Shown: one piece after another, positions 1 through 64,000 of the stretch
Numbering within the stretch: position 1 is the stretch's first letter
Layout of the letters: each line of letters begins with the position of its first letter
The notes under the pieces: generated by a model
What the model saw: the letters and a program-made list of their open reading frames with translations, nothing else
Database searches by the model: none
Told to the model about the DNA's origin: nothing
Translations under genes and position numbers: made by a program
Source of the DNA: Podarcis tiliguerta
Taxonomy: Eukaryota
Assembly: GCA_965153285.1 (NCBI GenBank)
Contig: OZ229113.1
Reading direction: 5' to 3' (one strand)
DNA: 64,000 nt

Positions 1-3000
1 TAGAATAGTACACAGGACATCTGTGCACAACATACGTGTGTGTGCTCTTTTAAAGAATGTTTTCAAAAGAGCTTCTGTTTTGGACGAAATGCAAATTGAA
101 TTGGTTAATTCTGCACCCCTGTTTTCAGCAAATCTGCCACCAGCAGCTGCCACTGTTTCAGATGTCAGGAGGATGCAGATACGCTGTGACATTTTGTTCA
201 TTAAATAAACAAACCAGGTTCATGGTAACCACATTAGGTAGAAAGCCCCATCAATTCTCGTACATTTTGTTCACGCAATGGGACGTGACAATGGTTCCTT
301 AGCTTCGTAAGCGCTGTATTGAAGAACAAAAGGGGGGGGAGGAAACACACACTATGTGGCAACTGCGACAATGCTTAGCATACAATCCGGGAAGCTGATT
401 TGGATTAATGAGACGTATAACTTTTTTGCCCAAGGCTACTTATAATAAATATGGCTACAAATGTGGCTACTAGGAGGAAGCAGCCATTGTCGTTCATCCA
501 CACATACCCAAGACTTTTATTTTGTTTATCTGGCTGGACTGAGGTTATGTCCAGTACTGTAGAATGAGAATTTACAGAGGAAGTATATTCATACTTTAAA
601 AAAACAACAACAATGCAGTATTCATTAGCCTGCTAATGTCATAACTAAGTTACAGGGTGAGACTTAAAAATCAGAAAAATGATGTTTGCTTTTTTTCTAC
701 AATCTAGAAAATTTGCATATACGAGTCGTCCAAAATTCTGTAGGCACAATCCACATTGTATTGAAGTTAATGACAAAGATCCTATTGTCTTTGATGGAAC
801 TGGGTGGCACCCACAATCCCTAAATTATTATTACAGCATTAATGACCCCATGCAAAATATGTTCACTCAGAAGCATAGGATTCGTCCTATGGGACTTACT
901 GCCAAGTAAAAATGCTTAGGACTGTGATCTTTTGCTACAATACTATGCATTACTACTCAGAAATCAGCCCCCAGGAATCCAGTGCGATTTACATTCAAGT
1001 TCATACGCACTGGAATGGGTTGTTAAGATTGTGATTCTAAAAAAACTTAAAGTGAAATCTATAAAAGTCGTTCCAGCTGGTGAAGATTAAAGGCATGAAG
1101 TGCTTTACATCCTTGGCTATAGCTCTGCAGAGTGAGCTGTTGCTATATTCCCATTTTACAGACTAGTATTCCAAGGTCAGTGACCTGATGGCGGAAGTGG
1201 ATTTTGAACTCTTCAGCGACAAGTCTACTCATCCTTGGAAGCTGCTTTGTTGAGGAGCAATGCGTATGGAACATTGACTTTGCTTTTTAATCAAACTCAA
1301 GCCATTCAGCCCATTTTTAATTTTATACCAAATGCCACAGCTACATGGATGTTTAGAAATCAAGTTGTGGAGGGGTAATAGGTCAGTGACAGAGCACATG
1401 TGATGACAAAGAAGGCCCAAGGTTCATCCCAATAGGACTGGGAATGTCCTCTGCCAAAAACCCTGGAGAACTGCTGTTGGTCAGTGTTGACAACACTTAG
1501 CTAGATAGACCAATGGTCTGATTTGGTACATGGCAACTTGCTGTGTTTCTATGTAAATGCCAGATGGCACTACAAGGGAGACTTTATTCTCTACTGATCA
1601 TTTTTTGGTAGAGAGAGAGAGATGGCCCATTGGTTGGGGTTCAGTCTGATTCCCTCTCTCCTTTCATAAGAACTTGCATGAAAGTGGCCGCCCAATTTTT
1701 CTCACAGGCCCATATAAGTTTAGCACAAACAGTTGGGCCTGGTGAGCATTTAAGGTCCCCAACTCTAATCTGCGGGTTGCCATTTGATTGGATTTTATTC
1801 TGATCCTGATCTGATTTGAGGATGTATTTTAATTGATTGTCTGGTTTTATGTTAATGTGTTATACATTTGATGTTAGCCGCTCTGAGACCGGCTTCGGCT
1901 GGGGAGGGCGGGATATAAATTATTATTATTATTATTATTATTATTCTGAATAAACTATTGAACATCTTTTGCTCAGCTTTCCTCGGATACCTTGAAGGTT
2001 AAGCAGGAACAATTTTCTAATCCATTGGCTGTGTACTCTTGGTTACCTGAAGGCATGTCCAGAAGAGCTCTAAGTTCAGAGGTCAGCAGCATTGTTTTCA
2101 GTTCTTCCAATCCCAGTCTCAGGCCTCTTGTGCATTCAAGTGGCATGGGCATAGCCAGGATTTTTGTTAGGGGGGTGGGCAGCCAAAGTTGTTGAGAGGG
2201 AGGGCTTTTCAATAATATTTGTGGATCCCCTGTGCGCCCCCCTGGCTATACCCATGGGTACAGGAGGTGGGGAGGAAATGAAGCGATAAGCAGCCTTTCA
2301 TGTGAACAACTCCAAATCTGTACCTAGTTTGGCGTGAGACATCACTTATTTTTATTTTGGAACTGCTCTTTTGTGCAAGCATGGTAGATCACAAAAAGTA
2401 TACATGCACATGTAAACATATATACCCATTGATCTCAGCTTTCCTGGCTTGGAGGAAAACACACCCACACCCACACCCCTGCTGTTTTGTGCAAATCTGG
2501 TAGATTGAGAAACTTGTATTTAAAAAAATTAAATTTAGGGTGTGTGCTCACAGGTAAACAGATACCAGGGTTGAGTGGGAACCGCCTGGAGTGTGCAGTT
2601 GGCGCAGCTTAATGGCTCCTCTGCTTACTATAGAAATCCGGAGTCAACAAAATTCACCTCTTCCAGGTTCCACTTGGGAATAGGTGAGGTTGCTTTATGG
2701 GGGATTTTCCCCCCCACGAACATGCACATTTATAACTGGTTGACTGTAGCATCAACTGAAGACTTGCATAGGTCACATGCGAGTGAATGATCACTGACAA
2801 AAAAAAATATCACATTGTTTGGCATCAAACCCAACGCAGACAGTTTGAACATTCAAATGAGAGTAGCTTGTTTGAATAAGCCTTGCTTCCTGCATTCACA
2901 TCCAGGTGGTGCTACCATACCATAGCAGTGGAGCTGCAGAAGCTCTGTCCACCACACTGATAGTCTCCAGTGAGAACCAAGCCTTTGGCATGACAGAGTC

Positions 3001-3027
3001 CATGACCTCACAGAGGTATGGCTTGTT

Positions 3028-3250
3028 CTCCAAGGACCTTCTGGCAGTTTCCTCACTGCAAGAAGTGATGTTTCAGGGAACCAGGCAGAGGGCCTTCTCA
3101 GTGGTGGTGAGATCAGCCCTGTGCATCGCCCTCAGATGTCCTGTGGAACACTATCAGATATTAAGGAAATAAACAACTATCTGAAGACAGCCCTGTATAG
3201 GGAAGTCATTAATGTTTCATATTTAATTGTGTTTTTGATGTTTTGTCGGG
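3028..3250 (+). mobile_element. L2 LINE 3' fragment
   Basis: Encodes QGTRQRAFSVV. Same family as 18402-18863. Confidence 0.8.
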
Positions 3251-3779
3251 AGACAAAATTATTAGCGAAATACTCCAAGTGAAAATCTATTTTTTAAGAA
3301 GTCTATTTTTTAAGAAGTTTAAGAAGACTTAAGAAGAAAAGAAGTCAAACTATCAATGATTAAATATGGGGGTTCTTGCTAGAGAGTAGGATCACAAACT
3401 GTAAAATACACCTATTGAATGAAAAATTAAGGTATGTGATCAAATTATTTTAGCCCAGAGTATAAAAATACAGCCAACAGAGGTCTTAGAAATAATACAC
3501 AAAATCGTAGGCATTACCACAGAACACTAGTTCTTGGAATAATGTCTAGCTTTCTTTTACTTTAGCTGCATTCAGCCAGCTAATTGGGATTAAATATTGC
3601 TGAACAGCTCAGTCTAAAAGAGTCTAATATGTAACCTTGGGCTGCTGAGAGAAATGAGTTCTGATCCCCTATAAATACCATGGAATAGGATTATATCTTG
3701 CCATAATCTTACAGCACCATGTTATAATTTATGGAGCAGAAAATAAAACCTCCAGGGAGGGCCCTAAATCCACACCACC

Positions 3780-3970
3780 TGTCCTTTTGCTAATATTCCA
3801 GTGAGGTTTTAAATGATCAGACGCGGAATAAACCCCTGACACCACCTGCAGGGTGTTTCAAATGGATCCGTGTGCAGGTGCCAAGGAGCCAAAACTATTA
3901 GAGCTGTCAATCAATTAAAGGATATTTAGTGGATTAATCATCTTCTTGTTACTAAATGAATCAATTGCCT
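3780..3970. promoter_or_regulatory. Candidate TALE enhancer
   Basis: Perfect Pbx-Meis/Prep decamer TGATTGACAG on the minus strand (3904-3913), with neighbouring GGATTA/TAAT sites. Confidence 0.4.
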
Positions 3971-5488
3971 AATAAATATAAATACATTTGCATGTCACCC
4001 AGACCTCAATATAGGTGTCCTTTTCAGAGATTGTAGGGAATGTGTGATTACCCTTAAACAAACAAACAAACAGCTTATACAGATTTTTAGGAAGGGAAAC
4101 AGCAGTTTCGTTTTCATTTCCTATTGCCTCAGCCCAGCAGAATAGCCTCAAAATGTAGATGTGGGCTGCTCTTAACGCTCAGATCCCCAAGTTAAGAAAT
4201 GCCCCCATCAACCTATGCTTTAGGGAGGAAATCTATTGATTTAAACCAATAAAAGGCTGGCCCCTTAAGAATGAACTGCCTCTTGCACAGTGGAACGGTA
4301 TTCCATTCTTATAATGCAACACCAGCAGAATTTTGTAAACACTAGAGAGAAAATGCAGTACAGGTAAGCCTGCCAATTCCTCGCAGCATGTAAGGTAACC
4401 AGGATCATGAAAGACACCTTTTTGCCGATGTTCTCTTTCATTGAAGATTAAGCCCCCATTTGTTTTCAGGCATTTGATGTATCATTCCTAATGATCCTCT
4501 AGACTCAGAACCAAAGTTGTCTTCCTGACAGCAAGTGCCAAGAGTGATTACACACACCACGCCAGAGATCCTCACCTCGATCCAGCTTTTTCCTGGAATC
4601 CAATCATTGTCAAGATAGACAGGGGGCTAGGCTGCCAACAGCCAAGGGCGTCGCAGCCAAACCATCCTTTCACTTAAGATAACTACAGAGGCCGTCATAA
4701 ATAAGGAAAATCCATTTCCCAGTAACAAAAACTGACAAACAAAGATGGCATGTTTACATAATTAGATTTTATTTCCCCCCTGCTCATCTTTGTTCTGTGA
4801 TGACTTTATAGCGCATATTCTAAATAACATGGGATTGTCTGTTAATCAATGTGTAAGACAGAGCACGTGCACACACACACACACACGTGTGTGTGTGTTT
4901 ATGAGAGAGCTCATAATATACTACCGATATACCTTTCAAAATATATTGCTTTAGCTGCTCCCAAATTTTGGATTCCCTCTGTGACTACTTCTGTTGTATA
5001 AACAATTCATTAAAAGTTAATTAAAAGGTGAAGTTCAAAATGCAGTTTCCTTTAGCTAATCCTCCTAAGACAGCTCAGTATGGCAGAAACATACCTATTG
5101 GGCTGTTATTAGAAAACAAAAGGGCAAATTGTCTAATTAAGAGGTTGGTGTTTACAACAGAGAGGTTTTCTGGCTGGCAAGACGGAATTCAAATTAATTT
5201 CTCTCCAGTTTAGTTTCCCTCTGCCTCAATTGCTCATAAGGAAAATCGGGACATTCCCCAATGAGACATTGTCCAATGCCAGAAATCTCTTGTTGCCTTA
5301 ATAATCTGCAGGCTTACACTTTCTTAAGCACCCGTTCGTGAAATCTCCTAGTCATTCAAGAGGTCTTTATTTGTTCCCATATTCAGAGTGGCTTTAACAT
5401 GGGAAACAACACTGGCATCAGCCAGGCATGAAAGCTTGATATTTGAGTTTTAATATGCAATTTAATATTTTCATTCTGTGGCTTTGGT

Positions 5489-5897
5489 CCATACCCTCCA
5501 ACATTTCTCCAATGAAAATAGGCATGTCTTATATAACAACAACATTTTTTTAATTTATACCCTGCCCATCTGACTGGGCTGCCCCAGCCACTCTAGTCAA
5601 CTTTCAACATATATAAAAACATAATAAAACATTAACCATTAAAAAACTTCCCTATATAGGGCTGCCTTAAGACGTCTTCTGTATAGTTCTGTATAGTTAC
5701 TTATCTCCTTGGCTTGGGGGTTGCATAATTCCATACCCTCCAATGAAAATAGGGACGTCCTACCATTCCCTCCAACATTTATCCAATGAAAATAGGGATG
5801 TCTTAAGGAAAAGACATTCTGGGATCAAATCAGAAACTGGGACAGCTTCTGTAAATCTGGGACTGTCCCTGGATAATAGGGAAACTTTGAGGATCTG
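5489..5897. mobile_element. Composite repeat: triplicated CCATACCCTCCAA...ATGAAAATAGG unit enclosing an L2 3' fragment
   Basis: The unit recurs at ~5489, ~5731 and ~5763. L2 UTR on the minus strand at ~5545-5712. Confidence 0.6.
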
Positions 5898-6133
5898 AAT
5901 TATCTTTCAGCTACAGAATAAGGAGAAATCAAGTAATGAGAATAAAACACAGTGCAGAATAAAGGTAAAAGTTGCATTATTGCTTCACCTACTCTTTGTC
6001 ATGTGGCCCCTGGAAGGTTTTGTAGATACAATAGTGCCCTTTTGTCTGAATAAGGTTCCTCACCCCTGCCTTAAAGCAAAAAATGTTGTGAAAAGATTTC
6101 AATTCATGCATGCAGACCATATAAAAAGGACAG

Positions 6134-6430
6134 TGTTATGTACTGAAGTTCTCACCCTGGGCCAGCAGGGGGATACTGTAGATAGTTATGCAAATGAAGG
6201 ATCGAAAAGTGATGTTCAGTGATTGGATAGTTTTGTATGCAAATGAAGGATCGAAAAGTGACGTTCAGTGATTAGATAGTTTTAGAAAATGGCAACAGTT
6301 GCATTGTTCTGGAGCTCTATATAAGCAGGCTGACTGAGCTCCTCAGCCTAGTTCTGTTCTGGCATCTGAATAAAGAAGAGCTGTTTAAAGAATCGCTGTG
6401 TCGTCTGACATGTTCGCCCACAACTTAACA
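6134..6430 (+). mobile_element. Solo LTR
   Basis: TGTTA...TAACA termini. 5-bp TSD GACAG (6129-6133, 6431-6435). TATATAA ~6318 and AATAAA ~6369. Internal ~48-bp tandem duplication. Confidence 0.88.
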
Positions 6431-8092
6431 GACAGGTAGACAAAAATCACAGGTCATGATTTCATATTGTTATTATAAGCAATTTGGGGTGCAATAAGAA
6501 ACCACGTGTTTGTCTTTGAATAGGAGAACAGGCTTAGGAGAAGATCTGTGTGGTTTTCACCAAATTTGCTGTTTGTTTGGAAGTAAACTAAGTGGGGCTT
6601 CTATTTTGCTCATATGTTCAGCCTTTGCCTGTAGTTATATCGTCAATAGAAATGGCAAGCTGACCCCGTTGTTTTCTTAATGTTTCTCTTTTTATATTTC
6701 AATTCCTCTTGCTTTGCGGCATCTAGAACTACAAGCCAGTTGTAACCACACCCCAAAACCCAACTCCTGTTTCAACCCAAGGTCATGGAGGCACAAAAAT
6801 TCCTCTTCCATAGTTTAAATGTTGGTCGTACATTGGGATGAACCGGAAATTGTGTGGTTGGAAAATATGTGCTTGCGCCATAAATATGCGCAGACTGACC
6901 CCGCCGTACCAGGTATGGAGGCTGAGAGAGAGAGACAATCTGTCTACAGATCTAGCCTGACAAAACAACTCAAACCCCCTTTCTCATGTTTTGAATGCCC
7001 TAAATTTATGGTTTGTTCCTATAGCTAATAATAAAATATAACAAAGAGCCAAAATAGTTTTCTGGGCATGCTGATGTTGAATGGTTGTGTTGTGTTTGTG
7101 GGCTACACTGCTCTGTTTGCTTTCCAAGTCATTGCTATGTTGTTTTACTTGCGAATAGCCTCCATCACTTGTCAGAATATTGGTGCCACAAATCATGAGG
7201 ATAATGAGTGGCATTCTTAAATGTCTTTGCACTTATTCATTTTCTCAGTGCACGGTTCTATGCAATTCATTTAGTTTACATTTGCCAAAGAGAGAGAGAA
7301 ATTAAGCCTACAGCTATAGATACAACTTGTAGTCGAGAAAACATGTATTCATAAAGTAAATAAATCTCTGCCCACAGAAAACTGATGTGTTGAGGAGAAG
7401 GCTAATCTAGCGCCCTTCTTTCTGAAATGGCTTTTTTTTTTCATGTGCAGGGAATTGTTTTATATAGAGAAGCACTACAGAGGCAAGTCCAAAGCACTTG
7501 CTTTGTATAACATACAAAGTCCTAAAAACAGCTTAGGATCTTGATACCCCAAAAAGCATATTTTAACCTTAAAGACCTGCTCATACTTTAAGGCAGGGGT
7601 TGTTAAGCTTTCTAGACCAGTGGGTACATTTCAGATTTTGGAGGCGCCAGTCACAAAAGACTCTCATGGGAAACATGGAATGACACAACATGGTTGTCAT
7701 GGAGGAATGACATAAAACAAAATGAGAGAGAGAGTACATTCATGGTGACATTTCCCCCATAATTGTATTTCCATACTATAAAAGGCTTATCCTGTAGCAT
7801 AGGTGCCAATCATAGGGGCCCCTGGGGGCTCGGCACCCACAGCGCAGGTTCCAATGCAACTTCCGGTTTCAGAGGCCTGACACAACCTCCAAGGCGATGT
7901 TGGATGCCCTGAGACTTCTGGTACAAATTTCACCCTGCCATACATTTGTTGGGTGTAAGAACTCTGTTCTTCCCCACTGCCAATCCCATACCAAAACCTA
8001 GACTGGCCATGTTTTTAAAAAATAAGCCAGGCTTCCTGATGAAGCAATTGCCTAGAGAGATGGACCATTAGAAAGAGCACAAAGGAATGGGC

Positions 8093-8228
8093 CAGGCATC
8101 CCCAAACTCGGCCCTCCAGATGTTTTGGGACTACAACTCCCATCATCCCTAGCTAACAGGACCAGTGGTCAGGGATGATGGGAATTGTAGTTCCAAAACA
8201 TCTGGAGGGCCGAGTTTGGGGGTGCCTG
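8093..8228. mobile_element. Palindromic hAT-like MITE
   Basis: Near-perfect hairpin CAGGCATCCCCAAACTCGGCCCTCCAGATGTTTTGG...CCAAAACATCTGGAGGGCCGAGTTTGGGGGTGCCTG. Decayed relatives at ~33965-34080, ~35020-35135 and ~63520-63642. Confidence 0.8.
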
Positions 8229-9148
8229 CTCTAGGCCCAAAGGAAAATGAAGAAAGCCCCTCCCTGAGGTGAGAGCTAGGACTCAGCTATAGAGCTGCAA
8301 ATAAAATGTTTTAAGTGTGTTTTAAGTGCAATATACAATGTGACACTAAGATGGAGATGGTGAGCCTTATGGAAAATTGAATGTATTTTAAAAAACGCTT
8401 TTAAAAAGCATTTTCAGAACAGTTTTTATATGTGTATAGATTCAACCATAGTTAGCAGAGACCAAAGGCCAGAGTTTCAGGAGGGAGGGGCAGAATTGCA
8501 GTGTGCAATAAGGTAGGCCAAAGATAAAATATTTGTGTGTTTTTGCAAGCAGTTTGGCAAGAAGGAAACGGGATGCAAACAGTGCTGGATTTATGTATAG
8601 GCTAAGTAGGCTGAAGCCTAGGGTCTCTAAATCTAGGGGGCCTCGCCTGCCTGCCCGCTCCCCAGCAGGCAGTCTCCCCTCTCCCAGAATTGCAAACTCA
8701 AGACTTCATGCAAGGTCAGCGCAACTCAGGCCCAGCAACTATGAGACTCAGGTCTAGCCAATGAGGCCCAATTTGAAGACGTGGGGCCCAACTTTGGGGG
8801 CGGTTGTAGGGCCCCTACAAAGTTGCCTTAAGGGCAGCCCTGATGAGGCTGTGCAGGGGTTGGACTGACAAGCCTGCACCTTCTAGCTCCCTGGTGCCAC
8901 TATTTAGAGTACAGACTCAAGGACTTGTTATGGAAATAAAGGAGGGGCACTTATTGGAAATCAGTTTTGTCACCTTCGCCCCCCCCAAACCCCACGGCAG
9001 CCCAGCCCAGCCACCTTTTATTCACAGTCGCATAAGCACTACACTACAGCATGGCCATAAACCTGTACGTTCAACTGCTGAAATACACACCCAATATGTA
9101 GCAATAGAGATTTATGTTACTGCTTTATGAATGAACACTATGCTTTAT

Positions 9149-9526
9149 GAATGGACTCTGTATTTTGTGAATTACCTAAGAGCCACCAATAGGGAGCTCT
9201 AGAATCTGACAGCTAACCAATTGGGTACTACCAAACAGCAACTCCTATTGCTGAAAGCAGGTAACCAGCAGGAAACGCTTCAGCTCAGCCTTTGCACTGT
9301 TGACTGAATACCCCCTGCTGTGCAGATAATGGAGAAAGCTCGTAAATTGTATCCCTTCTGGCATCCTGGCCAACTCTATTATTCTGTTGTAAACCCTGGT
9401 GCACCAGGAACCCAGAATAGCAGCAAATATAATCCGCTCATACGTCAGCAACTGATAAGACTTGTCAACCAGTTATTCCAAAGTCTTCCTAAATTATAAA
9501 GCTCCAAAATATAGGCCAAAAGAGAG
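9149..9526 (+). repeat. Copy A of a ~380 bp long-range inverted duplication (partner 54569-54948)
   Basis: Hand alignment to the reverse complement of 54569-54948 gives 23 substitutions plus one 2-bp indel. No TIR, TSD, TG..CA ends or poly-A/simple-repeat tail. Confidence 0.97.
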
Positions 9527-12479
9527 CAGGTTTTATTTTACTTACTCCTTTGGGAATATTTGGAAGAAAATTAATCTCTCTCCCTCTGCCTACTTTCGAA
9601 TGTCCTCTACCTAGTATAAGCATGTTAAAAATAAAATGCACATTTTGCCAGCAGTTCCTTTACCAACTTCCAGCTCTTTTAAAACTTTTATTTGTTATTT
9701 TAACAAGCGACAGGGTATCTTCTCCTTCAGTGCATAGGGCTTTACATGTGAAACTCCCTGTGCATTGAGGTGATAATATCCTCCTTAATTAGAAGCTGTT
9801 TAATGCTCTTGATTTAGCTTTTTTAATAGAAGAGTTACAAGCAGTCTGGCTGTGAGCAAAGCAGTATTAAAATCCCAGGCCAGGATAATGGTAAGTAGCT
9901 TTTTATTTGCTAAACTGACTACAGTGTTCCTTTTCTAGAACGAGTTTGCTTTATGCTCCAACAATCAGCCTATCAGTAAGGCCTGAGCCTAGCTTGGGTA
10001 GGGAGGCAGGCAGTTGTTGAGAACTGCTTGGTGATTTTGCAAGCTTTTGACAGATAGGAGGAAAAAATTAAAATATGTAAGGGTCGTCAAATCCATTCTT
10101 GTAATAAAGTTCAGCAACTATTCCATGGACCAGCATAACTTCAATGAGCCTCAGAAGGCCATCTGCCAAAGACATTAAATGCACATCTGAGTTGTTCACA
10201 AAGCAAAAACTACCTGGCTTTCCACCATAAGGTGAATTTTTAAAAAATAAAGATTGGAAATCTAACACACACACCCTTCTTTCTTTTTTTATAGATTCAC
10301 CCACAGGCATTTCAAGCAAAGCAAATAAATCAGCTGGCTAGTTTATATGTAAGAGAAACTGAAGGAAATTCTCTCCCTGTTTCCATGGTTATCATGAAGT
10401 ATCAGCCTCGTGAATTACCCAAGTCAGTGAACTATAGATTAAAAGGCACTTAACCACTCTCTGCCTTGCTTTCTCTGCTTAAAATATTGTTTCATGCTCT
10501 CGTTTTCCCTAAGCAGTAGGAAGTTTCAGGGCAGCATTCAGAAACAGTTCCCTTTGGAGGAATGGGAGCGCTAGGGAGTTGCATGGTGTTCTGTATAATG
10601 TTTGTTGATTTTCAGAGACGGGGGGCTGAGCAAGCAGGCACTGGCAGGCAAGGCATCCCCAACACATTTGAAGCTTCAAGGTTTCTTTTGCCAGGCAGTT
10701 GCGAAAACCTAGAATTGTTTTTGTGCTTTTAAAACCCCAGCGCATATTTAAAGAAAGAAAAGGAAAGACTTAGAACAAAGACCATGCTGATCTTTTCCAA
10801 TGGTGGTGTAGTGAAGCAGGAACTGGGGGAGGGGGGAGCGCAATGCTGGAACTTTTTAAAGGAGAGATAAAGTCATCTTCTAGAGTGCAAGTCAAGTTCC
10901 AAGTCCTTGCTTTGGCAGGTGAATGAGTGATAAGGAGCCTTTCATGCTTTGCTGCTGTTTTGTGACAAATTTGGTGAGAATGAGGAAATTGTTTAAGGAG
11001 AGGCTAGTTACCGCTCCCCTTTTCTTTGATGGGGTTTCTGCTTCGTGCCTGTAATTTGAATGGCAATATTTCCTTGCAAGATTGTTCTCCTTTCCAATTA
11101 AAAATTAAAGGTTGCATTTTGGCTGGCTGAAGAACTTTGGTGAAAGCTCAGTGTGTGTTTAGAAGCTGAACTTACATTGTCAGAAATAAGCACCAGTGAA
11201 TTACATGGAGTTGATTCCTAGGAAATGATGCATAAAATTAGGGTTGCCATATTTCAAGAAGTGAAAATATGGACACCAAAATTTGGCCAAAAATTCAACA
11301 CTTCTGTTATGGGCTGCCATATGCCCCAGGTTTTCCGGGACATTTGAACTGGTTTCCGAGAATTTTGCCTAGATGCAATTTTCAATGGATGTGACCCAGC
11401 TATGTTCGGAAAATTGTAGGTGTATGGCAGCCCTAATAGAATTGCAAACAATGCATAAAATTGTAGTCAGTACATATAAGTCATCAGGGTTAATTCCAAC
11501 ATGACAACTACCATAACACCCTTTGCCAGCTCACAACTCTATAAAAGTTAACTAATTGAGAATTATGATATTTACTGTTGCACCTTGCAAGGATATCATA
11601 GAATCATAGAGTTGGAAGATATCTATATAGGTATATCTTTATAGATATATTATGCACATTTTGCAAAAGCATTTCCCCTAACAGAATTCATTTTTGTCTG
11701 TTCATTTCACTAGTATACTCCTTTTTATGCACATTTCTCCCTGGTATATGCATTTTTGCACACACTACTTAACTGGAGAACTGCATTGCAAAATTCTGAG
11801 AATTATGCACTTTGAAGGATGGCTGTGTTTCAGTTTATGTATTGTTTGTGAAAATGCAAATTTGGTAGGTTTGAACTGAATCAAATTTGCCACCTACCCC
11901 CTGTTTTTAATGTTTCTGCACCATATTTAGCATTCTTGCTCCTGTGGGAGCGGAGACATGCTGCTAATACGCTAACAGGTTTATGGGCAAAATTATTTTT
12001 TCAAGGGTTTCGCCTTGTTGGCATTCCCAGTGTTGGACTAAGCACCCTGTTCTCCCTCTAGTTCTTTCAGGGCTTGCTTCTTTAATAACCAAGCTCTCAG
12101 TAAACTTGCTATCCATCACAGCAACCCTTAAAATTTGGCAGTTACAAGACGGATGGTATTCCACGGTTGAAAGGGAGCGCTGGCAATCTTTGCCATGGGT
12201 ATTAATAAAAATCAAGATATGAAACTGCAAGCACTCACGCGCACATGTGTACTTAAATGGGTTTGCATGCTGGCGAAGCCTTAGCTCTGACAATCTGGAT
12301 GTTGTACATTCATGAAATATATACGGCACACCTGAGTACATAGGGCATCACAGATGTCAGGGGGAAGCGATGCCTTGGAAACAGTGTACTTTAGAAAACG
12401 CAGCACTTCCCTGTCTTCTTGAAAGAAACTTTCCTCCTCCTTCTCGCTGCCACCCCACCCTGTTATTCTTTCCCCCTCT

Positions 12480-12790
12480 TGCCAGTTAAAATGAACTGTC
12501 AGAGCCTAGATAAAGATACAAACAGGATTGCATACTTTACCAAGGCTGGAGCGACTGGTAGGCTTTGATCTAATTCTATTTGCTGCTTTATGATGCATGG
12601 AGCTGTCAGATAAAGAGGTGTTCAAAAAAAAAAAAATCTGCCTGAGCTGTCAGCCCTGACAAGCCCTGTGATGGATTACAGAGAAAACAAAAGGGTTATC
12701 ACCTTAACCACAAACATTTATATCTTTTTTTTCCATAAGGGTGCCTCAATCAACTTGTAGTTATGAGGGCGCAGGTTGTTGTGAAGCCTG
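12480..12790. promoter_or_regulatory. Candidate Pbx-Hox/Meis enhancer (putative conserved non-coding element)
   Basis: TGATGGATTA (12669-12678, fits TGATNNATKR). CTGTCA at ~12497, 12603 and 12647, TGACAA at 12657, Sox-like AACAAAAG. TE-free. Confidence 0.5.
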
Positions 12791-13053
12791 TAGGAACACA
12801 GATCCGGTGACACATGTTGAAACAGCATTTAAAAAGTACAACACGCCTACATTGGTGCTAATATGATGCTGACATGGTGCAGTCATGCTTACTCAGATCA
12901 AAGGGGAGCACCCTATAGTTTTCCACAAGGAGGAGACTTTCTCGGGATAAAATGGTTCCGTTTTCAGCCTGTTCCTGTCTTGTCAAAGGTAAATAAGAGA
13001 AGGGCAGCATGTTAACTATGATCCTAAGACGGCTGAATATGATAGAAAATTCA

Positions 13054-13125
13054 GAGGAGGAGGAGGAGGAGGAGGAGGAGAAGAAGAAGAAGAAGAAGAA
13101 GAAGAAGAAGAAGAAGAAGAAGAAG
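13054..13125 (+). repeat. Compound microsatellite (GAG)9(AAG)15
   Basis: Read directly from the sequence. Confidence 0.97.
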
Positions 13126-13663
13126 AGTTTGTTTTGATGCTGCAAAAGCTGTTCAAGGCAAGAAGGGCATTTGCTGTTCCACACCCCTAACAGAAAAGTA
13201 ACTAAGCTACTATTCTCGTTTTTGCAAAGGTACCAGTCCTTGAGAAATGGTGGCTGCATCCAATAAATTTGACAAGACCAGGATGACTGCATTCTCAAAA
13301 ACCGCTTATTCTTTTCTTATTTGACTTAACTGGGATTAAATTGCAATTTCAGGCATTCACGTTGCACTTACTAAAGACACTTCTGGATGGTGATTTGTTC
13401 TTCTTTTTTTGGAGAGACCAAGCCCAGCATTCAGCAATTCCTATCCTTCCACTTGGAAGCACAGCAAATGGCAGAGGTACCTGCCTTAGCATGAGGGAAG
13501 TTGCATTGTGCTGAATTTCACAACTCCCAAGCAAAGCTGAACTGTTCTCTGCCGGCTCTGCCTCTTCTACTTCCAGCTTAGCATTCAGGAGTCCATGAAG
13601 TCCCAATGTGGAGATGCTCAAATGTACACAGGGTGTCCACCTCGCAGTTTAGAACACCTCCAC

Positions 13664-13890
13664 CAGTGCGGTGGAGTGGTTACAGTGTTGGACTCGGATC
13701 TGGGAGACCAGGGTTCAAATCCCCACTCAGCCATGAAGCTCCCTGGGTGACCCTGGCCCTGTCACTCACTCTCAGCCTAACCTCAAAGGGCTGTTGTAAG
13801 GATAAAATAGAATGGAGGGGATGGAGGGGAGAACCACGTGTGCCACTTGGAGCTCCTTGGAGGAAAGTTGGCATGTAAATATAATAAATG
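13664..13890 (+). mobile_element. tRNA-derived CORE/MIR-like SINE
   Basis: A box-like TGGAGTGGTT, B box GGTTCAAATCCC, CORE-like CTGGGTGACCCTGG...TCACTCTCAGCCT. Confidence 0.75.
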
Positions 13891-14054
13891 TTTATGCAGT
13901 CATTTATGCGGAGTTAAACACAAGCATAAGCTTATACACCTTTTCCTTTAAATATGTGCATAATGGCTTTTAAGGTCTATTATGCCATCCCCACTCCCAT
14001 CTCTCCAGAGTAATGTCTCTTTTAAGGTGGAATAGAGGAGAGACTGGTAAAGGT

Positions 14055-14842
14055 GGACACGGGTGGCGCTGTGATCTAAACCACTGATCTTCTTGGGCTT
14101 ACCGATCAGAAGGTTGATGGTTCGAATGTGCACGACGAGGTGAGCTCCAGTTGCTCTGTCCCAGCTTCTGCCAACCTAGCAGTTCAAAAGCATGCCAGTG
14201 CAAGTAAATACAGTGGTGCCTCGCAAGACAAAATTAATCCGTTCCGCGAGTCTCTTCATCTAGCGGTTTTTTGATTTTGCGAAGCAACCCTATTAGCGGA
14301 TTAGCGCTATTAGCGGTTTAGCGGCTATTAAAGGCTTAAGGGATTAGCGGATTAGCTGCTAAAAGGCTATTAGCAGTTTAGTGCCTTAGAAAAAGGGGGT
14401 GGGGAGTGGAAAAAAATTGCAGGAACTCGCAAGACATTTTCGTCTTGTGAAGCAAGCCCATAGGAAATTTGTTCTGCGAAGCACCTCCAAAACGGAAAAC
14501 CCTTTCGTCTAGCGGGTTTTCCGTCTTGCGAGGCATTCGTCTTGCGGGGCACCACTGTAAATAGGTACTGCTTGGTACCGTTGCTCTGTCCCAACTCGTG
14601 CCAACCCAGCAGTTCAAAAGCATGCCAGTGCAAGTAGATAAATAGGTACCACTGCGGCGGGAAGGTAAATGGCATTTCCGTGCACTCTGGTTTCCGTCAC
14701 GGTGTTCCGTTGTGCCAGAAGCGGTTTAGTCATGCTGGCCACATGACCCAGAAAGCTGTCTGTGGACAAATGGCGGCTCTCTCAGCCTGAAAGCAAAATG
14801 AGCTGGACTTAACCGTCCAGGGGTCATTTACCTTTACCTTTT
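14055..14842 (+). mobile_element. Sauria SINE interrupted by a MITE and carrying an internal duplication
   Basis: Head GGACACGGGTGGCGCTGTG and TTTACCTTTACC tail. The block GTTGCTCTGTCCC...CCAGTGCAAGTA occurs twice (~14151-14207 and ~14580-14637). Confidence 0.88.
14211..14557. mobile_element. Tc1/mariner-type MITE nested in a Sauria SINE
   Basis: TIRs CAGTGGTGCCTCGCAAGAC / GTCTTGCGGGGCACCACTG and TA TSD. Interior is short TTAGCGG-like tandem repeats. Confidence 0.9.
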
Positions 14843-15368
14843 AGATGAGACACCAAGGAAACAATCCATATCCATAATTTCATTACATAACAGTTTGAGA
14901 GCCCCTCTTACAGCTGGCTATATGTTAAGCATATCAAAATTTGATCTGGACCTTCTCCATATTTCATAATTAAAGTGACAAATGTGTCTCATTTAGAAAT
15001 GTTGATAAAAGGGAGTGGGGAGCAGCCTCTTGCAACCTGGTTACCCCTTCCTCATATGAAAGTATTTGACTCTAGAAATCTCTCCTCAGAGTAGTTAGAC
15101 TGGCTCCCACCTTGCAGGAGGGACTGGCTCCTTCTGCAGGCCCCATAGGCTTTGAGGGAATGGACTGCTTTTAATGAAAGGGCTGGTGCCATGCTTTTTT
15201 TATTGCAATTACCTCTATGTTTAAAAACAGATTTTTAAAAATACGTATATAGTTTTAATTCTATTAAGGTTTAATTGTTTTTTAATTATTGCTTTTTCTA
15301 TGTTTTTAGCAATTCTTGTTTTTATCTCTAAGCTGCCTTGTGTTCCTTTAGGGGAAAAGGTGGTTATA

Positions 15369-15399
15369 GATGATGATGATAATGATGATGATGATGATG
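15369..15399 (+). repeat. (GAT)n microsatellite, probably the tail of an old L2-type fragment
   Basis: Read directly. Preceded by AAGCTGCCTTG...AAAAGGTGGTTATA. Confidence 0.85.
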
Positions 15400-15914
15400 G
15401 ATAGCATTATGTTTTCAATTATTGTATTATTATGTAATTTCCAAATATGTCTGCTTTTGGATTTGTTATTTCCTCAGGTTAAAAATGTAGGTGTTAACAG
15501 TGTGAAAATAGAGCTCACTTGTGATCTATAAAACCCCTTATTCTCATAATTGTGCAGTTGATTTGATTTCCAGATTTTTCAAGAAATTAACTCATTGTCT
15601 GATTTCTCAAGGCTGCTTCCAACTGGACTTTAATATTTGTGCATTCTATAACATTTTAGAGTACACAACCCAATTTCTTGCCGCTTATTGAATTACACCC
15701 TAGTACACTATTCAACTTGGAAAACCCAAGTCTCTCTTTATTTTGTTCGAGATTATGGCTGTTTTCAGACATATAATTTATTACAATAACAAATCTTGGC
15801 GTATTGTGATGGAACAAGCCTAGTCAAGCCTCAGGTTTACACTGTCCTTTGATGCAGCCACAAGGGGGAGCTTGTAAGCTTTTGCCTCTGGTTTTTATTG
15901 TTGTTGTTTATTAG

Positions 15915-16090
15915 TTTCCGTGTGCTGCTCTGGTGCCGGTTCGTCAGAGCAGCTTCGTCATGCTGGCCACGTGACCTGGAAGTGTCTGCGGACAGCGCTG
16001 GCTCCCGGCCTATAGAGTGAGATGAGCGCACAAACCTAGAGTCTGTCAAGACTGGCTCGTACGGGCAGGGGTACCTTTACCTTTACCTTT
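15915..16090 (+). mobile_element. Sauria SINE, 5'-truncated
   Basis: Closely matches the 3' half of 34203-34564. (ACCTTT)n tail. TTATTAGTTT repeated on both flanks. Confidence 0.9.
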
Positions 16091-16830
16091 ATTAGTTTAT
16101 TCATTAGTTTTCTCTTCTATCCTTCCTCCTGCAGGAGCACAGCCCACACCAGACACAAAATACAATAATAATAAAATAATAAGTACAAATTGTATCAAAA
16201 CTCAAGGCTATGAATCTGAACGCACATCAGATACAGTGAAACCTGAGCAGATGGATTCTTCACTCCAGCTATGTACCAAAGGCCTGGATAAAGAAATGCA
16301 CAATCCTTTGACTTTTAAAAGTTGTCGGTTGCAGGGGCAACTAAACTGCCCTGGAAAGGGAAGTCAAATGGGGTGCCGCCACAGAGAATGCCCATAGTGC
16401 AGTGTGTCACTCTAACCCTAAACTCTGGTTTGTTGGAACAAGCCAGCTTCATGACATGACTTGAAGTTGATTTCTTTCAGATAAACCATAGTTAAGATGG
16501 AAGTGGCTTTCCTTTTTTCCTCCTATTGATTATAATGGGAGGGATTAACTATGGCAACCCCAGAGCCATTCCTGTGAGCGTGTCAGAGAAATGAAAGTGC
16601 TTTGGAGGAAACACCCACCCCTGCCACATCCTTGTTCCCTCAGTCCACCAGCAGAGCATCGCTGGTGGAAAATCTGTGATGGCGAGCATGTGTGTAGATG
16701 TCATGCCAGCGTTATACACCTCTCTCTGCTGAAGGAGCAGCACTCAATGATGCTTCCTATGGCTCACTCAAGTAGCTTCATTATTTCGCTTATTAAATGT
16801 ATATACTGTCCATCCTAGGACCTCAGAGAG

Positions 16831-17310
16831 TGTCAAGGCTTCAGGGAATCCTATCCCTCCCCCAGTGGCCGCCAAAAAGCAGATAACCAAAAAGAGTTCT
16901 TACCACGTAATTTATTCAGTATTCATAGAGAGAGAGACAAAGGAAGGCTGTCTGTATTAAATAATGGCGTTGTTCCAAGTAAAGCCCAACCCTCTCCGTC
17001 TCCCTTATTCTACGTCATCCCTGTGCCGGCTGATCAGAGCTTTCTGTTTTACCACTCTCAATGCCTGCCTGGTCCTGAGAGAGGGGGGCTCAGGAATGCT
17101 CTCCACAGACACTGTCAGCTGTCTCTCCCCCAGTGCTGCTTCTTCCTGCTATTCCTCATCCAATATTTCCCAGTTTTCCCCCTCTGGAGCCTCTGAACTA
17201 TGACCTTCTGCAAACCACTGTTCTAAATCTATACTGTTCTCTTGTTATCGGGAAGGTCCAGGAGAAGGGGGTGTGGCCCCCACCATTCCTCCTCAGTCCA
17301 GTCCCTGACA
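16831..17310 (-). mobile_element. Solo LTR
   Basis: TGTCA...TGACA termini. 5-bp TSD GAGAG (16826-16830, 17311-17315). TTTATT at ~16911 gives AATAAA on the minus strand. Confidence 0.8.
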
Positions 17311-18159
17311 GAGAGGTTTACAATATAAAAACACATACACACCAGTTTTCCAGTGAGGTTTGGGTTGCCTCCTCAAAGTCTTGTCAGTTTCAAAAGCAGC
17401 TTGCCACATGGCATGACGGTTTACTGGGGGGGTGTAGGAATACCATTCACCATCATCTTATAAGTATGCAGGTCTGTGGATCCTGGCTGTGTGGAGAAGA
17501 GAATGTGACAAGCACCAGTGTTCAGAGTAACAAGCCAGATGGAAAACTGCAAACATCAAAACAAGAAAAATCTCTCAGGATTGTCTTTCTTTTTCAGTGC
17601 ACCTATGTAAATCCAGTGTAATGACTGCTACTGCTGGACAAAACTGACCTCTATAAATGTCTAACTGGAAAAACAACAACACCAACACATCCTCAAGTGT
17701 GAGAAATTGAGATATGATGAAGAGGAATATGGAAATTCAAATATTACAGTAGAGAAGCCCCCAGAGTTCCTAATGTTCTCAATAAATCACATCCCAATTG
17801 AGACAAAATCAATTGTCAAATAAACTCCACATTTCTTATTGAATAACGATTGATTAAAATGAAGGGAAAAAGTTGTTAAGCAAATTGCTCATAAATAAAG
17901 ACCAAATCCCTTTTAACCCACTTTTGTGGTCTGAGATCGAACTTGTCTCTGGTAAAAGATTGATGATGAGTTGTTGCAGCAGCGAGGTAAACATTGTTTT
18001 TGTGCTTGCCTCTGCCAGTGTTACATTTCTGACATACCTTAGCAAACTCTCTCTGTGGGAGTGTGTATGCACATGCACACAAACGTTCACAAACTGTATG
18101 ATGTCCAACCCTGTGCTTCCAACCAAGGCAACCAGTAAAACTCCTTTTCAAATCATCAC

Positions 18160-18302
18160 CACCATTTATTTATATGCCACGCATCTGACTGGGTTGCCCT
18201 AGCCACTCTGGGCAGCTTCCAACAAATTAAAACATCAAACATTGCAAACCATCAAATATTTTAAAACTGATGTCTTTTAAAAGTCAGGTAGTTGTTTATC
18301 TG
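18160..18302 (-). mobile_element. L2 LINE 3' UTR fragment
   Basis: CATCTGACTGGGTTGCCCTAGCCACTCTGGGCAGCTTCC is complementary to the L2 3' UTR seen elsewhere in the window. Confidence 0.7.
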
Positions 18303-18401
18303 TTCCAAAATATTGTTCGAAAAGTTGAAAGGCAAATAGATTTGGGTGGACTATTATTAGCATGCATGGAGTCTTTACTTGAAGACGAATACAAACATCA
18401 A

Positions 18402-18863
18402 ATTATTATTATTTATTTATTTATTTATTTATTTATACACCACCCATCTGGCTGGGTTTCCCCAGCCACTGGGCGGCTTCCACAAAGACCAAAAATACAC
18501 TAAGATGTCACACATTAAAAAGTCCCCTGAACAGGGCTGCCTTAAGATGTCTTCTGAATGTCAGGTAGTTGTTTATCTCTTTGACATCTGATGGGAGGGC
18601 GTTCCACAGGGCGGGCGCCACTACTGAGAAGGCCCTCTGCCTGGTTCCCTGTAACCACACTTCTCGCAGTGAGGGAACCGCCAGAAGGCCCTTGGCGCTG
18701 GACCTCAGCACCCGGCAAAACGATGGGGGTGGAGACGCTCCTTCAGGTATACTGGGCTGAGGCCGTTTAGGGCTTTAAAGGTCAACACCAACACTTTGAA
18801 TTGTGCTCGGAAACGTACTGGGAGCCAATGTAGGTCTTTCAAGACCAGTGTTATGTGGTCTCA
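18402..18863 (-). mobile_element. L2 LINE 3' fragment
   Basis: Minus-strand translation LRSS..GLLAVP...GTRQRAFSVVAPALWNALPSDVKEI..YLTFRRHLKAALF is an L2 ORF2 C-terminal motif. (TAAA/TAA)n tail. Confidence 0.9.
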
Positions 18864-21800
18864 GCCAAATAACAAACAATAAGTACTTACACTGTGCTAC
18901 ATGCCCCCAACACCTCATTTTAACCAGGTTGCTTCTCCTGCCTGTGAGCTCTTAGCACGCCAGGTAGCCTAAGTAGCCAGTGGCATGCTCATCAGCTGAA
19001 GGCTGAGTTTAAATGAAATGTTGCAATGTACGCATTATCAGCTTAACAGCTGACACACGGTCCCAGGAGGCCAGGTCCTTGTGAGCTGACTGAGGGCTCA
19101 TCCAGGCTTCTGGAAAACCGCTTGGACCTGTGCATAGAACTGCTCAGATCCCTGCTTTCTAGGAACAGGGCGAGCAGAAGTGTAGGCGAGTCTTCAAAGG
19201 TGTGCCCTGAGTTGAGGAAATAGTTTTTGCTCTGTGCAGACTTCTGGGCCTTATTAATAATAAAGTTTGATTTGCCATTAACTCGCCTGGTAGTGAGTTC
19301 ATACATAAAGAGTAGAAGGCAATAGACATACAACAACCACATGGTTAAATTATTCTTTCCTCACCCGAGTCACATTTAAATTGGGCCTCCCAGGCCACAA
19401 CACAGTGGGATTTCAGTTAGCTAGAGCATAGACTGATGTGAAGCATATGATATTACTTATAGATGCATGAAAGCAATCTTCCTCAATATCAGATGCTTTA
19501 GTGGAAAGAATGGCAGGGTTACAAAAGGTTAAAGACAGGCTGATGGCGTGTTTTTTTTCTTTAACCACCCCCTTGTCTTCCTTGCTTCCAAAAGTAAAAG
19601 AGAAAACATGCAGAACAGCTCATTTTGTTTCCACTCGCCCCCCCCCCTCACAATACCATGAAATGATGAAAAAAGCTTTACTCTCTAATTGCAAATGGGG
19701 AGGGGGAAAATCTGGATCTTAATCATTTATCATAACTTACAGATATTCAACCCAAAACCACAGTGCAGCATTAAACCATGGTTTGGTATTATGTGCACAA
19801 GCCTCACAGCTCACGTATTCTTTCATGCTCTGGCATGTCCCCTCTAATGTGGCCACAAGGAGGTGGTTGGAAGCTTTTGCTCCTGTTTTCCACTAGCTGC
19901 AGTTGTTTTTTTATGTCCAAATCCAGACAAACCGAGGTTGGTCTTATTAACTGTGGTTTATGGAAACAAGTCAAGTTCAAACCATGGTTTCCTGTCATAT
20001 TTCTGTAAACCTTAGTTAACGCCAAACATAGTGAAAAATTATTTAGTGACAGGATTAACTAAGGTGGCATTTCCTGTCTTTAAGCTTGGTGTTCTCTGAG
20101 GTAAAGGAGGAGGACTGAGCAGCTGAATCTCATTCAACTCATGATGGAGGCAAGTCTTCTCTTGCTGATATCTACCAATTGCCAGACAGCAGCTCCTTCT
20201 GAGGTCCTCTGGGCAAAACAGTGAGGCTGTAAATCAGCTACTCAACCTGTAATGGAAGCAGGTACCAGAAGAGAAGAGGGGGAAACACAATCCTGAGGCT
20301 CATTCCCATAGCGTTAACAGTGGTTTAGCAGTAAGCCTTATTGTAGTGATTTAAAAATATCAATGATACAAACCTCCTAGGTGGACTGTACCAGTGCAGA
20401 ATTCAAGTTCGAGAGCACATGTTTGAATGCTACCTCACATCATGACCTCCATCTCACTAGAAGCAAGGGTCCTGAGTGAACATTTTCCTGGCTTGCTAAT
20501 TTTCTCTCAGCAGGGAGTTTATATCTACCGATTCTCCACCAACGTTCTGAAATGGTCACTACGAAACAGTAATTATTACACATAGAAAGGCTGGGTCCTG
20601 TGTTGTAGCTCAGTGTGTAGTTCAAGCTCTAGCACGAAAACCATCATGGCTTGACAACATATCAAAGGCTCATAATTTCCCTGTTCAAATCAGTAGTGAA
20701 ATCCTTACCATTTCTGATGAAGAGCTGAACACACAGAAACACACGCCCTTCCTTGGGTAAAATAATAGAAATCTATTTTCTCTCAGCTATGGATTTGTTG
20801 ACATATAAATATTCGGTGTTGTAGGGTTTGTTTGTGTTTTTTAAAAGAAAATGTCCGGGGGTTTCTGGACTCATAACCAGTTCAGCTGGTTATGATAACC
20901 AATGAAAACCTAAATGGTCTTGACCCAGCATACCTGAGAAAATTCTTCCACCTTCTCAAGTTCCCTCATAATCTCTAACATCCTCAGAGACACCTCTTTG
21001 CACTAAGAATCAATCTCCTTGGTTACTCAGCATCTGTAAAATATTCTTCGCCTCTAGATTTGCCAAAGCCTAAATGTGAACATTTTCTCTGTTTATTCAA
21101 AAATAAAAAGTTAGCTTTTGGTGGCCAGAGACGTTACCATAAGGTTAAGGTTTATTTTCAATACAGCTTGATTTCAACATCTTCTTCCCCATCTTGAGCT
21201 TTTGGGGCGAACTAATAGATTATTTTCATAATACCACAGATGCTTGTTACAACTAATTGCTTTTAATAGTGAAGAATTGATGGCCGCCTGGTAGACCTGG
21301 CAACCTGCTTGAGGACTGACTCAAATTATCTTTGTGTGTGTGTGTTGAGATGTGTGTCTCAAAGCCAGCTGCATTGTCATGTTGTTTGCAGCAAGGGCAG
21401 TTACTGCTTCGCTTCACCACAAAGTCAGACTAGCAAATCAATCTCCACCTTATCATCATTCACCAGTTATTGTATTTTATAAATGTACATCCCACCCTTC
21501 AATGAGAAACAGTGTTAAGAAAGACCCATAACACAAAAATAAGCAAAACAAAAGTAGAGTAGAAAACTTATGTAAGTAGAAGTAGAGCAGTAAAGCAATT
21601 TTCACTATGGATTAAAAATCTGGAAAAGGTATTGCCTGGCATTGAAAGAATATCTGAGAAGGTGCCAGGTGAACTTCTCTGGGGAGAGGAACATGTAACA
21701 GTGTGTCACACACCATGAAGGTTCACTCCTCAGTCATTGTGCACCCTCATTTCAGGCAGCAGGGGCACCCAAGGGAGAGCCTTACATTCAACACACATTA

Positions 21801-22654
21801 AAAAGCACATGGCTCCCTGCAAAGAATCCTAGGAACAGTGCTATACCTCTTACAGAGCTATAATTCCCAGCGCCCGTAACAAACACAGTTTCCAGGTTTC
21901 TTCTGGGGAACTTTAGATGTATGCTGTGGTTGTGACCCAGGGAGGCTCTTGATGAGTACAACATAAATTATGGTGTGCAGTTCAGCACACCATTGGGAAC
22001 CTGATTAATTTCTATACAGGGCCATCTTTATCCAGGAGTGCAAGGGGTGCGGGGCACCTGGGCGCCGAATTTTGGGAGGCGCCCGCCGCTGAAGCCACCT
22101 ACTCTTAACTATCTACCTGTTATGAAATAATAAATAATTTTGATCAAGCTAGAAAAACAAAATACATATATACCTAGGTATTACTGAAGCGTATACCTAC
22201 AGTTTCACTAAAGGACTTTCGACTTTGTGCGCTCATTTACCAAAGACACACCACGCCAGCAGTGGCGCTTGTCATTCACAATGGCGGCTCTTGTCAGACT
22301 CAATGAGTATAAGTGTATTGTAAATAAATGAGCAATAAAAAAGTTTGTTTCTTTTTCCTCCCTTTTTTCGGAAACAAGAGATAAGGCATAAGCTTGATGT
22401 CTAACCTAAGCATAATAAAAGTTAATTTGGGGGCTAAACTAAATTTGGGGGCGCTGGGTGAATCTTTGCAGCCCAGCGGCGCATATGCTAGACTTCCCCA
22501 TTGGTCCAAGTAAGGAAGAGGTAAGGAAGTATGGTTTTTCTGTCTGTGTGACGAGCTACCCACTGATTAAAGTCCCTCTTCTGCACAACTGCTAAAGTTG
22601 CATGAGCCCAGTTGTCTTGTTTACCAGATCACCATAATTAATGCATAGATGTTC

Positions 22655-23252
22655 TTAAAAAAAATTATTAGTTTTCCAAGTTTATGACAAACATATCAAC
22701 AAACATTAAAAAAAATCAACAACCAAACATTTATCCTAACTGTAATAATCCCACTTTTGTTATCATTGTTGGGTGACTTCCTCAAGTCCCCCTGGCTGAG
22801 TTTCCATATAAATCATTGTAGCAGTTTCCAAAACTATTTTCACATAAAATTTACTTGGTCAATTAACATCTTTCTTTCTTTTCATTTTGACTTTTATCCA
22901 TAGTATTCTACAACATCACATATTTAAATCCTAGGCCAATCTGTTACTCGCAAGTAATTCTATTTAAATTATCTTAACATATTTAACTAAGTAGTCTTTA
23001 TATTTCTTCCATTCCTATTGATACTCCTCCTCCTTCTGGTCGCCAACTCTTCCGGTCAGGTCAGCTAGCTCCAAAAAGTCCATCATCTTCATCTGCCATT
23101 CCTCCACTGTTGGTACTTCTTGTAATTTCCAACTATTGGCCAGCAAAATTCTAGCTGCAGTTGTGGCATACAAAAACAATCTTGCATCTTTCTTGGGCAA
23201 TTCCAAACCTGTTATTCCAAGTAGAAAGGCTTCTGGTTTCTTAATAAATTGT
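22655..23252 (-). mobile_element. L1-clade LINE 3' fragment
   Basis: Minus-strand translation KKPEAFLLGI...LFLYATTAARILLANSWK..EVPTVEEWQMKM resembles a non-mammalian L1 ORF2 C-terminus. Confidence 0.8.
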
Positions 23253-23747
23253 CATGCATAGATGTTCTGGTGTATATAACCCTAGGTGTGAAAGAAGGTG
23301 GGAAGATTTACAATGCAGTCCTAAGCATGGCTTACTCAGGAGTAAACGCTGCTATGCTAAATGGGACTTGCTCCCTGGAAAGCGTGCACAGGATTGTAGC
23401 CTTAGAGAAAGGAAGATAGATGAGCCTAGCTGCTATGTATATTATGACACACCTGCTGGTTATGGCCTCTTGGGAATGTGACATAATAAATCCAGGAAGG
23501 GGGGGCAGGTAGTGGGAATGTGTTTAAAAAACAACAACAAGGAACAAAGTAAATTGCATGAAAGGCAGCCGTGCAATAAAGATTGTTTAGGAGCATATAA
23601 ATCAACATTTCAAAAGCAATATACTCACAAGGACTCTGTTCACATGCAACGGGTGTACGGCGAGATGCTAGAAATAGATGGGGAGCAAGCTGGAACACAG
23701 GAAGTCTCTCAGCAGATATCCAGGAAGGAAAGGTGCATATTAGAATA

Positions 23748-24253
23748 CAGTGGTACCCCGCAAGACGAATGCATCGGAAGACGAAAAACTCGCTAGAAGA
23801 AAGGGTTTTTCGTTTTCTGAGGTGATTCGCAAGACGGATTTTCCTAAGGGCTTGCTTCGCTAGACGAAACGGCCCTGCCTCTCGTGTCATAGCGACGGTC
23901 GCTTCCCTGCTCCTCCGGCTCCCTCCAACCTTCCGGCTGTCGGCCGACCTTCCGGCTGCCTCGCGCCGCTGCACCCCCCCCTCGCGCGCTCCCCTCAGAG
24001 AGCCATTGCCGCCAGCGCCTCTCTCTCCCTGGAGTCGCACTCCTGAGCCCTGCCGCCCTCCAGCAGCCACGTCGCACGGTGGCCACAACGCGTGGGTGAG
24101 TCTGAGGTACCGGCTGCGGCAGCTGTCCTGCTTCTCCCCGCCCCTCCCCGCCGTTGTTAGTGTTTAAATGCAGTGGTGCTTCACAAGACGAAAAAACTCG
24201 CACAACGAAAAAACTCGCGGAACGAATTAATTTCGTCTTGCGAGGCACCACTG
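23748..24253. mobile_element. Tc1/mariner-type MITE (same family as 14211-14557, opposite orientation) with GC/CpG-rich cargo
   Basis: TIRs CAGTGGTACCCCGCAAGACG / CGTCTTGCGAGGCACCACTG and TA TSD. Subterminal arms match 14211-14557 but the interior differs. Confidence 0.9.
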
Positions 24254-25316
24254 TATTAATAAAATCAACCTTACCACCCTCACTCAGTCATATAATGAGC
24301 CTTCTTATGTCCTTATCAAGCCATGTTCTTCCAACTGCAGAGGTGGGACCAGGATGCAAGAACACAATTGTGGGTGGGTCATTTCTGATTTTATAGTTAG
24401 TTTCAAACAGATTTTATCAGTATCGTGTTTGTTATGCTTACCGCTTTCAGACAATGGTATATAACTTGTCAACATAAATAAATTAAAATTTTGTATATAA
24501 GGCTGCTCTTCCTGGAAATCCTTTGGTTGGTTGTTTGTTTCCCAGAATCTCGCAAAACTCAGTCACTTTCTGTGATTTGTGTGTCATGTGGCGAACATTT
24601 CCTGTGTGAAAGAGAGGACACTTAGGGACATGGAAATTTTCCCTGGAAACCAGTACTTCCCATTTGGTGGGTTTTATGGAAGCTCGTCATCATGCGGTAG
24701 CTCAACCCTCCAGCACAGCCTGCTCAGGAACCCTTCAGCGACTCTTCCTTCCCCTCGAGGAAACGGCACTGCTAGCACAATCACTGAGTTCATACTGAGA
24801 AGAAAAGAAGCACCAGGTTGCCCTTTCTCTCTCTCACACGTAATCACTTCTTCAGCTGCTAACATCTGTTCTCTGACAGGTGTCTGATGTTCCTCCACCC
24901 CATGAGGGCAGCATTTCCTTTTTCTCCTTCTCTCCGGGGCCCTCTCCCCCCACCACATGTTCTCAGCCCCTCTCTTCATTTCTGCCGCTGTAGAGAGATG
25001 TAAATTAATTCTACTTTAGGTGCCTCTTTGATGTGGGCTTTGTCTAACTAGTGAAACAGCTAACCTAATTTCTCACCTGACCTTTACACTCCTCTGAACT
25101 TCAAGAATTCTGTCATTACGTGGCACTGATTTTCAGGGAGGGAGGCTTTTTAAAATAAAATAAAACAATAAGAAGTAAAGTAAAGTAAAGTAAAATAGAT
25201 AACTGAGTGAATTCTAGTTAGGAAAAATATTACAGGTATGCATTTTTATTTGGTCTGCTGTGCCAACCAGGTTAAGTTGAAGTATAAAGAGAGTACTTTA
25301 GGAACAGTTGTCCCTT

Positions 25317-25319
<3 letters not shown>

Positions 25320-25371
<52 letters not shown>
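25320..25371 (+). repeat. (CTTT)n microsatellite
   Basis: Read directly from the sequence. Confidence 0.95.
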
Positions 25372-27294
25372 ATGTTTGGATCAAAGGAGCCCTTTCCTTA
25401 TCTGAACATCTAAGAATCAGTTCTCTTCTTCCAGGATTACAAACACAAAGAATGAAACTAAAGAGGACATTTTGTCTGTGGCTGTGTACATGTACGTAGC
25501 ACCAAAAATGTAGTGCTTATGCTCGTCTTCATTGTGTTGCTTTCAATCTAGACTGAATCTAGATTCACAAGGGTGGATGTGGTTACTTGATGCATGTTTG
25601 AAAATTCTCTTCTTGATTAGGTTATCCACACCTTTCCCTCCCTATTGAAATTAATAGCAATAGCTTTCACAGCACCAGGGCTTTCTCACATGCTTTTTCA
25701 AGTAGCTGGTTCACATACAGTATGCAGTCATTAAGTGATGAGTTGAGCATGCATGTGTAGATTAGCCTTTTGATGGTTGCACACTTGAAATAAAAAAAAC
25801 CCAATATTTTCTTATCACTCCTTTTGCTAGGATCAGATGGGAGGGTGGAATCCTAAAGTGCCTTTCCCCCGCTTCCAGCTCAAAGAAGCTCCCTCAATTT
25901 GGATATTATAGAATGTGACAGAAGTATGCCTTAAATCTCTAACTGTTGGATTGAAGCTTGATAAACCTTTTAAAATCAGCCAGACAGCTAAGGACTCATT
26001 ATAGCTTCCACCATGTTATAAAGTGAGGTGCATCACACAAAAAATAGCCAACAAAATTAAAGCTAAGGAAACGATGTTTTTCTTCACTTTCCTCAAAGAA
26101 GAGGTGTTTTATAGTTGTTGGCGTAGTTAGGAAGGCTGTCCCTAAATATCAGACAGACTGGTGCTTTGCAAACCTCATGTTGTAGTTTTGCACAGAATTG
26201 TACTGTGAATACTTCAGTTTCCCCTCCACAGAACTACAACTCCCGACACCCTTAACAGATTCTTTGGCATAAGTCATGTGCTTTAAATGTAAGGTGTGTG
26301 TGCAACCTGTGTGTGTTTTAGAACCAAAGTTGCTGCCTTGTGCTCTTTTATTTTAAATTTAATTACAGATTGGCCTCACCTTTCCTAAAAAAAAACAACC
26401 CGCCTTTATAATAAGCACAAATAATTGTATGAGGGGTGTTGTTACGTGTAGAATCTCTGTGCACACTCCCCACGATTGTCCAGGGCAAGATGCATGTGGT
26501 GAGTTTGAAAAAGATCAGTGTGTTCAGAGTACTGCCTGCATGAGACCCTCATCATGTAATGACACTCCAACTCATGGTAGCAGCTTGCCATCAGCATAAA
26601 CAACGGCAAGTACAACAGGGTTGTAAAATTGGGTTCTAAGCCTACAGTCAAAGGTCAGCTTGACATCTATTGAACATGTGTCATGTAGTCCTAGACATTC
26701 AAAGATTAGGGTTCCAACAAGAAAGGTTATGGTGCAAGTTATGTTCTCATGGCCAAAGCTATTTGGTAGTTTTCTTCTGGCTGAAGAGTTGTAGGAAATG
26801 AAGCTCCTGTTATATAATATGTTGGTTTTAAAAGACCAAGGACAGAGATTATGGTAAAAGTACATTTATTAACGTATGTAGCAAACAGAGAAATGGTGAT
26901 CAAACAAAACAACCACCCAGGACTCTGTTGGAGCTGTTCAACTCCTCTTTTATTTTAAGGCATGGGATGTCATGCATGGAATACTTTTATGCCATGATTG
27001 CTTGAGTCCTAGCACCAGAGATAAAAGAGACAAGTTCTTTTAAACTTCAAAATCATAATCAATATTCTGATGAAACCTTCAGTGCAATGGAGGTGCAAAG
27101 AAACTTCTCCCTTGTCTTATCTCTTTGTGCTGGGAGGAGGAGGACTTCTGTTTAATTTGGTGGAAGGTCCTGATGAGTTTAATAAATTAGTTTAGGCAGG
27201 AAGACATTTATTTGTGTGTGTTGCAAATTCTACAGGGTTTTTAAAAAAATTGTTACAGACTAGTTAGCTCTGGTCCATGGGGTCACGAAGAAAA

Positions 27295-27450
27295 CATCAG
27301 AAGGTAGCCCTGTATAGGGAAGTTTAAAATGTTTGACGTTTTACTGTGTTTGATGTTTTAATTTGTTGGAAGCTGCCCAGAGTGGCTGGGGTAACCCAGT
27401 CAGATGGGTGGCATATAAATAAATTATTATTAATATTAATATTATTAATA
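27295..27450 (+). mobile_element. L2 LINE 3' UTR fragment
   Basis: AGCCCTGTATAGGGAAG...GGAAGCTGCCCAGAGTGGCTGGGG...CAGATGGG plus TAT tail. Confidence 0.8.
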
Positions 27451-27983
27451 TTACTCAGTTTCTAGAGTTGCCACTACCACTGAGCCCGAAATGGAGCCAG
27501 AGCTGTTCACCCCCCCACCCCCCCAACCTGGACATTTGCTTACAATTGGGAGGATGTAGGCTTCCCAAAAGAGTACATGTCCAGGATTTCCCGGATGTAT
27601 TATGGCAACCCTACCATTCTTACATATTTTGTAATGCCCATTACTAGGACAACATCTACAAGAGCAGTCCAATGGGGTTCCACTGCTTCGAATGACTTGC
27701 TCAACTGGAAGCTCTTCAGACATTTCAGAAGACAGAAAGTTCTGTAGCTCCCAACAGCAGTTATTTAACACAATGCTAACAAAAAGAAAAGTGCACTCAA
27801 AACAATTACTCTTTCCCCTGTAGGTATACTGTACTGAAATATCTTACCCACCCATCCCCCTCCAGGTCCATCCCACTGGGGAAAATGTTTTAAAGCTTCG
27901 TTCCCCCACACACACATTACTTTATTAGATGAATGGGGTGAGGTGTAAGCCTTATTGTGGGCCTAATGGGCTTTGCCAGATTT

Positions 27984-28281
27984 TAAAGGTAAAGGGACCC
28001 CTGACTGTTAGGTCCAGTCTCGAACGACGCTGGGGTTGTGGCGCTCATCTCACTTTACTGGCTGAGGGAGCTGGCATACAACTTCCAGGTCATGTGGCCA
28101 GGATGACTAAGCTGCTTCTGGCGAACCAGAGCAGCACACGGAAACGCCGTTTACCTTCCCATCGGAGCGGTACCTATTTATCTATACTTGCACTTTGATG
28201 TGCTTTTGAACTGCTAGGTTGGCAGGAGAAGGGACCGAGCAACAGGAATTCACCCCGTCGTGGGGATTCGAATCACCGACC
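27984..28281 (-). mobile_element. Sauria SINE (minus strand, 5' end missing)
   Basis: AAAGGTAAAGG tail, and body complementary to the other Sauria copies (GGAAACGCCGTTTACCTTCCC, GAACTGCTAGGTTGGCAGG). Confidence 0.88.
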
Positions 28282-28292
28282 AGTTTCGTTAG

Positions 28293-28562
28293 TGTTATGT
28301 ATTGGGTTTAACACATTTTATGTTACAAGGTGCGTTCTAACCAATCGTATAAATGTTAGTAGACGAACTTTCTAATGGCAAGTAAGTGCATGCACTTTCA
28401 ACTGTCAATGGTCAGTTCATGCTGGGCATTATTATTGTGTTGTCCAGTCAGTTCAGTTCTTGTTTTCCTGTGAGTGAGCTGTTGTCACTGACAAATGTTG
28501 AATAAACGTAGTTGAGGAACTTATACTGCCTTGGGCTTCTGACTTTTTCCGAATATTTAACA
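28293..28562 (+). mobile_element. Solo LTR
   Basis: TGTTA...TAACA termini. Near-TSD GTTAG/ATTAG. TATAAA ~28348 and AATAAA at 28501. Confidence 0.72.
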
Positions 28563-29809
28563 ATTAGAATGTGTCTCAAGAGGCCATGCTGTTTCATATC
28601 TCTTTAGAAGTCAGTCTTTTCCTTCAAAATATATTCAAGCAAAGGTTTGACTAGGGTTGCTTTCCTTGATCACTGTAATACCTCTGGGGAGTTCAAGTTA
28701 TTGGTACCTTTGTAGTCTGATAATAGGGGGATACTCTCTGTCCTTGGCAATCCTCATTTGTTGTGCTATAATGCCATGTGTACAGTGTTTGCCGGCTGAT
28801 GCCATAGATATAGCTATAGATATATTCAAAGTGCTTGTTCCTTCTATACTCTGCTTTCATTGTCCTCTTCCTTTGAATAAATAATTGTACCATGTAACGA
28901 GACAAACAGAATCCAAGTCACTCAGAAAGCTCAACTGTCATAAGCTCCTGGGCCCTTTCCGCCCTAGACACGACAAACTCTATCAAATTCAGCATGAGTT
29001 TTCTGAAGTCTGCAGTGCATTGCATTGACATTGGGAACAGTTGACAAAACTCAGAAAATCAATTTCAAAAATGTCAACTTTCTGATGGACTGGAGGACCA
29101 TGCAGGAAAGTGTTTCCCAGTCATCTTTCTTTTTTATGACTTTGATTGATTGATCTTATTTCCTCCCCATATCAACTATTTTGTTGCTGAAAACCAGACA
29201 AATGTAGCTCATTTAAAATAAAGTTCATAAAGGTTACATAGATAGATCACTGAACATAGAGCACCCAGAAAGCAACCTGAAATGAGAAAAGTGTTCAGTC
29301 TCTTTGATCTGTGTGTAGCAATTGTTATTCGGAAGAAGGCAGTATGTTGCTCCATTAGCGCTGGCGCCAGGAATTTGGGGGTCCTCAGGCACAGCACCCT
29401 CAGTGGAAGGCCCACCATTGGAAAATATGAAACATGCAAACCAGGAGCACCGGCTCTTTTGGCCCCTCCCTATATTTGGGGGGTAGATGCTGGGGGGCCC
29501 CCAATGTCCCCAAAGTGCATAGGCAAAGCACGAAGCTGGGCATTATGGGCTCCAACAGCCAGTTCCTCCTCCTCCTGTCACAGAGGGGGCCAAAACAGCT
29601 GCCTGCCTATGACGGCACCAAGAGGAAGCTGAGGAAGAACCCCTGGCCAATGAGTCGCACGGCCACCGCACGCCCCCAGCTCCTCCAGATGTCCTGACGT
29701 CATGAGCGCAATGTTGAGACATCACATCATGCTCCCCCATCACCCTTGCCTGCTGGCACCTCTGATGCAAACTGAGAATTATCTTAGCCTGCAGCTAATC
29801 TTCTTGAAT

Positions 29810-30479
29810 CAAAAAACCGAAGATCATGGCCACTGGGCCCATCACCTCCTGTCAAATAGAAGGGGAAGAAATGGAGGCAGTGAGAGATTTTACTTTCTTG
29901 GGCTCCATGATCACTGCAGATGGTGACAGCAGTCACGAAAGTAAAAGATGCCTGCTTCTTGGGAGAAAAGCATTGATAAAGCTAGACAGCATCTTAAAAA
30001 GCCGAGACATCACCTTGCCAACAAAGGTCCTTATCGTTAAAGCTATGGTTTTCCCAGGAGTGATGTATGGAAGTGAGAGCTGGACCATAAAGAAGGCTGA
30101 TCGCCAAAGAATTGATGCTTTTGAATTATGGTGCTGGAGGATACTCTTGAGAGTCCCATGGACTGCAAGAAGATCAAACCTATCCATTCTGAAGGAAATC
30201 AGCCCTGAGTGATCACTGGAAGGACAGATCCTGAAGCTGAGGCTCCAATACTTTGGCCGCCTCATGAGAAGACTCCTTGGAAAAGACCCTGATGTTGGGA
30301 AAGATTGAGGGCACAAGGAGAAGGGGAAGACAGAGGAAGAGATGGTTGGACAGTGTTCTCGAAGCTACCAGCATGAGTTTGACTAAACTGCGGGAGGCAG
30401 TGGAAGACAGAAGTGCCTGGCGTGTTCTGGTCCATGGGGTCATGAAGAGTCGGACACAACTAAACAACTAAACAACAAC
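29810..30479 (+). mobile_element. BovB (RTE-clade) LINE, 5'-truncated, degenerate 3' end
   Basis: Translation includes FTFLGSMITADGDSS, ITLPTKV.IVKAMVFP.VMYGSESWTIKKA.RQRIDAFELWCWR and EKTLMLGKIEG.RRRGRQR.RWLD, typical of the BovB ORF C-terminus. (CAA)-type tail. 13-bp TSD AATCTTCTTGAAT at 29797-29809 and 30480-30492. In-frame stop at 30210-30212 followed by a frameshift. Confidence 0.95.
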
Positions 30480-33400
30480 AATCTTCTTGAATACACTGTG
30501 CAATGGTAGCCCTGGTAGGGCAATGGGTTATTTACTAATCTCAGGGCCCAGCCTTTCCAAACATCTGGCTCTGGCTCTAGTCTCCATTATAAGCTCTGCC
30601 TCTATAAATTCAGGGGCAATTTTTTCCTATCACGCAAAGATTCACACAAAGATACATTGCCTAGTACAGCTTCCATTTACACAAATCTCACTGAGGTCAG
30701 CTTTGAGAATATCGGTGGTGGTGGGGTAATCTTTCAAGGCTGTAGACTATGTAACTTTGTGGCTTTACATAGCTAAGAACATCAAAACAAATGAGACCAT
30801 CCTTTAGCTATCATCACCAATATAAATGGCAAGGTACCAAAACTTTAGAAATTGTAACAGATTGCATAACGAGCTCCTGTCTGCGTTCTGGAGCATCTTT
30901 CTACTGTATCATTTATAGCAACATACATAATAATCAGCTTCATTTCTGAATATTTTTCATTTTAAAAAAACATTTGCAAAGGAAACAACTATGATTATTG
31001 TGCTATTTAGCAGCATTTATGACAAAAAAAATACTGCTGGTTTTAAGACATTGTTAACGTAGCATGCAATGGTATCAAATTAGATACAGCCATGTTCTTT
31101 TCTTTCTGTCTTTCTTCCATTCTTTTATTTTTTTAAAAAAAACGTGGAAGTGAGGAGGAATCCTGCCTTTATGGAGTAGTAATGAACTGAGCCAAAAGGC
31201 TTAGCTATGATTATGTCAACAGTTTAGAACTAATCTGGATTGAAACTCAATAGAGGATTTCATTCACTTAGAAAATATGCAGGTTAAAAAACAGCTTGGA
31301 AAGGGCATTAGTTCACGTCCAAATCTAGGGAGTATTTGCATACAAGTGAGACAATTAGGGAAAAGGGCCCTCATTGTTTAAAGATAGCAAAATAAGCTTC
31401 TAGACTCCCCCAAATAGATCAAGTGGGTTGTGAAATCCATCTTCTTGAGTTTTTTCAGACCTTGGAGAAGTTATTTCTGCCCGATTAGGCTTTTTACGTG
31501 GGGGAAAACCCAGAGAGTAATATACTATAATGCTGCAAAAGAGTAGAAACCATGTTGCTACATCCCCTGCCCCCTCAAGACAGTCTCATGAGCCAGGCAT
31601 TTGAATCATAAGGACTTCTGGGATGGGATTTTCACTCAGAAATCTCCATTCTTACGTGGATTAAGGGGATTAAAAACCATTAAATGACCATCCTCTAACT
31701 CCCTAAAGCAGATTTGCCTCTCTCTCTCACTCCCTCCCTCTCTCTCTCTTTCTATCTTCCTTCAACCAGGGCAGACTTTGGGGGTAACAAAGTACCACAC
31801 ACAAAAGGCCCCCTTAGCATGACAAAAGACAGTCCAACCCACTGAACTGCCAACCGATTGAGACAATGAAGTCCAGGCAGTCTACTGGGCTCATTTTCCT
31901 CAGAACAAATGGCATCAAACTTTGCAACGGCATTGTTTCTCAAACTTGAGCACGGGACCGGGTTTTTTAAAAATATTATTATTATTATTTTATTTTCCTA
32001 TCCAAAGCTCAAGGTGTCATATTAATTATTTAAATCTTCAGAAGATTTCAGCTGTATCCTCCAAGGCTCCGCTCAGTGCCAGAAGGTCTCCAATCTGCAT
32101 TAGCTTTTGTTAATTAGAGCTGAAACAAGGGCTTTGATCTCAATGAATATAATAACAAAAAGAAAGGGGAAGAGACAGAGAGAGAGAGCAAAACTTCCTG
32201 TGTGATTTATCTTTTTCTCTTTTTTTTACCTATTTTCTGCCTTTGCTGTCTTTTTTTTGTTTTTTGCACACTCTATTAGACTTTGATTTACCTTGTCTGA
32301 GTAACATTAAACAACTTGGCTACAAAAGAACTTAAGCAGCTTCAAAAGCCTGACGGAATCAGTAGTTAAATGGTACATGAATCGATCCTGCATCTTTAAA
32401 AGAAAATGACACTGTTATTTTTATTTTTATTTCATTATAATTTTTAGTTGCAGTGTGAGACTGGGGGTGTGGGTGGGGGGGTTGATTTGTACCAGCAAGG
32501 GTGTATGTCTACTGATCTCAAATATCACAGGTTTCCCTGTTGGGATTGATCTTGCCTCATTAAGAGTCTTGTTTCTAGAACTATAGTACTGATAGAACAG
32601 AAGGCCACACTGAGATTCGGCAAGATGGTCTCCGTGTATTCCGACTTTGCTCGAGTTTGCAGCAGTGCTTAGATCCAAGAGGGTCACCGCCGGGGCTTGC
32701 CTTGTTAAAAATTTTCCTCATTATCATTTCTCCCCTCACGGAAAACTCTGAAAGGCAAATTTCTGCAGCCCCAAATGAAAAACGTTGTCAAATTTTAGTG
32801 TCACACGAGGTCTAGCTGCGCAACCACGTCAACAGAGCCCTAACATCTCATCTCGTCCCAGTCATGCTTAAATGTAGCCAACCTACAACACCATCAACAA
32901 TATCTCGGGGAGTGAGGGGGGCAACCCCTGTGAGTGAAATCTACATTTGAGGTATACAAAATACATCAGGGCAATTTTTATTTTATGGCGGCGCATAAAG
33001 TGTTAAGACACACAGACCTCATTAATAGCAACACCCAAACCTGATAATGTATCCTAGATTGTTCCACATGGAGTACAGTGCAACCCCAAGAGACTGGTCA
33101 CTCTTGGTTTATCATTTTAGAGTGAATCAATTAAAGAATGTTGTGTGGATTCTGGACGTAAAAAAATATCAGAGCTGAGGAGAAGAGTCTTAAAATAATG
33201 GCCAGGAATGCTAATAACCCACTGGATGGCATTGCCTGAGAGAAGGGAGTCTTGAATATAAAAGAATAAGAGCAGAGGCATGATTTAAATGGAAATGTTG
33301 CTCAGTAAAGAAAGTGTATTGCCTTGTAAGTCATGATGGGACTTCCTTGTACCTCCCGACCTCCTTTGCCAATGTCAACTTTACCACTATGCGATAGACA

Positions 33401-33802
33401 CTAACTTTATAAAAGAAGATAAGAGTATCTTCTATGTGCTGCATCCGTTGTCGAAGACAATATGCTGGTGTGATCCAGCAAAGTTCTTCTTATGTTCTTT
33501 TGACAGCCAGTGTGATGTAGTGCATTGATTGTCAACTGTCAGGTCAGGACCCAACCCTAAAGTGAGCCACACACTGATGGTACCACCACCATTTTTGCTG
33601 TGTAATTCCTCACAATTAGCCAAGAGTTCTCTGCTTTCTCTGTGGTGCATGGAGCAACCTTATTTTCATTCCTATGAAAAGACAGGACATCTCTAGAAAG
33701 GTGCTCCCTCCATATTTAGTGTAAATGTACAAGAATTTGTGAAAGTACATAAGGACTTGTCAAACTGAATTGTAACTGCCCGTGTGAACATTATCTATAC
33801 CC

Positions 33803-33938
33803 AGGGCTTTTTCCCCCAGCTGGAAGTCACCAGAACTCAGTCCTAGCACCTCTCAGGCGGGCGCCATTGCCATTATAAGAGAACAAGGGAGGCATTCATA
33901 GTGAGTTTCTGCACCTCTTTTTCTAGAAATTAGCACTG
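33803..33938. mobile_element. Short non-autonomous DNA element (hAT-like)
   Basis: CAGGGCT...AGCACTG termini and a GC-richer interior resembling common lizard MITEs. Confidence 0.5.
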
Positions 33939-34202
33939 CTTATAGTTTGTACTGTCATATATGGCAGGGGTGGGAAACCTGTGACCCTCGAAATGTCATT
34001 GGACTCCATCCTCCCTGCTTATTAGCTATGCTGGCAGGGGCTGATGGGAGCTGAAGTTCAGCAGACTCCCCAAGGTCTGGTAATTTAAATGGTCTTTCTT
34101 CTTTCTCACCCCTACACTTTTCACCACATATTCCCACAAAATGCTTGCCCTTCCGTGTGCTCCCTCTATGTGTTGTTTTATTTGGAAATTATGTACACAA
34201 TA

Positions 34203-34564
34203 TGGGACGCGGGTGGCGCTGTGGGTAAAAGCCTCAGCGCCTAGGGCTTGCCGATCAAAAGGTCGGCGGTTCGAATCCCCGCGGCGGGGTGCGCTCCCGC
34301 CGTTCGGTCCCAGCGCCTGCCAACCTAGCAGTTCGAAAGCACCCTTAAGTGCAAGTAGATAAATAGATACCACTGTATAGTGGGAAGGTAAACGGCGTTT
34401 CCGTGTGTAGCTCTGGCTCGCCAGAGCAGCAATGTCACGCTGGCCACGTGACCCGGAAGTGTCTCCGGACAGCGCTGGCCCCCGGCCTCTTGAGTGAGAT
34501 GGGCGCACAACCCTAGAGTCTGTCAAGACTGGCCCGTACGGGCAGGGGTACCTTTACCTTTACC
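34203..34564 (+). mobile_element. Sauria SINE, full length
   Basis: GGGACGCGGGTGGCGCTGTGG head, B box GGTTCGAATCCC, (ACCTTT)n tail. 13-bp TSD TATGTACACAATA at 34190-34202 and 34565-34577. CpGs retained, so probably young. Confidence 0.93.
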
Positions 34565-37500
34565 TATGTACACAATAAGAAGTTTCTGACTGCAGACTGT
34601 GCCTGATACATCTGACAAAAGAGATTAACCGTCATGGTGGCCAGAAGCTATTGGAAAGCCGCTAAAGTTAATAACAAACTAAATATGAAGCAGAAGCCAG
34701 AGGTATTTCAAAGCACAAGGGCAATATGTTGTAGGTTTCTGGCTTCTTATGCAATATCAGACAGTGAGGTGACGGGGAACCCTCTCCATTCAATTTCTGG
34801 ATTTGTTGTGTGGAACTAACAGGGATGAGTGCTGTATGCATCAGAGAACTATCTGGTTCAGATAAATGAAGCCCACTGTACCCAATAAGAAAGGCAATTT
34901 TTGAAAGCCATTGTGACGAAGTAGATCGAGATTGGATGTGAACTTGGGGATGTGAGAGAGATGCAGCAAGATGTCATTAAAGCTCTGTGGTTGCATTCTC
35001 TAGATCAAAGGTAGATAAAAGGGTGCCCTCCATATGTTTTAGGCTACAGCTCTCATCAGCATTGACCAGCATGGCCAGTGTAAGGGATATTTTTTACTCC
35101 AAATAGCTAGAGGGCAGCATGTTAGCTACTTCTGCTCTAGAAAGATAGATACTAGTTTTATTATTTATTATTTTTAATTGAATGGTGTCATCAATATACA
35201 TTATTCATTTGAGAATTAAAGGTAGATAATATTTGATCTTTACCTATATGCTTCATTTCCCTAATTCCCTCATAGAGTTAATGGCTACAGTTTATTGAAC
35301 TGGGTATTTGCTGAATTACTGTGTACATCTTTATGGCAGCTTGCTCTCAGTGAGAACTGCAGGCCAAATCTCTGCTGTGATGCTGCAGCACCACCACCGC
35401 AAATGGCCAGAGGGTGGTACTGCAGCTTCTAGCTCAGAAGGGTCACATGACACCATTTGGCAATAGGGGTCTATTGGGCTCTAAAGTCACTGACGTAGTC
35501 TGGCACCCTAAGCCTGAGCCTCAGATGTAGACAGAGCTGATCATAGGTGGATTCTCTACTTGTCTGTCAGTTAAACCACATGTTCTACAGCTTCCAGGCC
35601 ACCAGTACACCTACCACTTCTTTGAATCTGGCCTGCACAGGAGAGGTTCCTAGTGTATCAAATCATATGGGATAGGGATGTCATTTATGAATTACGGTTT
35701 GAACTGACCTGATCTCTCAGACTCACATGCAGTTCTTACAGATTTTGAACTTCTCCAAATTTGGGGGTACAGTTCTTGGCCCCAAAACCAAGTTTTTAAA
35801 TTTGTGGGGTTTTGTATAAAATATATTTAAACTGAGTACTTTGACAGAAAATATGTCAAATAAATGCATAAAATGCATTCAAGAACATGGTTTTAAATTT
35901 TACTGTTTGTGCTTTTTAAAAACAGAAAAGAATTAGATTAATATGGAAGGATGCAATAGAGTAGGAATGAACATATGTAAGAGAGTGAGGCAGACTGGAA
36001 ATAAATGGATCAATTCATCCTTAGTCCCAGACCCTTCTCCTTCTCTGCATCTGGTCACGCAATTTGAGTAGCATCCTTGGCCATTCTGTGCAGTTTTTGT
36101 TACCTAAATGGCTTCTACATTGTTTACAAGTATAAAGACAATTATAAATAAAAACACATAATTGAATTATACAATCAAACACAATCAAATCATTACATTA
36201 AAATCAATCAAATCAAAACATTAAAATAAATCCCCACAATTAAAATGTGTGGTTAAGACAAGCCCATTAAAACAGCACAACAATTAAAACAGCAAGCAAA
36301 ACAATTAAAACAGCAAGCAAAACAAGAGGTTCAGGCCAGGAGATCAGGGCAATGTTATGTCTTCAAGTGAATGCCAATACTGATGGGGCTTCTCATATGC
36401 CAATAGGGAGAGCATTCCACAACACTGGTGCCATCAATGAAAAAATCCCACCTCCACGTTGATTATTATTTATTAGTAGTAGTAGTAGTAGTAGTAAGCT
36501 GCCTTTCCATAGTTAAACTATGCTCAAGACATCTAACACACTCTTTTTGAGTGTTCTATTCTGCTGACTTTTAAGTTTGCTAGCCAACACACCAAAATAA
36601 AGGCAGGTGCTTCCAAGTTAAATAGATCTGTTTCCTCCTTTCCTCATCACAGTCCTTCTGGGGAAATCCTTGTACCAAGCGGGTTCACTAGGCCTACTTA
36701 CAGCTGTTTGTGCTTGTAAGTGTGGGAAGATCCACTCTCCTCTGACATGAAAGGGCCATGTCAATCTCCATCAATTTACAAGACAGAATTACAGAGAGCA
36801 AAAAGGCAGAGATGTCAGAAACTCAAGCTGATAAGAAACTATGCTGAAGGCAAAAGAGCTTCTTAAGAGAAGCAAATACAGTAGACTCACTCCCCTCAAT
36901 CATCCTTCTTTCTTCCCTGGCTTCTACGCAGCAAATCATGTTGTACCTGTTAGCTAGTTACAGTAACTAGTGCAGAATAAGCACTTTCTTCTTCTTCTTT
37001 TTTCCAAGCGAGATTGTGTAATAAAATGTATTTCCTTCCATTTTGAAAGGAACGATGAAGTGGGGTAGAAAGAACCAATTATTCCTTTTGTCGAGGTTTT
37101 TATCCCAGAATTCAGTTAACCTGGCTTGAAAGTGTTGCTAGCCCAGTGGAATTAAACTGGAGCATTGCCAAGCGCTGAGGAGAAAGTTAAGGTAATAGGA
37201 GACTCAATGAACTCCCTTCTAGAGCCACTGTTTGAACTATCCTCAGCAGTGGTAGCTGGTTCCCATAGGGGCTGGTAGAGCAACTCAGTTGAGTTCTAAA
37301 ATGTCGACTCTGAGACTAAGGAGAAATAAGGTAACAGCTATTGCCACCTTCTGGACTGGAGGCAAATATGAAGGTAGGCAAACAGAGGCTGGCTGGGGGC
37401 AGGCTGAGGTTGGTGGGGCAGTGCCCAGTTCACCCTAATGGACCACTTTCCACTGGTCTTGAGTCATGGGAGAAAAGCACCCAAACATACACACATACAC

Positions 37501-38249
37501 ATATACACACATACCCACAGGCTTTTCTGTTGCACAGACTGCCATTATGTCAGGATTCATGTGTTCCTGCTATAAACTGTAAGGGGTTTGGAAAGGGCCT
37601 TTAAAGGGAAATGATTTGCCATTAAAGAATATGTTCCAAAAGACAACATGCAAGGCAACTGCTTTAATAGGATGAGTTCCATTATTAAGCACGATTTATT
37701 GCCATTCAGCGACGGAGTGCTGCACAAGAACAGAGTCCTTCAAAAGAATGTCATGAAATTATGTTGCCTTGCTGCAAGAGTTGCTTTGATTTTAGTTTCT
37801 TTCAGAATCTGCAAGCTGCTCTGGACACCCTCCTTGAATAAAAGGAGGATAGACATGATCATATATAAAGGTGGGGGGGGGGATCAATGGCATTCAGAAA
37901 CTCTGAACCTGCTCTTTAAAAACGAATGCAAACCCAGTGGGATTTAGTTTTATTTATTCGGATGCCCGGTATGCTTTATGTGCTCAAGACCACATAAAAC
38001 AAATCCAATAGTCTCAGAGATCCAAATGTTCTATATGACCTTTCAAGGAGTGAAAGGTGGCATACATGGTGTTCCACCTTCCCATTTTATCCTCACAGCT
38101 ATGATGTGAGCAGTAGCAGAGTTTCATGCTCTGTCACCGGGAGGGAGGGGAGAGCAGATGGGGGCATGGTGCACCGCCTGCGGGGGCGTGGCGCCTATTA
38201 GAATTCCTGCTCCATTATTGCAGACATGGGATTTTTGTCTATCACATAA

Positions 38250-38640
38250 AGGTATATGTTTTGACTCCACAGAGTGGGAAGTGACGGAGACAGGATGTTT
38301 GTGTTACTGTGTTCCGTGAAGTGGGACTATTGTCCTTTGTTCATTTTTCTCTTTGCTGTCTGATGCTAGGGGGAGAGGGAGCCATGTTGCAGTGCTCCGT
38401 GTGTGCTTATATGTAACTAAAGTAGATTAGCCAAAATGCTGAGCTGCTGAGGTCTGCTACGCAAACTGCGAACACTCTGTGGATCCCTAAGTGTGCCAGT
38501 GTCTGTTGGCATTGGTTGCTGTGATGTTCGGGCAGAAGAAAGCTTTTGAAGCTTCTGAATGAAAAACCAAGAGGGAAAGAACATGCCAGTCGGGCATGTG
38601 TCTCTGCCAGGGTCCTACTCGAGTGTAGGAAGAGCTCCGG
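38250..38640. mobile_element. Probable LTR-like fragment inside a GC-rich element spanning ~38110-38722
   Basis: Compositional shift and retained CpGs. Termini and TSD not resolved. Confidence 0.35.
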
Positions 38641-39596
38641 GGGGGGCAGTCGTGATGGCAGCCCACCAGGATTGTTGTGCCAGGGGCGATGCGCTCTCTC
38701 CATCCCCCTCTTCCTCTGCCAGTGGATGTGAGTTAGATTAGGTTGAGAGACTAGAACCTGCCCAGTGAGCTTCATGGCATAGTCGGGTAGTGTGTGAAAG
38801 ATGTTGAGGGTGGCTGGAAGACCCCTATTCCTCAGACACAGCTACACTTCTCAAACTTCCCTGGGAATAGGGATTGAGTGATTAGCTACTCTGGGAACTG
38901 TAGCTCTCTGAAGGGAGCAGGGGATCTCCTAACAACACTCAGCACCCATAACAAATGACAGTTCCTGGGATTCTTTGGGAGAAGTCATGACAGCTGAACT
39001 GGTTTAATAGTGCTTTAAGTGTGTGGTGTGGCTGTTATAAATTGTACAGTGAGCCTATTCATGTAGACATTCAGCTTCCAGGAATGGCAGCTGGGGTTTA
39101 AGAGAGGGGACAGCGATCTCATCCCCATTCTCTCCTCATGCGAGTGACGGAGGATGTGTTTCTCAGACGCAAGTCACAGTCCCAAAGCTTCCCATACAAA
39201 CACTTCCCCAATCTCCACCTCTGTCTCTCAAGTCAAATCTAGTCTTGGGTGTTTGTGTTTGTGTGTGTGTTTTTGTGGTATCGAAATCTGTAGCCCAGGC
39301 TGGCCTGGACCCTCATAAAGTGTCTCCTTTCCACATTGCTTGGACCTTGATTACAAGCAATGCAAGATGGTCATTTCCACCCTATATTGTCAATCCTCAG
39401 CATCTGAAACACAGCTACACACTGCAGGCTTTCAGTTGATCTGAAATGGTAATTTACCATGAAAAAGTTCAGAAAAAATAGCTTTACGGAACTGCTAAGA
39501 ATTCTGCAGCCCTTTCAGGAAGCAACCATTCATAATTTAGGGAAATATGCCCTTACCAGATGTATACTATGTACAGAAAGATGCCTTCACCTATAC

Positions 39597-39857
39597 CAGG
39601 CATGTCCAACAGGTAGATCACTGGACGTTTGTGGTAGATCACTGGTAGACCACTGGCTCCACCTCAATGAAGCTCAACAAGTTTGGGTCCCCTAAAAAAG
39701 CTCAATATTTTTGCCCTGCACCCCCCCAAAAAGGGGCCTTCCTCCTTCCTAAAAAAAGCTCAATAACTTTGAACTGAACCCCCAAAAAGGGGGTAGATCA
39801 CTGCCAGTTTTTAACTCTGTGAGTAGATTGCAGTCTCTTGGGAGTTGGCCACCCCTG
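39597..39857. mobile_element. hAT-type MITE
   Basis: CAGGCATGTCCAAC / GTTGGCCACCCCTG imperfect TIRs. Perfect 8-bp TSD ACCTATAC. Confidence 0.85.
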
Positions 39858-41199
39858 ACCTATACTGACCCTGGGTACAAGCAGATCTATCCACTGGAAG
39901 ATCTGTCCTCCACATATTCATCTCATCCTTGCTGAAAGCCATTTATATTAACACTGCAGTATCCTTTGACAGCATGTTCAATAGTGTGATTGTGTGCTGT
40001 CTTGAGGCTGAAGGAGATAAGGGATTCACGCTCTCCTCTCAGCCTGAAAAATCCAGCAATTTGGAAATCTGTGTATTTAAAGAAGAACATACTGAGAAGG
40101 GCACATAAGTTCCTTGCCTCCTTCAGTCTCGAAACAACAGTGAGGTCAGAGTTTGATTCAATTTTTTAAAAAACCAAGCCTCACAGGCATTTTTCTATTC
40201 AGCTTTGAAATCAAACTTTCCCCCAAACAAAATCAATTCTGTATGTAGATTTCTCATTGTACGCTTAGATTTATGAAAGGTTCCCACCTTCTTTTTCAAT
40301 TTCATCTGAAACGTACATTACTTTTTAAAAAATCTAACTGATTTCCCCACTGCTACCAACATTTAATCATGCTCCAGATCCGATGCAATGAAACATTTGC
40401 CGTCTAGATATGCTAAACAAAGCAAGGTTTACTTGCCTTTGTCTTTTTAGTCACCTGCCCACCTTTCAGTCTCACTCAAGCAGTTGTGAGCGAACTAAAG
40501 GATACAGAAGATTAGCTGGCAAGGCATTTGGCCAGCACTGTCCTCTTTTGAAGAAAAAAAATTAGTTTTGCTTGTTGTATATGCCAGTCTCTTGCTCCAG
40601 GATCCATCTCTGCAAGGAAATCTTTTAATTACCTCTTCCCACCCCCCATTCCCCAAATGACAGCTTTCACCACTGGAGTTGAGTTCTTGGACATTAGCAA
40701 TTGAATAGGAAGCCTTCATACTGTATATCATTTTAATCTTTCATGTTTAAGTAAGCCAGATGGCTTATTATTATAAGCCCTGTTTAAAAAAGAGAGAGAA
40801 TGAGAAAAGAAAACCACACAAACTTTCTATCAGAGGATTTGTAAGATGATGGGGGGGGGGAGAGGAAGGAGGGGGATTTTGCATCACACAAAACAGCCTG
40901 AATTTTAATTGCACATCATAGTTTGGCAGTAATTTTCCCGTAATTACCATTCCTGCTAAATGAATGGGTGGATTAAATGGATAACTAAAATAGCATTGAA
41001 AGTTCCTAGCGTGCAGATTTGTCCTTAAAAGATGGAATAGCTAAGTAAAGTTGTCAGTTGCTTGTGTGTAATTCACAGAGCTTTGAACAGTTTTGTCTAG
41101 GCACAAAAAAAAAACCCTGCTTTGCTTTCCTTAAAGCATTGGTTGTATTCCCCCCCCCCCTCTCTAAAGCTAGCTTTGCTTCTTTCCTGCCAAATGCTC

Positions 41200-41720
41200 T
41201 TTATTATGCCGCATACAGAAGCTTTTGATTGATGAAGCTAAAATATGAAAGCTGTTTCATTTTTGCTTTGGATGGCATTCTGTAAATATCATGCAAGAGC
41301 CCAGCCAAGCTCTCCTGGCTTGAGGCCCAAATCTGCTGATATTATTTTTTTTTTGCTTGGGAACAGAGCTACTTACACAAATGGCCTATAAAAGTCAATG
41401 GGACTACTCAGATAAATTAAGCTCATGCAGCGCAAAAGTGTTAGCCGCACAGGGTCACGTGACTCTTGCAAATACACCATTACCATTGTAGCCGTTAGGC
41501 AACCGCAGTTAAATCATTTTTTAAATCCCTCGGGGCTATAGGTTATGTTATTGCTTAAACAAGTGTTGTGTTGCCCTGGCAAATCCTTGAGGTCCAGATT
41601 ATTTTTTAATTACATCTGGCCAAATATTATTAACTGGATCCTAAATGTTGCCATTTCCCAATTAGCATTAATCTCCAAGTAACATTATCTGTTAAAGCCC
41701 AGGGTTCTCCAAGACAAAAC
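41200..41720. promoter_or_regulatory. Candidate regulatory element (E-box, RFX, Pbx-Hox, TATA-like)
   Basis: TGATTGATGA 41226-41235, TATAAAAG 41387-41394, GTCACGTGAC 41454-41463, GTTAGGCAAC 41494-41503, GTTGCCCTGGCAAA 41570-41583. Local CpG retention. Confidence 0.45.
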
Positions 41721-43244
41721 TGTCATTGATCGCAGTGACATCAGGAATAGACAGGCAACACTTTAAATAAGGAGCAGATGGCAGCACAGCTCAGGTCCAA
41801 ATCATGATATTGTACATTCTATTAATAATAATGTGTGTGTTGCATTATTTTTTCCTATGGAGAACCATGCCATCATCTACTTAGATTCATGGAAGGGCCA
41901 ACTCTTCTTTTTTGCACAGTGAGAAGAACACACTGCTGATACAGAACACATTCAAAGCACCTGGCTATAGTTTTGTTAAGGGTGCCTGGAACTACAGTTA
42001 TTTTTTGGTGGGGGAGCCATGTGCTTTAAAATGTACCTTAAACCTATGGTGCAGATAGAGCCACTGATGAAATATTCATTTCTGCACTGAAGACAGAGAA
42101 GGTCTGTCTTGAATGGAATCTTGTTGAACCTCCTGCTACTGTTCTAGATCCAGGAATCAAGATGGTGACCCATGGCTTAGACATTCATCTTAGGGACATA
42201 GATAGTCACCTTATACCATTGGACCTTAGACCATTGTTCCATCTAGCTTGTGATTACTATGCTGACTGGCATTGGCTCTCTCACATTCTTTCCCAGCTGA
42301 ACCCAGTGACACCAAACTTTTCTTTATGCATCTCAGATATGTCAGGATTGGGTCTGAAGTGGGAAAAGCACTCTGCATATGGGCAAAAGTGCTCTCTTTG
42401 TTACTGCCTCACATGTTCCACCTCTAAGCTCATACAGTGTCCTGTCCTCTCTGTGTTAGAACATTTTCACCAGGGAAAAGATAACTGCTTTAATTAATTA
42501 TGTTTATAGTTAATGTGATGCAGAGAGGGGCTGTTTAAAAACTGAGTTTATATTTTTAGCATTGATGCTTTCCCTACTAATAGGGCAAATGCAAAACAAA
42601 AAACTGCGGTGTCCCATGCATCTTTACTCAGAGGTAAGCCGCACTGTGTTCAGTGGGGCTTATTCCTTAGAGGGTAAAGGGGGGGGGGGAGGTTTAAGAT
42701 TTCAGCCTACGTAGATGCCACTTGTGAAAATGGTCTTACTGTCACATGATGATCCATGCACAGGTGTGCAAGATGGGCACACACATGCACAGAACCTAAC
42801 ACAAATGGAGTCACTCATAACAGTAAGAGCCACATGACAGTAAGAAAGTACAAGAAACCTACTTACGAAATCAAGCAGGGCTGACCCTGAAAAAATACAG
42901 GGACGGGAAAACACCCAGGGACATCTGAATGCCACTCTGAGCTCATTGTGGGAAAAGTGGCACAAGGAATGCAATAACTAGATAAGGTTATTGATCCTCA
43001 AAATGGGGGGAAATGCATCAGAAATACAAGCAAGTTCCTTTGCGTAGCTACATTTTCCACAGCTAGCTGGTGCTCCAGGCTCCAGCTGATGCTTTAAATA
43101 ATATTTAATTTAAAACATTTTAATGCCCTTTCCACAACGCAGCCTGCAAAATGAAATAAGGATGAACGCCACAAATCTAAATCAAATGCAGAAGCAAATT
43201 CGTGATTATATCATTAATAATAAAATCACAGAAAGATATTACAG

Positions 43245-43735
43245 TCTGAAAGCCCAGCACCGGCTGCCAGTACATTACTGAGGAAAGTTCAGGGTATTGC
43301 TGTTAGTGTGCAAAGCCCAGAATGGCTTTAGACCATGTTGCCTGAAGGACCATCTTGTCCCTTTTATGCTGGCCCAGATCCTTGCAATCATCAGGAGAAG
43401 CCCTCCTGACTGCCCCACAATCAACTTATCTTTGTTTAGTTTCTGTGTGGACTTTTATCATAGTGGCAGCAGTCATTCGGAAGACTTTGGCTATGGAAAT
43501 CAGACAGGCACCTCCAATCCTGATATTTCCCTGGCTGCTGAAATTGCGTTTGTTTCACCAATGTTTTTATTTTTTTATTTTAAGAGAATGTAAGAGAATC
43601 TGATTCAATGTTGGTCATATGTTCTGTATTTTATGGTTTTATAATTTTATGGTTTTGCAGTACACCACGTTGATACTTTTAAAGGAGTTGGTGGTTTATA
43701 AATGTTCTTATAAATACAATTAAACAGATAAATAA
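43245..43735 (+). mobile_element. Old, degenerate L2 3' fragment
   Basis: Remnant ORF2 motifs (LLLV.KA.NG..P..LKD.L.P, L.SSGEALL.AP, LKL.LF) and an AATAAA-type tail. Confidence 0.55.
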
Positions 43736-46189
43736 ATTCCCCTTCCCCAACAGTAGAAATGGAAGGAAGGGAAAGCTACTAAAGAGAAAATACTTGCAAT
43801 GGAAGCCTATACGTGCCTACTCAGATTATGCCCCACAGCAGTGGAGTGGCTATCAGGTAAGTGGGGCTCTTATTGCACCACTTCCACCTACCCGAGAGTA
43901 GGCCCTATGGGGTTGACATCTGTGAGTCGATAGGCATAGACTTAAGCGGCAATAGTAGCTTCAAATGATTTTCTAGATGATACATTTTGTGCAGCTCCCT
44001 GAGATCCCCTGGGATGAAGGGCAGTCTAGAAAAACAAACAGGAAACATAAATTTTGCTTTTCGTTCTTTCCTGAGAAACAAACCCAATATTGTGGTGGTC
44101 AGTAACATTTTATTATCCTGTTGATACCAATGTGTTCAATAGGGCTTACTTATTCCCAGATAAGTGTGCATAGGATTGCAGCCTAATCAAATAATATTTG
44201 TATGATTAATCAGCTAAGAAATCTTCAATTGGGTGACAGCCCTGTTTAGTATTAGCATAATTTGGATGTTTTAAAATTGCCGTAATTGTTTTGCAGAATT
44301 TGGACACAAAATATGGTTTATATTTTGCACAAGAGAATACCTGAATTGCATATGTTATGAGTGGTGCTAGTTTCCAGAGACTTATATCTGATACTGTCTA
44401 TATATTTGTTCCCTAAGCTCATAAATGTGTATGTGGTAGGTATATTTGTACATTGCGTGTACAATTTAAGCACCCTCATATTAAAAACAGAGCAAAACTC
44501 CCTGTTCTTAATGATTTTAATAAGAATTGCAGATGTTATCAGCTGCCTCTAGTCTTGAATGGGGTTTAAGAGTATAAACTGACCCTCAGTCCCTTATCCC
44601 AATTAAGAAAGAATTTAGATCGCTCCTACAGATGGTGGCGAGTGAGATACGACAGGGTAAAGTGAAGCTTATTACTCTATCTCTGGGAACAATGACATTA
44701 TCATACCAATCAGTTCCAGTCGTGTTACTTCCAGACAGGAGCGTGAGGATTTTGCAGTTATCTTCCTGAAGAGGCAAGACCCTTGTAAACCAGTTGAGTA
44801 AACTGGTTCTTCTGCCTTTGCCTTGTCATATCATATCATACTGCAATTAGAGGTAAGGCTGACGAAACAGGGCTGTCTTTGCAGTGACGTTTGAAGGCTC
44901 TGTGACTGAAATGGCATGAATGCACATAAAATTGTTTTCATTTCATGTCCTTAATTTTGCTCAGTTTATTTCAGAGGCATTAAAAATACAACGGGTCTCT
45001 TTTCTAAAATGTAGTCTTCGTTTCTGAAAGCAGATGGCATAGCCACAGCAATGTGGAACGCCCATTTAAAAATCGATCCGGGAGGACGCAATACACCAGC
45101 AGCAATCTCCAGACATGGGTTTGTTCTTAATTCCATAACATCCAGTTCACATCATTTTCTGTAGGATGCGCTGCCTGTGCAATCTGCACCATGATGCATG
45201 TCCTCCTGTATTGCAGTGGATGCAATTGCTACCAAGGCGCAGTAATCCAGAGAAAGTTAATAGTGCTATTGAAATTTATGGAATCTAATCACATAGCTAA
45301 GCACTTCAGTCATGTTGATTTCAATGGGACAATGTGCACTGATCTTTCTGTGAACTGCTCCCATGCAATGTTCTTATTATTCTCCGCCTCTTAATTGAAA
45401 AGCTTTGTGTCTGAGTTTTCATTCCATGATATAAAAGTATAGTAAAATAGACAGTTGGCATCTTGGTCTGGGTCCATATCTCCTTGTGCTTGGGAGGCTG
45501 TTCCTAAGACAGTACAGGTATCCCACCCAAGGCACAGGAGATATTGCCCATGATATCAGACATCCATTCTCCTGCTGATCTTGCAGTATGATGCATTCCA
45601 TCATCTGCCAACCCTTCTGCATCCTACAAAGAACAAACTGACCACAACAGAATAAATGGCATAAATCTGAAACCAGAAGTGGAAATATTCAAAAACCCAT
45701 GGAGGGACCTTCCAACCTCTAAGAATATTCTAAGAATGACCTTAAGGTGGCCAATGTGAAACCACTGGATTACTATTCATCAAGAGGTTCATTGCTACCA
45801 CTTATGGATTTAATCATTTGTGTGATGAACAAGCACATGTCAACCTATCAAATTACCCTTATTTAGATTATGATGGCACTGAAAGCAATGGATTACCCCC
45901 CCCCCAAAAATAGTAATTTAAAATGGATATTAAAGTCAAGGGGGCTTAGAATGAAAGAAAACCCCTGCTGGGTCTGAAGAAAGGTTCACCTAGTTCAGCA
46001 TCCTGTTCTCACAGTGGCCAATCAGATGCCCACAGGAAGCCTCTAAGCAAGATAGGAGGGCAGCAGGGCTTTTCCCAATTGTGATTCCCAGCAACTAGTA
46101 TTTCGATACTAGAGGTGGCACAGAACCATCAAAGTGTGTGGTGAAAGCATGTTAAGGGTAGAAAAGAGCAAATGTGGCTTGTTTGTGTT

Positions 46190-46394
46190 TTTCTCGGTAG
46201 TAGCACCCACCCTGTGGAACACCCTCCCATCAGACGTCAAGGAGATAAGTAACTATATAATCTTTAGGAGACATCTGAAGGCAGACCTGTATAGGGAAGC
46301 TTTTTACTGTGTAATGTTTTATTATGATGTTGTGTATATTGGAAGCTGCCCAGAGTAGCTGGGGCTGTCCAGTCAGATGGGTGGGGTACAATTA

Positions 46395-46434
<40 letters not shown>
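46190..46434 (+). mobile_element. L2 LINE 3' fragment with (TTA)n tail
   Basis: Encodes FSVVAPTLWNTLPSDVKEISNY..FRRHLKA. 3' UTR GGAAGCTGCCCAGAG...CAGATGGG. Confidence 0.85.
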
Positions 46435-46435
<1 letters not shown>

Positions 46436-48359
46436 CCCTTCTGCATTGTTTCCCTCATTTCCTTTGCACTTTTATAGCTGCTTCTTGTTAATATTCATCT
46501 GCCCAATTACTTATTCCTGATTTCTCCACGTACATTTAGTGTTATTTTTAAAGCAGGCAATGATGATATGTGGAATTAGTAATATAGTTGGTGAGAGTGT
46601 GTTTAATTCAAGTTATCTTTAGAACAGACCTTTCCCTATACTGAGAGAAACATGGCATTCGCAGATTTATTCCTGTATGCAATGTATTTATTGATAGATT
46701 ACTAAACATTTAGTAGCAGTAATAGAAGTTTGTACATTGAAGAGATTGCACAAAATGGTTGCTTCCATCTCTGTGTGCGTTTTTGGAGTCTCTCTGTCCA
46801 CTGGCGGTAAAATGAAAATAACCAAGATCAGGCATCAAGGAGAACAGTTAGGTACTAATTATACGCAGATAAAATATTCCTGTTCTTGAGTGGTAGAGTT
46901 TGACAAGAAAATGGAATCTTCATGGGGAGGAGGGGCGATCTGTAAAGCTGAATGAATAGACTTAAGTAAATATTCAATACATGCTGAGGAAGTTACATTA
47001 TTGGCCACCATTCTTAAACCTACCCATGCCAAACTCATCATGGTATTACAGAGTAACTTCAACAGAAGATAGGTGCAACAGTTGGCTGCAGAAAAGGGGG
47101 GGGGGAGCAGTAAAAATAACCGAAATATTTGAAGGAAGAAATAATTTTCAAACATTGTGGTGCAGCCATTTGACCCTGACACCCATTACTTCCAAACAAA
47201 TGTGACAGTATGAATCAACTGCAGTTTTGTTGCTAATAGACTTGATTAATGCTGAGAAAAAATAATATACATGGTATCCTCAACGGGTGTATAACTACCA
47301 TCTTAAATGGAGTTTCCTGATATTTTAAATGAAAGTTGTAGTTTCTTTTGGCAGCCGCTGCAGCACATAACTAACGTTTCATATTACACACAAGAATTAT
47401 TTTTGGTGCCATTCTTAATGTGAAACTTTTTTTTTTTTTTGCTTTTGCTAAAAAAGATGTAATTGCAACACTTAAATATGATCATTATTAGTATAAAAAA
47501 AATAAATAGAATAAAAACTTCTGGACTAGAGTTGAAAAGAGTAAACTTCTTGGCTGTTTCCTCTATTACAGCCAATGTCTTTTTATTGTCTGTTTTCATC
47601 TCCATTTTACTTTATCTGCGAAACTACTTTGCATTTCAAGACATTTCCACTCACCTTGAGTTCTTGGTTCAAAAAGAAACAATAAAGTTTAATCTTTTCA
47701 CTTGACAATGATGTATGGGTTTGTTGAAAAACACTTTTCAGGTATTATCATTTAAAAAAGTCCCTCTCTCTTTTTAGTTTGTCTTCCCCTTTCGATACAG
47801 AGACAAATATAAGATGCAATGCACATAGAAGGGGTTTATCAAGAGTTGAATTAATACTAATTAGAAATTAAATCCACCCGAATGCCCCTTCTAAGAGCAC
47901 TTCAGCAAAATCCTTTTCTAGGCTTGGTTATTTTTTTGTAGGCACAGAGCTTTCTAATAATCCTACTTGTGCTTAATTATTTTAAGCACCAGATTTGAGA
48001 TCCTATTTTTCCACATGACAGACCATTGGTCAGGGAACTTGTACCACTTTGCAAATAAAAAGCTTCCAATGACAATCCCCTTTTCTTTGCTTATTAACCA
48101 TGGTATATTCAAAGGTTGCTTTCTCGACAGTAGTGGTCCTTTATAGCCAGGTATGAGCGTTCACTCACATATAATTTACATATCGTTTTGGGACTTCCTC
48201 CCCTACCTTTCCACAGAGACAACAAGAACTGCAACACCTAGAGAGAACATGGCGTGCTTCCAGATGGAAGTTTATTGTGGTGTTGCACATGCACATAAGT
48301 TATCTGTAGAGTCCACACAGCATCATTATTTCTATTTTCCATGAATATTTGAACCACTT

Positions 48360-48471
48360 AATCTCAGGGTTGTGAGTTTGAGCCCTATGTTGGGCAAAAG
48401 ATTGCTGCATTGCAGGGAACTGAACTCGATGACTTGTGTGGTCCCTTCCAACTCTACAGTTCTATGATTCT
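48360..48471 (+). mobile_element. Short tRNA-derived SINE with CR1 3' end (Squam3-like)
   Basis: Ends in GGTCCCTTCCAACTCTACAGTTCTATGATTCT, the canonical CR1 terminus. Degenerate B box GAGTTTGAGCCC. Confidence 0.7.
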
Positions 48472-48699
48472 TTGTGCACCACTTTTTTGATTAAGTGGTA
48501 TATAAATCTTGTTGAATAAATACAATATATATATATAATGTAATCAAAATGCCAGCTCCCACTTTTTTTTTTACATTGAATCTGGATTTCCCCTTCAGGT
48601 CCCCCCCCCCCCCCAGAAAGTGCAGCTAATGGGTTCCTGTTGTATCTCAACAGGACTGCTGTTCTACAGGGCAGGGGTAGCCAACTTAAATGATATTCT

Positions 48700-49150
48700 T
48701 TTTTTTTATAAAAAAAATAATTTTTATTGATTTTTCCATGTATACTTCTTCTAATGAAATATCTTTAATGATTTTTCATATTGTCCACCCTCCTCCCCTG
48801 GATTTCCCCCATACCTCCATTTTGTTTTAGTTCCATATTGTTCACCCTGCGTATTGTTCCCCCCAAATTTTCTCAATACATATAGTCATATTTTTTGTTG
48901 TATACAGTTGTGATTGTTTACCCAGGCCCCGCCAATGAGTCCATTTCTTTATGTTGCCTCTTCATATATGTTGCAAATTTCCCATTCTCTTTTAAAGTCT
49001 TTGTTGTCCTTTTCATGTAATTTTTCTGTTAGTTTTGCCAGTTCTTCATATTCCATAAGTTTCCTTTGCCATTGTTCTTTCATCGGTATTTCTTCTGTCT
49101 TCCAAGTTTGTGCTAATATAATTCTTGCCGCTGTTGTTGCATACCTTAAA
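48700..49150 (-). mobile_element. L1-clade LINE 3' fragment
   Basis: Encodes YATTAARIILAQTWKTEEIPMKEQWQRKLMEY.ELAKLT, homologous to 22655-23252. Poly-T on the plus strand marks the tail. Confidence 0.8.
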
Positions 49151-49190
49151 TGATGTTCTAACACTGAGCAGTGAATCATCCCTGCATCAT

Positions 49191-49388
49191 TTAGGAACAC
49201 AGGGTGCTGCCTTGTGCCAAGTCAGACCAACGGTCAATCTAGTTCAATATTGTCTACTCAGACTGGCAGCAGCTCCCTAGGGTTTCAGGCAGAAAACTTT
49301 TCCAGCCCCACCTGGAGATGCCTGGGATTGAACCTGGGACCTTCTGCATGCGAAGCAGGTGTTCTGCCACTGAGCTATGGCCCTTCTT
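49191..49388 (-). mobile_element. tRNA-derived squamate SINE with CR1-like tail
   Basis: On the minus strand, A box TAGCTCAGTGG and B box GGTTCAATCCC. Related copies at 50840-51003 and ~1405-1550. Confidence 0.8.
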
Positions 49389-50839
49389 CCCTTGTACCAA
49401 CTGCAGCACCTGCCTATCACCCAGTGGGCAACCTCAGCACACAGGCACATTATCCAGGGCACAATAACCAGCCATGTTTGATGCAGGTACTACGATGAAT
49501 ATAAACTCTCGCAGCATTTCATACTGGCCCATTACCTCCAACCAAATCTTTAGACCATAGCTGTGGTTCTTTCCCCCTGGAAAACAGCGTGTCTCGAATC
49601 CCATTGGGTGATGCGGAGTCAAAGCTTTAAATTAATCAGGCTGGTCATATAGCTTGCATTGGAACAAAAAGTTATTTAACTTGTTGTGTCTTTCTTTGAG
49701 CTTAGGAAAGAATGCATAAAATGTATGATTTGTTCTGCAGGAGCACAGCACAGAAGTGGCCGCCAATGCAAACAGACTGCCTCGCTGAATAAATGAAGAC
49801 CGCTTGACTGATAATAAAAAAAGTTTTGGGTGGTATTTCTCACTGGAAAACTGGTGTCTGAATTTATAACATATATAATTCAGTTTCCAAATAGCTACCA
49901 AGCCTTGGTAGGTCCCTTAATGAGGAGAAAAATACTATTTCAGCGGAAGGCTTTCCAACCTTTTCTAAAACTTTTTTTTCTTTTCGGTTATGTAAAGTTA
50001 AACAGCTGAAGCATGAGACCAGTTTTCTGACATGGATTAATTTCCTCAAGGAAGTAAAGCAAGCAAGGGCATTCCAATGCAGCCAACTGACATTGTGACC
50101 AATTTTTAAACTGCTTTCCGCTATACCCTTTGCTGGAAAAGGATGAAGAAAATGAGGGTGAGTGTGGATTATTAGGATTTAATAATCGACCTATTACAAG
50201 ATACATTTTATTCCTAGGATTTCCATGCCCCGCCCCCAAACCAGAATGATTAGTGAATTTACCATTTCACTTTTGTGGTGCATTCCATTCTATTCAAGAG
50301 TCAGGCCAAAATTCTCCACCGGTGTTCAGAAACACTTTGGAAATTATTTCCACATGTCCAGGAGTCAGTCGTAATGATGACCGCTAATACCAATCCTTTT
50401 GTTACAGTATTAAACTCAAAAATAGACCACTGTTGTCTTTGATTAACATAAGCAGAGTAAAGAACAAAGACGTACCACTAGCATCGTGACAGTTTTATGG
50501 CTGCCATGTGAAGAAAAACGTATGCTTATTAGCATTGAAAATATAAAACATTCCTTGTTTTAGCTGGCTGTTAAAGTGTTATGATCTTCTCTCTCTGCTT
50601 CAGAACCTCAAAACCACAGACAAGTTACCTATTTCCTGCTCTGCACATCTGGGGAACTTGGTAGATAAAGAAATTCAAAAACCCGGGGCACTGGACCAAA
50701 CAGAAGGTCATTACAGATCTTCCCATGTGGTCTCAGCACTCTGGCCTGCCATACTTTAGTCTTTGACTATATTTATTAGCTGTCCCACAACAAAAAGTTC
50801 TCAAAGAACACATTTAACACAGACGTATACAGAAATACT

Positions 50840-51003
50840 TAGGAACACAATAAGCTGCCTTAGACAAAGTCAGATGACCGTTGGGTCCATCTAGCCCAGT
50901 TTTGACTGGCAGATTTCCAGGACTTCAGCCCTATCTGGAGATGCTGGGGTTGAACTGGGCACCTTCCACATGTTCAGCGGGCGCTTGACCACTGAGCTAC
51001 AGC
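50840..51003 (-). mobile_element. tRNA-derived SINE, same family as 49191-49388
   Basis: Shared AGGAACA...AAGCTGCCTT...AGTCAGA...CTGGAGATGC...CCACTGAGCTA. Confidence 0.7.
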
Positions 51004-51129
51004 TCAGTGTAGTAAGATATCCTCTAAGGCATATCCAGTAGCTCTTCATGCATCAGCACTAGCAGGTGAGAGGTGTGATAGGGCCACCTGCTCTAACAGG
51101 GTTGCAAAATGGACACCATGAACTGTGTA

Positions 51130-51429
51130 CAGTGGTACCTCGGGTTAAGTACTTAATTCGTTCCAGAGGTCCGTTCTTAACCTGAAACTGTTCTTAACCT
51201 GAAGCACCACTTTAGCTAATGGGGCCTCCTGCTGCTGCCGCACCACCAGAGCCCGATTTTTGTTCTTAGCCTGAAGCAAAGTTCTTAACCTGAAGCACTA
51301 TTTCTGGGGAGGCGTTGCCAGGGGATCAGTTAGGTAAGGGGAGGAACCGCCCTGCCCACACAACAGAACTCCTCAACAATTAGTTGAGGCGTACGTAACC
51401 TGAAGCATATGTAACCCGAGGTACCACTG
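51130..51429. mobile_element. Tc1/mariner-type MITE with a foreign 79-bp insert
   Basis: TIRs CAGTGGTACCTCGGGTTA / TAACCCGAGGTACCACTG, TA TSD, internal TAACCTGAAGC repeats. Confidence 0.9.
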
Positions 51430-54325
51430 TAATATATTGTTCACTGTTACTGAAATCAAATCATGCAATGTTTCCTTTTTCGGCAGGAAACAATTTGGCA
51501 TGTTTTCAGATAGATAGGCGAAAAGGTGGGCTGTGACTTTCCACAGTCTCAGGAGAGACATGAAACTAGTACCTGAAGTATAGGGTTCCTTCAGCTGAGG
51601 GCAGGAGGAAACAGAGCTTTGTTTTAGGATCAGGCAAAAGAGGCAAAACCTGCTTCCTCCAACTGCTGAAATCCTATGTGGCTTGGATGGTTCATATCCA
51701 AGTGCCGTTGGACAAGGTGAAGATTATTTGTTTACTGAAACGTAATATTTATAATGCAGCATTCCCACTGATATCAGTCCCTAAGATGGCTCAACACAAC
51801 CAGCTAAAACAATCCGTACAATACCAACAAGAATAAAAGCAACAATATTGCCAGTTTGCAGCAGTAAATCAATAAGGTAATCACAAATAAGGTAATCACA
51901 ATTTTTTTTGTTGGCAGGTGCCAAATTCCAAAGTCTGGGTGCCACCACATTCCCATTGGCTTCCCAACTCAACTCAGAAGTTGGGAACACCAGAGCAGAG
52001 CCTTAGCAGAAGATCTTAATGACATGACAGGATGAATTCATATGGGAGGCCCATAATCTAGCCAGAGCTCTCCAGCACTATATATTTTATCCTATATCCT
52101 ATATCAGTTTCAGGGCCACCAAGATTTCCTGTGCTAGTGCAATTCTTAGTTGGGAGGAGCAAAATTTGCCTACCTCAGCCAATCGCCCAATCCCGCCTGG
52201 GGAGGCGTTGCCAGGGGATCAGCTAGGTGAGGCGAGGGACCGCCCTGCCCACACAACAGAACTCCTCAACAATTAATAACTTGCCCTTCTATGCCAGCTT
52301 TCCTGATTAGACAGACACGCAGACTCCATATTGGGCTCTATGGACTCCATATTGGATTCTATACATCTTCCCTTTTTTAGGTATAAGAAATACTCCTTGG
52401 TGTGTATGTGTGTGTAATTTGAGCTATGAATATTCAGGTTATGAATAAAAAGAGAGATGAATCTACAATCAGATAAATTAATAATCAAATCTGTAATTAG
52501 TGCTAATTAATGAATCATCAGTTCAAGCTATACATAAGTGCCCAAGAGAATACTAAGGCAACATTCTGATAGAACAAAACACCATGGGTATGTCTCTTCA
52601 GAAGATCAGGGTTTATTTTAACCAGAGGCTCCAATTTTTCTTCCAAACAGAAAGAGACTAATGAAAGGTACCCAGAGTAACACAGAGAAGCAGTGCCAGT
52701 TTTTATCCACCAAGATGAAAGTGAGATAGATAAACAAGTTTTAACAAGAAATTACATCCAAGGAGCCCCAAATTCTATTTTCACTGTAAAGATTCCTCTA
52801 AATCTAGAGACACTCCATGGATTTAATTAACTACACTTCTTTTACTGGTTTCACAGTACAAAGAAGGCATGGTTACAAGGCAATGATGGCTTCTCCTGGT
52901 ATTATATAGGAGCTCATTTGAGCCTGACAATGGGTGAGGTGAGAAAGGATGGGAGGCAGGGGCAATGTTAGGATGGCCACATAAGCGTCATCAAAAAAAG
53001 AGGGCAGAAATTTGCATATGCTTATTTTAAAGATGTAAAACAAGCAATAGATTATTATAATCAAACTGAGATACAACACATTTCATCACAAAGAGGAAGA
53101 TTGTGACCTGCTGGCCAGAGTGCCTGCTTAGGCTGATGTCCAAGGTGCTAACTGTTGATGGGCAATTTCAAGACCCCCTCTCTCCCTTCTTAGGGTTATC
53201 ATGATCTTTCAACCAGACATCCCTTCACACAGAGGTCTGCCTTCTGAAAACCAGGACACATACTATTCAGTGTGCTGCTTGTGGGTGATGTGTTGTGATA
53301 GTCCTTCCACATTCTGCATGTGGTCCTCTGTGTCCAACTCTATTGACAGGGCCAGATTTAGATCAAGAGAGGCCCTAGGCTACTCCACTTGTGAGGCCCC
53401 TCCCCAATCCTCACCCTCACAACTAGAAGGAAGTGGAAGTGTTATAAACAAAACTGAGTGAAGACAAGGATGATGACGGGTATTTAAAATTCTGCAACTC
53501 ACAATTTCTCCTCTAAAGGACATAAGATATTATTGTTAAATACCATGGTGATTTTTTTAAATGCATAAAATTAACACTGAAAAACTTTTGCAATAACTGA
53601 ACTGTATAAACTTTTTGTGACCTGGGCAGGCCGGGTCTTCCTGTTATATACCTGCTGAGATTGACAAGGCATCTGATCCTCACCTGAATCTCATAGCTCT
53701 CCTGATGAGTGTTTGGGTCTGGCCACCAGATACCAGGCACTCTACTAATCAAATTAGGCCCCAGTGTTTTTGTTACAATCCCCTTCTCAACTAAGTAATT
53801 TTAATCTAGAATTTAAATTCCCAAAACATTCTTATTTGTTCATTTGAGCAAGTAAACTAGTGCTCTCACTTCATTACAAACAGTATGTCTACCTGCAACA
53901 CACTGCTCCTCTTCCTTTCACAGATATTTTGTTGCCATTGCAACTGTAGCTGTCTCCGATTAGTTATCATTTAACTCTTGGGGGAAATAATTAGCATCAC
54001 ACGTCAGATGCATGGAAGTTGCCAAACCAATTAGCCAACTAGAAGGATTACTGTTAATAGCACCAGTTTTCCTGTAACTTGATATTGTTGGATAGTTCTG
54101 ATGAACTGCAAAAGCATTTTTAGTTTGCTTTCTGTTGCCACCCTGGAACTTTTCTTTATTAGTGCCACTTTGTTTTGTATGATTCCTTGCAAATGAAGGA
54201 AAACAACTTTTCTGCTTGTATATGTTGATAATATAATTTTGGTTACTGAGGACACACAAGATTGTACAAAAACAAGATTGGGTACAGGCCTGGCCAGGAC
54301 ATAGGCGCCCTGACTGTGACAAAGG

Positions 54326-54327
<2 letters not shown>

Positions 54328-54356
<29 letters not shown>
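54328..54356 (+). repeat. (GT)n microsatellite
   Basis: Read directly from the sequence. Confidence 0.9.
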
Positions 54357-54568
54357 CGCTTGCTTGCTTGATAACAGCTGTTGGGAACTTCAAGGTCCCT
54401 GCTCTCCCTTCTGACAAGGTCCCTGCTCTCCCTTCTTTGTACTGGACCTGGAGACTCCAAGAGAGAGCATTCCATGTCAAGGAGGGCAAGTGGGCACCCT
54501 ATCAAATGGCAGGGCAGGAGCTACACAGAGCAGGGCCTTTTCACTGGTGGTGCCCATTGTATGCCTCA

Positions 54569-54948
54569 CTCTCTTTTGGCCTGTATTTTGGAGCTTTATA
54601 ATTTAGGAAGATTTTGAAATAACTGGTTGACAAGTCTTATCAGTCACTGACGTATGAGCGGATTTTATTTGCTGCTATTCTGGGCTTCTGGTGCACCAGG
54701 GTTTACACCAGCGTAATAGAGTTGGCCAACATGCCAGAAGGGATGCAGTTTATGAGCTTTCTCCATTATCTGCACAGCAGGGGGGGTGTTCAGTCAACAG
54801 TGCAAAAGCTGAGCTGAAGCGTTCCCTGCTGGTTACCTGCTTTCAGCAATAGGGGTCGCTGTTTGGTAGTACCCAATTGGTTAGCTGTCAGATTCTAGAG
54901 CTCCCTATTGGCGGCTCTTAGGTAATTCACAAAACACAGAGTCCATTC
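54569..54948 (-). repeat. Copy B of the ~380 bp long-range inverted duplication (partner 9149-9526)
   Basis: Reverse complement reads GAATGGACTCTGTG...GGCCAAAAGAGAG and is colinear with 9149-9526. Confidence 0.97.
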
Positions 54949-56319
54949 GGGCTGCTGCAGTTTTGAGCGGTTCAGTTAAAAGGACCTGCAAAACCCGGGT
55001 TCTAACTATATGCTACCAAACCCAGTTCAAGGTGTCAGTATTAATGATGTTTAAGGCCCTGAGCAACTATATTGTGCCAGTGCCCCTACAGGACCTGAGC
55101 ATCACCACCCCCCTGCCTTGCTCCTAGTATCGTAAATGCCTGAAATGCTATTGTCAGGGGACTGGCTCTACAGCATTGCCCTGCTGGGGCTGGCTGTTCC
55201 TGGACTACACTACTGAAAAAGCTCTCCCTTGTGGTTGAATAACCCATTGCCAACAGAGAAGACAACTAGAGAAGAGCTTCAGCAGAAGATCATATTAATT
55301 ATGTCCTCTTTGAGCGGATTGATATTAGCTTCCTAGCGAGTTTGTAGAGTTCACCTGTCGTATGGCACAAAGGCAGCACTTCTAGGCCCAGCCTCTCTCA
55401 GAATCCACAGAAGGCGAGCTCCGAAAACATACACTTTGGATTCTATCTCTATATAAAGAGATATTCTCAAGGAGCAGTGTTAAGTCTGCAAGCTGTTTTG
55501 CCACTTTGGTCCCTTCAGGTGAATTATTTTTTCCACACACACCCCTTCTAAACACAAAAAAACAATTACCGACCTCTTTGTTTTAAATTTTAAACATTCA
55601 GGCAAAGTTAATGTTGAGTTAGTTATCATTTTAAAAGTTCCTTCATTGCAACAGGGCAGTTGACTGGTACTATTGACTTCCGGATAGCAAGGGGATTATC
55701 CTTTTCACAAATGTGCACAGCGAGACAAGACACCCCATCACTTCCAAAGATGGATTCCTCTCCCCCCCCCAACAGTTGAAATAGAGAATATGATGCTATA
55801 CTACATTTATAATGATTGGTAAATCAAACTATGCATTTAACTCTGTGAATAGATTTCAGGTGGGCACAGAAATTCACTTCAGGTTATTCTCCTCTTCCCT
55901 CCAAATGAATTAACAGCCTGAGGGGAAATCCTCTACCAGTTTGACACTAATGCCGACTTTCCTAACTAATGCTTTTCACCTATGACAGTCACAGGTCAAT
56001 CGCAGCACTTGGCACCTTCTATAGCTACAGAATCGACCTGAATTTTCAGCAATGGGGAATAAATAAGCCTGTTGTGCAAATCTTGCTGGGTGTTTAGGAT
56101 GGGGATGGGTTTCTCTCAGTAAGCGAAAAATTTGACTGAGTGGTGAGTGGGAAATGCAGGTTTGATTTAGCAACTGCCATATTGTGTGTGTGTGCTTGTG
56201 TGTGTGTATGTGTAAAGCCAAGTTTTGAATGAATTTCAGTCCATTATATACAATTTCTACACACATGCACCTTCCCTCCAAAATGACAGTCATGCTATTA
56301 AGCATAATAATTGTTCATG

Positions 56320-56620
56320 AGTGAACGCTGCTTATTGTCCCTTTTGATTTTGCCTCTGAGGCAGGCTTCTTACTCAGCAGAAGTCAAGGGTCACCTGCTA
56401 AATCATGCATACCCACAATCCCTTGTGAATTATGCAGTTGACAAACTGCCGTTAATGATTAGTACAACCTGCATTAAAACCCTGGCACTAAATTGATATT
56501 ACTTGAGTGATGGATTACAACTCTAATGAGCAGATTATTGCCACAAGTGACCTTGTCGACTGAAAGAGTGTTTCAATATAACTCACATATCTAACCTTCT
56601 CCTGTCATAGCAGTGCTAAA
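56320..56620. promoter_or_regulatory. Candidate developmental enhancer (putative conserved non-coding element)
   Basis: TGATGGATTA (56508-56517), TAATGATTA, TGACAA, CTGTCA and nuclear-receptor half sites (GGGTCA, TGACCTTG). TE-free. Confidence 0.5.
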
Positions 56621-59600
56621 ATATATATACATATACTTTTTTAAAAACTCCAAATGCTTCTTTCTAATCTCTCAGTAAGATCTAAACAGCTTCTTTAAGA
56701 GGGGATTAGTCTCATTACTCTAGAGCAATACCCCAGTTGATATACTTTTAAAAATGTTAAATATATAAACTGACCAGAAAGCTGTACGATTCTGATGAAA
56801 AAATATTCCTTTTTTTACTTTTATTTTACCCTCCTATTCCTCAGAGCATTGATGTTCCAGTATGAGTTGCTAGCTTGACTGCAGAGGGTGATTGCATGCT
56901 TACCAGTATAAACATGAATGAACGTGTCATTAATGGCTATGAATGGAGGTGCTCTTTAAAAAAAAAAAAATCAAACTTTCTTAATGATTCAGGTAAAATA
57001 GTAATAAACTTAAAGAATTAAATCACGACACACACATACACACACCTGTTCACTGTGCATCATATTGATTTGTATGCTTTTTCAAAGAATCCATTCTTGG
57101 TGTGTAGGGACATCAAAAAAACTGTGATCTACCCCAGTCCAATTGCGGTTAATTCAGAAAGATGATGGTGACAATTTTCCTAGGGATTTCAGCAAGAAAA
57201 CCTTGCGCACAAACACATCCTGTGGCACAGAAGAAACAGCCTTTGTGTTTTATTTTAATAGACCCCCCACAAATGAAGCACATTCTGGCTTTTGTCCATA
57301 CATAGTTAGCAGCACATTCAGAAATGCTTGCCATCCTACATGAGAACAGATGAGGTTGGGGAAGGGAAGGGGAGATGAGAAGCTCTTTAATGATGGAACT
57401 AATTGAGCATAAGCCATGTTGACTCATAAGGGAGAAGGGGGAAGAAATCGCACGAGAGGAACAAAACACATATGCTTCGCCACTAATTTCCCCTAACCAT
57501 GAATGAACAGCTATGAACAAATAAGAAGAAGTTAAGAGGGGGTGGAAGATGGAGGGTTGATATACTATAAACTCCTTCCTATCGGTCACAGGGCTATTGC
57601 CATCAGTGTAAATCAGGAAAATAACTCAAGGGAGTTACAAGAAGAATGAAACCAACTACATCACAGCCAGACTGGTGTGAAGCCAAGCTCAGAGTACAAC
57701 CAACCGCTGTTTAATCTTGAGACCAACAGCTATTTTATTCCACTTACAGAGTTAGAAGCTCTATGAACACCACCTATTAGTAAAGGATATTCCAGAAACT
57801 GAAAAATGAACTCCACTTGAAACACAGAGCATGTTCAAACCATAAGCAATGGTTTGAAGCTGGATTAATTGAAACTAACCATAGTTAGGGTTAAGCAGCT
57901 GTCCATGGTTTGGATGTAACAATAAGTTAAAGGAAAGCAGTTGTTTCCAAACTTCATCCTTCAAGCTAGCAGGAGAACAAGATAAAGGAGCAGAGCACAC
58001 AGGCTCAGGAGGAGGCAAGGCTTGTTCGTGTAGTGATAAGCCATGGTTTAGCATGAAGGTCTTCATAGTTCCTTGCTGTCATTTTGAAAACGCTTGTAGA
58101 GAAGCTGCCAGAATCAGTCACAGATGTACATCTTTGTAATATGGGAGAGGAGAAATGTGAATCTGAGGTGTGGGAGTCGAACATAACATTCAGGGTCATG
58201 TGTCCTATTACAAGGGTTCTCCTTTGCTGTACTTTCTGGGTTCTCCTCTATATAGCACATATTGAATTAAATGGGCCTAACAGATCACTACATTATGAAA
58301 GTATGGTATAGCTGTCATCTTTGTGCCTTATTGTTCATCTACTATGTATTTTGGAAGATTGTTTGTGCATTCAAATGCAACTTAAGGTACCATAATCAAA
58401 TTGGTATGATGGTTCATGAGATCAAACAGCAAGTTTCCAACAATGTTCAATACACTTGGATGCCTTTTAGAATCAACATGGAAGACTGAAATTTTCCAAA
58501 CTGTACTGCTGTTAACCACTGATTTCAAAACTGCACTGATTTTCTTTTTGTTTCTTAGAATTCTCAAGCAACACCAGGTACAAGGCTGCTGCTAACTAAC
58601 TATTATTCTGCTGGGAAATTTTGAACTGTATCATTATTGGGTGTGAGTCTTTTTAATTAGGACCTTCTCAAATGAAAGAAATTCAGAGAAACTCCAAGGG
58701 AAAGAGGTTCATCATGGCAGACAGTGCTAGTACACCTGCCTTCCCTTTAAGAAAAAAAGTATTTGTTATTAAAGATAACTGGTTCTAGACCATTCTTCAG
58801 GAACAGAGTAAGGAGGACAAAACACATTCCAGCTTCACTACTTAAAATTAAGTAGTGAGGGTACAATTAGAGTATAGCAAAATTTAGCAGATGGAACAAT
58901 ACCAGTGCCTAAGGAAATTCTTGTTTTGGTATATATTTATATTATATCTCACATCTGTGAAATGTTTGGAGCTGCTATTTGCAAAACTACCATCTGGAAG
59001 CGAAAGAACATTTTATACTGGTCATTCCATAAACAGTGTTTTGGTTGGAAAAATTATTAAAGAATATCTCCCATGAAGCAGTTACTGTCTACTGGCTGTA
59101 CTTTACAGTGCCAAATTCTACTCTCTCCCAGCTATAAAAGGGCCTAGCGTGCACACACGGAGACAACTTTTATAAAGCTGTACAGCTTTTTAAGGAAGCT
59201 GTTAACAATTTCAATAGCCAGCAACAATCAGAGCGACTTCCATAAGATGCAGGGAATAAGAGGGCAATGTCACATCAGCATGGCATCTGTAACATCAGAC
59301 TCCAAGTGGCTGTCACTTGCTTCAAAAGCCTGAACGGCATGATCACTCCAGTGCAGAAAGTGAAATGCTGCAGGGCCTGCAACAATCCAGACAACCCACT
59401 AGCCAAAGTACATTCATGAAGTTCTATAAAAGCCTTCTGAAAAGTCGGAAATCGCAATGAAATTCTGACAACATTATAGCAGGTTACAGTTACTACACCC
59501 AGTATAATTTCATGGAACATAGAACTGTTAGGTCATGCCTGCAGTGCAAGTTTATTATAAAGTACAGAGAAAGTAAAAAAAAAAAATGTTCACGGTATAT

Positions 59601-59874
59601 GATTCATTTCAATCTTTTTGGCTTTATTCCTTGAGGTTACTCTCTGTACCAAAGGCATTGTCTCAGGTCATGATACGCAGACTTTTTGTGTGAAAAAGAA
59701 CATGAAACAATGACATAGATTTGAGGATTTAAGGTAATGTTTGTTTATAGAAAGTGTTGTTGTTGGGGTAGATGAAATGAATATTGTTTTTATACAGCTG
59801 ATGAAGAATAGGAAGTTCTTTAGTTTCTGAACTTTCTCTCTTTTAACATCTTTTCTATTTCTTTTTCTTCCTTC

Positions 59875-60074
59875 NNNNNNNNNNNNNNNNNNNNNNNNNN
59901 NNNNNNNNNNNNNNNNNNNNNNNNNNNNNNNNNNNNNNNNNNNNNNNNNNNNNNNNNNNNNNNNNNNNNNNNNNNNNNNNNNNNNNNNNNNNNNNNNNNN
60001 NNNNNNNNNNNNNNNNNNNNNNNNNNNNNNNNNNNNNNNNNNNNNNNNNNNNNNNNNNNNNNNNNNNNNNNNNN
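59875..60074. other. Assembly gap (200 N)
   Basis: Run of N. The round size suggests a placeholder length. Confidence 0.99.
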
Positions 60075-61479
60075 AATTTTATTACCAGGTATATATATCT
60101 CCACTGATATTTTCCTGGTTTAACATGTGGGGAAATAGAGGAAAATGGCAGAAATCATGAAATGGGATGGGTTAGCTCAAATGAAAACCTGCTTCACCAC
60201 CCAATCAACACATTTCCCAAATGTGATGGCTCTAGAATTGGGGGGGGGGGCTTTTCCAGACATTCTGCACTAGCAATTTTCCAGGGATCAGATTCCCGTG
60301 GAGCGTGGGGCCAGAGCCAAAAGTGGCCAAAGCAACAAAAGCAAACCTTACCTTTATACGGTAGGTTAGCTTCTACCCACACACCTTTCTCTGTCCTCCA
60401 CAGGCCCAAAGGAGGGCGAGCACGAATAATTTGGTGCAGGGAAATCAAAGGAGGATGTCAGAAACATTGTAGTGACTTTATCACAAGAAAAGGTAAACAT
60501 ATAACACCACCTGCAAAGCCCTACTGCTGTTAAAGTCTTGGGTTGGACACCAAAGCAGAGAGAGGTTGCCATGACTTGTCCACAAGGTGCTAATATGTTA
60601 AGCAAGCTACGTCAGCTGGCATCAATAGCCCAATCAACTCAGCCCTGGCTTAGAGGCCCCTTCCCAACTCCCATCCATCTTTCAGATATGGGAATAGCTG
60701 ACAGGCGGCCGGTGTGAGAAGCCTCTCCTCTCTCAACTAACTGAACCAAAACTAAGGTTCCAAAGCATCAAAGCAAATAAACACACATGAGAGCACATGC
60801 TTGCAGCAAATAAGTCCCTGGATTATCTTGACCACCAAGATGGTGTTTCCTGGCCTTCAGGAATGCTTTTGCAGTTTCGTTCTACACACCCTCCATCCAT
60901 GCAAGCAAGCAAGGAAGCATTGCCAGAGTTCAAGGACACATTCTGGCCAAGCAAAAACCTTCATGGAAGGTGCAAGGTGGAGTTGGTAAGGGGTACAGCA
61001 TGGAGATGGAGAATCACCCAGTCAGAGTCTCAATGGCCAATTAGGTAGGGCTGCAAGGTGAGTGCTATGAACAGGGCAACCTAAACAGCAGCAAACTGAG
61101 CCACTTTGTCTCAAGTGCAGAATTTCCGTATTAGTGGGTGATCTCCGGAGGAAGAGAGCCAAAGGAAGCCACCATGAGGCCTAAAGAATGGCAGCGATTG
61201 TTCCCACTTCAAAACATTTCTGTTGCCTTTTGTATTTAAAGAAGTTTCTTTCCTCTCCACAGCTTTGAACATAATTACTTTCCACTGTAGTCTAACAGAG
61301 TCACTAAGCAGCTGATAAAAGGCAAAGGAATCAGGACTATTTTCCAACTGAAAAAAGGGCTTTTTTTATTGGAACTGATAACTCTCACCAAGGGCTCCAG
61401 GCTTCTGTTACATCAATTTGAGGAACTCATAATCTCTGCATTATGAATGTTCAACCAGGCTATTTCCTGCTGAAGTGCT

Positions 61480-61800
61480 TGGCGCACCTTGAGCATTGCT
61501 TGCTTCTGTTGTCATCCTCGGTTAAACAGCTTTTGACACATTTTCAATATGATTACATTAGAACAAGTGGGCTGTGATTGATAACCTAATATTCAGGCCA
61601 TGCAAATCATCAATCACTGGAAGTATATTAATTATTCAATGTAACCGTCTAATGCAAGAATCAATGCTGGAAATGAAGAAAAGAAGCTCGCAGTTCCCAG
61701 TAGAGTCAACAGTAGATAATAAAAAAGGAATACTAAATAATCTGAGTTTATAATCATCTTTTTAATAAAATCCATTTATTTAGCTGTCAAAAACATGGTA
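61480..61800. promoter_or_regulatory. Candidate Pbx-Hox/Oct/Meis enhancer
   Basis: TGATTGAT ~61575. Octamer ATGCAAAT 61600-61607 overlapping minus-strand TGATTGATGA 61607-61616. TGACA and CTGTCA sites. Confidence 0.4.
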
Positions 61801-64000
61801 CAATTAGGGTGGTGGTGGTTGTTTTTTAAAAAAAGGAAAATAGGATAATGAAAATTATTATTATTTCCTTGAAGAAAGACGTTCATGCTTTTAAGTAGTG
61901 ATTACATTAGTGGCTTTAAAAATGAAAGCTGTAAATGAAAGCAGAGATAGATTCTAGGACAAACTGTATCACGAGGGATTTAAGCTGTCCATTTTATATA
62001 TGGGGAGTTTAGATCTGAAACCATGAGGGCATCTGCACTATAATACTCTTTAACCAGTTTGCTGAAAAGAAGTCAAGGGAACGATAGTTCTGTAAGATGA
62101 TGATTGCTGTCTGGCAGGAAATTCTCTTTATTTTCAAAGTTAGTGTTCCTATAATACCATAGGAAATGCTATACAGTAACTGACGAAGTGGTTTGAAAAC
62201 CTTAAAAATCAAATCTCCATGCAAAGGTTTTGAAGGTGTGAACACATGGAAAGAAAATGTACAGGTCACTGGTGTTGCTTTATTGCTTCTTGCTTGCAAA
62301 CATTTATCCCCATGTCAACATTGACAACAACACACATGTGCGGTAAAACCATCATTCATTGAGAGGAGATCAGGGAATTATCTCTCTACAAGCTGTAGTA
62401 CTAAACTATTTTCAGGAGAAATATTGTAGCGTCTGCATTTCATATGAGAAACGACAATGGATTGAAAAGCAATCTGATCACTTACCCTATGGTAAGAACA
62501 AGGATTAATTAGAATGAAGTTAGCATAAGCTTATATTAGTTTACATTTGAAGGGCCAGTCTTCTCTTTAGGCAGTTTTTCCCACTCTTTTCCCACCATTT
62601 TTGTAGTTTTCCTGCTTTGGGGGGTCCGTTTTTGCACTTTAAATTGATTTATCTAATTATTTCCTGGTGCCACATGTATATGTAGTCATGTGTGAACCCT
62701 AAGTGGAGAGGCGCCTGTATGCATGTGTATGTGTTTGGATGGGCAAATGGACATATCGATATATTCACACTGCATTAATGTAAAATGTCGATCACTGTGG
62801 TCACTTGTACAAACAGCCATAAAGACGCTGTTTTTAAAACTAAAACTTTTTCTTTTAGCAAATACAGATGTCACACCTCCCCAAAAGACCAGCACAGTCC
62901 TTTTGCGGAGAGGATTGTGGAAACATACCACTATGTTGCCACCCTTTGATTGTATTGCCCACAGACTGTGAATATGCAAGACGCCTATCAGCAGCTGTTC
63001 CATAAACGAAAGCTACTATTTGCTCATGCCACCTCTTCTGCTGCCCTATTGAACATGTCATCAATCCTTCAACAGCTCTCCTTATACTGTTGCCAGTGTT
63101 TTGTTCCTGTTGCCCAACTTTTCTGTTTTTTAAAAAAAAATAGTAATTTGATTAAAAATGTCTCCAGTCAAAGAATCTCATGCAAAGCAAGCTCAGTAAT
63201 TCGAAACCTCCCCTCTAAAGTTTTCTTTGAAATGTTAATAAAAACCTTTTTTTTTTTTTGCTGGGACAAAACGCCATTGGCAAACTAAAGGTGGCGTTTA
63301 AGACTTGAAGTGTTAAATAAATTCCATAACGAAAGCAGGCTGACGTTTACAGAACGCTGCAGTTAGTGGCTTCAGCAGAAAGCTGCAATGAGTCCAAACT
63401 GAGGGCACAAAGAAATACATAGAATAATGAACAATATCACTACACAATACAATACACAACACATAAATTAAGATGCGGAATTGGTTGTCACAAGACGTGT
63501 TTTAAAATGGTATTAAAATAGGGATGGGGAATCTGTGGCCTTCCAGATATTGATGGACTACAACTCCCATCATCCCTAGCCTGGGGCTGATGGGAGTTGT
63601 AGTCCAGCAGCATCTGCAGATCCAGTAGTTCCTCACTCCTGGATTAGGCAAATGTATAGGTCTATCAATGTCTCTTAGTCAAGATAGCTATAACGGGGCT
63701 TCCACATTTGGAAGCAGTAAGCTACAATACTAACTGCCGAGGAACTATAGCAAAAGTGGACTATAGTATTGACTTCAGGATCTGTTTGTGGTCTTCTTGG
63801 GTGCATCTGGGTGGATTCTGTGGGAAGTAGGATGCTAGACAAGATAGGTCTTTGGTCTGATCCAGGAGGACTTTTCTTGTGTTCCTAATATGTGTGTGCG
63901 CAAATATATTAAATGTTATCAATTTCTTCTTGCATCTTAATACAGGAGTCAGTGTCTGACTGTAAATCAGGAAAATAAACAGCAAAAAGGGAAAAAGCAA

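What the first reader, a model, noticed from the sequence alone, without database searches (positions are those of the whole stretch)
9149..54948. ~380 bp non-TE-like element duplicated in inverted orientation 45 kb apart
Seen: 9149-9526 equals the reverse complement of 54569-54948, with 23 substitutions (19 transitions, 4 transversions) and one 2-bp indel (~93-94% identity by hand count). Homology ends sharply. The element has no TIRs, TSD, TG..CA ends, Pol III boxes or tail, I found no third copy, and it resembles no TE I recognise. It is complex and motif-dense like the enhancer-type blocks nearby. Inference, competing models: (1) a long-range RNA duplex in a host pre-mRNA that loops out 45 kb (ADAR substrate, back-splicing or exon skipping); (2) an old paired regulatory element kept similar by gene conversion between inverted arms, which could also allow recurrent inversion of the enclosed segment, conceptually like the FLNA-EMD inverted repeats; (3) the inverted duplication left by a staggered-break inversion; (4) two copies of an uncatalogued low-copy repeat. 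G-U-compatible changes split about evenly between strands (9 vs 10), so the substitutions give no strand-specific support for the RNA model.
Basis: partly seen in the sequence, partly recalled or inferred. Interest (0 to 1): 0.9.

Follow-up and report, generated by a model that had tools for sequence, protein, structure and literature searches.

The report
Small inverted duplicate flanking 45 kb
A 380-base stretch of non-coding lizard DNA occurs twice, in opposite orientation and 45 kb apart; it looks like a decaying by-product of an old break-and-repair event or a rare uncatalogued repeat, and nothing suggests it is a working element.

Summary
9149-9526 (+) matches the reverse complement of 54569-54948 with 19 transitions, 4 transversions and one 2-bp indel (93.4% identity, K2P 0.064). 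Homology ends abruptly at both ends, and the window holds no third copy.

The element is non-coding. It matches no Rfam family or tRNA, does not fold unusually, and shows no TIRs, no LTR ends in both copies, no tail and no target-site duplication at shared boundaries. The differences are spread evenly, as in neutral decay; there are no conversion tracts and no protected core.

One outside relative exists: a 78-aa Logan ORF, P0001. It lies nearer arm B (8 aa differences) than arm A (12), and A and B differ by 12. If P0001 comes from another species, this argues against homogenisation of the arms.

A control search places the window in a lacertid lizard.

Best reading (0.45): a local inverted duplication made during break repair, either an inversion with one staggered break or a template switch, now drifting neutrally. 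Main rival (0.35): two copies of an uncatalogued low-copy repeat. The RNA-duplex and gene-conversion/NAHR models gain no support.

The finding is ordinary and of low interest.

The parts
9149..9526 (+). Arm A of the inverted pair (378 nt). It contains CCAAT at 9186-9190 and 9217-9221, ACGTCA at 9442-9447, and TATAAAG at 9495-9501, which starts 31 nt before the end of homology.
   Evidence: Motif positions were read directly.
54569..54948 (-). Arm B of the inverted pair (380 nt). It is the reverse complement of arm A with 23 substitutions and 2 extra C (G on the + strand) in the homopolymer run.
9527..54568 (.). Enclosed 45,042-bp segment. It is the candidate inverted segment if the pair arose with an inversion. 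It holds SINE-like repeats and a BovB fragment, and shows no coding signal.
   Evidence: Its orientation relative to an outgroup could not be tested.
9122..9161 (+). Imperfect 20-bp tandem duplication (17/20 matches) straddling the outer boundary of arm A. A degenerate copy of the first 13 nt of the element plus the 7 nt before it sits just outside the arm.
   Evidence: Read. Such short tandem duplications cover 1.4% of the window, so one at any of the four boundaries has p of about 0.055. This is marginal and unexplained.

Best explanation
The pair is a local, DNA-level inverted duplication of an ordinary non-coding 380-bp stretch. It was created once during repair of chromosome breaks. One route is an inversion of the enclosed 45 kb in which one breakpoint was cut in a staggered way and filled in, which leaves the sequence between the nicks at both ends in inverted orientation. 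The other route is a replication template switch that copied a nearby stretch in reverse orientation. Since then the two copies have diverged independently and neutrally to about 6.4%. With an assumed squamate rate of 1-2e-9 per site per year, that is very roughly 15-30 million years; this dating is inference. The duplication itself is shown. The mechanism and the inversion of the enclosed segment are inferred.
For: Anatomy: the two copies are inverted, lie only 45 kb apart, share the same sharp boundaries and are the only copies in 64 kb.

No transposon hallmarks: there is no TSD at shared boundaries. By reading, there are no TIRs and no tail, and TG..CA ends appear only in arm A. ARAGORN finds no tRNA head and Rfam finds nothing.

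Size and form fit inversion-linked inverted duplications in Drosophila: median 321 bp, range 46 bp to 1.9 kb, non-repetitive sequence, and in 12 of 18 inversions only one breakpoint duplicated (PMC1885836).

Neutral decay: ts:tv is 19:4, differences are evenly spread, and the index of dispersion is 0.93.

Outside relative: pairwise amino-acid differences to P0001 are A-B 12, A-P 12 and B-P 8. These are ultrametric for ((B,P),A), as expected if P0001 is the arm-B orthologue in a related species and the duplication predates that split.

Rarity: only one relative turned up among 5.8e9 clusters and 1.84e9 representatives, whereas a SINE-like control ORF from the same window found 17. For a rare dispersed family, two independent insertions within 45 kb would be improbable.
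Against: Nothing shows that the enclosed segment is inverted relative to any outgroup. Genome-wide copy number was not measured.

The 8:4:4 split of unique changes among A, B and P0001 does not reject a star tree (p=0.37), which is what a small burst of a repeat family would give.

Identical boundaries in both copies are also what complete copies of a short mobile element show. The species and flanks of P0001 are unknown, so it could be a third paralogue.

The protein databases sample lizard non-coding DNA very thinly: neither of the window's own arms is in them, and a unique junction ORF found nothing. Rarity there is therefore weak evidence.
Confidence: 0.45

Rival explanations
1. Two copies of an uncatalogued low- or mid-copy interspersed repeat of lacertid lizards, inserted independently or by local hopping. 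P0001 would be a third family member.
For: Both copies share both boundaries. A third related sequence exists and is roughly equidistant from both arms: unique changes are 8/4/4 and a star tree is not rejected, p=0.37. Repeats dominate the window, with SINE-like families and BovB, and lacertid repeat libraries are incomplete (my own knowledge). Arm A has a 6/7 TSD-like match, GCTTTAT/GTTTTAT, offset 3 nt from the end of homology.
Against: There is no TSD at boundaries shared by both arms, arm B has none at all, and there are no TIRs, LTR ends, tail or Pol III head (reading). The window has no third copy, even a diverged one. Only one relative appears in the two large protein collections, against 17 for the SINE control. 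No exact match of two arm-conserved 25-26-mers was found in JGI metagenome or IMG/VR contigs, though those collections are poor tests for lizard DNA.
Confidence: 0.35
2. A paired regulatory element, promoter- or enhancer-like, kept in two inverted copies by selection and/or gene conversion, and able to mediate recurrent inversion of the enclosed 45 kb by homologous recombination (FLNA-EMD-like).
For: The element carries two CCAAT boxes, a CRE-like half site, and a TATAAAG that starts 31 nt before the end of homology, so that a transcript would begin about where homology stops. All of these are intact in both arms, which face each other across the segment. If P0001 is an orthologue, the element has persisted in more than one species.
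Against: At 6% divergence most short motifs survive by chance. Differences are evenly spread, with no protected core and no conversion tracts, and the longest identical run of 54 nt is the chance expectation (p=0.49). Arm B is nearer P0001 than arm A, so there is no sign of concerted evolution. 54 nt of uninterrupted identity is well below the roughly 130-450 bp usually quoted for efficient mammalian homologous recombination (my own knowledge; not tested in lizards). The sequences downstream of the two TATA boxes are unrelated, and arm A runs straight into TTTT and AATAAA.
Confidence: 0.07
3. The arms pair as a 380-bp RNA duplex within one long primary transcript and loop out 45 kb (an ADAR substrate, back-splicing or exon skipping).
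For: Either strand could form a very stable duplex if co-transcribed: RNAduplex gives about -680 kcal/mol on both strands.
Against: Any inverted repeat would give such an energy. Wobble-compatible changes show no strand bias (10 vs 9). No host gene is evident: no Pfam hit in the 10 long ORFs tested and no exon-like paralogy. 45 kb is far beyond the usual spacing of edited inverted repeats (78.3% of edited Alus have an inverted partner within 1 kb, PMC4053975). Expression could not be tested.
Confidence: 0.04
4. Assembly artefact, or a nuclear copy of organelle or foreign DNA.
For: None positive. A sharply bounded piece without transposon hallmarks is also what NUMTs look like.
Against: The arms differ by 6%, so they are not collapsed or duplicated haplotypes. 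Both lie in one gap-free stretch. Skews are only mild, no open frame appears under the mitochondrial code, and there is no tRNA. Viral contigs give no match.
Confidence: 0.03

Closest known systems
Inversion-associated inverted duplications (staggered-break model; Ranz et al. 2007, PMC1885836)
   Same: Short stretches of non-repetitive sequence present in inverted orientation at the two ends of a segment. The size range matches (median 321 bp, 46 bp-1.9 kb), often only one breakpoint region is duplicated, and the duplicates decay afterwards (mean identity 88%).
   Different: Those cases were proven by outgroup comparison and involve Drosophila inversions of much larger size. Here the inversion of the 45 kb is not shown, and the host is a lizard.
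FLNA-EMD inverted repeats and other NAHR-competent inverted low-copy repeats
   Same: Inverted arms a few tens of kb apart flanking a unique segment.
   Different: Those arms are kilobases long, nearly identical, and homogenised by gene conversion. Here the arms are 380 bp, 93.4% identical, and their longest identical run is 54 nt, with no sign of conversion.
Templated insertions and template-switch (FoSTeS/MMBIR-type) inverted copies (my own knowledge)
   Same: A short copy of a nearby sequence placed in reverse orientation, with no transposon hallmarks and sharp junctions.
   Different: No clear junction microhomology could be defined, because donor and recipient cannot be told apart without an outgroup.
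Inverted Alu pairs as ADAR substrates (PMC4053975)
   Same: Inverted repeats of about 300 nt that could pair in RNA.
   Different: Alu partners usually lie within about 1 kb and belong to a very high-copy family. Here the spacing is 45 kb, copy number looks low, and no transcript is known.

Membership tests
Interspersed transposable element (MITE / SINE / solo LTR / Helitron) | Target-site duplication at the same element boundaries in each copy | tested here: not met
   no boundary offset within +/-6 nt gives a TSD in both arms. Arm A alone has GCTTTAT/GTTTTAT (6/7) offset 3 nt; arm B has nothing.
Interspersed transposable element (MITE / SINE / solo LTR / Helitron) | Terminal signatures: TIRs, TG..CA LTR ends, A-rich or microsatellite tail, Helitron TC..CTRR ends, or a Pol III tRNA-like head | tested here: not met
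   Reading: the ends are GAATGG... and ...AAGAGAG, with no TIR and no tail. TG..CA is seen only in arm A (arm B has CG..TG). ARAGORN finds 0 tRNA-like genes and Rfam gives 0 hits.
Interspersed transposable element (MITE / SINE / solo LTR / Helitron) | Many dispersed copies in the genome | tested here: inconclusive
   The window has no third copy. There is one outside relative, P0001, against 17 for a SINE-like control. No genome-wide DNA search was possible.
Inversion-associated inverted duplication (staggered breaks) | Inverted copies of otherwise non-repetitive sequence at the two ends of a segment, tens of bp to about 2 kb long, with sharp ends | tested here: met
   size range from PMC1885836. 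'Non-repetitive' is established only for the window and the protein collections.
Inversion-associated inverted duplication (staggered breaks) | Enclosed segment inverted, and the duplicated stretch single-copy, in an outgroup | not testable with these tools
NAHR-competent inverted low-copy repeat (FLNA-EMD type) | Long, near-identical arms with concerted evolution | tested here: not met
   The arms are 380 bp at 93.4% identity, and the longest identical run of 54 nt is the chance expectation. Arm B is nearer P0001 than arm A.
dsRNA-forming inverted repeat in a transcript (ADAR substrate) | Substitutions biased towards duplex-preserving (G-U) changes on the transcribed strand | tested here: not met
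   10 versus 9.
dsRNA-forming inverted repeat in a transcript (ADAR substrate) | Both arms inside one transcript; A-to-I editing clusters | not testable with these tools
No gene was recognised in the window.
Structured RNA gene | Match to a covariance model or unusually stable fold | tested here: not met
   Rfam at gathering score gave 0 hits. E-value mode gave only chance-level miRNA hits, E 0.4-0.7. Fold z-scores are -2.3 and -1.3.

The most novel reading that the evidence does not exclude
The arms are a conserved pair of promoter-like modules (two CCAAT boxes, a CRE half site, a TATA box starting 31 nt before the end of homology) that face each other across a 45-kb domain. They have been kept in more than one lacertid species. 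They act together, either as convergent promoters whose transcripts pair or as paired boundary or looping elements, and could occasionally flip the domain.
Probability: 0.05. Interest if true: 0.6.

Novelty: new member of a known kind. Interest (0 to 1): 0.18.

Why it matters
If the inversion reading is right, this would be a clean vertebrate example of a small inversion that carries the inverted-duplication scar described for Drosophila. It would be useful as a marker for dating a 45-kb rearrangement among lacertid lizards, but it is not a new mechanism. If the element is a low-copy repeat, it only adds an entry to a lizard repeat library. Nothing found here points to a function.

Tried and rejected
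- Larger ancient palindrome: no other co-linear inverted homology at DNA level. Three SINE pairs near the same anti-diagonal are within chance.
- Inverted paralogous genes driven by the two promoter-like arms: six-frame piece-against-piece BLASTP found only the arms and known repeats.
- Coding potential of the element: the frames are broken differently in the two arms.
- HMMER search of 1.84e9 representatives: the second hit, P0002, is a translated satellite with 7 repeats and is spurious.
- Arm-B junction ORF 54885-55124: no relatives.
- ESM Atlas with P0001: nothing usable.
- Exact 25-26-mers from arm-conserved blocks: no match in JGI metagenome contigs (two scans) or IMG/VR.
- The search of earlier findings by sequence for the arm and for the arm-B flank: blank.
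- NUMT idea: only mild skews and no open frame under the mitochondrial code. Not excluded for a control-region piece.
- Type-3 Pol III or snRNA promoter idea: the PSE-like spacing is wrong, arm A runs into TTTT within 10 nt, and no small-RNA model matches downstream.
- Strand-skew test for inversion of the interior: the composition profile is too noisy.
- Pfam on the 10 long ORFs: nothing.
Full report
**Observation**

The repeat finder reports two abutting inverted pairs that together make one 378/380-nt pair. A global alignment gives 378 aligned columns, 19 transitions, 4 transversions and one 2-bp indel in a C-run. The p-distance is 0.061 and K2P is 0.064. The 9 versus 10 split of A/G and C/T differences is also right.

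Homology stops abruptly at both ends. At most a T/C difference at a CpG on the left, and a doubtful AGG on the right, could be added. BLASTN with word size 7 and nhmmer find no third copy in the 64 kb, even a diverged one. The flanks of both arms are unique in the window. Both arms lie in one gap-free stretch; the only N run is 59875-60074.

**Context**

The window is squamate non-coding DNA:
- GC is 41% and CpG o/e is 0.28.
- It holds several copies of SINE-like families and a BovB-type reverse-transcriptase tail at 29826-30212.
- A control protein search with a SINE-derived ORF (18511-18774, minus strand) returned annotated proteins of Podarcis lilfordi and Zootoca vivipara, plus ENA contigs. 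The genome is therefore a lacertid lizard; the species is not determined.
- I found no gene. There is no Rfam family at gathering score, no tRNA and no Pfam domain in the ten long ORFs tested.
- The CpG-rich spots coincide with repeat copies.

**What the element is not**

- It is not coding. Its open frames are short and are broken differently in the two arms.
- It matches no RNA family even at E up to 1, apart from chance-level miRNA hits. It folds only slightly better than shuffles, with z of -2.3 and -1.3.
- It lacks transposon hallmarks. A systematic scan with boundary offsets of +/-6 nt finds no target-site duplication at boundaries shared by both arms. Arm A alone has GCTTTAT/GTTTTAT, offset by 3 nt, and arm B has nothing.
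- The ends are GAATGG... and ...AAGAGAG. They are not inverted repeats and not a tail. TG..CA occurs only in arm A, while arm B has CG..TG.
- It is not part of a larger degraded palindrome.
- It does not head a pair of inverted paralogous genes.

**How it has evolved**

The 24 differences are spread as evenly as random placement predicts. The longest identical run is 54 nt against a simulated mean of 56 (p=0.49), and the index of dispersion is 0.93. There is thus no conversion tract and no protected core. The pattern is plain neutral decay, with ts:tv of 19:4 and several changes at CpG sites.

**Outside evidence**

The longest stop-free frame inside arm A (9248-9472, minus strand, 75 aa) was used as a probe for mis-called ORFs in the large protein collections. 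It found exactly one relative, P0001. This is a 78-aa ORF on a 1192-bp Logan contig with no name or accession. The exhaustive HMMER search of 1.84 billion representatives added only a spurious satellite translation.

Codon-by-codon comparison gives these results:
- Changes unique to arm A: 8. Unique to arm B: 4, plus the indel. Unique to P0001: 4.
- Pairwise differences: A-B 12, A-P 12, B-P 8.

These distances are ultrametric for ((B,P),A). That fits P0001 being the arm-B orthologue in a related species that split after the duplication. A star tree is not rejected, however (p=0.37), so P0001 could equally be a third copy of a small repeat family. P0001 differs from both arms by several percent, so it is not simply another individual's copy of either arm.

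If P0001 comes from another species, the arms do not group by species.

The sensitivity of this approach is low:
- The window's own arms are not in the collection.
- A unique junction ORF found nothing.
- A very abundant SINE found only 17 clusters.

So the result rules out little beyond a very high-copy family.

**Best reading**

I weigh two readings.

The first is a local break-repair duplication. The anatomy is the one described for inversion-linked inverted duplications. [quoted passage not shown] A reverse-orientation template switch to a site 45 kb away would leave the same picture. Close proximity of the only two copies seen, inverted orientation, sharp ends and the absence of any insertion signature all fit. 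I give this 0.45.

The second is an uncatalogued low- or mid-copy repeat. Shared boundaries, a roughly equidistant third sequence and the general dominance of repeats favour it. The missing hallmarks and the scarcity of relatives count against it. I give this 0.35.

**Functional models**

These gain no support.
- For an RNA duplex, any inverted repeat gives a large pairing energy (about -680 kcal/mol on either strand). Wobble-compatible changes show no strand bias, no host transcript is evident, and the 45-kb spacing is far beyond the usual one. Of edited Alus, 78% have an inverted partner within 1 kb (PMC4053975).
- For NAHR or gene conversion, the arms are too short and too diverged, and no conversion signature is present.
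- One feature is worth recording. The element has two CCAAT boxes (9186, 9217), an ACGTCA (9442) and a TATAAAG (9495-9501) that starts 31 nt before homology ends. A transcript would therefore start about where the copies stop matching, and the two arms point into the enclosed segment.
- All of these motifs are intact in both arms, but at 6% divergence that is expected by chance. The downstream sequences are unrelated, and arm A runs straight into TTTT and AATAAA. I keep this as the low-probability novel reading.

**Limits**

- No lizard genome collection is reachable with the remaining tools.
- Genome-wide copy number, presence and orientation in other species, expression and editing are therefore untested. 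The exact searches that would settle them are listed under next steps.

**Verdict**

This is a real, exact and statistically certain inverted duplicate. It looks neutral and belongs to a known kind of feature. Interest is low.

Noticed in passing
window 9122-9161: A 20-bp imperfect tandem duplication (17/20) straddles the outer boundary of arm A, so the first 13 nt of the element recur in degenerate form just outside it. The chance of such a feature at one of the four boundaries is about 0.055.
   Followed up: partly
window 9149 and 54948: The arms sit almost symmetrically in the window, 9,148 nt from the left end and 9,052 nt from the right end, with the centre of symmetry near 32,048. This is probably a coincidence of tiling.
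   Followed up: no
window 51304-51382 and 52197-52275: A 79-nt direct repeat at 95% identity, 893 bp apart. It may be a small local duplication or the ends of a short element.
   Followed up: no
window 8018-8282 and 63491-63643: Hairpin-like inverted dimers of a short repeat carrying the GGGAGTTGTAGTCC motif, with the two halves abutting (I13).
   Followed up: no
window 6187-6283: A 49-bp unit repeated twice at 95% identity. It contains an octamer-like TATGCAAAT and a TGACGT motif.
   Followed up: no
window 14100-14800, 23430-24260, 28040-28280, 34030-34560, 15910-16090: A CpG-rich repeat family, with copies 72-91% alike, accounts for all the CpG-island-like spots in the window. These spots are therefore not promoters.
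   Followed up: partly
window 29826-30212: A 128-aa open frame that looks like the C-terminal part of a BovB/RTE-type LINE protein. It gets no Pfam hit.
   Followed up: partly
window 18511-18774 (minus strand): An ORF from the SINE-like repeat matches annotated 'proteins' of Podarcis lilfordi and an EFCAB11 isoform X5 of Zootoca vivipara. Those annotations probably include exonised or mis-called repeat sequence.
   Followed up: no
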